From the NCBI GenBank assembly GCA_963798915.1, contig CAWCVB010000002.1:64001-128000 (forward strand): a stretch of DNA of 64,000 nucleotides, given 5' to 3'. Position numbers and translations under genes: made by a program. The stretch's first letter is position 1, and each line of letters opens with the position of its first letter. The DNA is from an uncultured Gemmatimonadales bacterium (GTDB lineage: Bacteria > Gemmatimonadota > Gemmatimonadetes > Gemmatimonadales > GWC2-71-9). Below are positions 1 through 64,000 of this stretch, piece after piece. A model generated the notes under the pieces. The model was not told the DNA's origin. It saw nothing but the letters and a program-made list of their open reading frames with translations, and did no database searches.

Positions 1-1
1 C

Positions 2-76
2 TACCGGCTGAAGCAGGCGGCGGAGCAGGGGTCCGAGCGGCCGTTGTTTACCCGAACGAGTCCGGCCCGTGGCTGA
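2..76 (+). CDS. 3' end of a gene entering from the left edge (unidentified)
   Basis: Open frame YRLKQAAEQGSERPLFTRTSPARG* ending TGA at 74-76, overlapping the next GTG start. Confidence 0.4.
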   Translation, partial: YRLKQAAEQGSERPLFTRTSPARG

Positions 77-302
77 CTTGCGCCTCCGGAATGCCGGGAT
101 GTTCGAGGCCCTGGCAGCCGTGGCGCTGGTCCTGGGACTGGTCTACACCGGCACCGGCATCACTGGCTTGCTCAGGAATGCGCCGCTGGCGCCGGTCCTC
201 ACCGGCTTCGGTGTGGCCGTGAGCGGGCTCGCGATCTGGCTTCGGCGCTGGGTTCACAGGTCGGGCAGGACCGGCGGGACGGGCGGGACGGGCAGGTTCT
301 GA
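69..302 (+). CDS. small two-TM membrane hypothetical protein
   Basis: Two hydrophobic segments; C-terminus (GRTGGTGGTG) is encoded by a 9-bp repeat. Confidence 0.5.
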   Translation: MADLRLRNAGMFEALAAVALVLGLVYTGTGITGLLRNAPLAPVLTGFGVAVSGLAIWLRRWVHRSGRTGGTGGTGRF

Positions 303-770
303 CGAACCGTCATCATGCCCGAGCTGCTCATGGACCCCGGTTTGCACCGGGGTGAACAGCCGGCGTGCTTCGTCCAACATCTCTGTCCTGCCCCTCCTGC
401 CCGCCATGCCCATCCTGTCCCGTGTGTGGCCTCGCCGGGGGTGTGCGTCTCCTGAACCGGGGACACGCGCCCACGTCGGCACCGTCAGTCTCGATGAGTC
501 CGCGGGCATTTGGAGCAGGACTTGTCGCAGGGTTGCCGGCGTGGGACCCCATTTCTGGACGCGGGACGCGCGGCTGAAAGCCGCTATTTGGCACGTGTCG
601 CCCTGGGGGCGACATTGCTCACCATCGGCTCCCCAATCAAATTCCATATTCAAAGTTGGCGCCGTCCTGACGCGCAGTCGCCGCAGGCGCCAAATGCCGA
701 GCAGCGGCGCTTAGCCGCGTCGTCTCGCATCCCAAATCCATCAGCCCGAGTCCCGCATCCCGAGTCCACC

Positions 771-1193
771 ATGGGTCGGAGCATCCTCGCAGTCTTCCTT
801 GGCTGGGCCGCATCGCTGTTCGTAATTGTTGTCGTCGAAACGGCTGGCCACGCGCTCTACCCAATGCCCGCTGGCGCCGACATCTGGCGCCAGCCCGAGC
901 TGGCCGTTGGGCTGGCCATTCCGGCCGGCGCGATGATGCTGGTCATCCTGGGCTGGGCGCTTGGGGCGCTGGCGGGCGGCTTCCTCGCCGGTCGCCTGGT
1001 CCAGGCCAGGCAAGAGGCGCACGCGCTCGCGGTGGCCCTGCTGATCCTTGGCTCGGCCGTCTGGACCATGCTCACCCTGCCGCATCCGGCCTGGGTCTGG
1101 GTGGCCAGCGTCGTTCTGGTGCCCGGTGCCGGCTGGTTGGGCGGCAGGCTCGCGATCCGGCGGGGCGAGGCGTATCATCGAGCAGCCGGCTGA
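771..1193 (+). CDS. four-TM membrane hypothetical protein
   Basis: ATG at 771 (MGRSILAVFLGW); four hydrophobic helices. Confidence 0.75.
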   Translation: MGRSILAVFLGWAASLFVIVVVETAGHALYPMPAGADIWRQPELAVGLAIPAGAMMLVILGWALGALAGGFLAGRLVQARQEAHALAVALLILGSAVWTMLTLPHPAWVWVASVVLVPGAGWLGGRLAIRRGEAYHRAAG

Positions 1194-1231
1194 GCCGCCA
1201 GAACCGGCCGGATCGCCCACAGGAGGTACCA

Positions 1232-1450
1232 ATGCCCATTCATGAAGCCGCCCTGCACCGCTCGCGCCGCCACCGGATGGTCGCGGGAGTGATCGGCGGT
1301 ATCGCAGAATATTTCGACAAGGACCCCACGCTGCTTCGCGTCCTCTACGTCCTGCTATCGGTGGTATCAGCCGCGTTCCCTGGGCTGTTCATCTATATCC
1401 TGCTCTGGATCATCATCCCGGAGCGTGATGAGGCCGGGTTCGATGCGTAG
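1232..1450 (+). CDS. pspC: PspC domain protein
   Basis: LHRSRRHRMVAGVIGGIAEYF...YILLWIIIP PspC signature; AGGAGG RBS. Confidence 0.9.
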   Translation: MPIHEAALHRSRRHRMVAGVIGGIAEYFDKDPTLLRVLYVLLSVVSAAFPGLFIYILLWIIIPERDEAGFDA

Positions 1451-1838
1451 CATGCTGCTTGCCCTGCTGGTCGCCGGATGCAGCTCGGTCGGGTTGCATG
1501 AATCGGTGAGCGGCGGACTGCTCGAGGGCACGGTGCGTTCGTCCCAGGGTGAGCCGGTGGTGGGAGCCATGATCACGGCTGTCGCGCGGCAGTCGCCGTT
1601 CGGGCCATCAGTGGCCGAGGATTCGGCGTGGACGGACGCAGCGGGACAGTTCCGGATTCCGCTGGCGTCAAGCGAGGTGGTGGATGCGGATGCGCTCGTC
1701 ACCATCAAGGTGCGGCCGCCAGCGAATTCGCCGCTGGTCGGAGCCGACACCTCGGCCGTGGCCGTCCGATTCAGTCCGGCCTCTCCATCGACCGACACGA
1801 CGCGGGTGAGCTTCCGGCTGTCCTACCTGCCCGACTGA
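1443..1838 (+). CDS. lipoprotein with carboxypeptidase-regulatory-like domain
   Basis: Lipobox VAGC; GTVRSSQGEPVVGA...TDAAGQF motif. Confidence 0.7.
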   Translation: MRSMLLALLVAGCSSVGLHESVSGGLLEGTVRSSQGEPVVGAMITAVARQSPFGPSVAEDSAWTDAAGQFRIPLASSEVVDADALVTIKVRPPANSPLVGADTSAVAVRFSPASPSTDTTRVSFRLSYLPD

Positions 1839-1845
1839 GCCGGCC

Positions 1846-2451
1846 ATGCCCGACTTCACCCATCTCTTCTTTGACATCGGCGGAGTCCTCGGCACCAACG
1901 GGTGGGACGCGGACGCCCGTGCCGCCGCCCGCGATCATTTCGGCATCGAGTCCGAAGCGGAGGACCGGCACGAAGAAGTCCTGGGCGACTGGGAAATCGG
2001 CCTGCTCGATTTCGAGGAGTACCTCGACGTCACGGTCTTCTACCGCTCCAGACCGTTTTCGCGCCAGGAGTTCACCGCGTACATGCTGGCCCAGAGCACT
2101 CCCGACCAGGCCGCCATCAGCCTGGTGCGGCGGCTCCGCGAAGGGCGCCGCCACATCCTGATGACGATGAACAACGAGTCCGAACTGCTCAACGTGCACC
2201 GCATCCGGACGTTCGAGCTGCGCGGGTGCTTCGATGCCTTCCTGAGCAGCTGCTGGCTGGGCGTTCGCAAGCCGGCGCGGCGGTTCTTCCTGCGTGGGCT
2301 CGCGCTGGCGCAGGCGGACCCGGCCCGGTCCCTCTTCGTGGATGATCGTCGCCAGAACCTGAGCCCTGCCGCGGCGCTGGGCATGCAGACGGTGCACTTC
2401 AGGGGAGCAGGCGAGCTGGAGGGCAAGCTGGGGGAATTGGGATTGCTCTAG
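1846..2451 (+). CDS. HAD-family phosphatase
   Basis: FFDIGGVL motif I, KP, and FVDDR motif IV. Confidence 0.9.
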   Translation: MPDFTHLFFDIGGVLGTNGWDADARAAARDHFGIESEAEDRHEEVLGDWEIGLLDFEEYLDVTVFYRSRPFSRQEFTAYMLAQSTPDQAAISLVRRLREGRRHILMTMNNESELLNVHRIRTFELRGCFDAFLSSCWLGVRKPARRFFLRGLALAQADPARSLFVDDRRQNLSPAAALGMQTVHFRGAGELEGKLGELGLL

Positions 2452-2452
2452 A

Positions 2453-2592
2453 GGGTCGACGGTCGACGGTCGACGGTCGCGATGCAGATAGTCCGACGCG
2501 TCATTGCGAGGGCACGCAGCGCCCGAATGACGCGTTGACTGTTGACCGTTGACTGTCGACTGTTCGACCGTTGACTGTCGACCGTTGACTGA
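2453..2592. repeat. heptamer STR - palindrome - heptamer STR element
   Basis: GGTCGAC tandem units, ACGCGTCATT...AATGACGCGT core (2496-2535), then GTTGAC(T/C) units. Confidence 0.85.
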
Positions 2593-2610
2593 CGAAGGAA
2601 GGAGCTGTCC

Positions 2611-2994
2611 GTGCCACACCAGCATTTCCTCGGCCTCCGCACCGCCAAGTACTCCGCGCGTGATCTGCGCGCGGCGCGTGAGTGGTACTGCAGGGTGCTC
2701 GAGATCGATCCCTACTTCGACGAGCCGTTCTATGTCGGCTTCAACGTCGGAGGATTCGAGCTGGGCATCACCCCGGATGAACATGCCGCGCACGATCGCC
2801 CTGAGGCGGGCATCGCCTACTGGGGTGTTGCCGATGCAGGCGCGGCGTATGCCAGACTGATCGAGCTCGGCGCCACCGACCACGAACCGGTGCAGGATGT
2901 CGGAGGCGACATCCGGATCGGTGCCGTGCGCGATCCGTTCGGCAACCTGCTCGGCGTGATTGAGAACCCCTCCTTCCATATCGAGGCGACGTGA
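2611..2994 (+). CDS. VOC/glyoxalase family protein
   Basis: DLRAAREWY, YWGVADA, DPFGNLLG motifs; GAAGGAG RBS. Confidence 0.9.
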   Translation: MPHQHFLGLRTAKYSARDLRAAREWYCRVLEIDPYFDEPFYVGFNVGGFELGITPDEHAAHDRPEAGIAYWGVADAGAAYARLIELGATDHEPVQDVGGDIRIGAVRDPFGNLLGVIENPSFHIEAT

Positions 2995-3269
2995 CCGAAC
3001 GCGAGTACGTGGATGCGGGCGGCATACCCTGGACCCTGGTGGAACGGAAGCGAGTGAGGCACGAGGAAGCGGATCGCTACGTCGTGATCGTCGCCACCTC
3101 ACCGTTCGAGAGCCGGGTGATCCGCTGCGAACGGGACCGCTGGCACACCGCCGAACCGGACCTTGCGCAGCTGCTCGCGGACTCGCTGCCTGCCGGCGGG
3201 TCCCGCGGATCGCATGCCGAGCCTGATGAACCGCCTGACACTTCCCCTGAAGATTCCTTCCTGCCATGA
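2991..3269 (+). CDS. hypothetical protein
   Basis: GTGA and ATGA overlaps with both neighbours. Confidence 0.6.
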   Translation: MTEREYVDAGGIPWTLVERKRVRHEEADRYVVIVATSPFESRVIRCERDRWHTAEPDLAQLLADSLPAGGSRGSHAEPDEPPDTSPEDSFLP

Positions 3270-4378
3270 AAGCAATGTTCCGTACACTCGCGCTGGCTGG
3301 GTTGCTCGCAGGCGCTGGCACTCCGCTGGCTGCGCAGCGGCCGTTGTCGCTGGCGATTGCGGGCCGAGCGACTCGCGATTCCGCGCTCATTCACCAGGTG
3401 CGCGCCGAGCTGCAGGACTCCATGACGAAGGCGGGCGTGCCCGGCGTCGCGATCACGGTCATGCGCGACGATCAGGTGATCTGGAGCGAGGGGCTGGGCT
3501 GGGCCGATCTCGAGCAGCGAGTGCCGGTCACGCCGCTCACCCGATTCCGGGTCGGCAGCGTCTCCAAGCCACTGACCAGCGTGGCGGTCGGCCTGCTGGT
3601 GGATGCCGGCAAGCTGGACCTGGATGCACCGGTACAGCGCTACGTGCCGAGTTTCCCGCAAAAGCGGTGGCCCATCACGACCCGGCTGGTCAGCGGGCAC
3701 CTGGCGGGCATCCGGCACTACCGGGGCAATGAGTTCCTGATGAAGGATCACTTCGCCACGGTCACCGAGGGGCTGAAGATCTTCGAGGACGATTCGCTGC
3801 TGTTCGAACCGGGGACGAAGTTTTCCTATTCCAGCTATGGCTGGAACCTGGTGAGCGCGGTGGTGGAAGGGGCGAGCGGCGTCCCCTTCCTTCGCTTCAT
3901 GCAGGACAGCGTCTTCATCCCGCTCGGCATGATTCACACCGTGCCGGACCATGTGGACAGCATCGTCCCGTTTCGCGCGCGCTGGTACACCGGTTCAGCC
4001 GACAGCGGCGTCAGCAACGCGCCGTACGTGGACAACAGCTACAAGTGGGCCGGCGGCGGCTTCCTCTCGACCACCGAAGACCTGGCACGCTTCGGCGAAA
4101 GGCTGCTCGCCGGCGCGCGGCTCAGCGACTCGACCCGGCAGATGCTGTGGACGCCGCAGCGGATGAAGAATGGCAGCCGGTCGGAATATGGAATCGGTTG
4201 GTTCAGCTCACGGGACAAGCAGGGACGCGTGCGGGTCAGCCACTCGGGCGGTTCGGTTGGTGGCACCGCGTTTCTGGTGATCTATCCGGAACAACACCTG
4301 GTCGTGGCACTGCTCTGCAACAGCGATGTGCCGTTCGTCGGCATGACGCCGGGCATTGCGGAGCGGTTTGCAAGATGA
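3266..4378 (+). CDS. secreted serine hydrolase, beta-lactamase class C-like
   Basis: Signal peptide; SVSK (SxxK), YSSYG, HSG motifs. Confidence 0.9.
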   Translation: MKAMFRTLALAGLLAGAGTPLAAQRPLSLAIAGRATRDSALIHQVRAELQDSMTKAGVPGVAITVMRDDQVIWSEGLGWADLEQRVPVTPLTRFRVGSVSKPLTSVAVGLLVDAGKLDLDAPVQRYVPSFPQKRWPITTRLVSGHLAGIRHYRGNEFLMKDHFATVTEGLKIFEDDSLLFEPGTKFSYSSYGWNLVSAVVEGASGVPFLRFMQDSVFIPLGMIHTVPDHVDSIVPFRARWYTGSADSGVSNAPYVDNSYKWAGGGFLSTTEDLARFGERLLAGARLSDSTRQMLWTPQRMKNGSRSEYGIGWFSSRDKQGRVRVSHSGGSVGGTAFLVIYPEQHLVVALLCNSDVPFVGMTPGIAERFAR

Positions 4379-4422
4379 GGACGGGACCGGCGAGACCGGC
4401 GAGACCGGCAGGTTTCGATGGG

Positions 4423-4520
4423 TCGTCCTTCCAGCGCAAGCTGGAATCCATGAGGGTTCACCCGGAGTGAATGGCCATGCCCGAGTCCCTCGTGGACCCC
4501 GGTGTTCACCGGGGTGACGA
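4423..4520. repeat. 98-bp two-hairpin REPIN-like element (family A)
   Basis: TCGTCC-TTCCAGC/GCTGGAA-TCCA...TGGA-CCCCGGTG/CACCGGGG-TGACGA; homologous to 29599-29695 (reverse). Confidence 0.85.
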
Positions 4521-4600
4521 ACGGGCGAGACTTTCGCCTTTCAACCCTCGACTCTCGACTCTCGACTCTTGGCCCTCGACCCTCGACCCTCGACCCATCT

Positions 4601-5931
4601 ATGCATCGTCGCCCCTTTCTCATCGCATCCGCCGCCGCCGGCGCGAGTCTTGTCCTTCCGCGGTTGCCGAGGTTTCGCCCACGGCCAACACCGGCACAGC
4701 TCGCGGTACCAGCGCGCCGAGCGGGCGCTGTTCCTGCATTTCGGCATCAACACCTTCACGGATCGCGAATGGGGCGACGGGACTGAGAGCCCGTTGCTGT
4801 TCAATCCCACAGCGCTTGACGCCCGACAGCTGGACGCGCGTCGCAAAACGCGCCGGTTTCCGCTCGCTCATTCTCACCGCCAAACACCATGACGGGTTCT
4901 GCCTCTGGCCCAGTGCCGTCACGGCGCACACGGTAGCGTCCAGCCCCTGGCGTGGTGGCCAGGGTGATGTCGTGCGTGAGTTCACCGACGCGTGCCGCGG
5001 GGAAGGGCTGGGGGCGGGGCTCTATCTCTCGCCCTGGGACCGGCACGAGCCGTCGTACGGCGACTCGCCCCGCTACAACGATTTCTACATCGCACAGCTC
5101 ACCGAGTTGCTGACGCATTATGGGCCGATCACCGAGGTCTGGTTCGATGGCGCCAACGGAGAGGGGCCCAACGGCAAGCATCAGGTCTATGACTGGGAAC
5201 GCATCCATCGGACCGTGCGGCGGCTCCAGCCCAAGGCGGTGATCTTTTCGGATGCCGGTCCCGACGTGCGCTGGATCGGCAACGAGCGTGGGGTGGCAGG
5301 AGACCCCAACTGGTGCACGGTCAATCCGGACACGGTTCCGTATCCCGGCGTTTCCGGCCCGGACGTGGAAGCGATGCTCCAGCACGGCGATCCCGCCGGC
5401 AGCGTCTGGCGGCCGGGTGAGGCCGATGTTTCCATCCGGCCGGGCTGGTTCTGGCACGAGGCGGAGAATGGGAAGGTGAAGTCCGCCGATGAACTGGTGG
5501 AGCTCTACTTCCAGTCGGTGGGGCGGAACGCCAACCTCCTGCTCAATGTGCCGCCCACGCGTGAGGGGCTGCTGCACGAGACCGATGTCGCCGCACTGAC
5601 GCTCCTGAGCGAACGCCTGGACGCGCTGTTCGCGACCAATCTTGCGGCGAAGGCACGCATCGCACGCTCATCAAATGCACTGACGCTCACGCTGCCCGAG
5701 CCGGTGCGGTTCGATGTCGTGGACCTCCGCGAGGCGATCGAGCATGGCCAGCGAGTGGCTGGCTATCGGGTCGAGGCATGGAGTGATGGGCGATGGGTGA
5801 CGATCTCGCGTGGGACGACGATTGGGCGTCGCAAGCTTGACCGGTTTGAGCCCACGGTCGCGAATAGAGTGCGGCTCACGATTACAGATGAAGAGGGGGA
5901 GCCGGAGATGGAGCGGGTGGGGTTGTATTAG
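4601..5931 (+). pseudogene. alpha-L-fucosidase (GH29) with two +1 frameshifts (real or sequencing error)
   Basis: Tat-like MHRRPFL leader; ALFLHFGINTFTDREWG; TAKHHDGFCLWPS; WFDGA; frame jumps at about 4706 and 4830. Confidence 0.85.
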
Positions 5932-6059
5932 GGTCGACGGTCGACGAAGGCTCGCCCGTTCGTCAGCCCTGCGAAAGCAGGGGTCCAGCGCGTGATGCGG
6001 GCTCCGTACGATCCAGCTTTTCGGACATCGGGACCATTTCCATGATCCCGTAACTACTC

Positions 6060-6219
6060 AACGCAGAGTCGCAGAGGACGCGGAGGAATTCAGAGGGATC
6101 ATTTCACCGCCATGCTTCCCGATCCACAACCACCACCATCAGAAGTTGCTTGTGGTTCTGCGGGTTGGCTCCGTGTCTCTGTGCCCGCTGAGATCTCTGC
6201 GCCTCCGCGTCTCTGCGTT
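6060..6219. repeat. inverted 9-bp-unit repeat pair (family B)
   Basis: AACGCAGAGTCGCAGAGGACGCGGAG ... CTCTGCGCCTCCGCGTCTCTGCGTT. Confidence 0.8.
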
Positions 6220-6241
6220 GGCAGTCAGGGAACACCGCGCC

Positions 6242-6802
6242 TCATCCCGACACCCGATCGAACAGCTCGCGCAGTCCGATCACCAGTGGCTCACGCGCAG
6301 GATCAGGTTGCCAAGTGAGTTCATCCACTGCGATAGTCGGCATCTCCACCCCCGGGGTCCAGACCTCGACGATGCGGGCATCCAGGTCAACAACCCAATA
6401 GGCGGGCACGCCAGCACGCTGGTACCACCGGCGTTTGATCACCCGGTCATGCCGGGCCGTCGCGGGAGATATTACCTCGATCACCAGGATGGGAATGCCG
6501 AAATCGGCCCACTCGACAGGCTCCCGGCCATTGATCATGGCACCAACAAAGAGATCGGGTTGCAGAAGCTGGCCGGCGCCGAAATCAAGGTCCGCCGGCG
6601 AAATGGCCAAGGCGCCAACCCCATGGGCCCGGACCCAGGGGTCGAGCACCAGCGCCAGCGCGAGAACGGCGCGCTGGTGTGCGCCACGGGGACTCGGGCT
6701 CACCAGCAGCTCGCCATCCACCAGTTCGTAACGCTGGCCGTCGTCCGGCAGTGCGAGCACCGCGTCCCGTGTCCAACGTCTCGCAGTATTCGGCATGGCC
6801 AT
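6242..6802 (-). CDS. Uma2 family (DUF820) PD-(D/E)xK-like endonuclease
   Basis: RYELVDGELLVSPSP..H, QPDL, IEVISP, KRRWYQRAGVPAYWVVD. Confidence 0.9.
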   Translation of the reverse strand: MAMPNTARRWTRDAVLALPDDGQRYELVDGELLVSPSPRGAHQRAVLALALVLDPWVRAHGVGALAISPADLDFGAGQLLQPDLFVGAMINGREPVEWADFGIPILVIEVISPATARHDRVIKRRWYQRAGVPAYWVVDLDARIVEVWTPGVEMPTIAVDELTWQPDPAREPLVIGLRELFDRVSG

Positions 6803-7029
6803 ACGGTACGCTCGGCAGCGAGGGAATGGCAAGGGGACATCGCCCATGATGCGGCTCCGGCCGATCCGTGCGTGACCAGATCGCGGCGACGCGGCGCGAA
6901 ATGACGCGACTAGTGCGCGGCGACACTACCGTAGCATATCGCTATCCCCCCGCGCGAAGGCGCGGGGCTCATCTGGCAGAGCCAGGCGGGCGTCGTACCG
7001 CTCAATCCGCTCGACGCGGGGATCGGGGT

Positions 7030-7101
7030 TCATGAGGAATCGGTGCATGGCGACTCGTGCCGGGTGACCCCTCATGGATTCCTGCTTTCGCAGGAATGAC
7101 G
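7030..7101. repeat. family A element copy with degenerate left hairpin
   Basis: CATGAGG...ATGGCGAC...CCGG...CATGGATTCCTGCTTTCGCAGGAATGACG matches about 29626-29695. Confidence 0.75.
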
Positions 7102-7158
7102 CACCACCAAGCCCAGAGCGCCCGACATCTCGACCCGCGACCCGCGACCTCCAGCCGT

Positions 7159-7863
7159 CTACCCCGCGTACATCAACCGGCACCCTGCCTCCTGGGCCCG
7201 GGTCACCGCGAAGATGCCGGAGGGCATCAGGGTCACACCTGGCACCAGGTTGGCGCGAAGGTCGGTGTACACGTCCTTCGCTTCCAGCTTTGCCTTCCGG
7301 GCCAGCATCCCTGACATGAAGCGCAGCGCCATGTTGCAGGCCAGTACCGTCTGCCCCCGACGCATGAGGGTGTCCAACCCGCCGTCCGGCCAGATGAGCC
7401 CGTACTGGTCGTCCGCCTGGCTGTTGGCGTTGAGGAACGGGTTCCGCTCCGCCGGCTTGCCGCTGGCCGGATCCTTCTGCTCATAGGCCTTGCCCAGCCG
7501 GTACTTGGCCCACATGGCATCGTTGACCACCATGGGAATGGCCTTGTGCCGGAACACCAGGACGCCGTGCATGTCCGCATCAGTCGTGGCGTAGACTTCC
7601 TGAAATCCGGCAAGCCAGACCCGCGCCTGGTGCAGGGCATCACCCTCGCTGATTTCGGGCGCGTCGAACACCTGGCGGTGGTCGCCGGTGATCCGGTCTA
7701 CCCAGCTCATGTCCCAGTCGCCGGGCGGCAGTGGGCGGGCCGAGGGCGTCATGGCCCGCAGCTCGGCCGGCACCACGCTGCTGGCGGCGAGAATGGCGGC
7801 GGTGCCTGCTACTTTTCCCAGGAACGCGCGCCGGGGTGACGGCGCGTCGGATGAACTGGTCAT
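7159..7863 (-). CDS. Tat-exported DsrE-like hypothetical protein
   Basis: PRRAFL Tat motif; HRQVFD, LACNMAL, PSGIFAVTRAQEAG C-terminus. Confidence 0.7.
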   Translation of the reverse strand: MTSSSDAPSPRRAFLGKVAGTAAILAASSVVPAELRAMTPSARPLPPGDWDMSWVDRITGDHRQVFDAPEISEGDALHQARVWLAGFQEVYATTDADMHGVLVFRHKAIPMVVNDAMWAKYRLGKAYEQKDPASGKPAERNPFLNANSQADDQYGLIWPDGGLDTLMRRGQTVLACNMALRFMSGMLARKAKLEAKDVYTDLRANLVPGVTLMPSGIFAVTRAQEAGCRLMYAG

Positions 7864-7954
7864 GCATGACTCCGGATGGGCAGGGAGGCTGAAGTATGCC
7901 ACCATGAGCCCTGCCGTGTGAATCCCAGCCGGCCCTCAACCAAGGAAGCCCACG

Positions 7955-8716
7955 ATGAACCGTCTGTTGGCGCTGGCCGTCATCGCCATCATTGTTCCCG
8001 TCATGCCCGTCTCCGCCCAGCAGGTTCCCGACATTGGCTGGCCGCCGGCCGATACCTCCCGTCCGCGACCACCCGTCATCACGCCCGGACCGGCGGGCGC
8101 GCCGGTTCCGGCGCCGTCGGACGCCGTCGTGCTCTTTGAAGGAAAGGACCTCTCGCGGTGGCGCTCCGACAGCGGCAAGGCCGCCGGATGGACCGTGCGA
8201 GATGGGTACATGGAGGTGAAGCCGGGGGCTGGGACGATCCGGACGGCGCAGGGATTTGGCAGCATGCAGCTTCACATCGAGTGGGCCGCGCCCACGCCGC
8301 CAACCGGCGAAGGCCAGGAGCGCGGCAACAGCGGGGTCTACCTGATGGGACTGTACGAAGTGCAGGTCCTCGATTCGTACGACAACCCCACGTATGCCGA
8401 TGGCCAGGCCGCGTCGCTCTATGGCCAGTACCCGCCGCTGGTGAACGCCAGCCGGCAACCGGGCGAGTGGCAGACCTACGACATCATCTTTCACGCACCG
8501 AGCTTCACAAGCGACGGCTCACTCGAACGCCCCGCCGTCGTCACGGTCATCCATAACGGCGTGCTGGTGCAGGACCATGTCGTGCTCACCGGTCCCACCG
8601 CGCATCATGCCCGTCCGCCCTACAAGGCACACGCCGACAAGCTGCCATTGATGCTGCAGGATCATGGGAACAAGGTGCGGTACCGGAACGTGTGGGTGAG
8701 GGAGCTGGGGAGCTGA
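7955..8716 (+). CDS. DUF1080 (3-keto-disaccharide hydrolase) domain protein
   Basis: Signal peptide; LFEGKDL, GNSGVY, YEVQVLDS, LQDHG, YRNVW. Confidence 0.9.
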   Translation: MNRLLALAVIAIIVPVMPVSAQQVPDIGWPPADTSRPRPPVITPGPAGAPVPAPSDAVVLFEGKDLSRWRSDSGKAAGWTVRDGYMEVKPGAGTIRTAQGFGSMQLHIEWAAPTPPTGEGQERGNSGVYLMGLYEVQVLDSYDNPTYADGQAASLYGQYPPLVNASRQPGEWQTYDIIFHAPSFTSDGSLERPAVVTVIHNGVLVQDHVVLTGPTAHHARPPYKAHADKLPLMLQDHGNKVRYRNVWVRELGS

Positions 8717-8746
8717 GGGACAAGCGAAACCGAAGCTAGCCACTGG

Positions 8747-8801
8747 TGTCATTGTGCGAAGCCATCGAACTGGGCGACGAAGCAAACGGCTCGCAATGAC
8801 G
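8747..8801. repeat. TGTCATTG...CAATGAC palindromic element (family C)
   Basis: Terminal inverted GTCATTG/CAATGAC between convergent genes. Confidence 0.6.
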
Positions 8802-8805
8802 CGAA

Positions 8806-10468
8806 TCAGCGAGAGTCGCCTTCCCGACTTCCCGTCTTCCCGCCCTCCCGTCGGTAATTCACATCCAGCGCGTCCAGCCGCTTCAGGTGCACCTGCAGTC
8901 GCCGCAGGAAATCAGCGTAATCCCGCCGCTCCTCCGGCGTCCACATCACTTCGCTGAACGCCGAGGTGCGGGGATAGGCCATGTACTCCGCCTGCTTTGG
9001 ACTGGGGATGTACTCGGTCCAGAGCTGGACCTGGGCTCCGAGAATGTGCTTGCGGTACTGCGGCTCCAGTGAATCGGGATACGGCTCATACGAATACACC
9101 GTGTCCATGGGCAGGTAACCACCAATGGCGATCGGTTCGTGCGCCGTGTCCAGCGACTGATAATGATCCAGATAGGTATGGCTCCCCGGCGCCATGACCA
9201 CATCGTGCCCCTGGCGCGCGGCGGCGATACCGCCCGCGACGCCCCGCCATGACATCACCGCCGCGCCCGGTGCCAGCCCGCCTTCGAGGATTTCGTCCCA
9301 GCCGATCAGCCGGCGGCCGTGGGCCGTGAGAAACTTGTCCATCTGGCGGATGAACCAGCTCTGCAGCTCCGACTCATCCTTGAGTCCCAGCTCCCTGATG
9401 CGCGCCTGGATCTCAGGGCTCGATTTCCACTGCGCCTTGGCGGCCTCGTCGCCGCCCACGTGAATGAACTTGGAGGGAAACAGCTCCATCACTTCGGTGA
9501 GCACGTCCTGATAGAACTTGACCGTGGCATCGGTCGGCTTGAGGATATTGCTGAAGACGCCCCAGTAGGTCGCCACCGTGGTGGTATCGCCTGCCATGCC
9601 CAGTTCGGGATAAGCGGCAATGGCCGCCACCGAATGTCCCGGCATTTCGATTTCCGGCACCACGTTGATGTGCCGCTCCGCGGCGTAGGCCACGATTTCC
9701 CGGATATCGTCCTGCGTATAGAAGCCGCCGGTCGGTGTGCTGTCGAACCGCATGGGCGCGCCGTTCCGCGGGTAGGGCGGAATCATCGTCTCCTTACGCC
9801 ATGCCCCGACGCCGGTGAGTTTCGGATACTTCCGTATCTCGATCCGCCAGCCCTGGTCATCGGTAAGGTGCCAGTGGAAGCTGTTCATCTTGTGGAGCGC
9901 GAGGAGGTCGAGGTACTTCTTGACGAACTCCTTGGGCATGAAGTGCCGCACCACGTCCAGGTGGGCGCCGCGCCACCGGAATCTTGGCTGGTCCTCGATG
10001 GTGACTGCCGGCATCGTCCACCGCATGCTGTCCAGCGGGGCTTCCCGGAAAATAGCCGGTGGCAGCAGCTGCCGGATGGTCTGGATGCCGTAAAAGAGCC
10101 CCGCGATCTCCGCGCGCACGCACGGTGACGCGGCGGGTCGTGACGGTGAGCCGGTACCCCTCGGGGCCCAAGGCGCCGAGCGAGGTATCCCGGATCAGCA
10201 CCAGTTCCGACGCCCCGGGCGTGCCACCCACATGGACCGGCAGCCGCCATCCCATGGCGGGTTCGAGATAATCGGCCAGCTGCTCGCCGATGTGCCGACC
10301 ACCATGAAGCACCCGGATCGCCGTCCCCGGCACGACGTGAAACACGCCGGTGCCCATGGTGACGTGGGCGGGGCGGGGAATGACCGCGAGCACGCCTTGA
10401 GCCGAGGCCAATGCCGGTGCCGGTGCCGTTGCGATGGCGCAAATCGTTGTCAAATAAAGCTTTAGCAT
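8806..10468 (-). pseudogene. beta-N-acetylhexosaminidase (GH20) with one frameshift (real or sequencing error)
   Basis: N-terminal VIPRP...EGYRL domain in ORF 9857-10468; PRFRWRG.HLD, HLTDDQGWR, HVGGDE in ORF 8806-10119; join near 10110-10120. Confidence 0.85.
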
Positions 10469-10571
10469 TTAGATACGGTTGCGGGATGGCGGATGGTTGA
10501 GTTTTGTAGCAATTTGGGATGCGGTCGCGAGTCACGGGTCGCGAGTCTCGTGACCCGCGACCCTGGACTCC

Positions 10572-10826
10572 CTACAGCCTTCTCGGTCGCAGCGCCCGCA
10601 CCAGCAGCAGCAGCACGACCGCACCGACGAACGCTACGATGATGGCGCCGAGCAGGCCTCCAGTCGGCGAAGTCACACCGAACGCATTGAACAGAAAACC
10701 GCCGATGACGGCGCCCAGCATTCCGACGATGATATCGCCGAGCAGGCCGTAGCCAATGCCTCCCACGGCGTAGCTGGCCAGCAGGCCGGCGATCAGCCCG
10801 ACGACGATCCAGGTAAGCAGAACCAT
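10572..10826 (-). CDS. GlsB/YeaQ/YmgE (transglycosylase-associated) stress membrane protein
   Basis: WIVVGLIAGLLA...DIIVGMLGAVIGG...AFVGAVVLL; GAGG RBS. Confidence 0.9.
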   Translation of the reverse strand: MVLLTWIVVGLIAGLLASYAVGGIGYGLLGDIIVGMLGAVIGGFLFNAFGVTSPTGGLLGAIIVAFVGAVVLLLLVRALRPRRL

Positions 10827-10901
10827 AAGTACCTCATATGAGACGAGACACATCGAACATACGTCACGCGGGTCCCCGTTGTAAGAGCAGGAGGCAGCAT
10901 C

Positions 10902-11138
10902 ATGGCCGACTTCAGGCGCACCATTCTTTCCGCTGACACCCAGACTCGCGCGGTCATTCACCAGCGCCCCGACGGATTCTATGCGGTCCAGTTCGAGCAG
11001 TATGACGACAGCATTGTCTCGGCGACGGGTGGCATGAGCGACCCCTTCTGGCGAGCGGGTGAAGCGGCGTCGGTCGTGTCCACCTTCGAGGATGCAGAGC
11101 GGCTGGCCACCGACCGGCTGGGCCTCGCGCCCGCCTGA
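10902..11138 (+). CDS. small hypothetical protein
   Basis: AGGAGG RBS, coherent 78-aa ORF. Confidence 0.65.
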   Translation: MADFRRTILSADTQTRAVIHQRPDGFYAVQFEQYDDSIVSATGGMSDPFWRAGEAASVVSTFEDAERLATDRLGLAPA

Positions 11139-11857
11139 CACCGGAGTCGTCCATTACCCTCGCCGGCTGGTTTCATCTCGGATTCTTCGGCCTCCTGATC
11201 CCGTGGCTGGCATGGCGCTCACGCAGCCGCCTGCTCGACCACCAGGCGGTGCCACGCGCCCGTCACCTGGCCAACGTGATTCTTCAGCTTGCCATCTTTC
11301 TGGTCATTTCGCTGGCGGTGGCGAGGGTGGAGTTCATCCCGATCTGGAAGCCGCCGGAAGGGCGCTGGCTCGCGTGGGTCCTTGCCGCCGCATTGGCCGT
11401 CCTCGGCGTGCTGGTCATGCGACCCCGCTGGCGCGCCAACGTCGAGCGGCGGGATCCCAAGGTGCGGCTCTTCATGCCGTCGGACGCACGCGAGCGCAGG
11501 CTCTGGATCCTGGTGTCCCTCGCCGCCGGCCTGAGCGAGGAGGTGACCTACCGCGGCGTCATGTTCGCCCTGCTCTGGATGGTGACGGCCTCGCCGGTGG
11601 CTTCCGCGCTCATCGCCTCGCTGGTCTTCGGCGTCAGTCATTCGGTGCAGGGATGGAAGACGGTGGCGATCGTGACCATCATCGCACTCCTCCTGCACGG
11701 GCTGGTCGCGGTGAGCGGGACGTTGTATCCGGCCATCGCTGCACACGCGGCGTACGACATGGTGGCCGGACTGACGTATGGGCGCCTCGGGCGGGACCTG
11801 GGTTATGATGATACAGCGCCGCCGGGCCACTTTCCGGAGCCCCTGCCGGCGCCCTGA
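11135..11857 (+). CDS. CPBP (CAAX/Abi) intramembrane metalloprotease
   Basis: EEVTYRG, FGVSH, HAAYD motifs; hydrophobic frame extends upstream of the 11249 GTG to a CTG (11135) or ATT (11153). Confidence 0.85.
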   Translation: MTPESSITLAGWFHLGFFGLLIPWLAWRSRSRLLDHQAVPRARHLANVILQLAIFLVISLAVARVEFIPIWKPPEGRWLAWVLAAALAVLGVLVMRPRWRANVERRDPKVRLFMPSDARERRLWILVSLAAGLSEEVTYRGVMFALLWMVTASPVASALIASLVFGVSHSVQGWKTVAIVTIIALLLHGLVAVSGTLYPAIAAHAAYDMVAGLTYGRLGRDLGYDDTAPPGHFPEPLPAP

Positions 11858-11879
11858 CCGGTACCATGGAGCCCCCGCC

Positions 11880-12368
11880 ATGCTCGACCATATCCGTCGT
11901 CTCTTTGCCCATCTTGCCTGGGCCGATGCCCACGTCCTCGAATCCATCCGCCAGGCCGGCAATCCCGCCCGCGCCCGCGAGCTGTTTGCGCACGTCCTCG
12001 GCTGTGAACTCGTGTGGCTCGCCCGCATCGAGGGCAGCAAGCCCGACGTGGCGGTCTGGCCCGAGCTGTCGCTCTACCAATGCGGCATTCACGCCGGCCG
12101 GGTACGGGAGGAATACGAGCGCTACCTCGCGCTGGTCAGCGAGGAGAACCTCACCGAGAGCGTCCCTTACATCAACAGCGCCGGAAACTCCTACACTTCC
12201 GAAGTGGGCGACATCCTGCTGCAGGTGGCGCTGCATGGCGCGTATCACCGCGGACAGATCGCCATGCTGCTGCGCGACGGCGACGCAGTGCCCAGTCCCA
12301 CCGATTACATAGGCTTTGTCCGCGGCGCGCCGGCGGCCACCCGGATGGACGGTGCCGATCACCGTTGA
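11880..12368 (+). CDS. DinB family protein
   Basis: HLAWAD, AHVL, HGAYHRGQIA. Confidence 0.9.
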   Translation: MLDHIRRLFAHLAWADAHVLESIRQAGNPARARELFAHVLGCELVWLARIEGSKPDVAVWPELSLYQCGIHAGRVREEYERYLALVSEENLTESVPYINSAGNSYTSEVGDILLQVALHGAYHRGQIAMLLRDGDAVPSPTDYIGFVRGAPAATRMDGADHR

Positions 12369-12592
12369 TGGAACGCCGGATCACGGGCTTCCACCGGGAT
12401 GACGTAGGCCACTGGGTGGCCGAGCTCGACTGTGGCCACACCCAGCACGTGCGACACGACCCACCCTGGCAGGTGCGGGAATGGGTGGTGACACCACGCG
12501 GGCGCGCCGATCATCTGGGAACCGTGCTCGAATGCCGCCTGTGTGACAGCCAGGCTCGGGTCAGCATGCCGCCGGCAGCCCGTCACCATTGA
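12368..12592 (+). CDS. DUF3565 domain protein
   Basis: WVAELDCGHTQHVRHDPPW...CRLC. Confidence 0.85.
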   Translation: MERRITGFHRDDVGHWVAELDCGHTQHVRHDPPWQVREWVVTPRGRADHLGTVLECRLCDSQARVSMPPAARHH

Positions 12593-12624
12593 CTTTCCCA
12601 CCCCCAGTTCCGGATCTCCTGCCC

Positions 12625-13371
12625 ATGCACTCATCGACCTGTCGCATCGCCGGCCCCGTTGCGCTCGTGATGCTCTTCGCCATGTTGCCCGGCCGCGCAT
12701 CGGCGCAGGCCGCCGATGGCCGGGTACATCTCACCGGCAACCTGAGTTTCGTCAATACGGCGGGCAACAGCGAGCTGACCACCATCAGCGGCGACGAAGC
12801 GCTGCTGGAAATGACGACCGATTCACTCTGGAAATTCCAGCAATCGGGGGCGGCCGTCTATGGCCGGTCGCAGGACTCCACCACGGCCAGCGCCTTCAAG
12901 GCCGGCGCCCGGGTCGACCGCACCCTGGCGTCTCAGCTCTCGGCCTTTGTCAGCGGCAACTGGGAGCGAAACCGGTTTGCCGGCATTGCCCGCCGGTTCG
13001 AGGAGAACCTCGGGCTGGCGTACCAGCTGCTGGCGCTGGAACGTGACCACCTCGGCCTGGAGGCTGGCGCCGCGTTCAACCAGCAGCGAAGCACCGCGGG
13101 GGTCGACGACAACTTCGTCGCGATTCGGGCGGCGGCGGCGTTCAGGCACCTCCTGACCGACAAGGCCTATTTCCAGCAGCTGGCCGAGGTGCTGCCCAAC
13201 CTGGAGGCGGCCAAGGACGTGCGGATCAACGCCGAGACCGCGCTGGTGGCACCGATTTCCCAGGCGATCGCCCTCAAGCTCAGCTATACCATCCACTTCG
13301 ACAATTTGCCGGAGCCGGGCTTCAAGAAGACCGACCGGACCCTGAGTTCGGGCATTCAGGTGACGTTCTAG
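12625..13371 (+). CDS. DUF481 outer-membrane beta-barrel protein
   Basis: Signal peptide, TAGNSE, alternating beta strands, terminal F. Confidence 0.8.
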   Translation: MHSSTCRIAGPVALVMLFAMLPGRASAQAADGRVHLTGNLSFVNTAGNSELTTISGDEALLEMTTDSLWKFQQSGAAVYGRSQDSTTASAFKAGARVDRTLASQLSAFVSGNWERNRFAGIARRFEENLGLAYQLLALERDHLGLEAGAAFNQQRSTAGVDDNFVAIRAAAAFRHLLTDKAYFQQLAEVLPNLEAAKDVRINAETALVAPISQAIALKLSYTIHFDNLPEPGFKKTDRTLSSGIQVTF

Positions 13372-13424
13372 GCGCGAAGGCGGTCAACGGTCAACGGTCG
13401 ACGGTCGACGGTCGACGATTCAAT

Positions 13425-13452
13425 GTACGGGCACGGCATGCCGTGCCCCTAC
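13425..13452. repeat. GTAG-type REP
   Basis: GTACGGGCACGGCATGCCGTGCCCCTAC, between a GGTCRAC heptamer array and a C-rich 9-mer array. Confidence 0.85.
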
Positions 13453-13601
13453 GTCCTGCCCGTCCCGCCCGTCTTGCCCGCCTTGCCCGTCCTGTCGAGC
13501 CGCCATCCCTAGCCGAATCACCCCATATGACGCATAGTCATAGGTACCTGGCAGCCGTCCGTGGGGTGCCAGGACGCGGTGTCACCTTTCTGGAGGGCGA
13601 T

Positions 13602-13859
13602 ATGCATTTACTGTGGACACTGGTCATCGGCCTGGTCGCGGGCATCGTCGCCAAGATGATCATGCCCGGAAAAGATCCCGGCGGCATCATCATTACCATG
13701 CTGATCGGCATCGCCGGCGCATTCGTCGGCACCTGGCTGGGTCGCCTGCTGGGCCTCTACCAGGAGGGGCAGACTGCCGGCTTCATTGCCTCCGTCGTGG
13801 GCGCCATCGTCCTCCTGGCTATTTACCGCATGTTTACCAAGAAATCTCCAGCCGTCTGA
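13602..13859 (+). CDS. GlsB/YeaQ/YmgE stress membrane protein
   Basis: IGLVAGIVAKMIMPGKDPGG; GGAGG RBS. Confidence 0.9.
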   Translation: MHLLWTLVIGLVAGIVAKMIMPGKDPGGIIITMLIGIAGAFVGTWLGRLLGLYQEGQTAGFIASVVGAIVLLAIYRMFTKKSPAV

Positions 13860-13873
13860 CGCCGGCACCGGAC

Positions 13874-13914
13874 ACACCACGAGCCCGGAGCGTCCTGCTC
13901 CGGGCTCGTGGTGT
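13874..13914. terminator. hairpin between convergent genes
   Basis: ACACCACGAGCCCGGAGC-gtcct-GCTCCGGGCTCGTGGTGT 18-bp stem. Confidence 0.75.
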
Positions 13915-13927
13915 CTCAGGCCACTGC

Positions 13928-14131
13928 TCAATCCTGGAGGACGAACGTCACCTTCAGGACAACGCGATACGTGGCGATCCTGCCGTTCTCGATGTCCACC
14001 TTCATCGACTTGACCCAGGCGCCCTGGACGTCCTGAACCGTCTTGCCGGCACGCGCCACCCCCGAGGTGATGGCATCCTCGAAGCTGGTCGTGGACGTGG
14101 CGGAGACTTCGATCACTTTGGCGACGGACAT
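13928..14131 (-). CDS. dodecin family protein
   Basis: SVAKVIEVSATS.TSFEDAI..G...YRVVLKVTF. Confidence 0.9.
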   Translation of the reverse strand: MSVAKVIEVSATSTTSFEDAITSGVARAGKTVQDVQGAWVKSMKVDIENGRIATYRVVLKVTFVLQD

Positions 14132-14149
14132 GCTCCCGCTCCCTTTCGA

Positions 14150-14623
14150 TTACTTGACCGTGAAGTCGCGGGTGCCGGCGCTCTCGCCGTCAGCCCACAC
14201 CTCGACGTGGTAGTCACCGGAGGGCAAGCCGCTCGGACGCGACACATGGAACTCGGTCGTCGTCGGGCCGGCCGGGGTGACGCGGATCGACGTGGAATCC
14301 ACGCGGGCGTTATTGCCGTCCTTCTCGTAGGTCCACACTGCCGTCAACGTCGAGCCCGACGCCGGCGCACCGTTGGTCTTCACCGCCGCATAAATGGTAT
14401 CGTTGGGCGCGAACTCGGTCTTGGGCATGGTGACGTTCCGGTCCTGTCCCACCGCGCTGCCAAGCTGAATGTCGGCGACATCCAGCGCATTGCTGGTGTT
14501 CACCGCCGGCGGCTCGGTGCCTTCCACGATCGGCTGGGTGTTGTTCCGATCGTCATTGTCATTGCAGGCAACCGCGGCGACGACCGCGAAGGCGGCTACG
14601 AGCAAGTGCAATCGTGCTTTCAT
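14150..14623 (-). CDS. lipoprotein with Ig-like domain
   Basis: Lipobox AVAC; FAPNDTIYA, PSGDYHVEV; GGAG RBS. Confidence 0.75.
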   Translation of the reverse strand: MKARLHLLVAAFAVVAAVACNDNDDRNNTQPIVEGTEPPAVNTSNALDVADIQLGSAVGQDRNVTMPKTEFAPNDTIYAAVKTNGAPASGSTLTAVWTYEKDGNNARVDSTSIRVTPAGPTTTEFHVSRPSGLPSGDYHVEVWADGESAGTRDFTVK

Positions 14624-14642
14624 GGTATCACTCCTCCGTGGT

Positions 14643-14915
14643 TCAGGCACCGGGAATTTCGAGCACCTGGTCAGGATAGATGAGGTCAGGGTTCTTGATC
14701 TGGTCCTGGTTCGCTTCGTAGATCTGCTTCCACTTCGAGGCATCGCCGTAGACAGCCTTGGCGATTTTCGACAGACTGTCGCCCTTCTTCACCGTATACT
14801 TCTGGCCTGCGGCACCGGCCCCGGCCTCCCGGCCGGCGGTACCTGGCGCACCGGACGTGGCGCCACTTCTGACATCGGAGAAATCCGGCATGGATGTATC
14901 GTTCGGCTTCGGCAT
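14643..14915 (-). CDS. LysM domain protein
   Basis: YTVKKGDSLSKIA..YG....W..IYEAN...IKNPDLIYPDQVLEIP. Confidence 0.9.
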   Translation of the reverse strand: MPKPNDTSMPDFSDVRSGATSGAPGTAGREAGAGAAGQKYTVKKGDSLSKIAKAVYGDASKWKQIYEANQDQIKNPDLIYPDQVLEIPGA

Positions 14916-15020
14916 TGACGTGTCCTTCCTGGCGGAACCGCTGGATGAGCCTGGCGCGCGCCCGGGGTTGCAGGCACGACGGCAGAAGACCAAATATCGC
15001 CCCTCGGGGAGGTCAGTTAG

Positions 15021-15518
15021 GTGAGCCGGGTCACACGGGGGCGCCGGAAGAACGGCCGCGGCCCCGGACCCCTGCTGGCGTGGGTGGCTGGCGTGGAGGC
15101 CGTGGGTGCGATTTCAGCGATGGTGGTGCGGCGGGGCGCCTGGTACACTGCGCTGGCCAAACCGGCCTGGACCCCGCCAGACTGGGTCTTTGCCCCAGTT
15201 TGGGTGGCGCTTTATGCCACCATGGCGGTGGCCGCCTGGATGGTCTGGCGAGAACGGGACCGGCTGACCGTCCGGAAGGCGCTCATCTGGTTTGGCGTCC
15301 AGCTGGCCTTCAACGCACTCTGGAATCCACTCTTCTTCGGATTCCGACGGCTGGACCTGGCCATGCTGGATCTTTCGCTGCTCTGGGTGGCCATCCTGCT
15401 CACGATGCGGAATTTTCACCGTGTCCGGGCGGTCGCCGGATGGCTCCTGGTCCCCTACCTTGCATGGGTCACGTTCGCGGGGGCGCTGACGCTGTCCATA
15501 TGGGTGCGGAACGGCTGA
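15021..15518 (+). CDS. tspO: TspO/MBR tryptophan-rich sensory protein
   Basis: WY..L.KPAWTPP.WVF.PVW..LY; LVPYLAWVTFA. Confidence 0.92.
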   Translation: MSRVTRGRRKNGRGPGPLLAWVAGVEAVGAISAMVVRRGAWYTALAKPAWTPPDWVFAPVWVALYATMAVAAWMVWRERDRLTVRKALIWFGVQLAFNALWNPLFFGFRRLDLAMLDLSLLWVAILLTMRNFHRVRAVAGWLLVPYLAWVTFAGALTLSIWVRNG

Positions 15519-15880
15519 TGGCAGCCCCGTCCGCATACGAGAGGATCTATGGCGTGGTCCGCCGGATTCCACGCGGAAAGGTCGCCACCTATGGGCAGGT
15601 GGCAGAACTGGCGGGCCTCCCGGGCAGGGCCCGGCAGACGGGATACGCCCTGCACGCCCTCGGCGGCGCGACCGCCGTCCCCTGGCATCGGGTACTGAAC
15701 GCCAGGGGGATGGTGAGCCTGCCGCCCGGCTCGCCTGCGGCACTGGAACAGCGACTGCTGCTGGAAGCTGAGGGCGTGCAGTTTGACCAGCGCGGGCAGG
15801 TGCCACTCGAGCGGCATCGCTGGCGCCCGCATCACGCGCCGGCCTCCGGCCGGCCGACTCAACGAGGCAGGACACGATGA
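15518..15880 (+). CDS. alkyltransferase-like (MGMT family, Atl/YbaZ) protein
   Basis: IPRGKVATYGQVA; PWHRV (Trp instead of the catalytic Cys). Confidence 0.9.
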   Translation: MAAPSAYERIYGVVRRIPRGKVATYGQVAELAGLPGRARQTGYALHALGGATAVPWHRVLNARGMVSLPPGSPAALEQRLLLEAEGVQFDQRGQVPLERHRWRPHHAPASGRPTQRGRTR

Positions 15881-16404
15881 GCATTTCAATTCCGCGTCCC
15901 GACCCGGGCGAGTTCGCCGAGGCCTACGCCGGCTACATCGCGGAGGCTTCGGACGTCACCGACCTCATCACCCACCTTGCCAAGCAGGGCGACCAGACTC
16001 GCAAGCTCTTCACGGCCCTGTCGGATGCGCAGGCGGATTTCCGCTATGCGCCCGATAAGTGGACCGTCCGCGACATCATGCTGCACCTGGCCGACTCGGA
16101 ACGGGTCTTTGCCTACCGCGTGCTGCGGTTCGCACGGAATGACGCCACGCCGCTGCCCGGGTTCGAGGAGCAGGACTGGGCCCGCGCGGCCGGCGCCGAC
16201 GTGCGCGGCATCGCCGGGCTCGCAGCCGAGCTGCACGCGGTGCGCGTCGCCAGCGTGGCACTGCTGCAGGGGCTGGGCGAGGATACCCTCGAACGCCGCG
16301 GCGTCGCCAGTGGCAGTCCCATTACCGTGCGCGCGCTCGCGTGGGTCATCGCGGGCCACGAACTCCATCATCTGCGCATCGTGCGCGAACGCTATCTCAG
16401 CTGA
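15877..16404 (+). CDS. DinB family protein
   Basis: RYAPDKWT, HLADSERVFAYR, GHELHH. Confidence 0.9.
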   Translation: MSISIPRPDPGEFAEAYAGYIAEASDVTDLITHLAKQGDQTRKLFTALSDAQADFRYAPDKWTVRDIMLHLADSERVFAYRVLRFARNDATPLPGFEEQDWARAAGADVRGIAGLAAELHAVRVASVALLQGLGEDTLERRGVASGSPITVRALAWVIAGHELHHLRIVRERYLS

Positions 16405-16433
16405 GTACTCCGTCTTCCCACAGGATCCTCGTC

Positions 16434-16925
16434 ATGAAAGTTGCCGTCACACTCGCACTCGTCACACTGGCCGCCTGCAACCAGAAGGTGGACCATGCCA
16501 ACCTGCCGGCCGCGTCGGCTGACACGACTGTCCAGTCCGCCTCCGCCGCCCTGCCCGCTATGACGGTGTACAAGTCACCCACCTGCGGATGCTGCACGAG
16601 CTGGGTCGAGGCGGTGAAGGAGGCGGGCTTTACGGTCACGGTGCACGACGTGAATGACGTCACGCCGGTCAAGGACGATGCCGGAGTGCCGGTGGACAAG
16701 CGCGCCTGCCACACCGCGATCATTGCCGGCTACACCATTGAAGGACATGTGCCGCCCGCCACGATCAAGCGGTTCCTCGCGGAGCATCCCGCCGTCGCCG
16801 GCCTGGCCGTGCCCGGGATGCCGGCGGGCTCACCGGGCATGGAAATGCCGGGGCAGGCACCGGATCACTACGACGTGGTCGCCTTCCAGGCCAATGGCAC
16901 GTCATCGGTCTACGAGAGTCATTGA
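16434..16925 (+). CDS. DUF411 metal-binding lipoprotein
   Basis: Lipobox LAAC; YKSPTCGCC, CHTA, EGHVP, VPGMPAGSPGM. Confidence 0.9.
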   Translation: MKVAVTLALVTLAACNQKVDHANLPAASADTTVQSASAALPAMTVYKSPTCGCCTSWVEAVKEAGFTVTVHDVNDVTPVKDDAGVPVDKRACHTAIIAGYTIEGHVPPATIKRFLAEHPAVAGLAVPGMPAGSPGMEMPGQAPDHYDVVAFQANGTSSVYESH

Positions 16926-17974
16926 TGCGAATGGCCCGGGCAGCCGCGGTGACCGTGCTGCTTGCCAGTTGCAATGCGCCGGCACCGCTGCCCTGGCCGT
17001 CACTGGGACGGGAGACCCAATCGAGCGGTACCGCCGCACTGCTGCAGGCCGTGAGTGCGGTCAACGACACCGTGGTCTGGGTGAGCGGACACCGCGGCAC
17101 CTGGGCACGGACACTGGATGGCGGCCGGACCTGGACCACCGGGACCGTGGCTGGTGGTGACACGCTGCAGTTTCGGGACGTCCACGCCGCCAGCGCCGAT
17201 ACCGCCTGGCTGCTGAGTGCGGGACCGGGCGACCTGTCGCGTATCTATCGTACCACCGACGGTGGTGCCAGCTGGGCGCTCCAGTTCCGCAACGCCATTC
17301 CAGACGGATTCTACGATTGCATGGCTTTCTGGGACGGCCGGCACGGGCTGGTGTACGGCGATGAAGTCGACGGCCAGCTCATGGTGCTGGAGACCACCGA
17401 CGGCGAGCATTGGGCCAGCATCACGGCGGGGCGGCTGCCGCCGGCGCTGGATGGGGAGGGAGGATTTGCGGCCAGCGGAACTTGCCTCGTGACGGCGCCG
17501 GGCGGCCTGGCCTGGATCGGAACGGGCAACGGGCCGTCGGCGCGAGTGCTGCGGTCAACCGACTACGGGCGGAATTGGGTCGCCAGCGAGACGCCCATTG
17601 CTGGCGGCGAGGCTGCGGGGATCGCCACCGTGGCCTTCAGCGATGCCAGACGCGGCGCGGCGCTGGGCGGGCCCATCGCCAGCCCTGACGCGGTGAGTGA
17701 GAATGTCAGCATCACCACCGATGGCGGCGCAACCTGGGACAGCGGCGGCCGGCCCACGTTTGCGGGGGCGGTCTACGGCGCCGCGTTCGTGCCGGGCAGC
17801 CGGACGCTCGTAGCGGTGGGCCCGCGCGGCGCCAGTGTGTCGCCCGACGGCGGGCGACACTGGGCCGCGCTGGATACCCTGAGCTACTGGGGACTGGGCT
17901 TTGCGCCCGGCGGCGGCGGCTGGCTGGTGGGACCGCGGGGACGAATCACCCACATCCGGACCAGCGGGCAGTAG
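16925..17974 (+). CDS. BNR/Asp-box (YCF48-like) beta-propeller lipoprotein
   Basis: Lipobox LASC; repeated (T/S)xDxGxxW motifs. Confidence 0.85.
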   Translation: MRMARAAAVTVLLASCNAPAPLPWPSLGRETQSSGTAALLQAVSAVNDTVVWVSGHRGTWARTLDGGRTWTTGTVAGGDTLQFRDVHAASADTAWLLSAGPGDLSRIYRTTDGGASWALQFRNAIPDGFYDCMAFWDGRHGLVYGDEVDGQLMVLETTDGEHWASITAGRLPPALDGEGGFAASGTCLVTAPGGLAWIGTGNGPSARVLRSTDYGRNWVASETPIAGGEAAGIATVAFSDARRGAALGGPIASPDAVSENVSITTDGGATWDSGGRPTFAGAVYGAAFVPGSRTLVAVGPRGASVSPDGGRHWAALDTLSYWGLGFAPGGGGWLVGPRGRITHIRTSGQ

Positions 17975-17982
17975 CCCTCCGC

Positions 17983-19284
17983 CTAGCCCGTGAGCCCGCT
18001 CTTCAGTGCGCGCATCATCAGATCGCTGAAGCGGTCGATCTCGTCCAACGTCGTGTAGACGTTCGGCGTCACGCGTACCCCGGAAAATTCCGGGTGGTTG
18101 ATGGGCGTGGTGACGATCTGGTGCTTGTCGTGCAGCCACCCCACGATGTCGTTGGCCTTGAGGCCGTCCACGGTGACCAGGCAGATGCCTGCGCCGTCGG
18201 GCGAATCCAGCGGGGTCAGGATCCGCACGCGCCCGCCACCCTCGGCGAGCAGCCGCTTGGCCCAGCGGTCCCGCAGGAAACGCAGCCGGGCCACCTTGCG
18301 CTCCACACCAATACCGCGATGAAACGCGAGCGCCGTCGCAATGGCGTTGTGGTTGGCGGCGGGATGCGTGCCAATCTCCTCGTATTTCCGCACGTTCTCG
18401 TCCATGGACGCCGGCGTCGCCATCAGGGGCCAGATGGACTTCTGCTTGTTCTTGCGCACATAGAGAAAGCCGGTGCCGATCGGCGCCAGCAGCCACTTAT
18501 GGAGACTGGTGCCGTAGTAATCGCAGCCGAGCTCGTCGCGCGTGAAGGGGAAGTGGGCAAACGCATGCGCGCCATCCACGAAGACCTGAATCCCCTTGGG
18601 ACGCGCCATGTCCACGATCTCGCGAATGGGCATGATCTGCCCGCTGAGATTGGTAATGTGGGTCACGCCGATGACCCTGGTTCTGGGCGTGATGGCCTGG
18701 GCAAACTGCTGGACCAGATACTCCTTTGACGGTGGCGGCAGCTTGAAGGCAATCTCCTTGACCACGATTCCATTCCGCCTCGCCCGCTGGTCCCAGGTGG
18801 TCAGCATGCGTGGGTAATTCTGGTTGGTGACGACTACTTCATCGCCCGGCTTGAGGTCAATTCCCTGGATCAGCGTTTCGAGCGACTCCGAGGCGTTGCG
18901 CGTGATGGCCATTTCCTCAGGGTCACAACCGAATTCCTCCGCCAGCCCCACGCGCACCGTCTCGATTCGTGGCTCCAGCACCCGCCACATGTGCTCGGCG
19001 GGGATCTCGTTGCAGAACCGCAAGTCACGGATCATCTGCTCGAGCACATGGGTCGGGGAGGGGCAGACACCACCGTTGTTCAGATTGACGATGCTGCGAT
19101 CGAGGTCGAAGGCCCGCTGGATACTGCTCCAGTAGGTCTCGTCATCCGCGAGGACCGCGGGCGAACGCTCGCCTGCAATGCTCCAGCTCTCGCGCAGCCG
19201 CCGGACCGCATGGGCATGGAACATTGGCACCGTCGCCGCGGCGCCGGTCATTGACGCCAGGAAAGACCGCCGGGAGGAATGCAT
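17983..19284 (-). CDS. class V PLP-dependent aminotransferase (isopenicillin-N epimerase-like) with Tat signal
   Basis: SRRSFL; NLNNGG, VDGAH, SLHKWL. Confidence 0.88.
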   Translation of the reverse strand: MHSSRRSFLASMTGAAATVPMFHAHAVRRLRESWSIAGERSPAVLADDETYWSSIQRAFDLDRSIVNLNNGGVCPSPTHVLEQMIRDLRFCNEIPAEHMWRVLEPRIETVRVGLAEEFGCDPEEMAITRNASESLETLIQGIDLKPGDEVVVTNQNYPRMLTTWDQRARRNGIVVKEIAFKLPPPSKEYLVQQFAQAITPRTRVIGVTHITNLSGQIMPIREIVDMARPKGIQVFVDGAHAFAHFPFTRDELGCDYYGTSLHKWLLAPIGTGFLYVRKNKQKSIWPLMATPASMDENVRKYEEIGTHPAANHNAIATALAFHRGIGVERKVARLRFLRDRWAKRLLAEGGGRVRILTPLDSPDGAGICLVTVDGLKANDIVGWLHDKHQIVTTPINHPEFSGVRVTPNVYTTLDEIDRFSDLMMRALKSGLTG

Positions 19285-19404
19285 GAGATGGGCTCCGGGT
19301 CCGGAGATGGGGGAGTCCACAGATTACGCAGATTCGGGGGATGGCGTAAGAGGGTCGAGGGTCAACGGTCAACGGTCGACGCCCGACGACTATATTATCC
19401 CCGC

Positions 19405-20058
19405 ATGACGACGGCATTCAAGCGCGCCACGCTTATCGGGGCAGCCCTGCTCCTCGCGCTCGCATCGTGCGACCGACGACCGTCAACCGACGACGGACGC
19501 CCCTCCGTTGCCGACGCCGCCAGCTGGACCTTCGAACCGGGAGTGGCGTTCGGGGCGGTCAATGCCAATTCGTCCGAAGAGGATGTGATCGCGGCCTACG
19601 GCGCCGCCCAGGTCCAGCCGGAGGCGGTCTCCCTCGGCGAAGGAGAATCCGAGTCCGGCGCCGTGGTGTTCCCCAACGATCCCGAGCGCCGATTCGAGAT
19701 CGCCTGGGGCGATACCCTGCAGCGCCGGGCGCCTGCCTTCGTGCTGCTCACCGGCGACTCGACCCTCTGGCACAGCAGGCGTGGCGTCACGCTGGGCCTG
19801 TCGCTGACCCGACTGGAAGGGCTCAACGGTGGGCCTTTCGGCATGGCTGGCTACGGCTGGGACTACGGCGGCTCGGTATTGTCGTGGAAGGGCGGTCGCC
19901 TGGCGGACCTGGAAGGCAGGCTGGCACTGGCCCTTGCACCATCGAGCCCGGACGCTGACGTGTCGCACGTACTTGGAGACGGCGAATTTCTTTCCTCGGA
20001 CTCCGCCTTGCGCCGCCTCAATCCCCGGGTCAACCGCCTGGTGATCCGCTTCGAGTAA
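19405..20058 (+). CDS. hypothetical lipoprotein
   Basis: Lipobox LASC; LNGGPF...GYGWDYGG. Confidence 0.7.
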   Translation: MTTAFKRATLIGAALLLALASCDRRPSTDDGRPSVADAASWTFEPGVAFGAVNANSSEEDVIAAYGAAQVQPEAVSLGEGESESGAVVFPNDPERRFEIAWGDTLQRRAPAFVLLTGDSTLWHSRRGVTLGLSLTRLEGLNGGPFGMAGYGWDYGGSVLSWKGGRLADLEGRLALALAPSSPDADVSHVLGDGEFLSSDSALRRLNPRVNRLVIRFE

Positions 20059-20534
20059 TGCCCAACCCCGGCGCCTCGCTCCTGGTTTCCTGGAAACGCC
20101 TGCGCCGCCTTCCGGGCGGCGCCTGGCTGTTCGGCAAGCTGGTAAGCAGACTGGTGCCCTATACCGGCTCCATTGCACCCCGCGTCCGCGTCCTCGAGCC
20201 GGGCCACGCCGTGGTCGCGCTCCGGGATCACCGGGCCATCCGGAATCATCTCCAGTCCATCCATGCCGTAGCGCTCATCAACCTCGGCGAATTTGCCGGC
20301 GGGTTGGCTATGCTGACCGCCCTGCCGGCCGGCCAGCGCGGGATCGTCATGTCGCTCTCGGCCGACTACACCAGAAAGGCCCGGGGAACGCTGGTAGCAG
20401 CGGCCACCGTGCCGCCCGGCACGGAGCTGACAGCGGCCGAGGATCGCGATGTGGAGGCGGTGGTGCATGACGACGCGGGTGAGGTCGTGGCCGTGGTACG
20501 GGCGCGCTGGCGCATCTCGCCGGTGGCGGAGTGA
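20058..20534 (+). CDS. hot-dog fold thioesterase (PaaI/DUF4442-like)
   Basis: PYTGSI, NHLQSIHAVAL, YTRKARG. Confidence 0.85.
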   Translation: MPNPGASLLVSWKRLRRLPGGAWLFGKLVSRLVPYTGSIAPRVRVLEPGHAVVALRDHRAIRNHLQSIHAVALINLGEFAGGLAMLTALPAGQRGIVMSLSADYTRKARGTLVAAATVPPGTELTAAEDRDVEAVVHDDAGEVVAVVRARWRISPVAE

Positions 20535-21535
20535 CCGGCCAAGCCACTGCGCTCACCCGCCATGCCGGCATCCAGCTGCCCTTGATCTGCGGGGCCATGT
20601 ATCCCTGCAGCAATCCCGAACTGGTGGCCGCCGTGAGCGAGGCCGGGGGCATCGGCATCGTGCAGCCGCTCTCGCTCACCTATGTCCACGGCTACGACTT
20701 CCGGACCGGCATTCGCTACATCCGGCAGCTGACCCAGCGCCCGGTCGGCATGAACGCGCTCATCGAGCAATCGTCCCGGCACTACCACGAGCGGATGGAA
20801 CGCTGGGTGGATATTGCCCTCGAGGAAGGCATCCGCTTCTTCGTGACGTCGCTGGGAAATCCGCGCTGGGTCGCGCAACGCGTGCATGCTGCGGGCGGTA
20901 TCGTCTACCACGATGCCACGGAGGCAAAGTGGGCGCTCAAGGCGCGGGACGCCGGCGTCGATGGCCTCATTGCCGTCAACGCCCTTGCCGGCGGCCACCC
21001 GGGTACCCGAACGCCGGAGGCGCTGCTCGCCGAGCTGACCCCGGTCGGCTTGCCGGTCGTCTGCGCCGGCGGGGTGGGCGATGCCGCGGGCTTTGCGGCG
21101 ATGATGCGCCTGGGCTATGCCGGCGTACAGATGGGAACCCGGTTCATTGCCACCACCGAATGCCGGGCGAGTGACGCCTACAAGCGTGCGATCATTGCGG
21201 CTGATGCCGATGACATCGTCCTGACTGAGCGGATCACCGGCGTGCCCGTGGCCGTAATCCGGACGCCGTTCGTCGAGCGCATGGGAACCCGCGCCGGCGT
21301 GCTGGCCCGCTGGATGCTCCGGCATCGCCGGACCAAGCGAATCATGCGTACCATTTATGCACTTCGATCCCTCTGGCAGCTCAAGCGCGCGTCGCTGGAC
21401 GAATCGGGCGAGCGTGACTACTGGCAGGCGGGACGGAGCGTCTCGGCGGTAGATTCCATCGAGCCCGCCGGCGCGATTGTGGAACGGTGTGCCTCGGCAA
21501 GGGGAGAGGGATCAGCAGTTCGGGAGCAGGGCTGA
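20531..21535 (+). CDS. nitronate monooxygenase / FMN-dependent oxidoreductase
   Basis: GAMYPCSNPELVAAVSEAGG, AGGH, CAGGV, QMGTRF. Confidence 0.9.
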   Translation: MTGQATALTRHAGIQLPLICGAMYPCSNPELVAAVSEAGGIGIVQPLSLTYVHGYDFRTGIRYIRQLTQRPVGMNALIEQSSRHYHERMERWVDIALEEGIRFFVTSLGNPRWVAQRVHAAGGIVYHDATEAKWALKARDAGVDGLIAVNALAGGHPGTRTPEALLAELTPVGLPVVCAGGVGDAAGFAAMMRLGYAGVQMGTRFIATTECRASDAYKRAIIAADADDIVLTERITGVPVAVIRTPFVERMGTRAGVLARWMLRHRRTKRIMRTIYALRSLWQLKRASLDESGERDYWQAGRSVSAVDSIEPAGAIVERCASARGEGSAVREQG

Positions 21536-21559
21536 GAGCCGAGCCTCAGCTCGTTCGCA

Positions 21560-21610
21560 CCCCAACCCCTAATCCCCAATCCCTAACCCCTAACCCTAAC
21601 CCCTAATCCC
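21560..21610. repeat. CCC(C)TAA(T) telomere-like short tandem repeat
   Basis: Eight runs of 3 or more C; five CCCTAA units directly before the next ATG. Confidence 0.9.
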
Positions 21611-21898
21611 ATGGTCACCGCCATCATCCTGTTCACCGTCTCGCGGGGCCGCGTCAACGAAGTGGCCGAGCGACTGGCGGCCATGCCCGGCGTCTCGGAA
21701 GTGTATTCCGTGGCGGGGCGTTATGACCTCGCCGCCATCGTCCGGGTCGAGCGCAACGAGGATCTGGCCGATCTGGTCACCCGCCACATGGTGGGCACCG
21801 ACGGCATCGCGGCCACGGAGACACTGATCTCCTTCCGCGCCTTCAACCGGAAGGACGTCGACGCCGGGTTTGCGCTGGGTGGTGATGCCGGGTCGTGA
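21611..21898 (+). CDS. stand-alone Lrp/AsnC ligand-binding (RAM) domain protein
   Basis: VSEVYSVAGRYDL...TETLI. Confidence 0.88.
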   Translation: MVTAIILFTVSRGRVNEVAERLAAMPGVSEVYSVAGRYDLAAIVRVERNEDLADLVTRHMVGTDGIAATETLISFRAFNRKDVDAGFALGGDAGS

Positions 21899-21905
21899 GG
21901 GCGCT

Positions 21906-22856
21906 GTGAGCAAGGTGGAAGAACGGGATCTCGGATTCGGCTCCGTCATCGCCAATGACCGGCGCCACCGTCTGCTCAATCGCGACGGCACCTTCAATGT
22001 GATGCGGCGCCGGGGTGGCTGGCGGGCCGCGGTCAATGCCTACCACCAGCTCATCACCATGAGCTGGCCCCGCTTCTTCTGCCTCTTTGCGCTGGCCTAT
22101 CTCGGCGCCAATGCCGTTTTCGCGCTGTTGTACATGGCCCTGGGCGCGGGCGCGCTCGAGGGCGGCGCGCAGCGAGCTGGCGGCTTTGCCCAGGCGTTCT
22201 TCTTCAGTATCCAGACCTTTGCCACCATCGGATATGGTGGCATCACGCCCGTGAGCATGGCCGCCAACCTGCTGGTCAGCGGCGAGTCGCTGGTGTCGCT
22301 GATCGCCGTGGCGCTGGGCACCGGCATTGTCTTTGCGCGATTCGCGCGTCCGTTTGCTCATATCCGCTTCAGCAGCTCGGCCGTGATCGCGCCGTACCGT
22401 GACCGGACGGCCTTCATGCTTCGGATCGTGAATGAACGGAACAGCGACCTGGTCGAGGTCCAGGCCAAGGTCATCTTCAGCCGGATCGAGATGCGGTCCA
22501 GCGGTATCGCCGCCAGGGAGTTCCATCAACTCGCGCTGGAACGGGACTCGGTCTCGCTCTTTCCGCTCACCTGGACCGTGGTGCACCCGATTGACGAAGC
22601 CAGCCCGCTCGCCGGCGTCACGGCAGCATCGCTCGCGGAGAGTGACGCAGAGTTCCTGGTCCTGGTCTCCGGCACGGAGGACACCTTCTCCGAGGTGGTC
22701 CACGCGCGCACATCCTATCGTGCGAACGAGGTGCGGGTTGGCTGGCGGTTCCGCAGTCTCTTCCAGTTCCCCACGGATGGAAGCAGGCTGCGGGTGGACA
22801 TCTCCCAACTTGACCAGGTCGAGCCGGTGGCCTCGCCGAAAACGGACCTGGCATGA
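21906..22856 (+). CDS. inward-rectifier K+ channel (KirBac-like)
   Basis: FFFSIQTFATIGYG selectivity filter; HPIDEASPL, ARTSY; start may be 21885. Confidence 0.9.
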   Translation: MSKVEERDLGFGSVIANDRRHRLLNRDGTFNVMRRRGGWRAAVNAYHQLITMSWPRFFCLFALAYLGANAVFALLYMALGAGALEGGAQRAGGFAQAFFFSIQTFATIGYGGITPVSMAANLLVSGESLVSLIAVALGTGIVFARFARPFAHIRFSSSAVIAPYRDRTAFMLRIVNERNSDLVEVQAKVIFSRIEMRSSGIAAREFHQLALERDSVSLFPLTWTVVHPIDEASPLAGVTAASLAESDAEFLVLVSGTEDTFSEVVHARTSYRANEVRVGWRFRSLFQFPTDGSRLRVDISQLDQVEPVASPKTDLA

Positions 22857-23497
22857 ACCGGCGGCCGCTCATCATCGGCGTGGCCGGCGGCTCCGGGTCG
22901 GGCAAGACCACGGTCGCCAGGGCCATTCATGCCGCCCTTGGGGTGGACGGCGCCTTCATCGACCAGGACGCCTACTATAAGGAACTGGGGCACCTGTCGC
23001 TCGACGAGCGGAAGCAGGTCAACTTCGACCACCCCGACTCCATTGATTTCGATCTCTTTCTGGAGCACCTGACCCGGTTGTCGGACGGTCAACCGATCGA
23101 GAAGCCGACCTACGATTTTGCGGCCCACACCCGCAGTGACCGGCGCGTCATGATCCCGCCCAGCGACGTCGTGCTGGTGGACGGAATATTGCTCTTTGTG
23201 GATTCGCGCCTCCGCCTGCTGTTCGACATCAAGGTGTTTGTGGACGTGGACGACGATGTCCGCTTCATCCGCCGCCTGCAGCGGGACCTGACCGAGCGGG
23301 GCCGAAGCCTTGACGATACAATCCGCCAGTACCTCACCACGGTTCGTCCCATGCACCTGGAATTTGTGGAGCCCTCCAAGCGCTACGCGGACGTGATCCT
23401 CCCAGAGGGCGGCTTCAACCAGATCGGGATCGAGATGGTGCTGGCGCGCGCCGAACTTGAACTGCGGCGGCGACAACATGGGCCCCCGCATGAGTGA
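22853..23497 (+). CDS. udk: uridine kinase
   Basis: [28 protein letters not shown]. Confidence 0.95.
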
Positions 23498-23867
23498 CAA
23501 GCCCAAGGAAGACATTGCCGTCCGGGCCCGCAACATGGGCATCGGGATGGTGAAGCGGCACATCTTCCTCTGCTGCGAGCAGACCAAGCCGAAGTGCTGC
23601 ACGCACGAGGAGGGACATGCGTCCTGGCAGTATCTCAAGGAGCGGCTGAGCGAGCTGCACCTCACCCACGAAGGCGGCATCTACCGCACCAAGGCCAACT
23701 GCCTTCGCATCTGCCAGCAGGGACCGATCGCGGTAGTCTGGCCCGACGGGATCTGGTACCGCGGCTGCACACCCGAGGTGCTGGAGCGCATCATCCAGGA
23801 ACACCTGATCGGTGGCCAGCCGGTCGAGGATTTTCGTATTCCCGTTGCGCCCGGAACGCTGGAATAA
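23490..23867 (+). CDS. thioredoxin-like [2Fe-2S] ferredoxin
   Basis: [27 protein letters not shown]. Confidence 0.9.
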
Positions 23868-23977
23868 CCGCTCGTCCCACCGCGTGCAGGGCAGGTCCAT
23901 TCGTCCGTCTCCACCTTGAAAGCCATCGGTCGTCAGTCATCAGTCGACGACCGACGACCGACGACCATGGATACGTC

Positions 23978-24475
23978 ATGCGCGACGATCATCGCCCCAA
24001 GCAGGATCTCATCAACGAAGTTGTCGCACTCCGGAAGCAGGTCGCGGACCTGAAGGAGGCGTCCGTGGTGCGTTGGCGCATCGAGCAGGCATTGCGTCGT
24101 TCGGAAGAGAAGTATCGCGAACTTGTGGAACTGGCGCCGGGCGGGCTCTGCCGCCTCAACGCCGACGGCTCGCTGGAGCAGGCCAACCAGACGGTGAGCG
24201 ACCTCCTCGGCTGCGAGACTCAGACTGAGGCGCTGGATTTTGCCGCGAGCTTCGGGTTGTTCGAGGACGAACGGGAAGAGCACGAACTGTTTGACGCCCT
24301 GCGAAATGGGAGCGAGGTGCGCCGCTTTGCCATCAAGCTCCGCCGAGCCGGGGGCGGCGGTGTGCCGGTGTTTCTCTCCGGGCGCGCCCTGCGCAATAGC
24401 GACGGCTCGGTGGATGGATTCGTCCTGCTGATGACAGTGGATTCCGCCTGCGAGGAACCAGCCAGCCAGGGCTGA
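23978..24475 (+). CDS. stand-alone PAS domain protein with N-terminal coiled coil
   Basis: LRRSEEKYRELVE...ANQ; no output domain. Confidence 0.8.
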   Translation: MRDDHRPKQDLINEVVALRKQVADLKEASVVRWRIEQALRRSEEKYRELVELAPGGLCRLNADGSLEQANQTVSDLLGCETQTEALDFAASFGLFEDEREEHELFDALRNGSEVRRFAIKLRRAGGGGVPVFLSGRALRNSDGSVDGFVLLMTVDSACEEPASQG

Positions 24476-24526
24476 ACCCCAAGTCTTTGGAATCAACTGC
24501 AGGAGAGCTCCAGGTCTTTGGAATCG

Positions 24527-24663
24527 ACCGCGGAGACACAGAGCACACGGAGGAACTGCTGGGGAGTGATCGAGCAAGCCGCCGATGCGCATCTGGGGCG
24601 ATGGAACAGCACTCATCCTGAGACCACATCAAAACAACTCTGCGCTCTCTGTGCCTCTGCGGT
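24527..24663. repeat. family B inverted repeat pair
   Basis: ACCGCGGAGACACAGAGCACACGGAG ... CTCTGCGCTCTCTGTGCCTCTGCGGT. Confidence 0.8.
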
Positions 24664-24750
24664 TGATTTCAGGGAAGCCGAACCATCCGTCTGTGTTCAT
24701 TTGATATCCAGATGCATCTCCGGACGTCCCAGACCCTTCGGAGGTGCTGC

Positions 24751-26802
24751 ATGTTCCACCCGCGTCTTGGCGTCGCCGCCCTGGCTGGCGCGCTCGTATT
24801 CCTGCCCCTGGCTCGCGCCAATCCGCCCACCGGCGTGGTGGCCGGAACCGTTACGGATGAGGCCGGCAGGCCCATTGCCCGCGCCAGCGTTGCCATCATC
24901 GGCACGTCGCTCTCCAGCATCACCGACCCCGCTGGCCACTACGCCATTCCCGATGTGACACCCGGCATGCATGACGTCCGGGCCGCATTTGTCGGCTATC
25001 TCGCGGAGCGGAAGCAGGGCATCTCCGTCCACGCCGGCGATACCACGCGCGTGGACTTCGCGCTCGCCGCCAGCACCAGCCAGCTGTCGGACATTGCCGT
25101 CACAACGGCCGCGCCCCTCGCACCGCGTGACGAAGTGACGACCAAGCAACAGGTCAGCAGTGACTTCGTCGCCCATTTGCCAGTCGAGCGCATTGATCAG
25201 ACACCGGCGATGCAATCCGGTGTAGTGAGAGGCGGCAGGGTTCAGGAGACGTCGATCGAGACCGGAGCCGCCTCTGCGCAATATGGTAACGCCGCGAGCG
25301 GTGAGCTGGCGCTGCCTGCACGACGGGCGGCACACAACCCGCGATTCGTTACCCGCGACCGCTGGAACACCGAGGAGTACAAGCGGATCGAAGACAACCG
25401 CTTCCTGGCGGCGAGCTCCAATCCGCTTTCCACCTTTTCCATAGACGTGGACCGGGCTTCCTATAGCAACGTGCGGCGCTTCCTCTCCCAGGGCCAGCGT
25501 CCACCGGCCGACGCGGTGCGCATCGAGGAGCTGGTCAACTACTTCACGTACGACTACGCCGAGCCCGATGGGCGGGACCCGTTCACCATCGCGGCGGATG
25601 CTGCGCCCGCGCCGTGGAACCGGCGGCATCAGCTCGTTCGCATCGGCATCCAGGGAAAGCGCTACCGGAACCGGGAGATTCCGCCCAGCAACCTGGTCTT
25701 TCTGATCGACGTCTCCGGCTCGATGATGAGCCCCGACAAGCTGCCGCTGGTGAAGCAGGCATTCCATACCCTGGTGCATCACCTGGGCGAGCGGGATCGG
25801 GTCGCGATTGTGGTCTATGCCGGCCAGGCCGGCCTGGTGCTGCCGCCCACCTCGGGCGCGGACAAGCGAACCATTCTGTCCGCCATTGACCGCCTGGAAG
25901 CCGGCGGCTCCACCGCGGGCGGCGCCGGGATCCGGCTCGCGTATGACGTGGCGCGCCGCAGCTTCATGCCCGAGGGCAACAACCGCGTGATCCTCGCCAC
26001 CGATGGCGACTTCAATGTCGGCATCTCGAGTGAAGGCGAGCTGACCCGCCTGATCGAGGACCGCCGCAAGGACGGGACCTTCCTGACCGTGCTCGGCTTC
26101 GGCACTGGCAACTACAAGGACAGCCGCATGGAGCTGCTGGCCGACAAGGGCAACGGCAACTACGCCTACATCGACAACGCCCTGGAAGCGCAGAAGGTCT
26201 TCGGGAGCGAACTTACCGGCACGCTGTTCACCATTGCCAAGGACGTGAAGATCCAGGTCGAGTTCAACCCGTCGCGGGTCAAGGCGTACCGGCTGATCGG
26301 CTACGAGAACCGGCTGCTGGCCAAGGAAGACTTCAATGACGACACCAAGGATGCGGGCGAACTCGGTGCCGGGCATAGCGTCACGGCGTTATACGAAGTG
26401 GTGCCGGTGGATTCAGACGAAGACTTTGCGCTGATCACACCTGATTCGCTGCGCTACCAGCGGCCCACCTTCCCGGTCGACGGTCATCCAGACGAGTGGC
26501 TCACGGTGAAACTGCGCTACAAGACGCCCACGTCGGACCGCAGCCAGCTGCTTTCGCTCCGCCTCACCGACAACCAGCTGCACCATCGGCTGGATGGCGA
26601 ATTCGCCTTTGCTGCGTCGGTGGCAGAGTTCGGCATGCTGCTGCGCGACTCCGAGTTCAAGGGTGACGCCAACTGGAGCAACGTGCATGAGCTGGCACGT
26701 CGAGGCATGGGCGAAGATCCTGATGGGTTGCGGGCGGAATTTCTCTCACTGGTGGGCCGGGCGGCGCGGATGGGGGAACGGGAAACCACGCTACGGGATT
26801 GA
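24751..26802 (+). CDS. YfbK-like von Willebrand A domain protein with N-terminal carboxypeptidase-regulatory-like domain
   Basis: STFSIDVDRASY, LIDVSGSM (MIDAS), ATDGDFNVG, YRLIGYENR. Confidence 0.92.
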   Translation: MFHPRLGVAALAGALVFLPLARANPPTGVVAGTVTDEAGRPIARASVAIIGTSLSSITDPAGHYAIPDVTPGMHDVRAAFVGYLAERKQGISVHAGDTTRVDFALAASTSQLSDIAVTTAAPLAPRDEVTTKQQVSSDFVAHLPVERIDQTPAMQSGVVRGGRVQETSIETGAASAQYGNAASGELALPARRAAHNPRFVTRDRWNTEEYKRIEDNRFLAASSNPLSTFSIDVDRASYSNVRRFLSQGQRPPADAVRIEELVNYFTYDYAEPDGRDPFTIAADAAPAPWNRRHQLVRIGIQGKRYRNREIPPSNLVFLIDVSGSMMSPDKLPLVKQAFHTLVHHLGERDRVAIVVYAGQAGLVLPPTSGADKRTILSAIDRLEAGGSTAGGAGIRLAYDVARRSFMPEGNNRVILATDGDFNVGISSEGELTRLIEDRRKDGTFLTVLGFGTGNYKDSRMELLADKGNGNYAYIDNALEAQKVFGSELTGTLFTIAKDVKIQVEFNPSRVKAYRLIGYENRLLAKEDFNDDTKDAGELGAGHSVTALYEVVPVDSDEDFALITPDSLRYQRPTFPVDGHPDEWLTVKLRYKTPTSDRSQLLSLRLTDNQLHHRLDGEFAFAASVAEFGMLLRDSEFKGDANWSNVHELARRGMGEDPDGLRAEFLSLVGRAARMGERETTLRD

Positions 26803-26810
26803 CGCAATCG

Positions 26811-26864
26811 GGCATGCGTAGGGGCAAAGCCATGGCTTTGCCCCTACGCATGCCGTGCCCCTAT
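26811..26864. repeat. GTAG-type REP palindrome plus half-REP
   Basis: GGCATGC-GTAGGGGCAAAGCCATGGCTTTGCCCCTAC-GCATGCC then GTGCCCCTA, which contains the corA stop. Confidence 0.85.
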
Positions 26865-27991
26865 ACCCCGTCCTCGTCCCGATCATCGTCCTCGGCGCCG
26901 ATCCAGCCGCGGTGCCGGAAGTAGAGCAGCATGCCGGTGGCCGTGGCGATCATGGCTCCGCAGAATACCCACCAGGCGCCGTGCCACTGCAGACCTGGCA
27001 AGTACCGGAAGTTCATCCCGTACACGCCGGCCAGAAAGGTGAGCGGGATGAAGATACTCGCCATGATGGTCAGGACCTTCATGACTTCGTTGGTTCGCTG
27101 TCCGGTGCTGGAGAGATAGATATCCATCAGCCCTGAGGTCAGTTCGCGATAGCTCTCGACCAGGTCGGCGATCTGCGCGGCGTGATCGAGAGTGTCTCGC
27201 AGATAGACCCGTACCGCCTCGGTCACCAGCGGCGTCTCCTCGCGAATCAGCGCATTGACGGCCTCCCGCTGGGGCCACGCCGCCCGGCGAATACCGAGCA
27301 ATTCCCGCCGCATCATGTGGATGCGGCGCAGCCCGCGCGGGGTGGGCCGCGTGAGGATCGCTTCTTCCAGCTCATACAGCTGGTCGCCGATGGTCTCGAT
27401 CAGCGGATAATAGGCATCGATTACCGTGTCGATCAGCGCGTACGCCAGGTAATCGGGGCCCATGGTGCGGATCGGACCCTTGCCGACCCGAATCCGTTTC
27501 CGTACCGGATCGAAGACGTCGCCGTAGCGCTCCTGGAAGGTCAGCACGTAATTGCGGCCGATGAAGAAGCTGACCTGCTCCGCATCCACCTGCTCCTCGT
27601 CACCCACCCGGGCCATCCGGGCCACGAAGAGATGCTGGTCTTCATAGCTCTCGGACTTGGGACGCTGGGGCACGTTGACCGCGTCTTCCAGCGCCAGCGG
27701 ATGGATGTCGAAGATCTCGGCGATCTGCCGCAGCACCGCCTCATCACCCAGGCCCTGCACGTCCACCCAGGTGACACCCTTGGCGTTGGCGTAGCGGCGC
27801 AGCTCGTCGGGGCTCGCTGCATCGTGCTCCTGCAGGCCTTCGGTGGTATAGCACATCAGATGAACGACCGGCTTGGGCGCATCGGGCTCCATCATCAGGG
27901 TGCCGGGCATGGCGCCCACCGGAGGATGCCGCTTCCGGAAGGTGAAGAGCCGAGCGGCACCAGCGACGACAGGCTGACGAAGCAGATTCAC
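26861..27991 (-). CDS. corA: magnesium/cobalt transporter CorA
   Basis: HPLALED, QRPK, YGMNF signature. Confidence 0.95.
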   Translation of the reverse strand: MNLLRQPVVAGAARLFTFRKRHPPVGAMPGTLMMEPDAPKPVVHLMCYTTEGLQEHDAASPDELRRYANAKGVTWVDVQGLGDEAVLRQIAEIFDIHPLALEDAVNVPQRPKSESYEDQHLFVARMARVGDEEQVDAEQVSFFIGRNYVLTFQERYGDVFDPVRKRIRVGKGPIRTMGPDYLAYALIDTVIDAYYPLIETIGDQLYELEEAILTRPTPRGLRRIHMMRRELLGIRRAAWPQREAVNALIREETPLVTEAVRVYLRDTLDHAAQIADLVESYRELTSGLMDIYLSSTGQRTNEVMKVLTIMASIFIPLTFLAGVYGMNFRYLPGLQWHGAWWVFCGAMIATATGMLLYFRHRGWIGAEDDDRDEDGV

Positions 27992-28167
27992 TGGAGTCTC
28001 CCCCGGACGGGTCAGGCGTTCAGGCGCAGGCCGGACGCAGTGATTGCCTCGGCCCGCCCATTCATTCTATCACCCTGTTACAGTGACTGCCGTGCCTACT
28101 CGCCGGAGCCGGGTATGGGTGCTGGGGATCAGTGTGTCTTGGAGAGGATCAGTGTGCAGCGGAATCG

Positions 28168-28252
28168 AACGCGGAGCCGCAGAGGGCGCAGAGAATCCCA
28201 GAGAAGGATTGGCTGCCTCGGCGAGTCTCCGCGTCCTCTGTGCCTCTGCGGT
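28168..28252. repeat. family B inverted repeat pair
   Basis: AACGCGGAGCCGCAGAGGGCGCAGAGA ... TCTCCGCGTCCTCTGTGCCTCTGCGGT. Confidence 0.8.
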
Positions 28253-28280
28253 GGATACTGTGGATCAAGAAGCCTCAGCT

Positions 28281-29516
28281 CTACTCGTGCCGTATCGCAT
28301 CAATCGGCGAGAGCCGTGCCGCGCGCAGCGCCGGATATGATCCGAACACCAGCCCGGTCACCACCGATACCAGCGCTGCAATCAGCAGCGTGCTGACACT
28401 CACGCCGGCGTAGATCACCGCGTCGGCGTACTCGCGCATCAGCGCCGCGACGAGAAACGCGCCGCTCAGGCCCAGCGCGGCGCCGAGGGCACTGCCTACC
28501 GCTGAGATGGCGACGGACTCCGAGAGAAACTGGGAGAGCACATCACGGTTGCGCGCGCCGGCGGCCTTCCGGATGCCGATCTCCCGGGTGCGCTCGGTGA
28601 CCGAGGCCAGCAGCACGTTCATGATGCCGATCCCGCCCACCAGCAACGCAATGCCCGCGAATGCGCCCATCGCTACCTTGAAGATGACGATCCCCTGCTG
28701 CACCTGCTTGAGCCGTCCTCCCTGATACGCCCGCACCTGGGCGCCGCCACCTCGGACTGCGACCCAGCGCCGGGTCGCCTCGCGCACTGAATCCACCACC
28801 TCGACGCTCCGCGTCCGGACCACCAGGCGCGGTGCCCTGACCTCGGTGGTCCGGGCCAGCGCGACAGCCCGCGCCGTAAACGGCACCGCAGCGCCCAGCA
28901 GCCGGGCGGCGGGGCCCTCTACCGGGGCCATCACTCCGATCACCGTGAAAGGCGTGCCCTCCAGCGTGATTGCCTTTCCCAGCGCAGTGGTTGCCGAATC
29001 CGGTGCAACCAGCGAGGCAAGCCTGGCTGAGATCATCGCGACACGCGCCGAGTCGGCCAGATCGGCGTCCGTAATGACGCGGCCGACCTGGAGCGGCGGT
29101 CCACCCGGGAGCTCAGCGCCCGATGAAGCAGCGATGACCATGGCGGCGCGCGCCGAGTCGGATCCCGGAATGCCCAACCGGCTGGCACCGCTCACGCTGA
29201 TGCTGACCTTGGCGTCGGCGCCCAGCTGCTGCTGCAGGGACAGCAGGTCTCCCATGTCGTACCGGGCAAAATCGGTCCTCGGCACTGTGATGCCGTCCAC
29301 TCGTTCATCCATTGTCGGCTGGACCAGGATGGTCTGCAGGTCGGTCGTCCGGTCGATCTGGCTCCGTGCAAACCGCTCCAGGCCGTCACCAATCGACAGC
29401 ACGGCGACAAGTGACGCCATCCCCATGATGATGCCGAGGGTGGAGAGCAAAGTCCGAAGCGGACTATCCCGCAGGCTGTCGAGTGCGACCGTGAGGGAGG
29501 AACGGATGGCGGTCAT
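28281..29516 (-). CDS. MacB/FtsX-type ABC transporter permease
   Basis: LRTLLSTLGIIMG, GGIGIMNVLLASVTERTREIGIRKA, PIDAIRHE. Confidence 0.92.
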   Translation of the reverse strand: MTAIRSSLTVALDSLRDSPLRTLLSTLGIIMGMASLVAVLSIGDGLERFARSQIDRTTDLQTILVQPTMDERVDGITVPRTDFARYDMGDLLSLQQQLGADAKVSISVSGASRLGIPGSDSARAAMVIAASSGAELPGGPPLQVGRVITDADLADSARVAMISARLASLVAPDSATTALGKAITLEGTPFTVIGVMAPVEGPAARLLGAAVPFTARAVALARTTEVRAPRLVVRTRSVEVVDSVREATRRWVAVRGGGAQVRAYQGGRLKQVQQGIVIFKVAMGAFAGIALLVGGIGIMNVLLASVTERTREIGIRKAAGARNRDVLSQFLSESVAISAVGSALGAALGLSGAFLVAALMREYADAVIYAGVSVSTLLIAALVSVVTGLVFGSYPALRAARLSPIDAIRHE

Positions 29517-29522
29517 GAGGTA

Positions 29523-29735
29523 GACGGTTAGACGGTTAGACGGCTGGAGGCTGGACGGCTGGACGGCTGGACGGCTGGACGCGAAGAAGCTAACCCATTC
29601 GTCACCCCCGCGAAGGCGGGGGTCCATGAGGGACTCGGGAATGGCGACCCACCCGGATGAGCCCTTATGGATTCTCGCTTTCGCGAGAATGACGAGAGCC
29701 GGCGTTCTCTCCAGCCGTCCAGCCGTCCAGCCGTC
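29523..29735. repeat. octamer STR - family A element - complementary octamer STR
   Basis: GACGG(T/C)T(A/G) units, core 29599-29695, then CCAGCCGT x3. Confidence 0.9.
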
Positions 29736-29747
29736 TATCTTTCCTCC

Positions 29748-30659
29748 ATGACCGCGCCATCCCCCACCCTCCGCGCCCTCCTCACGGGCCTGATTGACTA
29801 TGCGGGGCTGTTTCCCCCGGCCCAGCTCGCCATGGTGCCGGCGGTGCGCAACTATGCCGGCTACCGCGAGGATGAAAACGCCTGGGCGCTGGGCCGGTTC
29901 ATCGTGCCGTCGGCACGGCTGGATGAATTCGATGGTGCCGCGGCCGCGCATCTGCCCAACGATGGAGAGCGGGATCCCTGGCTCATCAGCATGCTGGGCG
30001 GGCCCGATGCAGGACACGACGCCGAGCTGATCTTTGCCTTCAACGAGCGCCATGCCGCCGCCGGCGGCGGCATGGGCGCCATCGACACGATCGAGGTGAA
30101 GGCAACCAACGTCGATTCGGTGCGCCGCCTGGCCCGCTCGGCGCCCGATCAGGTGCGCGTGTTCGTCGAGATGCCGGTGGCGGACGACCCGGAGCCGCTG
30201 CTCTCCGCCATCCACGATGCCGGCGCGAGCGCCAAGATCCGCACCGGCGGCGTCACCGAAGATGTCATTCCCTCGGCCGATGAGGTCGCCCGGTTCATCA
30301 GCACGGCCGCCCGGTGCAATGTGCCGTTCAAGGCCACCGCCGGCCTGCACCATCCGCTGCATGGCGAGTACCGCCTCACTTACGAGCCGGGCAGCCGCAT
30401 CGCACCAATGTACGGCTTTCTCAACATCTTCATGGCGGCGACCGCTGCGCGACAGGGCGCCGACCACCGCACACTCTGCCGCATGCTCGAGGACGGTGGT
30501 ACCACCGCCTTCCAGTTTGGCCGCACCGGCGTCACCTGGAGCCATGGGCGCGTCGAACTGGAAGATATCGTCGCCATGCGCTCCGACTTTGGTATCTCCT
30601 TCGGATCCTGTTCCTTCACCGAGCCGATGGACGATCTCCATTCCATGGAACTCCTCTGA
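29748..30659 (+). CDS. conserved hypothetical protein upstream of fahA
   Basis: LIDYAGLFPPA, KIRTGG, FKATAGLHHP, FGSCSF.EP. Confidence 0.85.
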   Translation: MTAPSPTLRALLTGLIDYAGLFPPAQLAMVPAVRNYAGYREDENAWALGRFIVPSARLDEFDGAAAAHLPNDGERDPWLISMLGGPDAGHDAELIFAFNERHAAAGGGMGAIDTIEVKATNVDSVRRLARSAPDQVRVFVEMPVADDPEPLLSAIHDAGASAKIRTGGVTEDVIPSADEVARFISTAARCNVPFKATAGLHHPLHGEYRLTYEPGSRIAPMYGFLNIFMAATAARQGADHRTLCRMLEDGGTTAFQFGRTGVTWSHGRVELEDIVAMRSDFGISFGSCSFTEPMDDLHSMELL

Positions 30660-30677
30660 ACGCCATGATGCGAACAG

Positions 30678-32003
30678 ATGACTGACATCAACGCGACGCA
30701 CGACCCTGAGCTGACCAGCTGGGTGGAGAGCGCCAACCACCCCGCCTCCGATTTTCCCATCCAGAATCTGCCCCTCGGCGTCTTCCGCCGCCGCGGCAGC
30801 GGCGAGCGCCCGCGTGTCGGGGCAGCCATTGGCGACCAGATTCTGGACATCACGGCGGCGCGCAGCCACTGGAACCTGGGCTCCGCTGCTGATGCCTGTG
30901 ACAATCCCTCCCTCAACAACCTGATGGGAATGGGCGAAGCTGCGTGGAGTGCGTTGCGGCGTGCTCTGCAGTCGGTGCTGGCCCGCGGCGGCCGCTTTGC
31001 GGAGCATGCCCGGAAGCAGCAGGGCGATCTGCTCGTCCCCATGAATGAAGCGGAGCTGATGCTGCCGGCGGAGGTGGGGGACTACAGCGACTTCTACGCC
31101 TCGGTGCATCATGCCACCAATGTCGGGAGCATGTTCCGACCCGACAATCCGCTCATGCCCAACTACAAGTGGCTGCCGGTGGGCTACCACGGACGGGCAT
31201 CCTCGCTGGTGCCTTCGGGTACCAGCGTGGCGCGGCCGAGCGGCCAGCGAAAGAAGCCGGATGAGGTGGCGCCATCGTTCGGGCCCTGCCGGCAACTGGA
31301 TTATGAACTCGAGGTGGGTGCGTTCATCGGGCCGGGAAACCGGCTGGGTTCGCCGGTACCGATGAACCAGGCTGCCCAGCAGCTCTTCGGCCTCTGCCTG
31401 GTGAACGACTGGTCGGCACGCGACATCCAGGCCTGGGAATATCAGCCGCTGGGCCCGTTCCTCGCCAAGAATTTTGCGACCACCGTCTCGCCCTGGGTGG
31501 TGACCATGCAGGCGCTGGCGCCCTTCCGCGTGCCGGCCTATCGCCGGCCCGAGGGTGATCCGGCGCCGCTGCCGCATCTCTTCGATCCGGATGATCAGGA
31601 ACGAGGAGGAGTGGACATCAAGCTGGAAGTCCTTCTCCGCACCAGCCGGATGCGGCAGGCCAACCTGGAACCGTACCGGTTGTCGCTGGGTGACTTCACG
31701 CAGATGTACTGGACCATGGCGCAGATGGTGGCGCATCACGCCAGCAACGGCTGCAATCTCCAGCCTGGAGATCTGATTGCGAGCGGAACCGTGAGCGGGC
31801 CGGAGCCCGGCTCGCGCGGCTGCCTGCTGGAACTCACGTGGCGAGGGCGCGACCCGATTGCGCTGCCCAACGGCGAGCAGCGCACTTTCCTGGAGGACGG
31901 CGACGAGGTCACGATGCGCGGCTGGTGCGAACGCGAAGGGGCTCGGCGGGTGGGGTTTGGAGTGTGTGTGGGTATGCGTAGGAGGGGTAGGCAGGTCGCA
32001 TAG
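30678..32003 (+). CDS. fahA: fumarylacetoacetase
   Basis: DFPIQNLP, DYSDFYAS, LDYELE, NDWSARDIQAWEY.PLGPF, SGTVSG. Confidence 0.95.
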   Translation: MTDINATHDPELTSWVESANHPASDFPIQNLPLGVFRRRGSGERPRVGAAIGDQILDITAARSHWNLGSAADACDNPSLNNLMGMGEAAWSALRRALQSVLARGGRFAEHARKQQGDLLVPMNEAELMLPAEVGDYSDFYASVHHATNVGSMFRPDNPLMPNYKWLPVGYHGRASSLVPSGTSVARPSGQRKKPDEVAPSFGPCRQLDYELEVGAFIGPGNRLGSPVPMNQAAQQLFGLCLVNDWSARDIQAWEYQPLGPFLAKNFATTVSPWVVTMQALAPFRVPAYRRPEGDPAPLPHLFDPDDQERGGVDIKLEVLLRTSRMRQANLEPYRLSLGDFTQMYWTMAQMVAHHASNGCNLQPGDLIASGTVSGPEPGSRGCLLELTWRGRDPIALPNGEQRTFLEDGDEVTMRGWCEREGARRVGFGVCVGMRRRGRQVA

Positions 32004-32047
32004 GGGATGCATCTCGCCCATCCTGCCCATCTCGCCTCATCCTGTCG

Positions 32048-32890
32048 TCACCCCCTCCGCCCTTCCAGCGGATGGAACTCGTTCCACCGGGTGATGTACG
32101 GCCGGATCATGAGATCAAGGAATCGCTCCGTGGCAACCGGAAAGGGAAACCGGCTGCGAAATTCGGACGAGGTCAGGCCCAGCATGGTGCGCAGGTGCCG
32201 GCCGAAACTCTGCGGTGAGGAATATTCCAGCCGATAGGAGACGTCGGCCACCGAGTACCCCTGGGTGCCGAACAGCCACGCAGCATGGAGCAGCCGGACA
32301 GCGGCGAGGTAATTCTTGGGGCTGGGCAGCCGGGCCCGCTGGAAGCGCGACATGAGGGTACTGGGGCAGACCCGGAGTTCGGAGGCCAGGCGGCGAACCG
32401 TCACCGTGTTGGGCGCCAGCCGAATGGTGGTTTCCAGGAAGAGCCGGGCATCGGGTGGTGCGTCCGGCAGGGCGCCCAGCACCGCACCCTGGATGCGGGC
32501 AGCAGCACGGGAGGCGGGGCGGGCCACCGCCTGCCTGAGTTGCGACCAGCCCGAGGGCGACGACACGTCCACGACTTCGCGTACCCCCGAGGCGCCCAGG
32601 CGCAGGAGCGCTTCCGACGACGCAGGATCGGGACGGGAGACCAGCGCCACGGTGGGCACGCCGGGAAAGTGCCGCACCAGTTGGCGCAGCGCGTCGGCAT
32701 GATCGGGGGTGCAGCGGTGGACCGAGACCAGCACGGCGTCAACCGCGCGCTCGCGCACGACGCGCATGGCGTCGCGAACAGAATCCCGGTGCACCACGGA
32801 AAAGAGCCCATTGCCCGCGGCATCCACGCGCTGGCGCTCACTCTGAGTGAGCACCGCGGCGACGGTGAGCGGGTCGGTGTCTACGGACAT
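32048..32890 (-). CDS. AraC-family transcriptional regulator
   Basis: C-terminal HTH SVADVSYRLEYSSPQSFGRH; receiver-like N-terminus. Confidence 0.85.
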   Translation of the reverse strand: MSVDTDPLTVAAVLTQSERQRVDAAGNGLFSVVHRDSVRDAMRVVRERAVDAVLVSVHRCTPDHADALRQLVRHFPGVPTVALVSRPDPASSEALLRLGASGVREVVDVSSPSGWSQLRQAVARPASRAAARIQGAVLGALPDAPPDARLFLETTIRLAPNTVTVRRLASELRVCPSTLMSRFQRARLPSPKNYLAAVRLLHAAWLFGTQGYSVADVSYRLEYSSPQSFGRHLRTMLGLTSSEFRSRFPFPVATERFLDLMIRPYITRWNEFHPLEGRRG

Positions 32891-33072
32891 GCAGGCCACG
32901 ACCTGTTGGATTGTCGGCAATGAGCGTAACGTCGTGAGGTCAATGCCCGCGCAACCCTGGCTCCAACCCTGCCGCCGCGCCGGTGCGCTCAATGCGCAAC
33001 CTTCCGGCGGCAGGGCGCATCTGAAACGCAAACCGCTCGTCCGCGCATCCTCCGCCGGGAACGGAGAATTTC

Positions 33073-36000
33073 GTGACTGACAACCCCGCTGATCTGGCCC
33101 GGCGCGTCTCGGACGCCCTGGGGCCGCAGTACCGGCTCGAAGGCGAGCTGGGCCGCGGCGGCATGGGCGTTGTCTTCCTCGCCCGCGACATCGCTCTGGA
33201 TCGTCCGGTCGCAGTCAAGGTCATCCATCCCGAGCTCGCCGGGCATGAAAGCATCACCCGGCGTTTTCTTGACGAAGCCCGCACCATCGCCCGGCTGCGC
33301 CACCCCAACATCGTCGCCATCCACTCGTCCGGCACTAATGGTGACCTGCTCTGGTACGTCATGGACAGGGTGCCGGGTGAGACGCTGCGCGCCCGCCTGG
33401 ACCGCGAGGGGCGACTGCCACCGGACGAGGCCGCCCGCATCACCGCCGACCTGGCCGGCGCACTGGATGCCGCCGGCGCCGCCGGCGTGGTCCACCGGGA
33501 CATCAAGCCGGAAAACGTGCTGCTGGAAGCCGGCAGCGGACGGCCGCTCCTGGCCGACTTCGGCATTGCGCGCGCCATGGAGGTCGATAACACCGATCCG
33601 CGCACCGCCCTGGGGGTGGCCGTGGGCACGCCCACCTACATGAGCCCGGAGCAGGCCGCCGGCGATCAGGTGGACAGCCGCAGCGATCTCTATTCGCTGG
33701 GCGTGGTCGCCTACGAAATGCTGAGCGGCAAGCCGCCATTCCAGGGGCCGCACCGGCTGGTGGTGTCGCAGCACCTGTCCCAGCGGCCGGCCTCGCTGAA
33801 AAAGATCCGGCCCGAACTTTCCCCAGTGCTGGCTGATGTCGTCATGCGAGCGCTGGAAAAGAATCCCGCGGAGCGGTGGCAGAGCGGGGCCGAGTTCCGG
33901 CAGGCGCTCCTGGGGCAGGGGACTGGGAGAGGGGCGGCCGCAGGCCGCCCCCAGACGACGGCTCGGCGCCGCGCGCGGCTCGCGGCCATATTCGGGACGG
34001 CCGTGCTCCTGGTCGGCTTGGGCGCCGTGGCGCTCTTCGGCCGCAGAAATGGCCCGCCGGCGGGAGTCAACCCGCGCCTCTCGCTGCTGGTGCTGCCGTT
34101 CAGCAATCTTCGCCACAACCGCGCCCTCAACTGGCTCAGCGAAGGCAGTGTCAGCATGCTGGCCCTCAACCTGTCCCAATGGAACGACCTCAAGGTCGTG
34201 GACAACGAACGGCTGCATGACATTCTCGACCAGCACGACATCCGGAACGGCGCCGACGTCGGCCTCGACATGGCGCGGCGTCTGGCCCGGGAAGCAGGGG
34301 TGTGGACCGTCGTGATGGGCGAGTACGAGCAGGTGGGCGACTCCCTGCACCTGACCGCGCGGGTCTATGATGTCGCCTCCGGACAGAGGGTGGAGACCGC
34401 CGAGGTCTCGGCGGCGCCGGGCGATGATGTGCGGCCGGTGTTCGACGACCTCGCCGCCCGGCTGCTGGACCTGTCCGGCGCGCCGTCGGAAACCCGCACC
34501 GTCCTGGCCGAGGCAACCACCTCGTCGCTCGAGGCCTTCCGGGCCTACCTGCAGGGTTCGGAATCGCTGAACAACTGGGACCTGGCGGCGGCGGAGCGCT
34601 CGCTCAAGCGCGCTACCGACATGGATTCGACCTTCGGGCTGGCCTATTACAAGTACGCGCTGACCCGCGGCTGGCTGGTCGGGGCGGACGACTCCCTGAG
34701 TTCGGTTGCCATGGCGCGCGCCACCGCGCATTCCACCAGCCTGCCACAGCGGCAGCGGACCATCATCAACGCCTATCGCGCCTTTATCGGCGGCAGCTTC
34801 CGCGAGGCGCGCGGGCTCTACAGCCAGCTCATTGCCCGCGACACGACTGACGCTGACGCCTGGTATGGGCTTGGTGAAGCGTGGTTTCACGACGAGCGCG
34901 CGCCTGAGGGCCATGCCACGGCCATGACCGAGTCGCTTCGGGCCTTTGACCGGACGCTGGCGCTGGACCCCGACTACGCGCTTGCCTATGAGCACATCGA
35001 ACAGATGCTGACCGGCGCCAGCCGGGACGGTGCCGGCATTGCCCTGATGCCCGGCGATTCCTTCGTGCCGGCGATGGGACGGAACGGGCGCAGCACACTC
35101 GACAGCGCCGCCCGCGCCGCGGCAGCACAGCGCGCCCGCAGTGCCGTCGTGACGCTGGCCCGGAACTGGGTCGCCACCCAGCCCACCACCTACCGGGCCC
35201 ACAGCGCCCTGGTGGACGCCTACATCGCTTCCAAGGACTACCCTGCGGCGCTCGCCGAGCTGGCGCGCTACGACGCCGTCGCGGCCAACCATCCGGAAGT
35301 CCGCTTCGTCGAGGCGAGGATCCGCTTTGCCTCGGGTGACGTGGATCGTGCCGCGCAGCTTCTGACCCAGGCACTGGACTCGGTCACGCCAGACGATTTC
35401 CGGAGCTTCGAGAGCACCCCGAATGTGCTGGGGGATGTTGCTGCCGCCGCCAACGTCTTTGCCATGCGGGGCGACGTGGCCAACGCCACCCGCGCCATCG
35501 AGTTCACCGATCGCGTCCGCCAGGAGGTGTTTCCGGGCCTCGTGGCCAGCGCGGGGGGAGGAGATCAGTGGCGCCGTTCCGCGCTGGCGCAGCTCTATGG
35601 CAACCTGGGCACGCCGGACGCGGCGCTGCGGCGCGTGTGGCATGCGACGGCCGAGGACTCGCGCCTGGCCCCACCAGAGCGGCGGAAGGCCATCCTGCGT
35701 GCCGGCGCCCCCGCGGCGGTGGGACTCTTCACCGGGCTCGTAATCGACACGTCGGCCCTGGCGGAACTCACTGCGCTGACCGGCGAGCCGCCCGCGCCCG
35801 AACTGCAGGCCTGGATGGCGCTTGCCCGGCATGACACGGCCGAGGCCCGGCAACTGATCTCGCAGCAGGACACCACCCGGCGGGAGAACGACCCGCGACC
35901 CCTCGCGGCGGCCGTCTATGCCGAGCTGGGCGAGTACCAGACGGCGCTGAAACTGCTCGAGTCATTCTCGCCGGCGGAATTTTCCACCCGCGGGTTCGAT

Positions 36001-36186
36001 CCGCGCTGGGGCCTGCTCGGCCGGGTGCGCCTGCTGCGCGCCTCGATCGAGGCTCGACTGGGGCATGCGGATGCCGCCCGGCAGGAATACCAGCTCGTGC
36101 TCGCGCAGTGGAAGGATGCCGATCCGAGCATGCAGGAATACGTCCGCATGGCCCGGGTCGGGCTGGCGGCATTGGAAGAAGGTTAG
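33073..36186 (+). CDS. membrane Hanks-type Ser/Thr protein kinase with TolB-N-like and TPR regions
   Basis: GRGGMG, AVK, HRDIKPEN, DFG, TPTYMSPE; TM helix; VLPFSNL; TPR-like repeats. Confidence 0.92.
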   Translation: MTDNPADLARRVSDALGPQYRLEGELGRGGMGVVFLARDIALDRPVAVKVIHPELAGHESITRRFLDEARTIARLRHPNIVAIHSSGTNGDLLWYVMDRVPGETLRARLDREGRLPPDEAARITADLAGALDAAGAAGVVHRDIKPENVLLEAGSGRPLLADFGIARAMEVDNTDPRTALGVAVGTPTYMSPEQAAGDQVDSRSDLYSLGVVAYEMLSGKPPFQGPHRLVVSQHLSQRPASLKKIRPELSPVLADVVMRALEKNPAERWQSGAEFRQALLGQGTGRGAAAGRPQTTARRRARLAAIFGTAVLLVGLGAVALFGRRNGPPAGVNPRLSLLVLPFSNLRHNRALNWLSEGSVSMLALNLSQWNDLKVVDNERLHDILDQHDIRNGADVGLDMARRLAREAGVWTVVMGEYEQVGDSLHLTARVYDVASGQRVETAEVSAAPGDDVRPVFDDLAARLLDLSGAPSETRTVLAEATTSSLEAFRAYLQGSESLNNWDLAAAERSLKRATDMDSTFGLAYYKYALTRGWLVGADDSLSSVAMARATAHSTSLPQRQRTIINAYRAFIGGSFREARGLYSQLIARDTTDADAWYGLGEAWFHDERAPEGHATAMTESLRAFDRTLALDPDYALAYEHIEQMLTGASRDGAGIALMPGDSFVPAMGRNGRSTLDSAARAAAAQRARSAVVTLARNWVATQPTTYRAHSALVDAYIASKDYPAALAELARYDAVAANHPEVRFVEARIRFASGDVDRAAQLLTQALDSVTPDDFRSFESTPNVLGDVAAAANVFAMRGDVANATRAIEFTDRVRQEVFPGLVASAGGGDQWRRSALAQLYGNLGTPDAALRRVWHATAEDSRLAPPERRKAILRAGAPAAVGLFTGLVIDTSALAELTALTGEPPAPELQAWMALARHDTAEARQLISQQDTTRRENDPRPLAAAVYAELGEYQTALKLLESFSPAEFSTRGFDPRWGLLGRVRLLRASIEARLGHADAARQEYQLVLAQWKDADPSMQEYVRMARVGLAALEEG

Positions 36187-36310
36187 ACGGCGAGACGGCG
36201 AGACGGCGAGAGCGGCGAGCGGCGAGACGGCGAGACGGCGAGACGGCGAGTATGTGCTGGTGAGAACCAATCGTCCAGCCGCCTAGCCGTTGAGCCATCC
36301 AGTCGCCTAT
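36186..36310. repeat. GACGGCGA octamer array and degenerate C-rich partner
   Basis: About 7 GACGGCGA-like units beginning at the kinase stop; CCAGCCGC/CTAGCCGT units at about 36270-36310. Confidence 0.85.
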
Positions 36311-36319
36311 CTTTCCCCC

Positions 36320-36694
36320 GGGCCGGGCGTGATGGTCGCGGGCGCGGAGACGCGTTCGAGGAAAGTCCGAGCTCCAGAGGGCAGACTGCCAGGTAACGCC
36401 TGGGCACCGCAAGGCGACGGACAGGGCCACAGAAAACAGACCGCCACGTGCGCAAGCACGCGGTAAGGGTGAAACGGTGGGGTAAGAGCCCACCGCCCCG
36501 AGCGTAAGCAAGGGGGCACGGTAACCCCCAGTCGGAGCAAGACCAAATAAGCGGCGAGGTGCGGCCCGCACCGACCATCCTGAGCGCAAGCGAAGGAAGC
36601 CGCGGGTAGGTTGCTTGAGGCGGCCGGCGACGGCCGTCCCAGAGAGATGACCATCTCCTGCAAGGGAAACAGAACTCGGCTTACTGCCTGGCCC
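36320..36694 (+). ncRNA. rnpB: RNase P RNA, bacterial class A
   Basis: GAGGAAAGTCCG, GGTGAAACG, GAGCAAG, ACAGAACTCGGCTTA conserved regions; P1 ends GGGCCGGGC/GCCTGGCCC. Confidence 0.97.
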
Positions 36695-36696
36695 AG

Positions 36697-36728
36697 GCGG
36701 CCCCCGAATCCGGTTCGGGGGCCGCTTT
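36697..36728 (+). terminator. intrinsic terminator after rnpB
   Basis: GCGGCCCCCGAA-tccgg-TTCGGGGGCCGC-TTT. Confidence 0.8.
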
Positions 36729-36840
36729 ACGTGCGCCCTAGCACAGTGCCGGACCGGTGGCCTACCTTATGCTGTCCCGTCCGGCTTCCGCCGGCGGGAC
36801 AGCCGGTTCACCGGCGGCCCGATCTCGCTTCGAGGAACCC

Positions 36841-37608
36841 ATGACTACGCGTTCGCTGTCGTTCGCCCTGCTGGCCACCACCCTGATGCTGCCGCTGTCG
36901 GGCAAGGCGCCCACCACGCTCAGGTACAAGGTTACCCAGCATTTTGCCCAGACCATCGACCTGTCGGCCATGGGCCAGGATGTCCAGTCCCAGCAGGCCA
37001 CCTTCGATGCCTATCTGACCGTGACGACCCAGGACAGCGCGGGCGGGCACGCCCTGAGCGTCAAGGTGGACTCGGTGATTCCCGCGGCCGACGCCGATCC
37101 AATGGTCGCGAATACGCTGATCGGCCAGTTGAAGGACGCCAACGGCAGCGGCTTCGTCGATGGCAGCGGCGAGGTGAGCGGGTTCGCGTCAGGGATGGGT
37201 GGAGCGGGACTCAAGGGGCTGGTTCAGGTGCTCTATCCCAAGGTCCGCAAGGGCGTGAAGCCCGGGGACAAGTGGACCGACACGAGCTCGGTGACCGACT
37301 CCGTGCCCGGCGGGGCCGTGACCCGGAATGTCATCACGAACTACACCGCCACGGCGGGCGACACGTGGAATGGGCAGGCCACCGTCAAGCTGGTGACGGC
37401 CAGCTCCTACACTATTGCCGGCGGGCAGAGTGGCATGAGCCTCGAGGGCAATGGCAGCAACAACGGCACTGTGACGCTGAGCAAGGCCGGCCACGCGGTC
37501 TCAGCCGAGAACTCGGGCCAGGTCAACATCACGGCGACCACGCCGCAGGCGCCCGCGCCACTGCCGATCGTCAACAAGACGGCTTCATCAGTAGTGCTGC
37601 TACCATAA
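36841..37608 (+). CDS. secreted beta-rich hypothetical protein
   Basis: GAGG RBS, signal peptide, YPKV..GVKPGDKWTDT. Confidence 0.75.
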   Translation: MTTRSLSFALLATTLMLPLSGKAPTTLRYKVTQHFAQTIDLSAMGQDVQSQQATFDAYLTVTTQDSAGGHALSVKVDSVIPAADADPMVANTLIGQLKDANGSGFVDGSGEVSGFASGMGGAGLKGLVQVLYPKVRKGVKPGDKWTDTSSVTDSVPGGAVTRNVITNYTATAGDTWNGQATVKLVTASSYTIAGGQSGMSLEGNGSNNGTVTLSKAGHAVSAENSGQVNITATTPQAPAPLPIVNKTASSVVLLP

Positions 37609-37615
37609 GCGGCGG

Positions 37616-38515
37616 ATGAAAGTCCTGATTCGGGCGGGCGCACTGCTGGGCCTCGCTGCCTGTGCGCCCGCGGCCTCGAGCGGGGCCGGAAACGGGGGCG
37701 GTGTCGTGCCGCCGCCGCCGGGCGCCGAAGCGCCTGCTGCGCCGGCGCCCAAGCCTGGCGGTAACGAGCACGGCAAGGCCGTGGTGCTCAAGCTTCCACC
37801 GTATGATCGCTATCTGGTCGAACGCGCGGACACGCTCACGCTCCAGCTGCCCGATGGCAGTACCCAGACGCAGGCCTATCGCTGGAGCGCCTGGATGGAC
37901 GCGCGCGCCTCGGTCGAGACCGGCGGATATCACCTGGTGCTGACGCTCGATTCGCTGGAGGTCGATGCGCCGGGCGGCATGCCGGGCCAGCCCGCGCTCG
38001 ACAGCGCCCGCGGCACCCGCTGGACCGCGCATCTGGATCCCGATGGCCGGCTCAGCAGCATGGAAACGGACCGGGAAAGCTCCATCGCCAGCCAGTTTGG
38101 TGCGATGCTGTACTACATCTACCCGCCGCTTCCCGGCAACGACGTGCGTTCAGGAGCCACCTGGACCGACTCCACCACCGCGCCGACGCGGGCGCAGAAC
38201 TTCGATGTCCAGGAGACGGCCCGCATGGATTACCTGGTGACCGGTCCGGCGGTCCACGGCGACCGGGCCGTTCTCATGATCAGCGGCCACGGTACTTTCA
38301 CCCGCACCGGTTCGGGCCTCCAGTACGATCAGCCCATGCAATATCAGGCCGACGGCCAGCGGCAGGTGAATTTCTACCTCAGTCCCGACGGGACGCCGGC
38401 CGGCATGGACGGATCGGAAGCAAGCAAGTTCGTCATCACCGTGCCGGCCGTGGGGCAATCGCTCAACGCGGACCAGCGCGGCTCCTTCCGAATCAGCCCA
38501 ACCGGCGAGAGCTGA
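37616..38515 (+). CDS. beta-rich hypothetical lipoprotein
   Basis: Lipobox LAAC; YPPLP..DVRSGATWTDS. Confidence 0.75.
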   Translation: MKVLIRAGALLGLAACAPAASSGAGNGGGVVPPPPGAEAPAAPAPKPGGNEHGKAVVLKLPPYDRYLVERADTLTLQLPDGSTQTQAYRWSAWMDARASVETGGYHLVLTLDSLEVDAPGGMPGQPALDSARGTRWTAHLDPDGRLSSMETDRESSIASQFGAMLYYIYPPLPGNDVRSGATWTDSTTAPTRAQNFDVQETARMDYLVTGPAVHGDRAVLMISGHGTFTRTGSGLQYDQPMQYQADGQRQVNFYLSPDGTPAGMDGSEASKFVITVPAVGQSLNADQRGSFRISPTGES

Positions 38516-38521
38516 TCCCGG

Positions 38522-39265
38522 GTGCGGGTTCTTCGCCGCACCATCCTGGGCATTGGCATCGGAGCCGGGCTGTTCGTGGCCTGGCTCTTTGCCATCTGGC
38601 CACCGCCAGTCTGGTATGCGACCCACTTTCCGGCGCGCACCGCGTTCATGGCCATGCGGGAGCGAAGCGGCGTGGAACTGGTGTCTTACCAGCCCGTTCC
38701 GCTTGACAGTATCGCGCCACTGTTCGCACAGGCAGTAATCACCGGCGAGGATAACCGGTTCTGGAGCCACGCCGGGCTGGATTTCGTCGAGCTCCGGCAC
38801 GCTGTGGGCTATCGGCGGGATGACTTTTCCGTCACCCGCGCCCGCGATGTTCGGGACATGCTGTGGGCCCTCGGGCATCTGTGGAGCCGGCGGGAAGAAC
38901 TGCGCGGCGCCAGCACCATCACCCAGCAGCTGGCCAAGAACCTCTACCTCTCACCCTCACGCAACCCGCTGCGGAAATTCAAGGAAGCTGTCACGGCCTA
39001 CCGCCTGGAGCTGGCGCTTGGCAAGCGCCGGATTCTCGAGCTGTACCTGAATGTCGTGGAACTGGGGCCAGGCATCTGGGGCGTCGGTGCGGCAAGCGAG
39101 GCCTATTTCGGCATCCGACCCAGCCGGCTGACCCGTGACCAGGCGGCAGCGCTGGCCGGCTCGCTTCCGTTTCCGCTGGAATCGAATCCCCATACCGCTC
39201 CCGGGCGAATGCGCTGGCGACAGTCGTGGATCCTCAGGCGGATGCAAGGCGAGGCGGCGGAGTGA
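38522..39265 (+). CDS. mtgA: monofunctional biosynthetic peptidoglycan transglycosylase
   Basis: EDNRFWSHAG, GASTITQQLAKNL, RKFKE, LELYLN. Confidence 0.9.
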   Translation: MRVLRRTILGIGIGAGLFVAWLFAIWPPPVWYATHFPARTAFMAMRERSGVELVSYQPVPLDSIAPLFAQAVITGEDNRFWSHAGLDFVELRHAVGYRRDDFSVTRARDVRDMLWALGHLWSRREELRGASTITQQLAKNLYLSPSRNPLRKFKEAVTAYRLELALGKRRILELYLNVVELGPGIWGVGAASEAYFGIRPSRLTRDQAAALAGSLPFPLESNPHTAPGRMRWRQSWILRRMQGEAAE

Positions 39266-39365
39266 CGACCTGTCCACCCTGTCACCTGCATCACAGCGCG
39301 CCCAGCCACTTCATGCCAAGCTGTTATCTTCAAACAGGTAACGCTTCAGGCTGGAGGTATGGATC

Positions 39366-39899
39366 ATGAACGACTACGAAGAGCGGCGTGGTTCGTTTGG
39401 GCGCTCGCTCGGCGCCATGACGGTGGCCGCGGCGGTCGGTGCGGGTGTCGCCCTGCTTTTCTCGACCGAAACGGGTCGCAAGACCCGTCGGAAGGTATCG
39501 AGCCAGATTCGGGAGATGGAATTGCGCGATCGCGCCGAGATGCTGAGCGCCGCCGCGCTCGAGGGCATTGAGATGATGCGTGGGCGGCAGTCGCATCGGC
39601 GGCGGACCACCATGTATGCCGCGTTGGGCACGGCTGCCGGCGCCGCTGCCGCCGCGCTGCTGGCCCCGGAGAGCACGCGCCGGGCACGCATCTGGGTCGA
39701 GGATACGCTGGATGAACTTCGCCACAACGCGTCGACCCGCTGGCGGGTGCACCGGGCCAGGCGCGACAACCGGATGACGCCCGATACGGCGCACGCCATG
39801 CGCCGCCTCGAGGATTCGATGGATCTGGAGCCCGAGCGGGACTACGTGAGCCCGGTGGCGGTACCGGAAGAACCCCACGGGGACATGCCGGGGTTGTAG
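39366..39899 (+). CDS. YtxH-like protein with duplicated motif
   Basis: VGAGVALLFSTETGRKTR and AGAAAAALLAPESTRRAR; GGAGG RBS. Confidence 0.75.
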   Translation: MNDYEERRGSFGRSLGAMTVAAAVGAGVALLFSTETGRKTRRKVSSQIREMELRDRAEMLSAAALEGIEMMRGRQSHRRRTTMYAALGTAAGAAAAALLAPESTRRARIWVEDTLDELRHNASTRWRVHRARRDNRMTPDTAHAMRRLEDSMDLEPERDYVSPVAVPEEPHGDMPGL

Positions 39900-39964
39900 A
39901 AGGGTGATCAGTCGTCGGTCTTCGGTCGTCAACTGCTGGTGAAGACCGACGACCGACGACACCC

Positions 39965-41077
39965 CTAATCCACCAACCTCAACGGCATTACCAAGGCGAG
40001 GTAACTGGCCGGATCGTCCCAACCGACTGGTTCGCAGGTCGCGGCGCGTTCGGGTGCCTTGAAGGTCAGCCGCACCTCGTCGGTGGGCATGAACTTGAGC
40101 ACCTCGAGCATGTAGGCCGCGTTGAAGCCGATTTCCAGCGGATCGCCCTCGTAGCTGACCGTCACCTCTTCCTGCGCCTCCCCCAGGTCCGGCGTCTGCA
40201 CTGACAGCTTGCACGCCCCGTTCGCGAAGCCCATCCGGATCCGATGGGTCTGGTCGCTGGCCACGATATGCATGCGCCTGAGCGCCGAGGTGAGCGCTGC
40301 CTTGTCCACGGTGGCGACCTTGTCGTTCTCCCGTGGAATGACCTGCTCGTAGTTGGGGTAGGGCCCTTCGATCAGCCGAGTGAAGATCTGGGTGGTCTTG
40401 CTGCGGAAGGCCAGGTGATTCTCGCTCCGCGCGATCTCGACGTCCTCGTCGGAGCCGAACAGGCGGCGGATCTGTTCCAGCGCCTTGGGCGGCACGATCA
40501 GGTCCGCCTCGGCGCCGGAACCGGCCGTGGTGGGCACGTCCATCTTGGCCAGCCGATGGCCATTGGTGGCGACCATCCGCATCCGTTCGGGTCGCAGTTC
40601 CCAGAGCACGCCGTTCAGGATGGGGCGGCTCTCTTCCGTGCTGGCGGCAAAGGCGACGTGAGTAATGAGTTTCTGCAGGTCTCCTGACGTGGCGTGCCAG
40701 GCCTTGTCGAACTTGACTGCCGGGAAGGCAGGAAATTCTTCCCGTGGCAGGCCAAGAAGGCGAAAGCGCGATCGGCCGCATTCGATGGTGACCCGCTGTT
40801 CGCCGGATGCCGTGAGCCGGATAGACGCGCTGGGAAGCTCGCGTACGATCTCCACCAGCTTGCGAGCCGGCAGGGTGATGGCTCCTTCCTGGTCCACCGA
40901 GGCGCTGGCGGTGGTGGTGACGGATATGTCGAGGTCCGTTCCGCTCAGGCGAATGCCGTCCTTGGTGGCTTCGAGCAGGATGTTGGCCAGCACCGGAAGC
41001 GTGGTCTTGGACGGCACCGCTGCCGCGACAGCGACGAGCCCTTCCTGCAACTGCTCCCGCGTGATTGTCAACTTCAT
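39965..41077 (-). CDS. dnaN: DNA polymerase III beta clamp
   Basis: TLPVLAN, TDLD, ATNGHRL, GPYPNY, GFNAAY, LVMPLR. Confidence 0.97.
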   Translation of the reverse strand: MKLTITREQLQEGLVAVAAAVPSKTTLPVLANILLEATKDGIRLSGTDLDISVTTTASASVDQEGAITLPARKLVEIVRELPSASIRLTASGEQRVTIECGRSRFRLLGLPREEFPAFPAVKFDKAWHATSGDLQKLITHVAFAASTEESRPILNGVLWELRPERMRMVATNGHRLAKMDVPTTAGSGAEADLIVPPKALEQIRRLFGSDEDVEIARSENHLAFRSKTTQIFTRLIEGPYPNYEQVIPRENDKVATVDKAALTSALRRMHIVASDQTHRIRMGFANGACKLSVQTPDLGEAQEEVTVSYEGDPLEIGFNAAYMLEVLKFMPTDEVRLTFKAPERAATCEPVGWDDPASYLALVMPLRLVD

Positions 41078-41094
41078 GCATGACCTCGGTGTGC

Positions 41095-41320
41095 TATGAT
41101 AGATACTACAAGACCATTTTAAATAACTAGCAGCAGTAGTAGAGGGTCTGGAAATGTGGACCGGCGCGCGAACCCCTGATCCTCAAAGCGCATCCAGTAC
41201 CCACCTGCTGTTGAACTTCTGTGTGCGTGGTGGAAGATAGACGCTCAAGTCCGCTCTTTCACGCCGTGATCAAGATTCCCCACACCGCCGCTTGTCCACG
41301 CGTGGACAGTCGTGGGGAAG
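41095..41320. promoter_or_regulatory. chromosomal replication origin oriC (DnaA boxes, DnaA-trios, AT-rich DUE)
   Basis: TTCCCCACA 41276, TTGTCCACG 41292, CGTGGACAG 41301, CGTGGGGAA 41311; trios TAG-CAG-CAG-TAG-TAG 41128-41142; AT-rich 41095-41127. Confidence 0.85.
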
Positions 41321-41322
41321 AA

Positions 41323-42705
41323 TCAATCGACCGTGACCAGTTCCTGCCGTGCATGCTCCACCCGTTCACGGAATGCCCGGTCCCGTTGCATCTGCCGGTG
41401 GACCTTGTCCACGCTGTGAATGACGGTGGAGTGATCCCGCCCGCCAAAGGCATGGCCAATCTCCACCAGCTGCATCTGCAGCAGTTCCCGCGCGAGATAC
41501 ATCGCAATCTGCCTTGGCACGGTAAGGGTCTTGATCCGCGCCTTGCTGCGCAGGCCCTCGGGCGTCACTCCCCAGCGCCGGGCCACCACTTCCTGCACCC
41601 GGTTGATGGTGGGCTTGGGCTGGCCTTCCTGGTCCTCGCTGTCGCCCCGGATCTTGTCCGCCAGGGCCTCGCGCGCCAGCTCGATCGAAATCTCCCGGTG
41701 CTTGAGTGAAGCATACAGCAGCATCTTGATGATGCACCCCTCCAGCTCGCGCACGCTCGAGCGGACGTGTTCGGCGATGAACCGGAGCACGTCGTCCGGA
41801 ATGGTGAGCTCCAGGTGGTCCTGCTCCTGCTTCTTCCGCAGGATGGCAATGCGGTGCTCCAGGTCCGGCTGCCCGATATCCGCCACCATGCCCCATTCGA
41901 AGCGGCTCACCAGCCGTGCCTCGAGGTTGGGGATGTCCTTGGGCGGCCGGTCCGACGTCAGCACGATCTGGCGGCCGGCCTCGTAAAGTGCATTGAACGT
42001 GTGGAAGAACTCCTCCTGGGTCATCTCCTTGCCTTCCAGGAAGTGCACGTCATCCACGAGGAAGAGATCCGCATCGGCTCGGTAGCGGCGCCGGAATTCC
42101 GGCATGGTCCGACCGTGAATGCTCTCGATTACCTCATTGATGAACTGTTCTGCCCCGACGTACAGCACCCGGGTCGAGGGGTTCTTCCGCAGCACCTTGT
42201 GCGCGATCGCCTGCATCAGGTGGGTCTTGCCCAGCCCGGTCGCTCCATAAATGAACAGCGGATTGTAGGTCTTGCCTGGCGCCTCCGCCACGCCGTGGGC
42301 GGCCGCGGCGGCCAGCTCGTTCGACTTGCCGATGACAAAATGCTCAAAGGTGTAGCGCTCGTTGAGCGGCTGGGTCGTCGAGTTGATCGCCGCCGGCGTC
42401 GCGGTACTCGGGGCCGGCGCGACGAAGAAATCCATCTGGGGCCTGGTCTGGCGGTCGGCCAGTACCTGAAACCGGATGTTGAGGTCCTGGCCCATGACGT
42501 CCCGGGCAATGCGGGCCAGGATGGGAAGATGCTTGGTCTCGTTCCACTCGACCGCAAACTGGTCGGGTGCCCCCACGACGAGATGCTCCGCATCCAGCGA
42601 AATCGCCTCGGTGGGTTCGAGCCAGCTGTGAATGGTGTGTTCGGGGAGCTCACGCGCAGCGGCTTCCAGAATTTGCTTCCACGCGTCCCGTGCGGACAAC
42701 TGCAT
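41323..42705 (-). CDS. dnaA: chromosomal replication initiator DnaA
   Basis: YTFEHFVIG, YNPLFIYGATGLGKTHL, QEEFFHTFN, GGRDHSTV. Confidence 0.98.
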   Translation of the reverse strand: MQLSARDAWKQILEAAARELPEHTIHSWLEPTEAISLDAEHLVVGAPDQFAVEWNETKHLPILARIARDVMGQDLNIRFQVLADRQTRPQMDFFVAPAPSTATPAAINSTTQPLNERYTFEHFVIGKSNELAAAAAHGVAEAPGKTYNPLFIYGATGLGKTHLMQAIAHKVLRKNPSTRVLYVGAEQFINEVIESIHGRTMPEFRRRYRADADLFLVDDVHFLEGKEMTQEEFFHTFNALYEAGRQIVLTSDRPPKDIPNLEARLVSRFEWGMVADIGQPDLEHRIAILRKKQEQDHLELTIPDDVLRFIAEHVRSSVRELEGCIIKMLLYASLKHREISIELAREALADKIRGDSEDQEGQPKPTINRVQEVVARRWGVTPEGLRSKARIKTLTVPRQIAMYLARELLQMQLVEIGHAFGGRDHSTVIHSVDKVHRQMQRDRAFRERVEHARQELVTVD

Positions 42706-42760
42706 TTGTACTCGAAACTGATGAGGGTGATTCCAAGGGCGAGGGATGTTACGAGTCGGG

Positions 42761-42769
42761 TGTGGAAAA
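42761..42769 (-). promoter_or_regulatory. DnaA box upstream of dnaA (likely autoregulation)
   Basis: TGTGGAAAA, i.e. TTTTCCACA on the minus strand. Confidence 0.65.
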
Positions 42770-42778
42770 GTCAAATGG

Positions 42779-43036
42779 GGTCGCGAGTCGCGAGTCATGA
42801 GTCGTGGGTCGAGTGCCTCAGGAGTGGATTCTCCCACCGTCTTCATCCTGAAGGAGTGCAGCGACTGAAGGATCCACCAGCGCATTCCGGGGAATGGCAA
42901 AGCAGATCCTTCGCGTTGCCCAGGATCGGGGGTTAGGTTTTTTCAATCGGCGACCTTCGGCTCCCACGACCCACGACCCACGACCCACGACCCACGACCC
43001 ACGACCCACGACCCACGACCCACGACCCACGACCCA
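42779..43036. repeat. heptamer STR - family C palindrome - (CCCACGA)x10
   Basis: GTCGCGA/GTCATGA/GTCGTGG units; TCATCCTGAAG...GAAGGATC...GATCCTTCG...CAGGAT core 42843-42926; 10 perfect CCCACGA units 42963-43032. Confidence 0.9.
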
Positions 43037-43094
43037 ACTTGACCCAACCCCATCCCCTTGGCTAACTTCCCCGGCTCACTGGAGGAGTCGCTCG

Positions 43095-43256
43095 ATGAAG
43101 CCGTCGTATCGTCCGCGCAACAAGCGCCGGATCGCCAAGCATGGATTCCGCGCCCGCATGGCCAATCGGTGGGGCCGTGCGGTCTTGTCGCGCCGTCGGA
43201 AGAAGGGGCGCAAGCGCCTCACGGTTTCCATTCCGTCCAAGCACGGGAGCGCCTGA
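43095..43256 (+). CDS. rpmH: 50S ribosomal protein L34
   Basis: [22 protein letters not shown]...[20 protein letters not shown]. Confidence 0.97.
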
Positions 43257-43609
43257 CGGCGCCGGAGCGTCTCGCCCGGGCCGCTCGGCTCGGGCGGGCC
43301 GCAGATATTCGCCGATGCCTGCAGATGGGACGGCGCCGGCGGTTTGAGCACCTCGAGATGATCTGGGTCGACAATGCAACGGGCCACCCGCGTCTGGGAC
43401 TCATCGTTCCGAAGTTTGGAGCGAACGCGGTGGCCCGTAATCGTTTGCGGCGCAGGATCAAGGAAATCTGGCGCCGGGAGATTCAGCCAGTGCAGCCCGC
43501 TTGGGACCTCATCGTCCGGATCCGCCGCGAGGCGTACCAGCAGTCCTTTGCCGACCTGCGCCACCAGCTCATCGGCTGGCGAGACATGGTGCTGCCGGAC
43601 GGTGGCTGA
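43253..43609 (+). CDS. rnpA: RNase P protein component (probable CTG start)
   Basis: [24 protein letters not shown] motif; position between rpmH and yidD. Confidence 0.92.
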
Positions 43610-43839
43610 TGCTCGATCTCCGCACGCTGCCGCGGCGGCTCCTGACCGGAATGATCCGCGGGTACCAGCTCGTTATCTCACCGGCGCTCCCCGCCGCCTG
43701 CCGCTACACTCCGACCTGCTCGCAGTATGCTCTGGAAGCGATCCAGCGCTACGGCGTCCTCAAGGGATCCTGGCTGGCCGCGCGCCGGGTGGCCAGATGT
43801 CACCCGTTTCATGAAGGTGGCACTGATCCCGTTCCCTGA
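43609..43839 (+). CDS. yidD: membrane protein insertion efficiency factor
   Basis: [28 protein letters not shown]. Confidence 0.95.
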
Positions 43840-43858
43840 ACCCGTGACCTGACAAGAC

Positions 43859-45595
43859 ATGGACCGTCGTGTCATCTGGGCAGTGGCGCTGATGATGCTC
43901 GTCGCGCTCGCTCCCACGTTCTTCCTGAAGCGCCCGCCGGCGCCAGTAGCATCTCCGGCGGATTCCGCCGCTGCCATATCCCGGCCGGCCGACACGGCCG
44001 CGCCCGCTCCCGCCGTCCCTGGGGCCGTGGGCCCGGTCGATTCGCTGGCGACCGCGACGGTGACGCCGCCCACCGCGGCTCCGGCCGACACCGTGACGGT
44101 GACATCGCCGCTCTACAGCTTCCGGCTCTCGACTCGAGGTGCCGCGCTGATCGGCGCCCGGCTCACCCGATACCGCTCCATGGGCTTGGGCGATTCTGCC
44201 CAGGCCGAGCTGGTGCGGCCGGGCGAGCGCCTCTATGCCCTCGCCATCGTGAGCGGCCGCGACACCATTTCGCTCGAGAACTGGAGTTTTGTCCCCTCGG
44301 CGCGCCAGGTCTCGGTGGAAGAAGCCCCGGCGCCGCTCACCTTCACCGGCAGCAACGGGGCCTTGAGTGCCCGCATCACCTACACCTTCTATCCGGGCTA
44401 CCGCTTTGACGTCGAAGCCCAGGTGAATGGCGTGGGGGCGAGTGGTGGCCTCGCCATGATCGGGCTGGGCACCGGCCTGGAGAATACTGAAAAGGACTCG
44501 CTGCAGAACTTCATCAAGTACGCCGTGGTGGTGAAGAACAGCGGGGCGGACCGGACCGATTTCCGGTCGCTCGACCCGGGGGAATTCAAGGTGATCCCGG
44601 GCCCGTTCGAATGGGCCGCGGTCAAGTCCAAGTACTTTGTGGCGAGTCTGTTTGCCTTTGACAGCAGCTCCACCACGGGGCGCATCAGCGGCGTCACGGC
44701 GGCCGTGCCGGCGTCGGAAGGAAAGAACCCCCACGCCGCGCGGGTCCGCGTCACGATGCCGGTTCCCGCGGCCGGCACCATCCGGTTCAGCGGATATGTG
44801 GGGCCGATGGAGTACGACCAGCTCCGCAGCATCGGCCACGAGTTTGATGACGTGAACCCCTATGGCTGGCCGGGGGTCCGCACCGTCATCCGCTTCTTTG
44901 CGGTGCCGGTGCGCTGGCTGCTGGTGCAGATGCATGCGCAGCTGAACCTGGCCTATGGCCTGGTGCTGGTGCTCTTTGGCATCCTGGTGCGCCTGCTGCT
45001 CTGGCCCCTCAACCAGAAGGCCATGCGCGCCAACATGCGGATGCAGGAGCTGCAGCCGGTGCTCAAGGCGGCACAGGAGCGGCACAAGGACAATCCGCAA
45101 ATGCTGCAGCAGGAGATGTTCCGGCTGTACAAGGAGTACGGCGTCAATCCGATGAGCGGCTGCTGGCCCATGATGCTGCCCATGCCCATCCTGTTCGCAC
45201 TCTTCTTCGTCTTCGAGAACGCCATCGAGCTGCGGGGCCAGAGCTTCCTCTGGCTTCCGGACCTTGCCCGTCCCGATCCGCTCTACATCATCCCGGTGGT
45301 AATGGGCCTCTCGATGTATGCGGTGAGCAAGGTGGGCCAGATGGGGATGCCGCCCAATCCTCAGATGAAGATGATGCTCTACGTCATGCCCATCATGATG
45401 ACGGTCTTCTTCCTGCGCTTTGCCTCGGGGCTCAACCTGTACTATGTGGTGAGCAACCTGGCGAGCATCCCGCAGCAGTGGATGCTGGGCCAGGAGCGGC
45501 GCCGTCGCACGGCGCTGGCCATCGCGAATGTGACGACGCACAACGAAGCGCCTGCCGGAGGAGGCACCGGAAAGAAGCGTCGGAAATCCTCATGA
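43859..45595 (+). CDS. yidC: membrane protein insertase YidC
   Basis: VRLLLWPL, NPMSGCWP, QSFLWLPDL, GLNLYY. Confidence 0.95.
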   Translation: MDRRVIWAVALMMLVALAPTFFLKRPPAPVASPADSAAAISRPADTAAPAPAVPGAVGPVDSLATATVTPPTAAPADTVTVTSPLYSFRLSTRGAALIGARLTRYRSMGLGDSAQAELVRPGERLYALAIVSGRDTISLENWSFVPSARQVSVEEAPAPLTFTGSNGALSARITYTFYPGYRFDVEAQVNGVGASGGLAMIGLGTGLENTEKDSLQNFIKYAVVVKNSGADRTDFRSLDPGEFKVIPGPFEWAAVKSKYFVASLFAFDSSSTTGRISGVTAAVPASEGKNPHAARVRVTMPVPAAGTIRFSGYVGPMEYDQLRSIGHEFDDVNPYGWPGVRTVIRFFAVPVRWLLVQMHAQLNLAYGLVLVLFGILVRLLLWPLNQKAMRANMRMQELQPVLKAAQERHKDNPQMLQQEMFRLYKEYGVNPMSGCWPMMLPMPILFALFFVFENAIELRGQSFLWLPDLARPDPLYIIPVVMGLSMYAVSKVGQMGMPPNPQMKMMLYVMPIMMTVFFLRFASGLNLYYVVSNLASIPQQWMLGQERRRRTALAIANVTTHNEAPAGGGTGKKRRKSS

Positions 45596-45621
45596 CCGAC
45601 GACTGATGACCGACGACCATC

Positions 45622-46935
45622 ATGCTGTCCGACCCCATCGCCGCCCTCGCCACCCCGCCCGGTCGTTCGGCCCTCGCGGTCGTGCGCCTGGCGGGCACCG
45701 GGGCCTTTGACGTCGCCCGACGCGTAGTCAGGCGCTTCGAGTTGCGGCCGAGGGTTGCCGTGCTCGCCACATTCGTGGACAGCAAGGGCGAGCCGATCGA
45801 CCGCGGCATCTACACCAGTTTCCCATCACCCCACAGCTTCAGTGGCGACGATACGGTGGAGTTCTCCTGTCACGGAGGACTCACGGCCCCAGCCCGTCTC
45901 CTCGCCGCGCTTCACGCCGCCGGCGCCCGTCCGGCAGCGCCCGGCGAATTCACCCGTCGCGCGGTATTGAACGGGCAGCTCGACCTGCTCCAGGCCGAAG
46001 CCGTGGGCGACCTCATCGATGCCACGGCGCCGGCCCAGGGTCGTGCCGCCTTGGCCCAACTCGACGGCAATCTCTCCCGGCGGATCCGGCAGCTCCGGGA
46101 GCAGCTGCTCGAGGTGGAGACGCTGCTGAGCTACGACATTGATTTCCCCGGCGAAGACGATGGCCCCATCCCACCGGAGCGCCTGCGCGACGCCCTGGAG
46201 CGCGCCGCCGCACAGGTGGACCGACTGCTGGCAACGGCGCCAGCCGGCGAGCGGCTGCGCGAGGGTGCACTGGTGGTGATCGCGGGCCGGCCCAATGCCG
46301 GCAAGTCGTCGCTCTTCAACGCGTTGCTCGGCAGCGACCGGGCCCTGGTCACGGAGATTGCGGGCACCACGCGCGACGCCATCGAGGCACACCTCGGTTT
46401 CCTCGACTGGCCGGTGCGGCTGGTGGACACCGCCGGCCTCCGCAGCACGGATGACCGCATCGAGGCCATGGGCGTCGAGGTGAGCCGGCGGTGGCTCGAG
46501 GCCGCCGACCTGGTGCTGCTGTGCGTTGAATCGGGACGCGATCTCACGGCCGACGAGCGTGACCTCGGCACGCGCTATCCGTTGCTGGTGGTGAGGACCA
46601 AGGCCGATCTCTATCCCGATGCCGATGGCGTGTCCGCCGTGAGCGGGGAAGGGCTGGACCGGCTCCGCCGTCTGGTGGCGGAGCGATTGTTCGGAGGCCG
46701 GGTGGCGCTGGCCGATCTTGAGCCGGGGCTGACGCGGGCGCGCCATCGCACCGCGCTGGCCGCGGCTCAGGGCGAACTCGCTGCCGCGCGCCCCTTCCTG
46801 GGCCGGGACGGCGACGCCGCGCTGGCATCACACCACATCCGGCGGGCCGTGCTCAGTCTCGATGAATTGATTGGCGTGGTGGATGTCGAGGATGTGCTGG
46901 ACCGGGTCTTTGCCGGATTCTGTGTGGGGAAATAG
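45622..46935 (+). CDS. mnmE: tRNA modification GTPase MnmE
   Basis: IAALATP, GEFTRRA, GRPNAGKSS, GTTRD, DTAG, FCVGK. Confidence 0.97.
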   Translation: MLSDPIAALATPPGRSALAVVRLAGTGAFDVARRVVRRFELRPRVAVLATFVDSKGEPIDRGIYTSFPSPHSFSGDDTVEFSCHGGLTAPARLLAALHAAGARPAAPGEFTRRAVLNGQLDLLQAEAVGDLIDATAPAQGRAALAQLDGNLSRRIRQLREQLLEVETLLSYDIDFPGEDDGPIPPERLRDALERAAAQVDRLLATAPAGERLREGALVVIAGRPNAGKSSLFNALLGSDRALVTEIAGTTRDAIEAHLGFLDWPVRLVDTAGLRSTDDRIEAMGVEVSRRWLEAADLVLLCVESGRDLTADERDLGTRYPLLVVRTKADLYPDADGVSAVSGEGLDRLRRLVAERLFGGRVALADLEPGLTRARHRTALAAAQGELAAARPFLGRDGDAALASHHIRRAVLSLDELIGVVDVEDVLDRVFAGFCVGK

Positions 46936-46974
46936 GCGCAGGGGCGACGCATGCGTCGCCCCTGCGCCTATTTC
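46929..46974. repeat. 46-bp perfect palindrome with REP core, probable bidirectional terminator
   Basis: GAAATAGGCGCAGGGGCGACGCA|TGCGTCGCCCCTGCGCCTATTTC; includes the mnmE stop. Confidence 0.9.
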
Positions 46975-46994
46975 TTCCCGTCTTCCCACCTGCA

Positions 46995-47939
46995 TCACGC
47001 CGTCTGAATCCCCCGCGCCGCCTCTTCCGCTGCGGCGATATCCTCGGCGCTGGCGCGCAGGGCGTCGGCGATCCCGCGCTCACGCACGATGGCATCGCTC
47101 ATCCGCCATCCCAGGTAATAGCCGGCTCGTTCGGGAAGCACTCGTCCGTTGACCAGCCGGGCGCTCGGGCTCATCCCGCCGGTCAGGTACCGGAGCCTGA
47201 GGCCCAATCCCCGCAGGTCCAACTCCGGGCCGGTGACCCGGCGCAGCAGTGACTCCATTTCCCGAAGCCGGGTGTACTGGCGCCGCGGGTAGCCGAAATA
47301 ATCCGCCGCGCCGAACCCGGGCGCCACCATCTCGGCGGCGTGCACCGCCAGCCCCTCGTTGACCAGCAGCTCCCGCAGCGTCGCGCGGCTACCGGTGGCC
47401 CAGAAGTCGTAGTAGCCGGCGTTTTCGTCCACCAGCCGCTTCATCTCGCTTGCGCTCGTGGGCGAAGTGTATCGCACCGCATGCGCGAGTTCATGGGCCA
47501 CCCAGACGGGAATCAGCTCGGGGGAAAGTCCCATGCCGTAGGTTTCAGCGTTGGGCCGGCCGGTAAAGTGCTCCACACAGATGAACGCAGCCCCACGCCC
47601 GTCGAGCACCAGCTCGCCGGCATTGGCCGCGCCCATGCCCACCATGAGGTAGACGTCCGTGGGTCGGTCGAGCCGAAGCAGGTCGGCAGCGGCACCGGCG
47701 GCATCTTCGGCCAGCACGTCGAGATCATGTGACACCATGACGGCGCGGAGATCGTCCCGCCTGGCCCGCAGCGCGTCCTGTACCACTCGTGCAGCCTGCG
47801 GCGAATCCGGATCGAGCACATAATTGCGCCAGTAGGCATCGAGCACGGGCCGGTGCGCCTCGCGATAGCGGGCATACGCAGCTTCAGGTTCGTCAGCATC
47901 GATGACGGAGAGAAATTCTGGCAACAGATTGATGAGCAC
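46995..47939 (-). CDS. putative Zn-dependent protease (DUF2268-like)
   Basis: AHELAH (HExxH), NEGLA, GYYLG. Confidence 0.75.
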   Translation of the reverse strand: MLINLLPEFLSVIDADEPEAAYARYREAHRPVLDAYWRNYVLDPDSPQAARVVQDALRARRDDLRAVMVSHDLDVLAEDAAGAAADLLRLDRPTDVYLMVGMGAANAGELVLDGRGAAFICVEHFTGRPNAETYGMGLSPELIPVWVAHELAHAVRYTSPTSASEMKRLVDENAGYYDFWATGSRATLRELLVNEGLAVHAAEMVAPGFGAADYFGYPRRQYTRLREMESLLRRVTGPELDLRGLGLRLRYLTGGMSPSARLVNGRVLPERAGYYLGWRMSDAIVRERGIADALRASAEDIAAAEEAARGIQTA

Positions 47940-48016
47940 GCGCCATGATAGAACGTGGGTGGTGTCTACGCAAGACGGAAGACGGGAAGACGGGAAGGCG
48001 GGAAGGCGGGAAGAAA

Positions 48017-48886
48017 TTAGCGGTAGGAACTTCCGGTCTTTCCGTCCTCCCGGCTTCCCGCCTGCTTGTTGCGCGAGACTTCGTCCAGGAACCGGCGCTC
48101 GGTGGGCGTGAGACTCGCGATTCCATTGGCGCTGATTTTGTCGAGCAGGCGGTCGAGCTCGGCGGTGGTGCTGTCGGGTTCGGGCCGGGTGCGGCTCCGG
48201 ACCGTGGCTGGTGGCGAGCGCCGGCCTCTCGCAGCCTCACGCGCGGCCGGCGGCACCCGCACCATCCGTTCAACCGGGCGCGGCTGGAACCCGGGCCCCT
48301 GGGAGGGTTGCAGGCGGAAGAACAGGAAACCGAAGATGGCCCCACCCACGTGTGCGATGTGGGCGATACCGTCACCCGGCGCCAGCAGCGAGAAGGTCAC
48401 GTCCAGCGCCACCAGGCCAATCACCAGCGTGCGGGCGCGGATCGGCACCGGAATCGGAAAGACAAAGAGGCGCGCGTCGGGCCAGTACAACGCGAATGCC
48501 ACCGCCAGGCCCAGAATGGCGCCGGATGCGCCGATGATGGGGCCCACCGGCATCACCAGGCTCAAGGCCCAGCAGAATGCTGCCGCGCCGATACCGCAAT
48601 AGAAGTAATAAAGCAGGAATTTCCGGCTGCCCATCCGCTCCTCGACCGGGCAGCCGAAGACGAACAGGCCGAGTGAATTGGCCAGCAGGTGGAGCAGGCC
48701 GCCGTGGACAAAGAGATAGGTGACGAGACCCCACGGCTGGGAGATCACGTGTGCGGGGTCGAACGCGAGCGCCAGGCTGATGCCGGGCGCCGTAAAGATG
48801 GTCTCCAGCAGGAGCAGCACCACGGCGTTGGCGGCAATCAGGCGGCCAACCCATGGGGTGATCCGGGGATACGACAGCAAGCTCAT
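48017..48886 (-). CDS. rhomboid family intramembrane serine protease with C-terminal extension
   Basis: HLLAN, GASG, HVGG; C-terminal LDRLLDKI...L. Confidence 0.92.
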   Translation of the reverse strand: MSLLSYPRITPWVGRLIAANAVVLLLLETIFTAPGISLALAFDPAHVISQPWGLVTYLFVHGGLLHLLANSLGLFVFGCPVEERMGSRKFLLYYFYCGIGAAAFCWALSLVMPVGPIIGASGAILGLAVAFALYWPDARLFVFPIPVPIRARTLVIGLVALDVTFSLLAPGDGIAHIAHVGGAIFGFLFFRLQPSQGPGFQPRPVERMVRVPPAAREAARGRRSPPATVRSRTRPEPDSTTAELDRLLDKISANGIASLTPTERRFLDEVSRNKQAGSREDGKTGSSYR

Positions 48887-48928
48887 GGGCGCGGGCGCCT
48901 TGCCTCTTTGGTGTCCGGCATGCCGCTA

Positions 48929-49936
48929 CTACTCAGCGGGCCGGCGTGCGGAGCGGCAGATCCGCTCACACAGCTCGGGAAATTCGATGCCGACCGCCGC
49001 CGCCGACTGCGGCATGAGGCTGGTGGCCGTCATGCCCGGCAACGTATTTACCTCTAAACAGAAGAGCCGGCCCTCGGGTGTCAAGCGAAAATCCACCCGG
49101 GAGTACCCCCCCAGCTTCAGGGCCTCGTGGGCCAGGACGCCGAGCCGGGCGCACTCGCGAGCCACCGGCTCCGGCAGGTCGGCTGGAAAGGTCTCCGTGG
49201 ACATGCCGGGCGTGTATTTGCACTCATAGTCGAAAATATCATGCCGGGGGACGATCTCACCGACGGCGAGCGCCCGTCCGTCAAGAATGCCCACCGTCAG
49301 CTCGCGACCCGGGATGAACTGCTCGACGATGACTTCGTCGTCGAACTGTCCTGCCAATGCGACAGCGGCCTCGAAGTCGTCAGGCCGCTGCACCACCGTG
49401 AGTCCCACCGTGGAGCCCTCCTTGGAGGGCTTGACCACCACAGGCCAGCCGAACTGCTGGCCAGCCCGGTTCACCGGCACTGGCGCCATGCACCAGTCAG
49501 GGGTCGGGACGCCGGCCTGGCGAAAGAGCCGCTTGGAGATGTCCTTGTCCATGGCCATGCCACTGCCCAGGCGACCGCTGCCGGTGTAGGGCACACCCAC
49601 CATTTCCAGCAATGTCTGCAGGGTCCCGTCCTCACCGTGGCCGCCGTGCAACGCCAGAAACAGGACCTCCGCATCGCGGACGGCCCGGAGCCCGGCCAGT
49701 CCCGAAAGGAGGAGGCCCCGCTCCAGGCTCCTGAGCCGCTCGAGCGACGGTGGCTCGGCACCCACCGCCGTGGCGAGCAGACCGGGCTCTTCCTGCTCCG
49801 GTACGTAGCCGAGGGCGGTATCCACCACGGCGACATCATGGCCCCGCGAGCGCAGTGCCGCGACGATCTGTCCGGCGGATGCCAGTGCCACATCGCGTTC
49901 GGAGGAGGTGCCGCCGGTCAATACGGTGATGTGCAT
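48929..49936 (-). CDS. ddl: D-alanine--D-alanine ligase
   Basis: GGTSSER, LHGGHGEDG, MDKD, EGST, YECKY, EVNTLPGMT. Confidence 0.95.
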   Translation of the reverse strand: MHITVLTGGTSSERDVALASAGQIVAALRSRGHDVAVVDTALGYVPEQEEPGLLATAVGAEPPSLERLRSLERGLLLSGLAGLRAVRDAEVLFLALHGGHGEDGTLQTLLEMVGVPYTGSGRLGSGMAMDKDISKRLFRQAGVPTPDWCMAPVPVNRAGQQFGWPVVVKPSKEGSTVGLTVVQRPDDFEAAVALAGQFDDEVIVEQFIPGRELTVGILDGRALAVGEIVPRHDIFDYECKYTPGMSTETFPADLPEPVARECARLGVLAHEALKLGGYSRVDFRLTPEGRLFCLEVNTLPGMTATSLMPQSAAAVGIEFPELCERICRSARRPAE

Positions 49937-50028
49937 GCAGCCCATGTATGTAACGTGAATTGAAGGGGCGACGCTTGCGTCGCCCGGGATCCCGGGAATG
50001 CGTCGCCCGGGAACGCGTCGCCCGCACG

Positions 50029-50535
50029 TCAGGCCCGAAGCATCCCCGTCCTCAGCATGCGTTCGATCGCCCGTTCGGGGTTCATCGCAATGTAACGCCG
50101 CACGTAACCCAAGGCTCGCTGGTTCGGAATGATGCGATCGTAATAGCCGCGCTGCCATACTGCGGCGCCGGATGTGCCTCGCAAGCGGTTGATCTGCCGT
50201 GCTGCGCATGATTTGAAGCCGCCAACCACCGCGCCAAGGGATGGTCGGCGTGCGACGACACCTTGGCTTGCATTCGTGAGAGTGACGATGCCATGGACAT
50301 GGTCAGGCATCACCACGAATTCATCAAGCTGGATTGCCTCGTGATGATTCAGCAGGTCATGCCACGCTGCCAGCGCGACTGCTCCCGGCTTGCTCAGATG
50401 CACGCCATCCGATTCGAGCCATCCAAAGATCGGCCGGCGTCGAGTGGTGCAGACAGTGATGAAATAGTGGCCTGGCGAGGTGTAGTCGTGTGATGCGTGC
50501 CGCATGTTGACACGACACGGGAGGTCGATAGGCAT
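50029..50535 (-). CDS. REP-associated tyrosine transposase (RAYT, Y1/HUH)
   Basis: DY..PG.YFITVCT, VMPDHVH (HUH), WQRGYYDRII, YIAMNP (catalytic Tyr). Confidence 0.9.
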   Translation of the reverse strand: MPIDLPCRVNMRHASHDYTSPGHYFITVCTTRRRPIFGWLESDGVHLSKPGAVALAAWHDLLNHHEAIQLDEFVVMPDHVHGIVTLTNASQGVVARRPSLGAVVGGFKSCAARQINRLRGTSGAAVWQRGYYDRIIPNQRALGYVRRYIAMNPERAIERMLRTGMLRA

Positions 50536-50709
50536 GGCGGTTTCCCGAAACAGGGTGTCGGGGAACGGTGCCATAGCGGGTGGCCGAGATCTTCACCGTC
50601 TTGACGCGTGAGTAAACGATTCCACGCGCATCGGGTCCGGCGGCCGTGCGTGGGGTGACGGGATACTGCACAGGCGCCGGGTGACGGCGAAACCAACGGA
50701 CGGGCGTCG

Positions 50710-50957
50710 GGCGTCGGGCGACGAGGTACGGGACTGGCGTCGGGCGACGGGGTACGGGACTGGCGTCGGGCGACGGGGTACGGGACTGGCGTCGGGCGAC
50801 GGGGTACGGGACTGGCGTCGGGCGACGGGGTACGGGACTGGCGTCGGGCGACGGGGTACGGGACTGGCGTCGGGCGACGGGGTACGGGACTGGCGTCGGG
50901 CGACGGGGTACGGGACTGGCGTCGGGCGACGGGGTACGGGACTGGCGTCGGGCGACG
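50710..50957. repeat. 26-bp tandem array, 9 full units plus a partial unit
   Basis: GGCGTCGGGCGACGGGGTACGGGACT x9 (first unit has one G>A), running into the terminal REP. Confidence 0.95.
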
Positions 50958-50969
50958 CAAGCGTCGCCC

Positions 50970-52355
50970 CTACCGCCCAATCATCCGCTGCAACAGGTCA
51001 TATCGGCTCACGATCCCGACCGGCTTGCCATCACGGACCACCAGCACGGCCGGACTCTCGCGGGTCAGCGCCGCAGCAAGGCGATCCACCGGAAATTCGG
51101 GGTCGACTTCGGGGAAGGGTCCTTCCATCACTTCCTTGACCGGACGATCGAGCAGGGCGGGCTGCGAGAGCGCCCGGGTCATGAGCGAATTCTCGATCAG
51201 GCCGCCCACGCAACGCTCGTCCTCCATGACCGGAACCTGGCTCACGCCATACGATGCCATCAGGTTGAGCGCCTGGCGCACGGCAGCGTTGGGCGCGACC
51301 TGCACCAGTGCCGGCGACCCGTCGCGCCGGGCGCCGATGACGTCCGCCACGGTAACGGGCGTTCGGTCCAGCATCTGGTTCTCTTCCATCCAGTCATCGT
51401 TGAACAACTTGGACAGGTACCGTTCGCCGGTGTCGCAGAGAATGGTTACGATGCAGGCCTCCGGATCATCCAGCTCCTGCGCAAGGTCCAGCGCCAGCGC
51501 CACATTGAGCCCGGTGGATCCACCAACCAGGATGCCCTCTTCCCGCGCGATCCGGCGCGCCATGAGCATGGCGGTGCGGTCCGGCAACTGGCGCCACTCA
51601 TCGATCTGGTCAAACCACACGGTCGTCGGGATCTTGTCGCCGCCGATCCCCTCGACCTTGTAGGGATGGCCCACGCCCATGACACCGGTCTCGGCAAAGC
51701 CAGCATAGAGCGAGCCCACCGGATCGCCCGCAATCACGCGGACGGCCGGGTTCTTTTCCTTCAGGTATTTCCCGGTGCCACTCACCGTCCCGCCAGTGCC
51801 GGCACCAGCCACAAAGTGGGTCACCCTGCCGCCCGTCTGCTGCCAGATCTCGGGCCCGGTGGTGCGATAGTGCGATTCGGGATTGACCTGATTGTAGAAC
51901 TGGTTGGCGAGAACGGCGCCAGGCGTGTCGTGAACGATCTGCTTGGCCTTCATCACGTAATTGTCGGGATGATCGGGCGGGACCGCGGTGGGCGTGACCA
52001 CCACGTCGGCGCCGTACGCCTTGAGCAGTCGCACCTTTTCCTGCGACATCTTGTCAGGCATGGTAAAGATGCAGCGATATCCCTTGAGCGCTGCGGCAAC
52101 GGCCAGCCCCACCCCCGTATTGCCGCTGGTGCCCTCGACGACCGTCCCGCCCGGCTTGAGTTCGCCAGCGCGCTCGGCGGCTTCGATAATGGCAAGGCCG
52201 ATCCGGTCCTTGACCGAGCCGCCGGGGTTCACGTATTCCGCCTTGCCGAAGATCGGCGTGCGCAGGCCCGCCCCGACTCGCCCGAGCCGGATCAGCGGTG
52301 TCCAGCCGATGGTGTCGAGCACGGACTCGTAGGGAGCGGGGTGCGGCGCGGTCAT
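50970..52355 (-). CDS. cystathionine beta-synthase (PLP domain plus CBS domains)
   Basis: NPGGSVKDR, TSGNTG, GTGGT, ERYLSK; C-terminal CBS pair. Confidence 0.92.
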   Translation of the reverse strand: MTAPHPAPYESVLDTIGWTPLIRLGRVGAGLRTPIFGKAEYVNPGGSVKDRIGLAIIEAAERAGELKPGGTVVEGTSGNTGVGLAVAAALKGYRCIFTMPDKMSQEKVRLLKAYGADVVVTPTAVPPDHPDNYVMKAKQIVHDTPGAVLANQFYNQVNPESHYRTTGPEIWQQTGGRVTHFVAGAGTGGTVSGTGKYLKEKNPAVRVIAGDPVGSLYAGFAETGVMGVGHPYKVEGIGGDKIPTTVWFDQIDEWRQLPDRTAMLMARRIAREEGILVGGSTGLNVALALDLAQELDDPEACIVTILCDTGERYLSKLFNDDWMEENQMLDRTPVTVADVIGARRDGSPALVQVAPNAAVRQALNLMASYGVSQVPVMEDERCVGGLIENSLMTRALSQPALLDRPVKEVMEGPFPEVDPEFPVDRLAAALTRESPAVLVVRDGKPVGIVSRYDLLQRMIGR

Positions 52356-52759
52356 GGAATTTCCTGGCTTCCAGGATTGCGGAAGTGAACCGGCTGGATG
52401 AAGGCACCCGCCACGGGAGCACCCCGAAGCAGTGCTGGCGCGAACTGGAGCCGGCGTCCTCCCGCCAACGCGGCCGAATCAAGGGCCGGGTAGCCGCTCG
52501 ACTCGGCGATTCGGGTGGAGTCAGCGTCGAGCCGGCCGGTGGAATCAGCGAAGAGCCGAAGCAGGACAGTTCCCTCGATGCCCTGCTGAGCCAGCGCGGC
52601 GGGGTAGAGCACCGGGGACACGGCATTGATGGCCACTGGCGGCTCGTCGCCCCGCTCCACGACCGGCTGGGCCGCGGCTGGCAGCGCTGCCGCCCCGTCC
52701 TGGCGCGAACGGCAGGCGGCAACAGCAAGCAGCAGGAGCAGGACGGTGGATCGGCGCAT
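52352..52759 (-). CDS. TonB C-terminal domain lipoprotein
   Basis: Lipobox VAAC; YPAALAQQGIEGTV, ESSGYPALDSAA. Confidence 0.85.
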   Translation of the reverse strand: MRRSTVLLLLLAVAACRSRQDGAAALPAAAQPVVERGDEPPVAINAVSPVLYPAALAQQGIEGTVLLRLFADSTGRLDADSTRIAESSGYPALDSAALAGGRRLQFAPALLRGAPVAGAFIQPVHFRNPGSQEIP

Positions 52760-52855
52760 GGCGAAAGCTAGCCAGGACGGGCAGGGCGGGCGAGACGGGC
52801 AGGGCGGATGAGAAGTGAGTTTGCTTCGGTGCTCACAGCTCACAGCTCACAGCGC

Positions 52856-54028
52856 TCAGCTCACAGCGCTCAGCTTCCCCACCACCCTCTCCAGCTCATC
52901 CGCCCCACTCACCGTCCCTTGCGCCGCTCTCGCTGACCCACCGCCGCGGCCGCCAACGTCAGTCAGTGCTGCCTTGAGAACCGCGCCGGCATTCCATCCC
53001 GATTCTGGCCCCGCGGCAACGAAGATGGTCGTGGGCTCGGTCTGTGTGGCCACGAAGCGCACGCCTGCGATGCCGCCCATCGCCTGCGAAATGGCGCGGA
53101 GTTCCTCCGCCGAGTAGTCGTGCGACAGGAGTGTAATGCGCCGGACGCCGCCGGCATCCGGTTCGACCCCTTCGGCCAGCGCCCTGGCACGTGAAATCGC
53201 CACTTCCGCACTGAGCTTTCTCAATGTGGAGCGTGCGTCCCTGAGCTGAGCGGCGAGTTGCTCGATGGCCTGGGGAACCTCGCCCTTGGGTGCACTCAGC
53301 GCGCTCGACGCCGCGCCCAGCAGCGACTCGTTCGCCCTCGCATGCGTGATGGCGCGCCAGCCGGCCACGAACGACACCCGCGCCGTTCCTTTCACCCGTT
53401 CCGCGCCGAGCACCAGTATCGGGCCGATCTCTCCAGTATGGCGAACGTGGGTGCCGCCGCATGCGCTCCGGTCCAGGTTGTCGATCGCAATGATGCGGAG
53501 CGTTCCGGTGCGCCTGGAGGCCTTCCGCAGCCCCGCCACCTCATCAGCCGCTTCAAAGGAGACCGTGACCGGCCGGTCTTCCATGACGATCTCGTTGGCG
53601 CGCCGCTCGACAGTTGCCAGCTGCTTCTCGCTCATCATCTCGCAATCGAGATCCACGGTGCTGGTCTCGTCGCCGAAATGCACGCTGGTGGTGTGAGCGC
53701 CGAGCAGGGCCTCGAGGAGGGCGGATAACAGGTGCTGGGCGGTGTGCTGCTGGATGTGATCGAGCCGCCGGGGCCAGTGCACCACGCCCTCGACCTCTGT
53801 GGCGCTCGTAAGCGGTTCGGCGAGCAGGTGGGCAATGCGTTCGCCCTCGTCCACCACATCCAGGACGCCGACGCCGCCAAGCATGCCAAGGTCATGCGGC
53901 TGGCCGCCGGACGTCGGATAGAATGCAGTGCGATCCAGGTAGACTCGCCGACCGCCTTCGGCGCGTTCGATGACCCGGGCAGTGAACGTGGTAAGAAACG
54001 AATCAGTGTAGTACAGCCGCTCGGTCAC
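52856..54028 (-). CDS. alanyl-tRNA editing protein (AlaX-L, with DHHA1)
   Basis: FYPTSGGQP.D.G, QQHTAQH, CGGTH, GGRGGG. Confidence 0.9.
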   Translation of the reverse strand: MTERLYYTDSFLTTFTARVIERAEGGRRVYLDRTAFYPTSGGQPHDLGMLGGVGVLDVVDEGERIAHLLAEPLTSATEVEGVVHWPRRLDHIQQHTAQHLLSALLEALLGAHTTSVHFGDETSTVDLDCEMMSEKQLATVERRANEIVMEDRPVTVSFEAADEVAGLRKASRRTGTLRIIAIDNLDRSACGGTHVRHTGEIGPILVLGAERVKGTARVSFVAGWRAITHARANESLLGAASSALSAPKGEVPQAIEQLAAQLRDARSTLRKLSAEVAISRARALAEGVEPDAGGVRRITLLSHDYSAEELRAISQAMGGIAGVRFVATQTEPTTIFVAAGPESGWNAGAVLKAALTDVGGRGGGSARAAQGTVSGADELERVVGKLSAVS

Positions 54029-55248
54029 GGCGTGGTACCGTGCTCCACCGCGTACGCCACCACGTGATCAACGCCGTCCGGGTCAGTCCACACGCCAAGG
54101 ATCTCGTGCTGGGCGATCTGTGTGGGCATGAAACCTGGCGGCAGCGTGACCGTGCCCTGCCAGCGTCCGTCAGCAAGGAAGACTTTCCAATCGGTGGCGC
54201 CCGCGTGCCCCGCCGGGACAAAGTCTTCGACCCAGATGGTGCTGTCGTCGGCAATACGGAAGGTGGAGTAGGGCGGCACGAACGCGGGCAATTCGACCTT
54301 GGAAAGTGCCTCGCGGTACGCCTGTGCGAACGCCATCGGAAGCCGGTTGCCGGAGAACGACCGGCGCAGACTGTCGATCATCTGCCGTGCGCTGGCCGAA
54401 TCAAGCGGAGTGCGTTCCTGTTGCAGCCGGATGCTGGTGATGAGCCGTCCCTGGAAATCGAGCCCATCCAGGCGGTAGGTGTCGGCAGTGCCCACCAGCA
54501 GCGTGCCATCATGGGCCCGAATGGTAGTGGTGCGGCCGAACGGGGAGGGCAGGACGCCGAGGAAGCCCTCCGTGGCGGCAATGAGGACGTCGCTGCCGGG
54601 GAGCGAGGCGATGAGCGTGTCGGAGGCGGCATCGGATTGGACCATCCAGATCCAGGTACTGTCGCGCCGAGGCCCGCTCGGTTCGCCGGTGGTGTGCTCG
54701 GTGGTGGCCAAGGCGATCCATTGGCCGGTCGAGAGCCGGCCGATTGGTGCAACGGACAAGGGTGCCTTCCTGTCCGCGCTGAAATTGATCAGGCGGGCAA
54801 ACCTGCCGGTGTCGTCAAAGAGCGAAAGCCGGCGCAGCTGGGAATCATAGACCGCAATGGAATCGCCGACTTCCAGCAGGCGCGACATCCAGCGGAACTC
54901 GCCGGGCCCTTCGCCGTCGCCGCCCTCGCTGGTGAGCAGTGTCCCGTCGGGCGAAAACCAGCGAAGCGCATGGGCCCCCCGATCAGCCACCACGACGCGC
55001 CCATCACGAAGCCGGAACGCGCCCGCGACCGGGCCCACGATCTGCGAGGTGTCGGCCACGCCGCCGCCGATCTGCAGGGTCGGCTGGCCGGTCACCTTCC
55101 ACTCTGATCCCGGCGCCCACGCCGGCACGCGATTGGTGACGATATGCACACCCGAACTGTCGCTGGCGGCAACTGGCTCCGCCGGCTTCTCCTTGCCGCA
55201 GGCGGCGACCGTCACGATCGCGATCATGGGTGCGAGGATTCGACGCAT
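54025..55248 (-). CDS. 6-bladed beta-propeller lipoprotein
   Basis: Lipobox VAAC; GGDGEGPGEF. Confidence 0.8.
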   Translation of the reverse strand: MRRILAPMIAIVTVAACGKEKPAEPVAASDSSGVHIVTNRVPAWAPGSEWKVTGQPTLQIGGGVADTSQIVGPVAGAFRLRDGRVVVADRGAHALRWFSPDGTLLTSEGGDGEGPGEFRWMSRLLEVGDSIAVYDSQLRRLSLFDDTGRFARLINFSADRKAPLSVAPIGRLSTGQWIALATTEHTTGEPSGPRRDSTWIWMVQSDAASDTLIASLPGSDVLIAATEGFLGVLPSPFGRTTTIRAHDGTLLVGTADTYRLDGLDFQGRLITSIRLQQERTPLDSASARQMIDSLRRSFSGNRLPMAFAQAYREALSKVELPAFVPPYSTFRIADDSTIWVEDFVPAGHAGATDWKVFLADGRWQGTVTLPPGFMPTQIAQHEILGVWTDPDGVDHVVAYAVEHGTTP

Positions 55249-55260
55249 CGGAACTCCTTT

Positions 55261-55480
55261 GGGCGGCTCGGCGGCTCGGCGGCTCGGCGGCTCGGCGGCT
55301 CGAGGGTCGAGGGTCGAGAAGTGTGTCATCCCGAGGCCGCGTAGCGGCTGTAGGGATCTACTCGCCCGTGTCCCGACGCTGGCCAGTAGATCCCTCGCTC
55401 TGCTCGGGATGACAATTCGCTAATTTCGGCATTCTTCCCGTCTTCCCGTCTTCCCGTCTTCCCGTCTTCCCGTCTTCCCG
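55261..55480. repeat. octamer/heptamer STR - family C palindrome - (TCTTCCCG)x6
   Basis: GGCGGCTC and GGGTCGA units; core TGTCATCCCGAG...GGGATCTAC...GTAGATCCC...CTCGGGATGACA 55324-55414; six TCTTCCCG units 55433-55480. Confidence 0.9.
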
Positions 55481-55484
55481 TGCC

Positions 55485-58073
55485 TCACCCCTGACGCCCC
55501 CTCTCCGCTTTCCGCTGCAACTCCGCCAGCCGGTTCAACGCCTCGAGCGGCGTGAGTTGATTCAGATCCAGGCCCCGCAGGTCATCCATCACCGGATCGG
55601 AGGGCGGGACGAAAAGGGCAAGCTGACCCGGGTCACGTGCTGGCGGCGGAGTGCCCGGTACGACCCGATGATCCCCTTCGAGTGTGCCCAGCACTTCGCG
55701 CGCCCGGCCGATTACACCCTCGGGAAGGCCGGCCAGCTGGGCCACGTGAATGCCATACGACCGGTCCGTCCCACCCGGCTGGAGCCGATGGAGGAAGACC
55801 ACCGTGCCGCCACTCTCCTGCACCACCACGTTGCAGTTGCGTGCGTGCGCCAGTCGCTCGGGCAGCTGCATCAATTCATGATAATGCGTGGCGAACATGG
55901 TTTTGCAGCCGATCGAGTCGTGCAGGTATTCGGTGACCGCCCAGGCAATGGCCACGCCATCGTAGGTGGACGTGCCCCGGCCGATCTCATCCAGGAGGAC
56001 CAGGCTCCGCGGCGTGGCGTTATGCAGGATGGCGCTGGTCTCGCTCATCTCCACCATGAAGGTGCTCTGGCCCTGGCTCAGATTGTCGCTCGCACCCACC
56101 CGAGTGAACAGTCGGTCCACCACGCCGATCTCGGCGCGTTCCGCGGGCACGAAGCTGCCCATTTGCGCCAGCACCACGCAGAGCCCGATCTGGCGCAGGA
56201 TGGTGCTCTTGCCGGCCATGTTCGGCCCGGTCACGAGCAGGACTCGCTCCGCCTCGTCGAAGTGCACATCGTTGGGCATGAAGCGCTCGCGCGGCATGAG
56301 CCGCTCGATCACCGGGTGCCGACTCTGCGTGAGCCGGAGCCCAAACCCGTCGCTGATCACCGGCCGCTGGTACCCATGCCGCATCGCCTGATCAGCGAGC
56401 GCACCAAGCACATCGAGTGTGGCCAGCGCGCCGGCGGACGCCTGCAGGCGGCCCACGAGCGCACCCGCGGCGGCCCGAAGCTGGGCAAAGAGGTCTCCCT
56501 CGCGCACCAGCAGCCGTTCCTCGGCGCCGAGCACCTTGGCCTCGTACTCCTTGAGCTCGGGCGTGGTGTAGCGCTCGGCGCCGGAGAGTGTCTGCCGGCG
56601 GTCGTAGTCGTCCGGCACCCGCCCGATGTGCGCATGGGTCACCTCGAGGTAGTAGCCGAACACCTTGTTGAAACCCACCTTGAGCGACCCGATGCCGGTG
56701 CGTTCGCGCTCGCGCTGCTGCAAGGTCGCGATGTAACGGCGGCCCCCATCGCGGAGGTCACGCAACTCGTCCAGCTCAGCGTCGAAGCCTGGCCGGATGA
56801 TTCCTCCATCGCTCAGCAGTGCTGGCGGGCGCTCGGTCAGCGCGCTGGAGAGCTGGCCACCCAGATCGCCGTGGAGGTCAAAATTCTGCTCCAGCGCGGC
56901 AAGCCGGGCACTCGCCTCACGATTGCCCACGGTGCGCAACGCATCCAGCACGTCCGGCAGCCGCGCCAGTGAGTCGCGAAGCGCTGCCATCTCGCGCGGG
57001 GTCGCGCGGCCCGCCGCCGCCCGCCCGCCCAGCCGCTCCAGATCGCGGACGCCATCCAGCGCATCCCGTAGCCGCTCGCGTCCCCGGTGATCGGCGGCGA
57101 GCACACCCACCGCATCGAGCCGGGCGTTGATCTCGCCGGGGGACGACAGCGGGGAGAGCACCCATTGGCGCATGAGCCGAGCGCCCATCGGCGTCACTGT
57201 ACAGTCCAGTGCCTCGAGCAGTGTGGCACCGCGTGCCCCGGCGCGCAGCGGCTCCACCAGTTCAAGATTCCGGCGGGTCATCTCGTCGAGCCAGAGAAAG
57301 GCGTTGCTTCGGCGGATGACGGGCCGGGTCAGGTGAGGGAGCCCGCCCGGCTGAAGTTCGGTGAGATAGCGCAACAGGGCACCGGCGGCCCCGACGGCGG
57401 CGTCGTCGCCGGCGCCAACTCCCAGGCCATCGAGCGATGCCAGAGTGAACCGGCGGCAGAGGTCATCGCGACCCAGGTCAGGATCAAACTCCCATGCCTC
57501 GCGCGGCGTCCGCATGACGGTCTCGTCCACGGGGATCCGGGCGTCGGCCGCCGCGACGATCTCGCGGGGCGACAGGCGGGCCAGCGCTTCGGCCACGCCA
57601 TCGGCACCGATGGTCTCGAGCAGGAACTCCCCGGTGGAAATGTCCACCGCTGCGAGCCCGCACATGGGCCCGAGACAGAGCCCGACGAGGTAATTGTTGC
57701 GGCTGCCCGGCAACCAGCCATCCTGCAGCATGGCGCCGGGCGTCACGGTCTCCACGACTTCCCGCCGGACAATGCCCTTGGCGAGCTTGGGGTCTTCCAC
57801 CTGCTCGCAGATGGCGACGCGGTGGCCGGCACCAACCAGCTGGCGCAGATATTCGGCAGCGGCCTTGACCGGCACGCCGGCCAGCGGCACGCCGTCGCCG
57901 CGCGCCGTCAGGGTGATGTCGAGCACCCGGGCGCCAAGCTCGGCGTCCTCGAAGAACATTTCGTAGAAATCGCCCATGCGAAAAAAGAGGATCGCGTCCT
58001 GATGGCGAGCCTTGATTTCGCGATACTGCTGCATGAGCGGGGTGCCGGCCATGCGGTGGGTACTACCGGTCAC
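55485..58073 (-). CDS. mutS: DNA mismatch repair protein MutS
   Basis: TPLMQQY, GDFYEMF, TGPNMAGKST, STFMVEM, DEIGRGT; start GTG 58073 or ATG 58052. Confidence 0.98.
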   Translation of the reverse strand: MTGSTHRMAGTPLMQQYREIKARHQDAILFFRMGDFYEMFFEDAELGARVLDITLTARGDGVPLAGVPVKAAAEYLRQLVGAGHRVAICEQVEDPKLAKGIVRREVVETVTPGAMLQDGWLPGSRNNYLVGLCLGPMCGLAAVDISTGEFLLETIGADGVAEALARLSPREIVAAADARIPVDETVMRTPREAWEFDPDLGRDDLCRRFTLASLDGLGVGAGDDAAVGAAGALLRYLTELQPGGLPHLTRPVIRRSNAFLWLDEMTRRNLELVEPLRAGARGATLLEALDCTVTPMGARLMRQWVLSPLSSPGEINARLDAVGVLAADHRGRERLRDALDGVRDLERLGGRAAAGRATPREMAALRDSLARLPDVLDALRTVGNREASARLAALEQNFDLHGDLGGQLSSALTERPPALLSDGGIIRPGFDAELDELRDLRDGGRRYIATLQQRERERTGIGSLKVGFNKVFGYYLEVTHAHIGRVPDDYDRRQTLSGAERYTTPELKEYEAKVLGAEERLLVREGDLFAQLRAAAGALVGRLQASAGALATLDVLGALADQAMRHGYQRPVISDGFGLRLTQSRHPVIERLMPRERFMPNDVHFDEAERVLLVTGPNMAGKSTILRQIGLCVVLAQMGSFVPAERAEIGVVDRLFTRVGASDNLSQGQSTFMVEMSETSAILHNATPRSLVLLDEIGRGTSTYDGVAIAWAVTEYLHDSIGCKTMFATHYHELMQLPERLAHARNCNVVVQESGGTVVFLHRLQPGGTDRSYGIHVAQLAGLPEGVIGRAREVLGTLEGDHRVVPGTPPPARDPGQLALFVPPSDPVMDDLRGLDLNQLTPLEALNRLAELQRKAERGRQG

Positions 58074-59060
58074 TTGTCCACGACAAGAAAGGCGCCCGGA
58101 AAGTCGTCGCGCAGCTTGCGGATTGCAGCCACCGCATCGGCGCGACTGCTGAACGCGCCCGCCCGCACCTTGAGAAAGCCGCCTTCCTCGACAATCAGTG
58201 CCTCGTAGCCCAGCTGGCGCACCTTGGTCGCATTCTCATTGGCCATGGCGCGGGTGCCGGCGGCGATGACCTGAACTCGAAAGATGGTCGTGGGTCGCTG
58301 GGGCGCGGGTCGTGGTATCAAGACGGGCGACGAGCACGCCAGGCTGCGAGTCGACGGTCGACGGTCGACCGGTATCCGCCGACTGACGACCGACGACCGA
58401 CGACCCGTTGTCCGTCTGTCCGTCTGTCCGCCCACCCGCCTCTGCAACCACAATCGTGTCCCGCGGTGGCCCCGGCGGCGCCTTGCTGCTTCCCTCCGCG
58501 AGCGCGGTGGCGGAGCAGCGACGGGCAAAGGCCTGGAGCTGGTCGCGCACGGCCGGACCGGCTTCATCGGCACGCGCCAGGCCCATGCCCACCCACTCGC
58601 AGCCGGAGTGCTCCTGCCGGGCATCGAAATAGGTCCGTGCCGCCCAGAAGGCGGCATCGGCAAAGACATCCGAGCGGGGAAAATCGGAACGAAGCCGCTC
58701 GAGGTCACGCATGGCCGCCGGAAGGTTGCCGCCGGCGTAGTCCAGCTGCGCCAGGCGCAACAGTGCATCGTCACCCCAGGGCGAGAGCGACTGTTCCACT
58801 ACCACCTGCTGCAGTGCGTGCCGCATGCTGTCGGGATCGGCCACGAGGGTGGCGGCCGTGTACAGCGCCTCGGCCTGCAGCGGGCTGCCGGGCGCGGCCT
58901 GCTTGCGCACGTCGCGGACGATGCTCATTGCCGAATCCCGGTATCCGTCCTGCGCGAGTGCCACCGCCTGCCTGAGCCTGGGATCGGTCTGCGCCATCAG
59001 ACCGCGGCTCACCAGCAGCAGCGCAATGATGGCGATGCAGGCCGGCCGAACGTCACGCAT
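58070..59060 (-). pseudogene. secreted TPR + SPOR domain protein, frameshifted in a repeat-rich linker
   Basis: Signal peptide and TPR-like region in ORF 58236-59255; SPOR (FRVQVIA...KVRAGAF) in ORF 58070-58774. Confidence 0.8.
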
Positions 59061-60124
59061 CAGGCCTGCCCCGCGACGGCAGGGTTGGTGTAGGCAATGC
59101 GCATGACCATGTCCGTCACGATCGACTGTTCCGTGGAAAGTGTGGTGCTCTTGAGGGCCCGGTCCGCCGCCAGCGCCGCCTCGAGCGCGCGACGGATGCG
59201 CGGCGCGCTCCAGACCGCCGCCCAGCTGCTCCAGCGCCGGGCCTCGGCACCCCACGCGCCGAGGCCCGGCGGCCGGGCGGCCTGCATGGCGGCAAAGGCG
59301 GCCTTCTCCAGCGCCGGCCCCTTCCGCCCGTGCTCGTATTCGCCACGCACAACCCCGACACCGACCAGCGTCGTGCCGAGGAGCGTCACCAGCCGCACGC
59401 CATTGACGCCCGATTGATCGAGGACCCGCGGCAGCAGGGCGAGCGCCCTCGCCGGGTCATCGTCGAGCACCGCGTCGCGCCAGTCGAACGGGGTCTCGCC
59501 GTGGCGGACACCCACCAGGTCGGCCACCTGCTCGACCGTGATGTCGATGCCAGCGGGGAGCGACGCCAGCTTTTCCAGCTCGATGCCGATGGCGCTCAAG
59601 CTCTGGCCGGTGGCCGCGAGCAGGTGCTCGGCGGCCTCGGAGGCAAAACTGAGCCCGCGCTCGGCGACGCGCCGGTCAAACCAGCGCCGGGCATCGGATG
59701 GACTGGCGATAGCGCACTCGACCGCCGCGGCGTGCTTCTGCAATTCCTTGTCGGGCTTGTCATCGGCGGCGCCCTGGACCAGCAGGAGAATCGTCTCGGG
59801 CGACGGACGTTCGAGGTAGTGAACGACGGCGGTCCGCCCACGCGTGCGCCGCTTCCACTGCTCGACATCGCGAATGATCACAACCCGCCGGTCGGCCATC
59901 ATCGGCACCGTGTTGCACAACGCCTCCACCGCCTCCGGGTCGAGCGAGGCAGCGGAGACCTGGTCCAGGTTGAAGTCGCGCGTGGCGGGTTCGAGCATCT
60001 GGTCCAGGATGTAGCGAATTGCATCATCCTTGAGCGCGTCTTCAGGACCGTAGAAGTAGTAGGCAGGCGCCGGCGTCCCGCGCTTGAGTGCGGCGGCCAT
60101 CTGCTTCAGGGTAGTGGAAGCCAT
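59060..60124 (-). CDS. holA: DNA polymerase III delta subunit
   Basis: YYFYGPE, FNLD, PMMADRRVVII, ELEKL, ADRALKS. Confidence 0.9.
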   Translation of the reverse strand: MASTTLKQMAAALKRGTPAPAYYFYGPEDALKDDAIRYILDQMLEPATRDFNLDQVSAASLDPEAVEALCNTVPMMADRRVVIIRDVEQWKRRTRGRTAVVHYLERPSPETILLLVQGAADDKPDKELQKHAAAVECAIASPSDARRWFDRRVAERGLSFASEAAEHLLAATGQSLSAIGIELEKLASLPAGIDITVEQVADLVGVRHGETPFDWRDAVLDDDPARALALLPRVLDQSGVNGVRLVTLLGTTLVGVGVVRGEYEHGRKGPALEKAAFAAMQAARPPGLGAWGAEARRWSSWAAVWSAPRIRRALEAALAADRALKSTTLSTEQSIVTDMVMRIAYTNPAVAGQA

Positions 60125-60132
60125 GGGGGAAG

Positions 60133-60669
60133 TTAGCGTCGGGAAGCGGCCGTTGCCCAGATGGCGCAGAGCGTCTTGGCGTCCTGGATTTCGCCGGAGC
60201 GGGCCATGTGGAGGATGCGTGACCACCGCAGGGTATGAAGCTCGAGGAACTCGTCCGCCTCGCGTTGAGCGTCGCCGGCCGCGAGGCCCGATGCGAGGAA
60301 GAGGTGGATCCGCTCGTCAGTGAAGCCGGGGGTGGTGTAAATGGTGCTGAGCCGCCGCATCTCGATGGCGGAGTAGCCGGTCTCCTCGCGCAACTCCCGG
60401 TGGGCGCAGTCCTCCGGATCTTCGTCGGGCTCCAGGCGCCCGGCTGGCACTTCCCACACGTAGCCATCGGCGGCGTGGCGGAACTGATGAATCAGGACGG
60501 CGCGCGGATCAGAGTCAGCGGGATGGTCGAGGAACGGGAGCACCGCCGCCGCGCCCGGGTGGCGGATCATCTCGAGAATGCCCTCCGAACCATCGGGAAA
60601 GCGTACCGTGTCGAGGTCCAGATTCAGAACCTTGCCGGTATACAGATGCTGGTTGGCAATGAGAGTCAT
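60133..60669 (-). CDS. NUDIX hydrolase (ADP-ribose pyrophosphatase-like)
   Basis: HPGAA, QFRH, EVPAG...AHRELREETG, DAKT. Confidence 0.92.
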   Translation of the reverse strand: MTLIANQHLYTGKVLNLDLDTVRFPDGSEGILEMIRHPGAAAVLPFLDHPADSDPRAVLIHQFRHAADGYVWEVPAGRLEPDEDPEDCAHRELREETGYSAIEMRRLSTIYTTPGFTDERIHLFLASGLAAGDAQREADEFLELHTLRWSRILHMARSGEIQDAKTLCAIWATAASRR

Positions 60670-60680
60670 GGGTGGGCACC

Positions 60681-60703
60681 GTAGGGGCGGCCTGCGGCCG
60701 CCC
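60681..60703. repeat. GTAG-type REP variant
   Basis: GTAGGGGCGGCC-TGC-GGCCGCCC. Confidence 0.7.
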
Positions 60704-60787
60704 AAGGATTTTCAGGTATGCATCGGGACGTCGCGATGGGGTTCGAACCCGAGTGAGATCTGAGCGGTCGAAGGACGCCCGAACAGA

Positions 60788-62278
60788 TCAATCCATCGGC
60801 AACCCATCCGGTCCCAGCACGGTGACCGGCCCGAGACCGAGGGCCTCCACCGTCGGCTGGATCTTGGCCAGGTCGCCCACGACCACGATGGTGAAGCGGT
60901 CCGGGTGCAGCTCGGCCTTGGCCAGCCGGTTCACGTCGGCCGTCGTCACCGCCTCGGTCCTGGTCACGAAGTCGGTCAGCTCCGAGGGAGGCAGGCCGAA
61001 GAAGGCAAGGTCGGCCAGCTGGCCCGCCACGCCGGCATCGGTCTCGATCCGCCGGGGGTAGCTCCGAACCAGCGCCCCCTTGGCAAATTCGACCTCGGCT
61101 GTGGTGGCGGGGCGACCCTCGCGGATGTCCTTGAGTTCCCGCATGAACTCGATGAGCGAGCTGTCCGTCTTGGCGGTGAAGACGCCGGCGCTGGCAACGA
61201 ATGGACCGGGGCCGCGATCAAAGGACCAGCTGCTTCGCGCGCCGTAGGTGTAGCCCTTGTCTTCGCGGAGGTTGAGGTTGATGCGGCTGGTGAACTGGCC
61301 GCCAAGCACCGCATTCAACACGGTGAGCGGGTAATACTCGGGCGACCGGCGCGGAACGCCGGCATGACCGATTCTGATCTCGCTCTGCGCGGCGCCGGGC
61401 TTGTCCACCAGAAACACGCCGGGCGAGCTCGAGGTCGGGGCCGCCGGCGCCTGCATGGCGTTTGCCGGCACGGTCCCGCGCTTCCAGCCGCCAAAGGCCA
61501 GCTTGGCGTAGCGCTCGGCCTGGTTGGCGGTCAGATCTCCCACCACAACGAGCACCGCGTTGTTGGGCAGGTAGAAGCGATGATAGAAACCGGTGATGTC
61601 ATCGCGAGTCAGCGCCGTGATGGATGCTGTCGTGCCGCCCGCTTCGTGACCATAGGGATGGTCCTCGCCGTACACCAGGCGATCGAACGTCTGGGTGGCG
61701 ATCACGGTCGGCTGGTCCTTCTGTCGCGCGAGGTTCTGCAAAAGCAGCTTGCGGTCGCGCTCTATCTCCTCCGGCTGGAACGCCGGCCGAGTCACCATCT
61801 CACCCATCAGCGCAAAAGCCGAGTCGGCCGTCCGCGTGAGAGTCGTAAGGCTGACCGACGTTTCCTCGGTCCCGGAGCTCGCGCGGAGGTTGGCGCCAAG
61901 GCGATCCACGGCCTCGGCAAACCCGGTGGCCGAGCGTGCATCGGTGCCTTCCTCCAGCATGCCGGCCGTCATGGAGGCGATGCCGGGCATGCGACCGTCC
62001 TGCGCTGCGCCGGCGCGGATCACCAACCGGGCGTTGATGGCCGGCAGTTCCGAATCGGACACCACCCAGAGCGTGAGGCCATTGGGCAGCGTGCGCTGTA
62101 CCACCTTGGGAGCACGCACAGCGGGGACCGGTCCCGCCACCGGCTTCACCGAACGATCCAGTTGCTGCGCCTGCGCCGTTGCACCGAGCAGGCAACTCGC
62201 CGCCATCACCCACCGGCCCATCCTGCCCGCCATGTCCGTCTTGCCCGTCCTGCCCGTCCTGCCCGTCTTGTCCGTCAT
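60788..62278 (-). CDS. M16 peptidase, non-catalytic subunit
   Basis: No HxxEH; LPNGL, SRINLNLREDKGYTYG. Confidence 0.9.
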   Translation of the reverse strand: MTDKTGRTGRTGKTDMAGRMGRWVMAASCLLGATAQAQQLDRSVKPVAGPVPAVRAPKVVQRTLPNGLTLWVVSDSELPAINARLVIRAGAAQDGRMPGIASMTAGMLEEGTDARSATGFAEAVDRLGANLRASSGTEETSVSLTTLTRTADSAFALMGEMVTRPAFQPEEIERDRKLLLQNLARQKDQPTVIATQTFDRLVYGEDHPYGHEAGGTTASITALTRDDITGFYHRFYLPNNAVLVVVGDLTANQAERYAKLAFGGWKRGTVPANAMQAPAAPTSSSPGVFLVDKPGAAQSEIRIGHAGVPRRSPEYYPLTVLNAVLGGQFTSRINLNLREDKGYTYGARSSWSFDRGPGPFVASAGVFTAKTDSSLIEFMRELKDIREGRPATTAEVEFAKGALVRSYPRRIETDAGVAGQLADLAFFGLPPSELTDFVTRTEAVTTADVNRLAKAELHPDRFTIVVVGDLAKIQPTVEALGLGPVTVLGPDGLPMD

Positions 62279-63666
62279 GGCGTCGCCTCCGTCTCTGTTG
62301 CGGCAAGTTCGGTGTGTCCATTCGGGACGATCGAGAGCACGACCTTGGGTTGATGTACCAGGTATTGCCCGGCGACCCGCTTGATGTCCGCCGCCGTCAC
62401 CGCGCGCGAGCGGGCCAAGTCTTGATTGAAGAGGTTGGGGGTGCCGCGCATGGTGTTGTACGAGTTGAGCCGGTCCGCCTTGCCGAGCGTCGATGCCAGA
62501 CGGAAGACGAAGGAGGATTCGACGCCGTTCTTGGCGGCTTCGAGTTCTTCCGCGGTCGGCCCGTCCTTCGCGAGACGAGCGATTTCCTGGTAGACCTCGC
62601 GCTCCATCTGGGACAGGCTGCTCGAGTCGCGTGCGGTGACCGAGACCTGGAAGGTGCCGGCCAGCTCGCGATTGCTGGAGAAGGCGCTGGCGCTCTGTGC
62701 GGCCTGCTCCTTGTACACCAGGCGCTGGTAGAGACGGGAGGTCTTTCCCTGGCCCAGGATCGTGGCCAGCATTTCCAGCGGTGCCTCGTCCGCATTCCAC
62801 GCCTCGACCGTGGGCCAGGCGATATCGAGCCGCGCCAGGGTGACGCGGTCTTCCAGCACCGCCCGCCGGTCTGCATCAAGATGCGTCGGACGCGGGGTCG
62901 GGTCGGGAATCGGCTCGCCGCGGGGGATATCCCCGAAATATTTCTCGACCAGCTTCTTCACCTCGGCCGTGTTGACGTCTCCGGCGATGGCCAGCGAGGC
63001 GTTGTTGGGCGCATACCAGGTGCGAAAGAATTGCTGCACGTCGGCCAGGGAGGCGTTGGTGAGGTCCTCCTGGTACCCGATGGTGGGCCAGTGATAGGGA
63101 TGATCGTCGGGGTAAAGCATCTCACCCATGCGGATGGACGCCATGCCGTAGGGGCGGTTCTCGTAGTTCTGGCGCCGTTCGTTCTTCACCACGTCGCGCT
63201 GGTTGTCGAGCTTGGCCTGCGACATGGACGGCAGCAGCCATCCCATGCGGTCGGCCTCGAGCCAGAGCGCCAGCTCGAGGTAGTTGGCGGGCACGGTCTC
63301 GTAGTAGTTGGTGCGATCCGTGTTGGTGGAACCATTGAGGGTCCCGCCCGCTTCCTGGACGTACTTGAAGTGCTGGTCGTCGCCCACATGCTCGGAGCCC
63401 TGGAACATCATGTGCTCGAACAGGTGTGCGAAGCCGCGCCGCCCAGCTGCCTCCCGGCCCGAACCAACGTGGTACCAGACATTGACCGATACCACGGGCG
63501 CCGAGTGGTCCTCGTGCACGATCACGTCGAGGCCATTCGGCAGCGTAAACGCCGTTGCCGGCACCTCGATTTCCTGCGCCTGCGTTGTGGCGGCCACCAG
63601 CAGCAGCCCGCCTGTCACCATCAACCATCTGCCCGCCTTGCCCGTCCTGCCCGTCCTGCCCGTCAT
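62275..63666 (-). CDS. M16 (pitrilysin) peptidase, catalytic subunit
   Basis: GFAHLFEHMMF (HxxEH), NGSTN.DRTNY, EADRM. Confidence 0.93.
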   Translation of the reverse strand: MTGRTGRTGKAGRWLMVTGGLLLVAATTQAQEIEVPATAFTLPNGLDVIVHEDHSAPVVSVNVWYHVGSGREAAGRRGFAHLFEHMMFQGSEHVGDDQHFKYVQEAGGTLNGSTNTDRTNYYETVPANYLELALWLEADRMGWLLPSMSQAKLDNQRDVVKNERRQNYENRPYGMASIRMGEMLYPDDHPYHWPTIGYQEDLTNASLADVQQFFRTWYAPNNASLAIAGDVNTAEVKKLVEKYFGDIPRGEPIPDPTPRPTHLDADRRAVLEDRVTLARLDIAWPTVEAWNADEAPLEMLATILGQGKTSRLYQRLVYKEQAAQSASAFSSNRELAGTFQVSVTARDSSSLSQMEREVYQEIARLAKDGPTAEELEAAKNGVESSFVFRLASTLGKADRLNSYNTMRGTPNLFNQDLARSRAVTAADIKRVAGQYLVHQPKVVLSIVPNGHTELAATETEATP

Positions 63667-64000
63667 GGCCTGACCTCCTGTCCAGCATGGTCCACCACGC
63701 TAATCGGTCCGAGGCCGAGCGCCTCGATGCCCGGCCTGATCCTGGCGATATCGCCCACCACCACCACCGTCAGGTGTGAGGGGTCGAGATACTTCTGCGC
63801 CGCGCGCTGCACGTCCGCTGCGCTCAAGGCCTGGATGTGGCCAAGGTCTGCCGGAATAGTGCTGAGCGGAAGGTTGAAGACGTCGAGTGTGCTGAGCCCG
63901 CCTGCCACCTGGCGAGTAGTTTCGAAGTCACCGAGGGTGCCGAGTACCACATAGGACTTGGCCCGCGCCAGCTCGGCGTCGGTGGGCGCTTCATCGCGGA
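63663..64000 (-). CDS. C-terminus of another M16 peptidase subunit (partial)
   Basis: VVVVGDIARIRPGIEALGLGPI, paralogous to the end of 60788-62278. Confidence 0.8.
   Translation of the reverse strand, partial: RDEAPTDAELARAKSYVVLGTLGDFETTRQVAGGLSTLDVFNLPLSTIPADLGHIQALSAADVQRAAQKYLDPSHLTVVVVGDIARIRPGIEALGLGPISVVDHAGQEVRP

Follow-up and report, generated by a model that had tools for sequence, protein, structure and literature searches.

The intergenic tandem repeats of the window (the whole stretch of 64,000 nucleotides analysed here, a Gemmatimonadales chromosome region around dnaA) follow a polarised layout, with a G-rich array on the left and a C-rich array on the right, and our analysis confirmed that this layout is real. 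The rule is strand-symmetric and is therefore identical to a sense strand that is G-rich just after a stop codon and C-rich just before a start codon in any gene arrangement. The explanation towards which we lean, and which we consider somewhat probable, is that intergenic short tandem repeat (STR) arrays with units of 7, 8 or 9 bp, anchored at coding-sequence ends, are made and remade by slippage and kept in one orientation by selection at gene borders.

Arrays in the window were detected with Tandem Repeats Finder (TRF), which returned 70 rows, and the automatic array set was defined by a period of 6-10 and at least 2.5 copies. The results showed 43 such rows in the window vs 1-7 in ten first-order Markov simulations, with the heptamer as the commonest period (19 rows of the 43). 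After merging, 29 of the 39 arrays were mostly intergenic, intergenic DNA making up 11.4% of the window (p ~1e-19). The initial annotation had described about 15 loci with a G-rich left and a C-rich right arm irrespective of the flanking genes; arrays were found at or near all 15, and with two added loci (8697-8852 and 19353-19499) they make up 17 modules, whose boundaries were placed by hand. Independence from gene arrangement was borne out, as the modules lie in 12 tandem, two convergent and three divergent contexts.

Table. Modules, single arrays and RAYT-like ORF of the window (z, RNA fold against shuffled sequence).
Position	Strand	Feature	Details
262..421	.	module	G-arm 262-293 (9-mer) overlaps end of ORF 69-302; core, small hairpin ~340-365; C-arm 386-421 (9-mer, complementary family); z -5.6/-6.5
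2454..2591	.	module	G-arm 2454-2479 (GGTCGAC x3.7), stop 2 nt before it; palindromic core with GTCATTGCGAG terminus, 2497-2533; right arm 2534-2591 (GTTGACT/GTCGACC x8), complementary with G.U pairs on + strand; z -9.1 (+) / -5.6 (-)
4385..4596	.	mixed-arm module	G-arm 4385-4409 (9-mer); two hairpin cores; C-arm 4529-4596 (7-mer), 4 nt short of start 4601; z -2.2/-0.9, no better than shuffles
8697..8852	.	module, convergent genes	G-arm 8697-8720 across stop of ORF 7955-8716; MITE-like core, GTCATTG...CAATGAC termini; C-arm 8820-8852 codes for last residues of GH20 ORF, minus strand
10520..10571	.	core-less short hairpin module	G-type half then C-type half; adjoins stop 10572; z -2.5/-4.9
13381..13494	.	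mixed-arm module	G-arm 13381-13417 (7-mer); GTAC/GTAG-type REP-like palindrome 13424-13451; C-arm 13452-13494 (9-mer); weak fold
19353..19499	.	module, divergent genes	G-arm 19353-19381 (7-mer); C-type arm 19470-19499
21500..21610	.	module	degenerate GGGNNNN left arm within last 12 codons of ORF 20531-21535; C-arm 21560-21610 (CCCTAAY/CCCCAAY heptamers) up to start codon 21611
23927..23966	.	core-less hairpin module	right arm CGACGAC x3 up to ATG 23967; z -3.2/-6.0
29523..29735	.	module, divergent genes	G-arm 29523-29581 (8-mer x7.5), 6 nt from minus-strand start 29516; two hairpin cores; C-arm 29710-29735, start 29748 12 nt on; arms 26 nt, 100% complementary; z -10.1/-9.3
36185..36310	.	module	G-arm 36185-36250 (8-mer x8.2), starts inside kinase gene stop codon; degenerate C-type arm 36270-36310, 8-nt gap to RNase P RNA (36319-36699)
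39911..39960	.	core-less hairpin module	flanking genes ytxH-like and dnaN, convergent; z -6.2/-6.1
42780..43036	.	module, divergent dnaA-rpmH spacer	G-arm 42780-42804; C-arm 42963-43036 (CCCACGA x10.6, 100% matches)
47972..48066	.	module	G-arm 47972-48014 (8-mer x5.5); degenerate C-arm 48031-48066 within last 16 codons of rhomboid ORF
52773..52875	.	unrelated-arm module	G-arm 52773-52813 (9/18-mer); C/A-rich arm 52831-52875 (7-mer); no fold signal against shuffles
55262..55481	.	module	G side 55262-55318 made up of two adjoining arrays (8-mer followed by 7-mer); core MITE-like, its termini (GTCATCCCGAG) at 55325 and 55413; C-arm 55433-55481 (8-mer x6.1), mutS stop 3 nt away
58350..58430	.	module, abutting arrays	order G-type 7-mer, C-type 7-mer, C-type 8-mer; locus spanned by two minus-strand ORFs of different frame
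745..767	.	single C-rich 7/14-mer array	start 771 3 nt past its end
5932..5946	.	single G-type array (GGTCGAC x2.1)	from first base past stop 5931
7131..7158	.	single C-type array	adjoins minus-strand gene stop 7159; hairpin core precedes
32016..32044	.	single C-type 9-mer array	fills 44-nt convergent spacer
45596..45621	.	two C-type CCGACGA-like units	fill 26-nt yidC-mnmE spacer
46968..46994	.	C-type tract	follows perfect REP-like palindrome 46929-46974; adjoins minus-strand stop
62216..62276	.	single C-type 9-mer array (x6.8)	between two minus-strand M16 peptidase genes
63629..63664	.	single C-type 9-mer array (x4.0)	fills minus-minus spacer
50029..50574	-	RAYT-like tyrosine transposase ORF	Pfam Y1_Tnp 26.4 bits, cut-off 23

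In the hand-delimited modules the G-C skew was positive for 16 of 17 left arms and negative for 16 of 17 right arms, and left minus right skew was above zero in all 17. The layout thus held at most loci, but not in two arms: the right arm 2534-2591 is T-rich rather than C-rich (skew +0.10), and the left arm 23927-23945, with a skew of -0.09, is not G-rich. When adjacent TRF arrays -3 to 300 nt apart were counted automatically at a skew threshold of 0.1, the window yielded nine G>C pairs and no C>G pair (binomial p 0.002), along with one G>G, two C>C and three neutral-arm pairs. The same automatic count gave 12 G>C vs 1 C>G in unrelated Gemmatimonadales contigs (82 kb) and 12 vs 2 in Acidobacteriota contigs (169 kb), whereas Tidjanibacter, the negative control, showed no polarity (14 vs 13); it has as many arrays per kb, yet their orientation is not kept. 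Local strand composition, which the initial annotation had named as a possible source of the polarity, does not account for it: 4-kb GC skew across the window stays between -0.031 and +0.032, and STR-free gene flanks are almost skewless (mean sense skew -0.07 upstream, n=25; +0.016 downstream, n=20). Single arrays, scored for the side rule against noisy automatic gene calls, agreed or disagreed at a ratio of 9/1 in the window, 4/2 in Gemmatimonadales and 13/7 in Acidobacteriota. Counter to the side rule in tandem spacers, minus-minus spacers hold single arrays of both orientations, with G on the plus strand at 47972-48014 and in the 26-mer array 50710-50957, and C on the plus strand at 62216-62276 and 63629-63664. 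In GGTCGAC/GTTGACC, the family with the least skew (+0.26 to +0.10), G- or C-richness is only weak, so that RNA composition is a poor handle for it.

The arms draw on a common pool of unit families with shared oriented pentamers, the left and right sides using them in opposite orientations: among 42 oriented arms GACGG occurs in 19 and its complement in one, and GGTCG scores 19 vs 0 for its complement. The arms are indeed interchangeable, and mixed pairs such as a 9-mer left with a 7-mer right are real. The proposal of a single self-symmetric modular element accordingly survives as a modular, self-symmetric pool used both ways, but not as one element mobilised in trans. Eleven of the 17 left arms, and likewise 11 of the 17 right arms, overlap a neighbouring ORF end or lie at most 15 nt away, and one right arm stops 8 nt short of RNase P RNA. 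The arms are mostly intergenic, as first described, but several overlap ORF 3' ends (262-293, 8697-8720, 8820-8852, 21500-21535, 48031-48066 and 52831-52875). Because arrays begin exactly at the end of conserved coding sequence, the stop codon is frequently found within the array or past it. The C-rich arrays reported before starts 771, 4601, 21611, 29748 and 45622 are present, with gaps of 0-12 nt. A Shine-Dalgarno core was found in none of the five genes with a C-arm-touched start vs 22 of 61 in the rest of the window, a difference that is not significant (p=0.16).

Comparison with relatives pointed to local turnover. In the GH20 protein, conservation across all 29 sequences (the window's and the 28 homologues listed) extends to a common ...YR/FR end, exactly where the arm begins, and the arm varies among relatives of 85-92% identity. 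Past YR/FR, a periodic tail rich in Gly, Arg, Asp and Thr, of differing lengths and drawn from two or more unit families, is present in the window's protein and in 7 of the 8 homologues closest to it (85-92% identity); some of the more distant homologues almost lack the tail. The orthologous spacers of relatives L049 and L017 have different arm families and include an array unit containing the gene's own stop codon. One spacer holds an array, a core and a C-rich tract in L049 (~210 nt) and is empty in L017 (21 nt), and here, with the parts present or absent together, block insertion fits as well. In these sequences the arrays form and are replaced locally: close relatives differ in copy number and even in unit family, with orientation retained throughout.

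The G-rich strand of each array runs 5'>3' from the nearest gene toward the middle of the spacer, and two such arrays face to face give the 'G left, C right' picture. We propose that slippage continually makes and remakes arrays, and that selection at gene borders retains one orientation. RNA polymerase leaving a gene would then produce a G-rich trailer, and any transcript running into a gene, or into that of RNase P RNA, would start with a C-rich, G-poor leader of little inherent structure. Where both arms lie on one read-through transcript they could pair, probably as a frequent by-product and not as the defining property. That the arrays have a function is something we infer; the polarity may reflect two selective rules (trailers and leaders) or one spacer-centred rule, and every paired locus satisfies both.

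The fold z against shuffled sequence was below -5 on both strands in 5 of 15 modules and on at least one strand in 7 of 15, which suggests that the arms could have been selected to pair as a long mRNA hairpin. Such a hairpin, of which the polarity would be a property, would act in the manner of REP hairpins as a terminator, a 3'-end protector or a site of intercistronic processing. Consistent with this, the arms are 86-100% complementary at 29523/29710, 2455/2565, 39911/39940 and 47996/48045, C>T differences in the right arm retain G.U pairs on that strand, and by eye 13 of 18 (GGTCGAC)n anchors in Gemmatimonadales contigs have a (GTTGACC)n-like or other C-type arm 3' of them, none of the 18 being directly preceded by a C-type arm belonging to the same anchor. 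We nevertheless find this explanation doubtful. Six of the 15 modules had no z better than -3 on either strand, so the earlier suggestion of selection as RNA structure fits some modules and not others; the better-folding strand is independent of gene direction; and the best-matched arms (29523/29710) sit between divergent genes, so that no ordinary transcript is expected to hold both. Polarity is also kept by arms of unrelated families (4385/4529, 13381/13452, 52773/52831), single arrays without a partner tend to follow the side rule, and only two hairpins with a T-rich tail occur outside genes, neither at a module. That a module as a whole, with G-arm, core and C-arm, is a single self-symmetric mobile unit (BIME/MITE-like) whose copies reach new sites in trans through a RAYT or other transposase strikes us as highly improbable. 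The window does carry a RAYT-like ORF with flanking REP-like palindromes (NCBIfam REP_Tyr_transpos 66.9 bits, under the cut-off of 80), cores ending in GTCATYSCGAG terminal inverted repeats form two inward-facing pairs, and the empty L017 spacer would suit insertion. A core between the arms was, however, seen by eye (from the sequence and the listed pairs) in about 9 of 17 modules, short of the general feature first described, with about 8 of 17 core-less and many arrays single. One core family occurs with different arms (262-421 vs 4381-4596 in the window; L049 vs L017), arm families differ at orthologous positions, and arms start exactly where conserved coding sequence stops and may include the stop codon. 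Inspection of the window by eye revealed neither a recurrent outer boundary nor a target duplication; no whole module recurs there, and the listed inverted pairs are all within-module. The cores (REP-like palindromes, and MITE-like elements bounded by terminal inverted repeats) are guests distinct from the arrays between which they sit, and the RAYT-like ORF bears on them and not on the arms.

Formation of G-quadruplexes (and i-motifs) at gene borders, as Rehm et al. (PMC4692102) proposed for GGGAATC repeats, would suit the 12 of 34 module arms with at least four G3 tracts on the G-rich strand (among them 262-293, 13452-13494, 21560-21610, 42963-43036, 47972-48014 and 55433-55481). It has little chance of explaining the layout, as 14 of the 34 arms lack any G3 tract and follow the same rule, with GGTCGAC, GACGGCTG, AGACGGCG and GTCGTCG as G3-free families, and four units are not visibly favoured among the copy numbers. 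Absence of any function, with polarity a by-product of slippage, hairpin-templated copying or strand-biased mutation near palindromes or gene ends, is unlikely. It would accommodate the extreme variability of copy number and family, units seeded from a gene's own terminal codons and stop, the predominance of heptamers, and the highly complementary arms in a divergent spacer, which DNA-level copying explains more easily than RNA selection. Transcription-linked deamination, however, would give the same sense-strand skew sign on both sides of a gene and not opposite signs, STR-free flanks are almost skewless, arrays without core or partner tend to follow the rule, and orientation survives family replacement and holds in two phyla, but not in Tidjanibacter. 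Anchored arrays under slippage and border selection remain our preferred explanation.

The polarity rule had been thought undescribed, which does not stand: the same positional and strand rule, with convergent pairs, was already reported by Rehm et al. 2015 (PMC4692102) for one heptamer family, GGGAATC/GGGGAYT, in Xanthomonas and Nostoc. Units of the 21560-21610 array come close to this published GGGGAYT class. Possible pairing of arms on a read-through transcript resembles REP/BIME hairpins. What is new here is how far the rule extends: in contrast to the Xanthomonas and Nostoc heptamers of that study, the present arrays draw on many unit families, combine them in mixed arms, and occur in phyla new to the rule, in Gemmatimonadales and Acidobacteriota.

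Tandem Repeats Finder (TRF) returned 70 rows for the window, 43 of them with a period of 6-10 and at least 2.5 copies, as compared to 1-7 per simulation in ten Markov windows. The merged arrays were mostly intergenic (29 of 39), and intergenic DNA makes up 11.4% of the window. Display of all spacers of at least 40 nt brought out a G-rich array on the left edge, often a palindrome, and a C-rich array on the right edge. The initial annotation had described such modules (a G-rich 7-9 bp array as left arm, an optional palindromic core and a C-rich array as right arm) at 15 loci, where the layout was borne out with minor corrections; together with two further loci (8697-8852 and 19353-19499) these gave 17 modules, whose boundaries were set by hand. 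The G-C skew was positive in 16/17 left arms, negative in 16/17 right arms and higher in the left than in the right arm of all 17. An automatic tally of adjacent pairs, based on TRF rows only, gave nine G-rich arrays followed by a C-rich one (G>C), none in the reverse order (C>G), one G>G and two C>C pairs, in which two arrays stand side by side on one flank, and three pairs in which one arm was neutral. The units of the modules, 7, 8 or 9 bp long, fall into at least a dozen families, and paired arms often belong to different families. The flanking genes were in tandem at 12 modules, convergent at two and divergent at three, and an ORF end was overlapped or lay no more than 15 nt away for 11/17 left arms and 11/17 right arms.

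Since 'G left, C right' is invariant under reverse complementation, it equals a gene-relative rule: on the sense strand, an array past a stop is G-rich and an array ahead of a start is C-rich. It may also be worded as the 5′ end of the G-rich strand lying at the nearer gene, regardless of gene direction; paired loci fit both wordings equally and do not discriminate between them. The rule is not confined to translation starts, since one C-arm stops 8 nt short of the RNase P RNA gene. Unpaired arrays were scored by the side on which the nearer gene lay, leaving out arrays of which more than 50% fell within called genes, arrays whose absolute skew was below 0.1 or whose side difference was under 15 nt, and spacers longer than 1500 nt. 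With the noisy automatic gene caller, nine arrays in the window agreed with the rule and one disagreed; in short tandem spacers single arrays were found in both orientations. On contigs of other genomes this caller stretches ORFs across arms, which makes the side test noisy; among the matches listed it gave four arrays in agreement and two in disagreement for Gemmatimonadales, and 13 and 7 for Acidobacteriota.

Local strand composition, named in the initial annotation as a possible full explanation of the polarity, was not upheld as its source. The G+C content of the window is 64-69%, its GC skew per 4 kb stays between -0.031 and +0.032, and repeat-free flanks have a mean sense-strand skew of -0.07 ahead of starts (n = 25) and of +0.016 past stops (n = 20). 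Given these flank values and the lack of a regional skew, polarity is a property of the repeats. When 42 arms and single arrays were turned to the G-type orientation, GACGG was present in 19/42 and its complement in 1/42, and GGTCG in 19/42 and its complement in 0/42, against a pentamer background of about 7% of 40-nt segments. Because these oriented pentamers are common to 7-, 8- and 9-mers, orientation is set at the level of the motif and not by composition alone. Start- or stop-codon content of the arms was rejected as the cause of orientation, inspection of the units having revealed no clear difference. Loss of Shine-Dalgarno sequences at starts touched by a C-arm (0/5 versus 22/61; p = 0.16, with uncertain start calls) was not significant. 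Another spacer element, found in three copies, has purine-rich CNCAGAG-like 7-9-mers at its left end and their pyrimidine-rich complement at its right; its 6059/6202 arms are 19 nt long and 89% complementary, with the same G-left/C-right polarity as the modules.

The window covers the neighbourhood of the chromosomal origin: the minus strand carries dnaN and dnaA, the plus strand continues with rnpA, yidD, yidC and mnmE, a small rpmH-like ORF was recognised by eye, and mutS and holA lie further along. A search for tRNA genes in the window found none. The closest named relatives of its DnaA (460 residues) are from 'Gemmatimonadales bacterium' MAGs (78-83% identity), and other relatives reach up to 94%; on this basis the window is assigned to the Gemmatimonadales. 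The dnaN-dnaA spacer has the lowest G+C content of the window spacers (53%), is without tandem arrays and carries TGTCCAC-like words including a palindromic pair; judged from these sequence features, it is a likely oriC. Coordinates of this and other features are collected in the table.

Features of the window that accompany the repeat modules (positions in the window)
Feature	Position	Strand	Remarks
RNase P RNA gene	36319-36699		
REP-like palindrome core	46929-46974		
REP-like palindrome core	26811-26854		
REP-like palindrome core	13424-13451		
RAYT-like ORF	50029-50574	minus	Pfam Y1_Tnp 26.4 vs cut-off 23; NCBIfam REP_Tyr_transpos 66.9, below cut-off 80
Array of 26-bp units	50710-50957		in 50575-50969; 9.5 copies, 99% matches; G-rich on plus
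dnaN-dnaA spacer	41078-41322		
Region of the GH20 hexosaminidase gene	8806-10535		ORF of 437 aa
ORF with C-terminal SPOR domain	58070-58774	minus	
ORF overlapping the SPOR-domain ORF, different frame	58236-59255	minus	
Purine-rich/pyrimidine-rich spacer element, copy 1	6059-6220		
Purine-rich/pyrimidine-rich spacer element, copy 2	about 24520-24670		
Purine-rich/pyrimidine-rich spacer element, copy 3	about 28150-28260		

Genome contigs were then scanned with a 20-mer from the commonest arm, and matches were obtained at at least 121 loci in many phyla. The matches listed included no megablast match to close relatives of the window and only seven distant protein matches; empty-site comparisons therefore drew on two Gemmatimonadales MAG contigs (L017 and L049) and on protein tails. 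As the replication statistic, all adjacent array pairs found by TRF in the loci among the matches listed were counted. In that sample, Gemmatimonadales contigs gave 12 G>C versus one C>G pair (82 kb, p = 0.0017), the sole C>G case being the junction of two neighbouring modules, and Acidobacteriota contigs gave 12 versus two (169 kb, p = 0.0065). The corresponding counts among the matches listed were 14 versus 13 in Tidjanibacter contigs (228 kb), 0 versus 3 in Actinomycetota and 15 versus 10 at other loci. Since Tidjanibacter has a similar array density (6.1 per 10 kb versus 6.6 in the window) without the bias, it serves as a control: the bias is not made by the method, and the rule is lineage-dependent. 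Of 18 Gemmatimonadales anchors inspected by eye, 13 had a C-type arm, (GTTGACC)n-like or other, 3′ of (GGTCGAC)n, often with no core. A junction-hexamer count at the 20-mer anchors (Gemmatimonadales, 3/14 downstream and 0/14 upstream) was too insensitive and was superseded by the TRF pair count. The layout is real and can be reproduced, and its statistical support is strong.

Several of the contigs had repeat surroundings of their own. Six Tidjanibacter MAG loci (L002, L004, L005, L006, L008 and L024) carry (GGTCGAC)n in Bacteroidota DNA of much lower G+C content, where it adjoins ATTGAAA-, AATTGAG- and TGACAAC-like heptamer arrays, palindromic elements and terminators made of an A-run, a hairpin and a T-run; at one of these loci a gyrB-like start follows 15 nt downstream of it. 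Two loci of one Gemmatimonadales MAG (L011 and L054) have coding flanks about 70-77% identical and a nearly identical (GGTCGAC)4-5/(GTTGACC)2 hairpin. These may be paralogous copies, or variants between strains, with a repeat that is more strongly conserved than its flanks. Four loci (L001, L036, L073 and L090) from a MAG labelled Rickettsiales (CAZLEO...) have high-G+C contigs in which degenerate GGTCGACGGTTTGG units of like orientation come after (GGTCGAC)n and a partner arm is absent, the array of L090 standing just upstream of a tRNA-like sequence; given the G+C content, the Rickettsiales label looks doubtful.

Comparison of related sequences showed how the arrays turn over. L017 and L049 share synteny, with an identity of 73-83%. 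At one orthologous spacer, a (GGTCAAC)5/(GTCGACC)3 hairpin in one contig corresponds to a different, short G-type array in the other, whose unit consists of the last codons and stop of the gene itself and which is followed by a different palindrome; at another spacer the core family is common to both, the arm families differ and polarity is kept. The GH20 hexosaminidase is conserved up to a common ...YR/FR end in all 29 sequences listed (that of the window and 28 homologues). Past this point the tails of the window protein and of 7 of the 8 closest homologues listed (85-92% identity) are periodic and rich in Gly, Arg, Asp and Thr, with at least two repeat families and varying lengths, and some more distant homologues end one residue further on. 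Thus, the arm starts exactly where protein constraint ends; the stop codon lies inside or beyond it, and the repeat is replaced fast with its G-rich sense orientation kept. The GH20 ORF of the window is shorter than its homologues (about 530-570 aa), and the missing N-terminal part is seemingly in 10120-10535 in another frame, which could reflect a frameshift, a pseudogene or a sequence error. The GH20 (8806-8852) and rhomboid (48017-48066) protein tails are alike, both with GKTGS, because both ORFs enter one 8-mer repeat family, giving a repeat-encoded C-terminal extension. The two overlapping minus-strand ORFs at the SPOR-domain gene both cross the module at 58350-58430, and the 7/8-bp repeat may have split or frame-shifted this gene or may sit in a linker. 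The repeat arrays are local and evolve fast; they are anchored at the ends of ORFs and locked in orientation.

The initial annotation had inferred a single self-symmetric modular element system, with two possible origins, mobilisation in trans and selection as RNA structure. The L017/L049 comparison did yield one empty site of the kind that a mobile element would leave, with an array, a MITE-like core and a C-rich tract (about 210 nt) in L049 versus 21 nt in L017, but the arm families differ at other spacers of the pair. The evidence is against G-arm, core and C-arm moving as one element: a single core family occurs with different arms, both in the window (262-421 versus 4381-4596) and in the MAG contigs (L049 880-1090 versus L017 5820-5860 with 7770-7850), about 8 of the 17 modules are core-less, an inverted-repeat search found pairs only within modules and no module recurring in the window, and no target-site duplications were seen by eye at the modules. 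The whole module thus differs from a MITE, that is, a fixed sequence between terminal inverted repeats at many loci with a target-site duplication. The cores by themselves may be MITEs, and they look like ordinary REP/MITE guests; some are perfect REP-like palindromes, others have GTCATYSCGAG termini, and the motif GGGCGACGC..GCGTCGCCC has six strand matches, i.e., about three sites in the window. The RAYT-like ORF has palindromes on either side. Just upstream of it, each unit of the 26-bp array contains a small CGTCG..CGACG hairpin and the array closes with a REP-like palindrome; it seems to be a cluster of REP-derived units in tandem. Selection of the arms as a paired RNA hairpin fits part of the data: when 15 modules were folded on both strands, z was below -5 on both strands in 5/15 and on at least one strand in 7/15, but 6/15 did no better than z = -3 on either strand, and arms of unrelated families obey the polarity as well. 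Gene direction is not tracked by the better-folding strand (the G.U asymmetry idea was inconsistent across the 15 modules), and the best-matched arms (26 nt, 100%) lie between divergent genes, with starts 6 and 12 nt from the arms, so that no normal transcript is expected to hold both. On this evidence complementarity seems often to follow from the use of one arm pool in opposite orientations, perhaps helped by DNA-level copying between arms; it looks like a by-product of that pool and not a selected property. A scan for intrinsic terminators (a G+C-rich hairpin with a T-rich tail) found two outside genes and none at modules, and terminators were rejected. Quadruplexes were ruled out as a general explanation, given that only 12/34 arms have at least four G3 tracts and 14/34 have no G3 tract.

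A purely mutational origin of the polarity is hard to square with skew signs that are opposite on the two sides of a gene, with repeat-free flanks that lack such a skew, and with the absence of bias in Tidjanibacter among the matches listed. We infer, as the most likely mechanism, that slippage continually generates arrays and that selection at the gene border filters their orientation; transcripts running out of a gene would then be G-rich, and those running into a gene or rnpB C-rich and G-poor. Periodic, C-rich and G-poor RNA is the kind on which the termination factor Rho loads. The orientation rule might go further and be a family-independent general code that makes gene borders one-way transcription gates involving Rho, which is speculation from geometry alone and in our view improbable. 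If it were true, any RNA entering a gene from the spacer, sense or antisense, would begin C-rich, G-poor and periodic; Rho would shorten untranslated and antisense transcripts, translated sense transcripts would be protected, and G-rich RNA exiting a gene would go unseen by Rho up to the far side of the spacer. What is recognised would then be the oriented pentamers, with GACGG in the inbound strand and its complement in the outbound RNA, and the code would be common to Gemmatimonadota, Acidobacteriota, Xanthomonas and cyanobacteria. The entry of arrays into ORF ends produces hypervariable C-terminal tails and misleads automatic start and stop calls, and the orientation rule can be checked by simple counting in any genome that has been annotated.

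Heptamer-type tandem repeats of bacterial spacers have been known for decades, to our knowledge without a function. In cyanobacteria, Mazel and colleagues reportedly described STRR in 1990 as tandem heptamer families of unknown function in intergenic DNA. STRR were described from heterocystous cyanobacteria; we know of no paired, polarised layout in their description, and the window array at 21560-21610 presumably resembles their C-rich type. REP/BIME elements are extragenic palindromes in intergenic spacers, often within operons, with RAYT transposases, and BIMEs combine alternating REP orientations with fixed linker motifs. Several module cores are REP-like palindromes that may belong here, and the RAYT-like ORF, a candidate RAYT gene, has palindromes on both sides. 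In contrast, the window arms are tandem repeats, neither palindromic units nor conserved copies, and BIME-type alternating REPs with fixed linker motifs were not seen in the window modules. Our literature search found no paper on intergenic tandem repeats in Gemmatimonadota, and, from 2015 on, nothing on GGGAATC or heptameric repeats beyond Rehm et al.; searching by the heptamer sequences brought up only primer lists. The TAACTGA direct repeats of Beggiatoaceae, cyanobacteria and Bacteroidetes have a patchy phylogenetic spread and heptamer arrays that adjoin start codons; 169 sets are direct and a single repeat is indirect (MacGregor, 2015; PMC4679880). As far as the accessible parts of that paper go, they differ from the window repeats in having a single unit without G/C skew or paired arms, and arrays at stop codons are not described. 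TAACTGA-like arrays stand beside (GGTCGAC)n arrays in the Tidjanibacter contigs, and heptamer arrays adjoining start codons are also reported in the available part of a Nostoc preprint (10.1101/2022.06.06.494920).

The closest counterpart, in the sections of the article available to us, is the report of GGGAATC heptamers in two Xanthomonas genomes and of GGGGA(C/T)T in Nostoc (Rehm et al., 2015; PMC4692102). There, the heptamers are over-represented in non-coding DNA, and the nearer ORF lies almost exclusively at the 5′ side of the repeat, 'irrespective of the ORFs orientation', which places G-rich repeats on the non-coding strand upstream of ORFs and on the coding strand downstream, stop-codon overlap included. 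They form 70 and 75 pairs 'with convergent orientation', one array per strand; repeat lengths differ between the two Xanthomonas species, and length and sequence vary among close relatives. Those sections report a four-unit preference, quadruplex formation in vitro and no link to mobile elements or particular gene classes, and they propose quadruplexes with no function found. The window repeats are alike in their concentration in non-coding DNA, in the 5′ end of the G-strand at the nearer ORF with stop overlap, in the convergent pairs (9:0 in the window, 12:1 and 12:2 in related contigs among the matches listed) and in the variation among close relatives at a kept position (L049/L017 spacers and GH20 tails). 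On this partial text the window polarity rule is the one that Rehm et al. published, and the initial annotation's statement that it knew of no description is superseded. Unlike their single G3-4 family, the window units are diverse and many arms are G3-free, only the array at 21560-21610 coming near their unit; paired arms are often of mixed families, REP/MITE-like palindromes often lie between them, and the phyla (Gemmatimonadota and Acidobacteriota) are different. The published orientation to the nearest gene is therefore not a quirk of one quadruplex-forming unit, as it spans many 7-9 bp families, mixed pairs, rapid repeat replacement and two further phyla, and is absent in a third, equally repeat-rich one. 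This breadth speaks for a process at gene borders that depends on orientation, and against the sequence or structure of any single unit as its basis. The phenomenon is a variant of a published, little-known and unexplained one, and what is new here is the many unit families and periods, the mixed arms, the two additional phyla, the frequently sandwiched REP/MITE cores and the rapid replacement of families with orientation kept.
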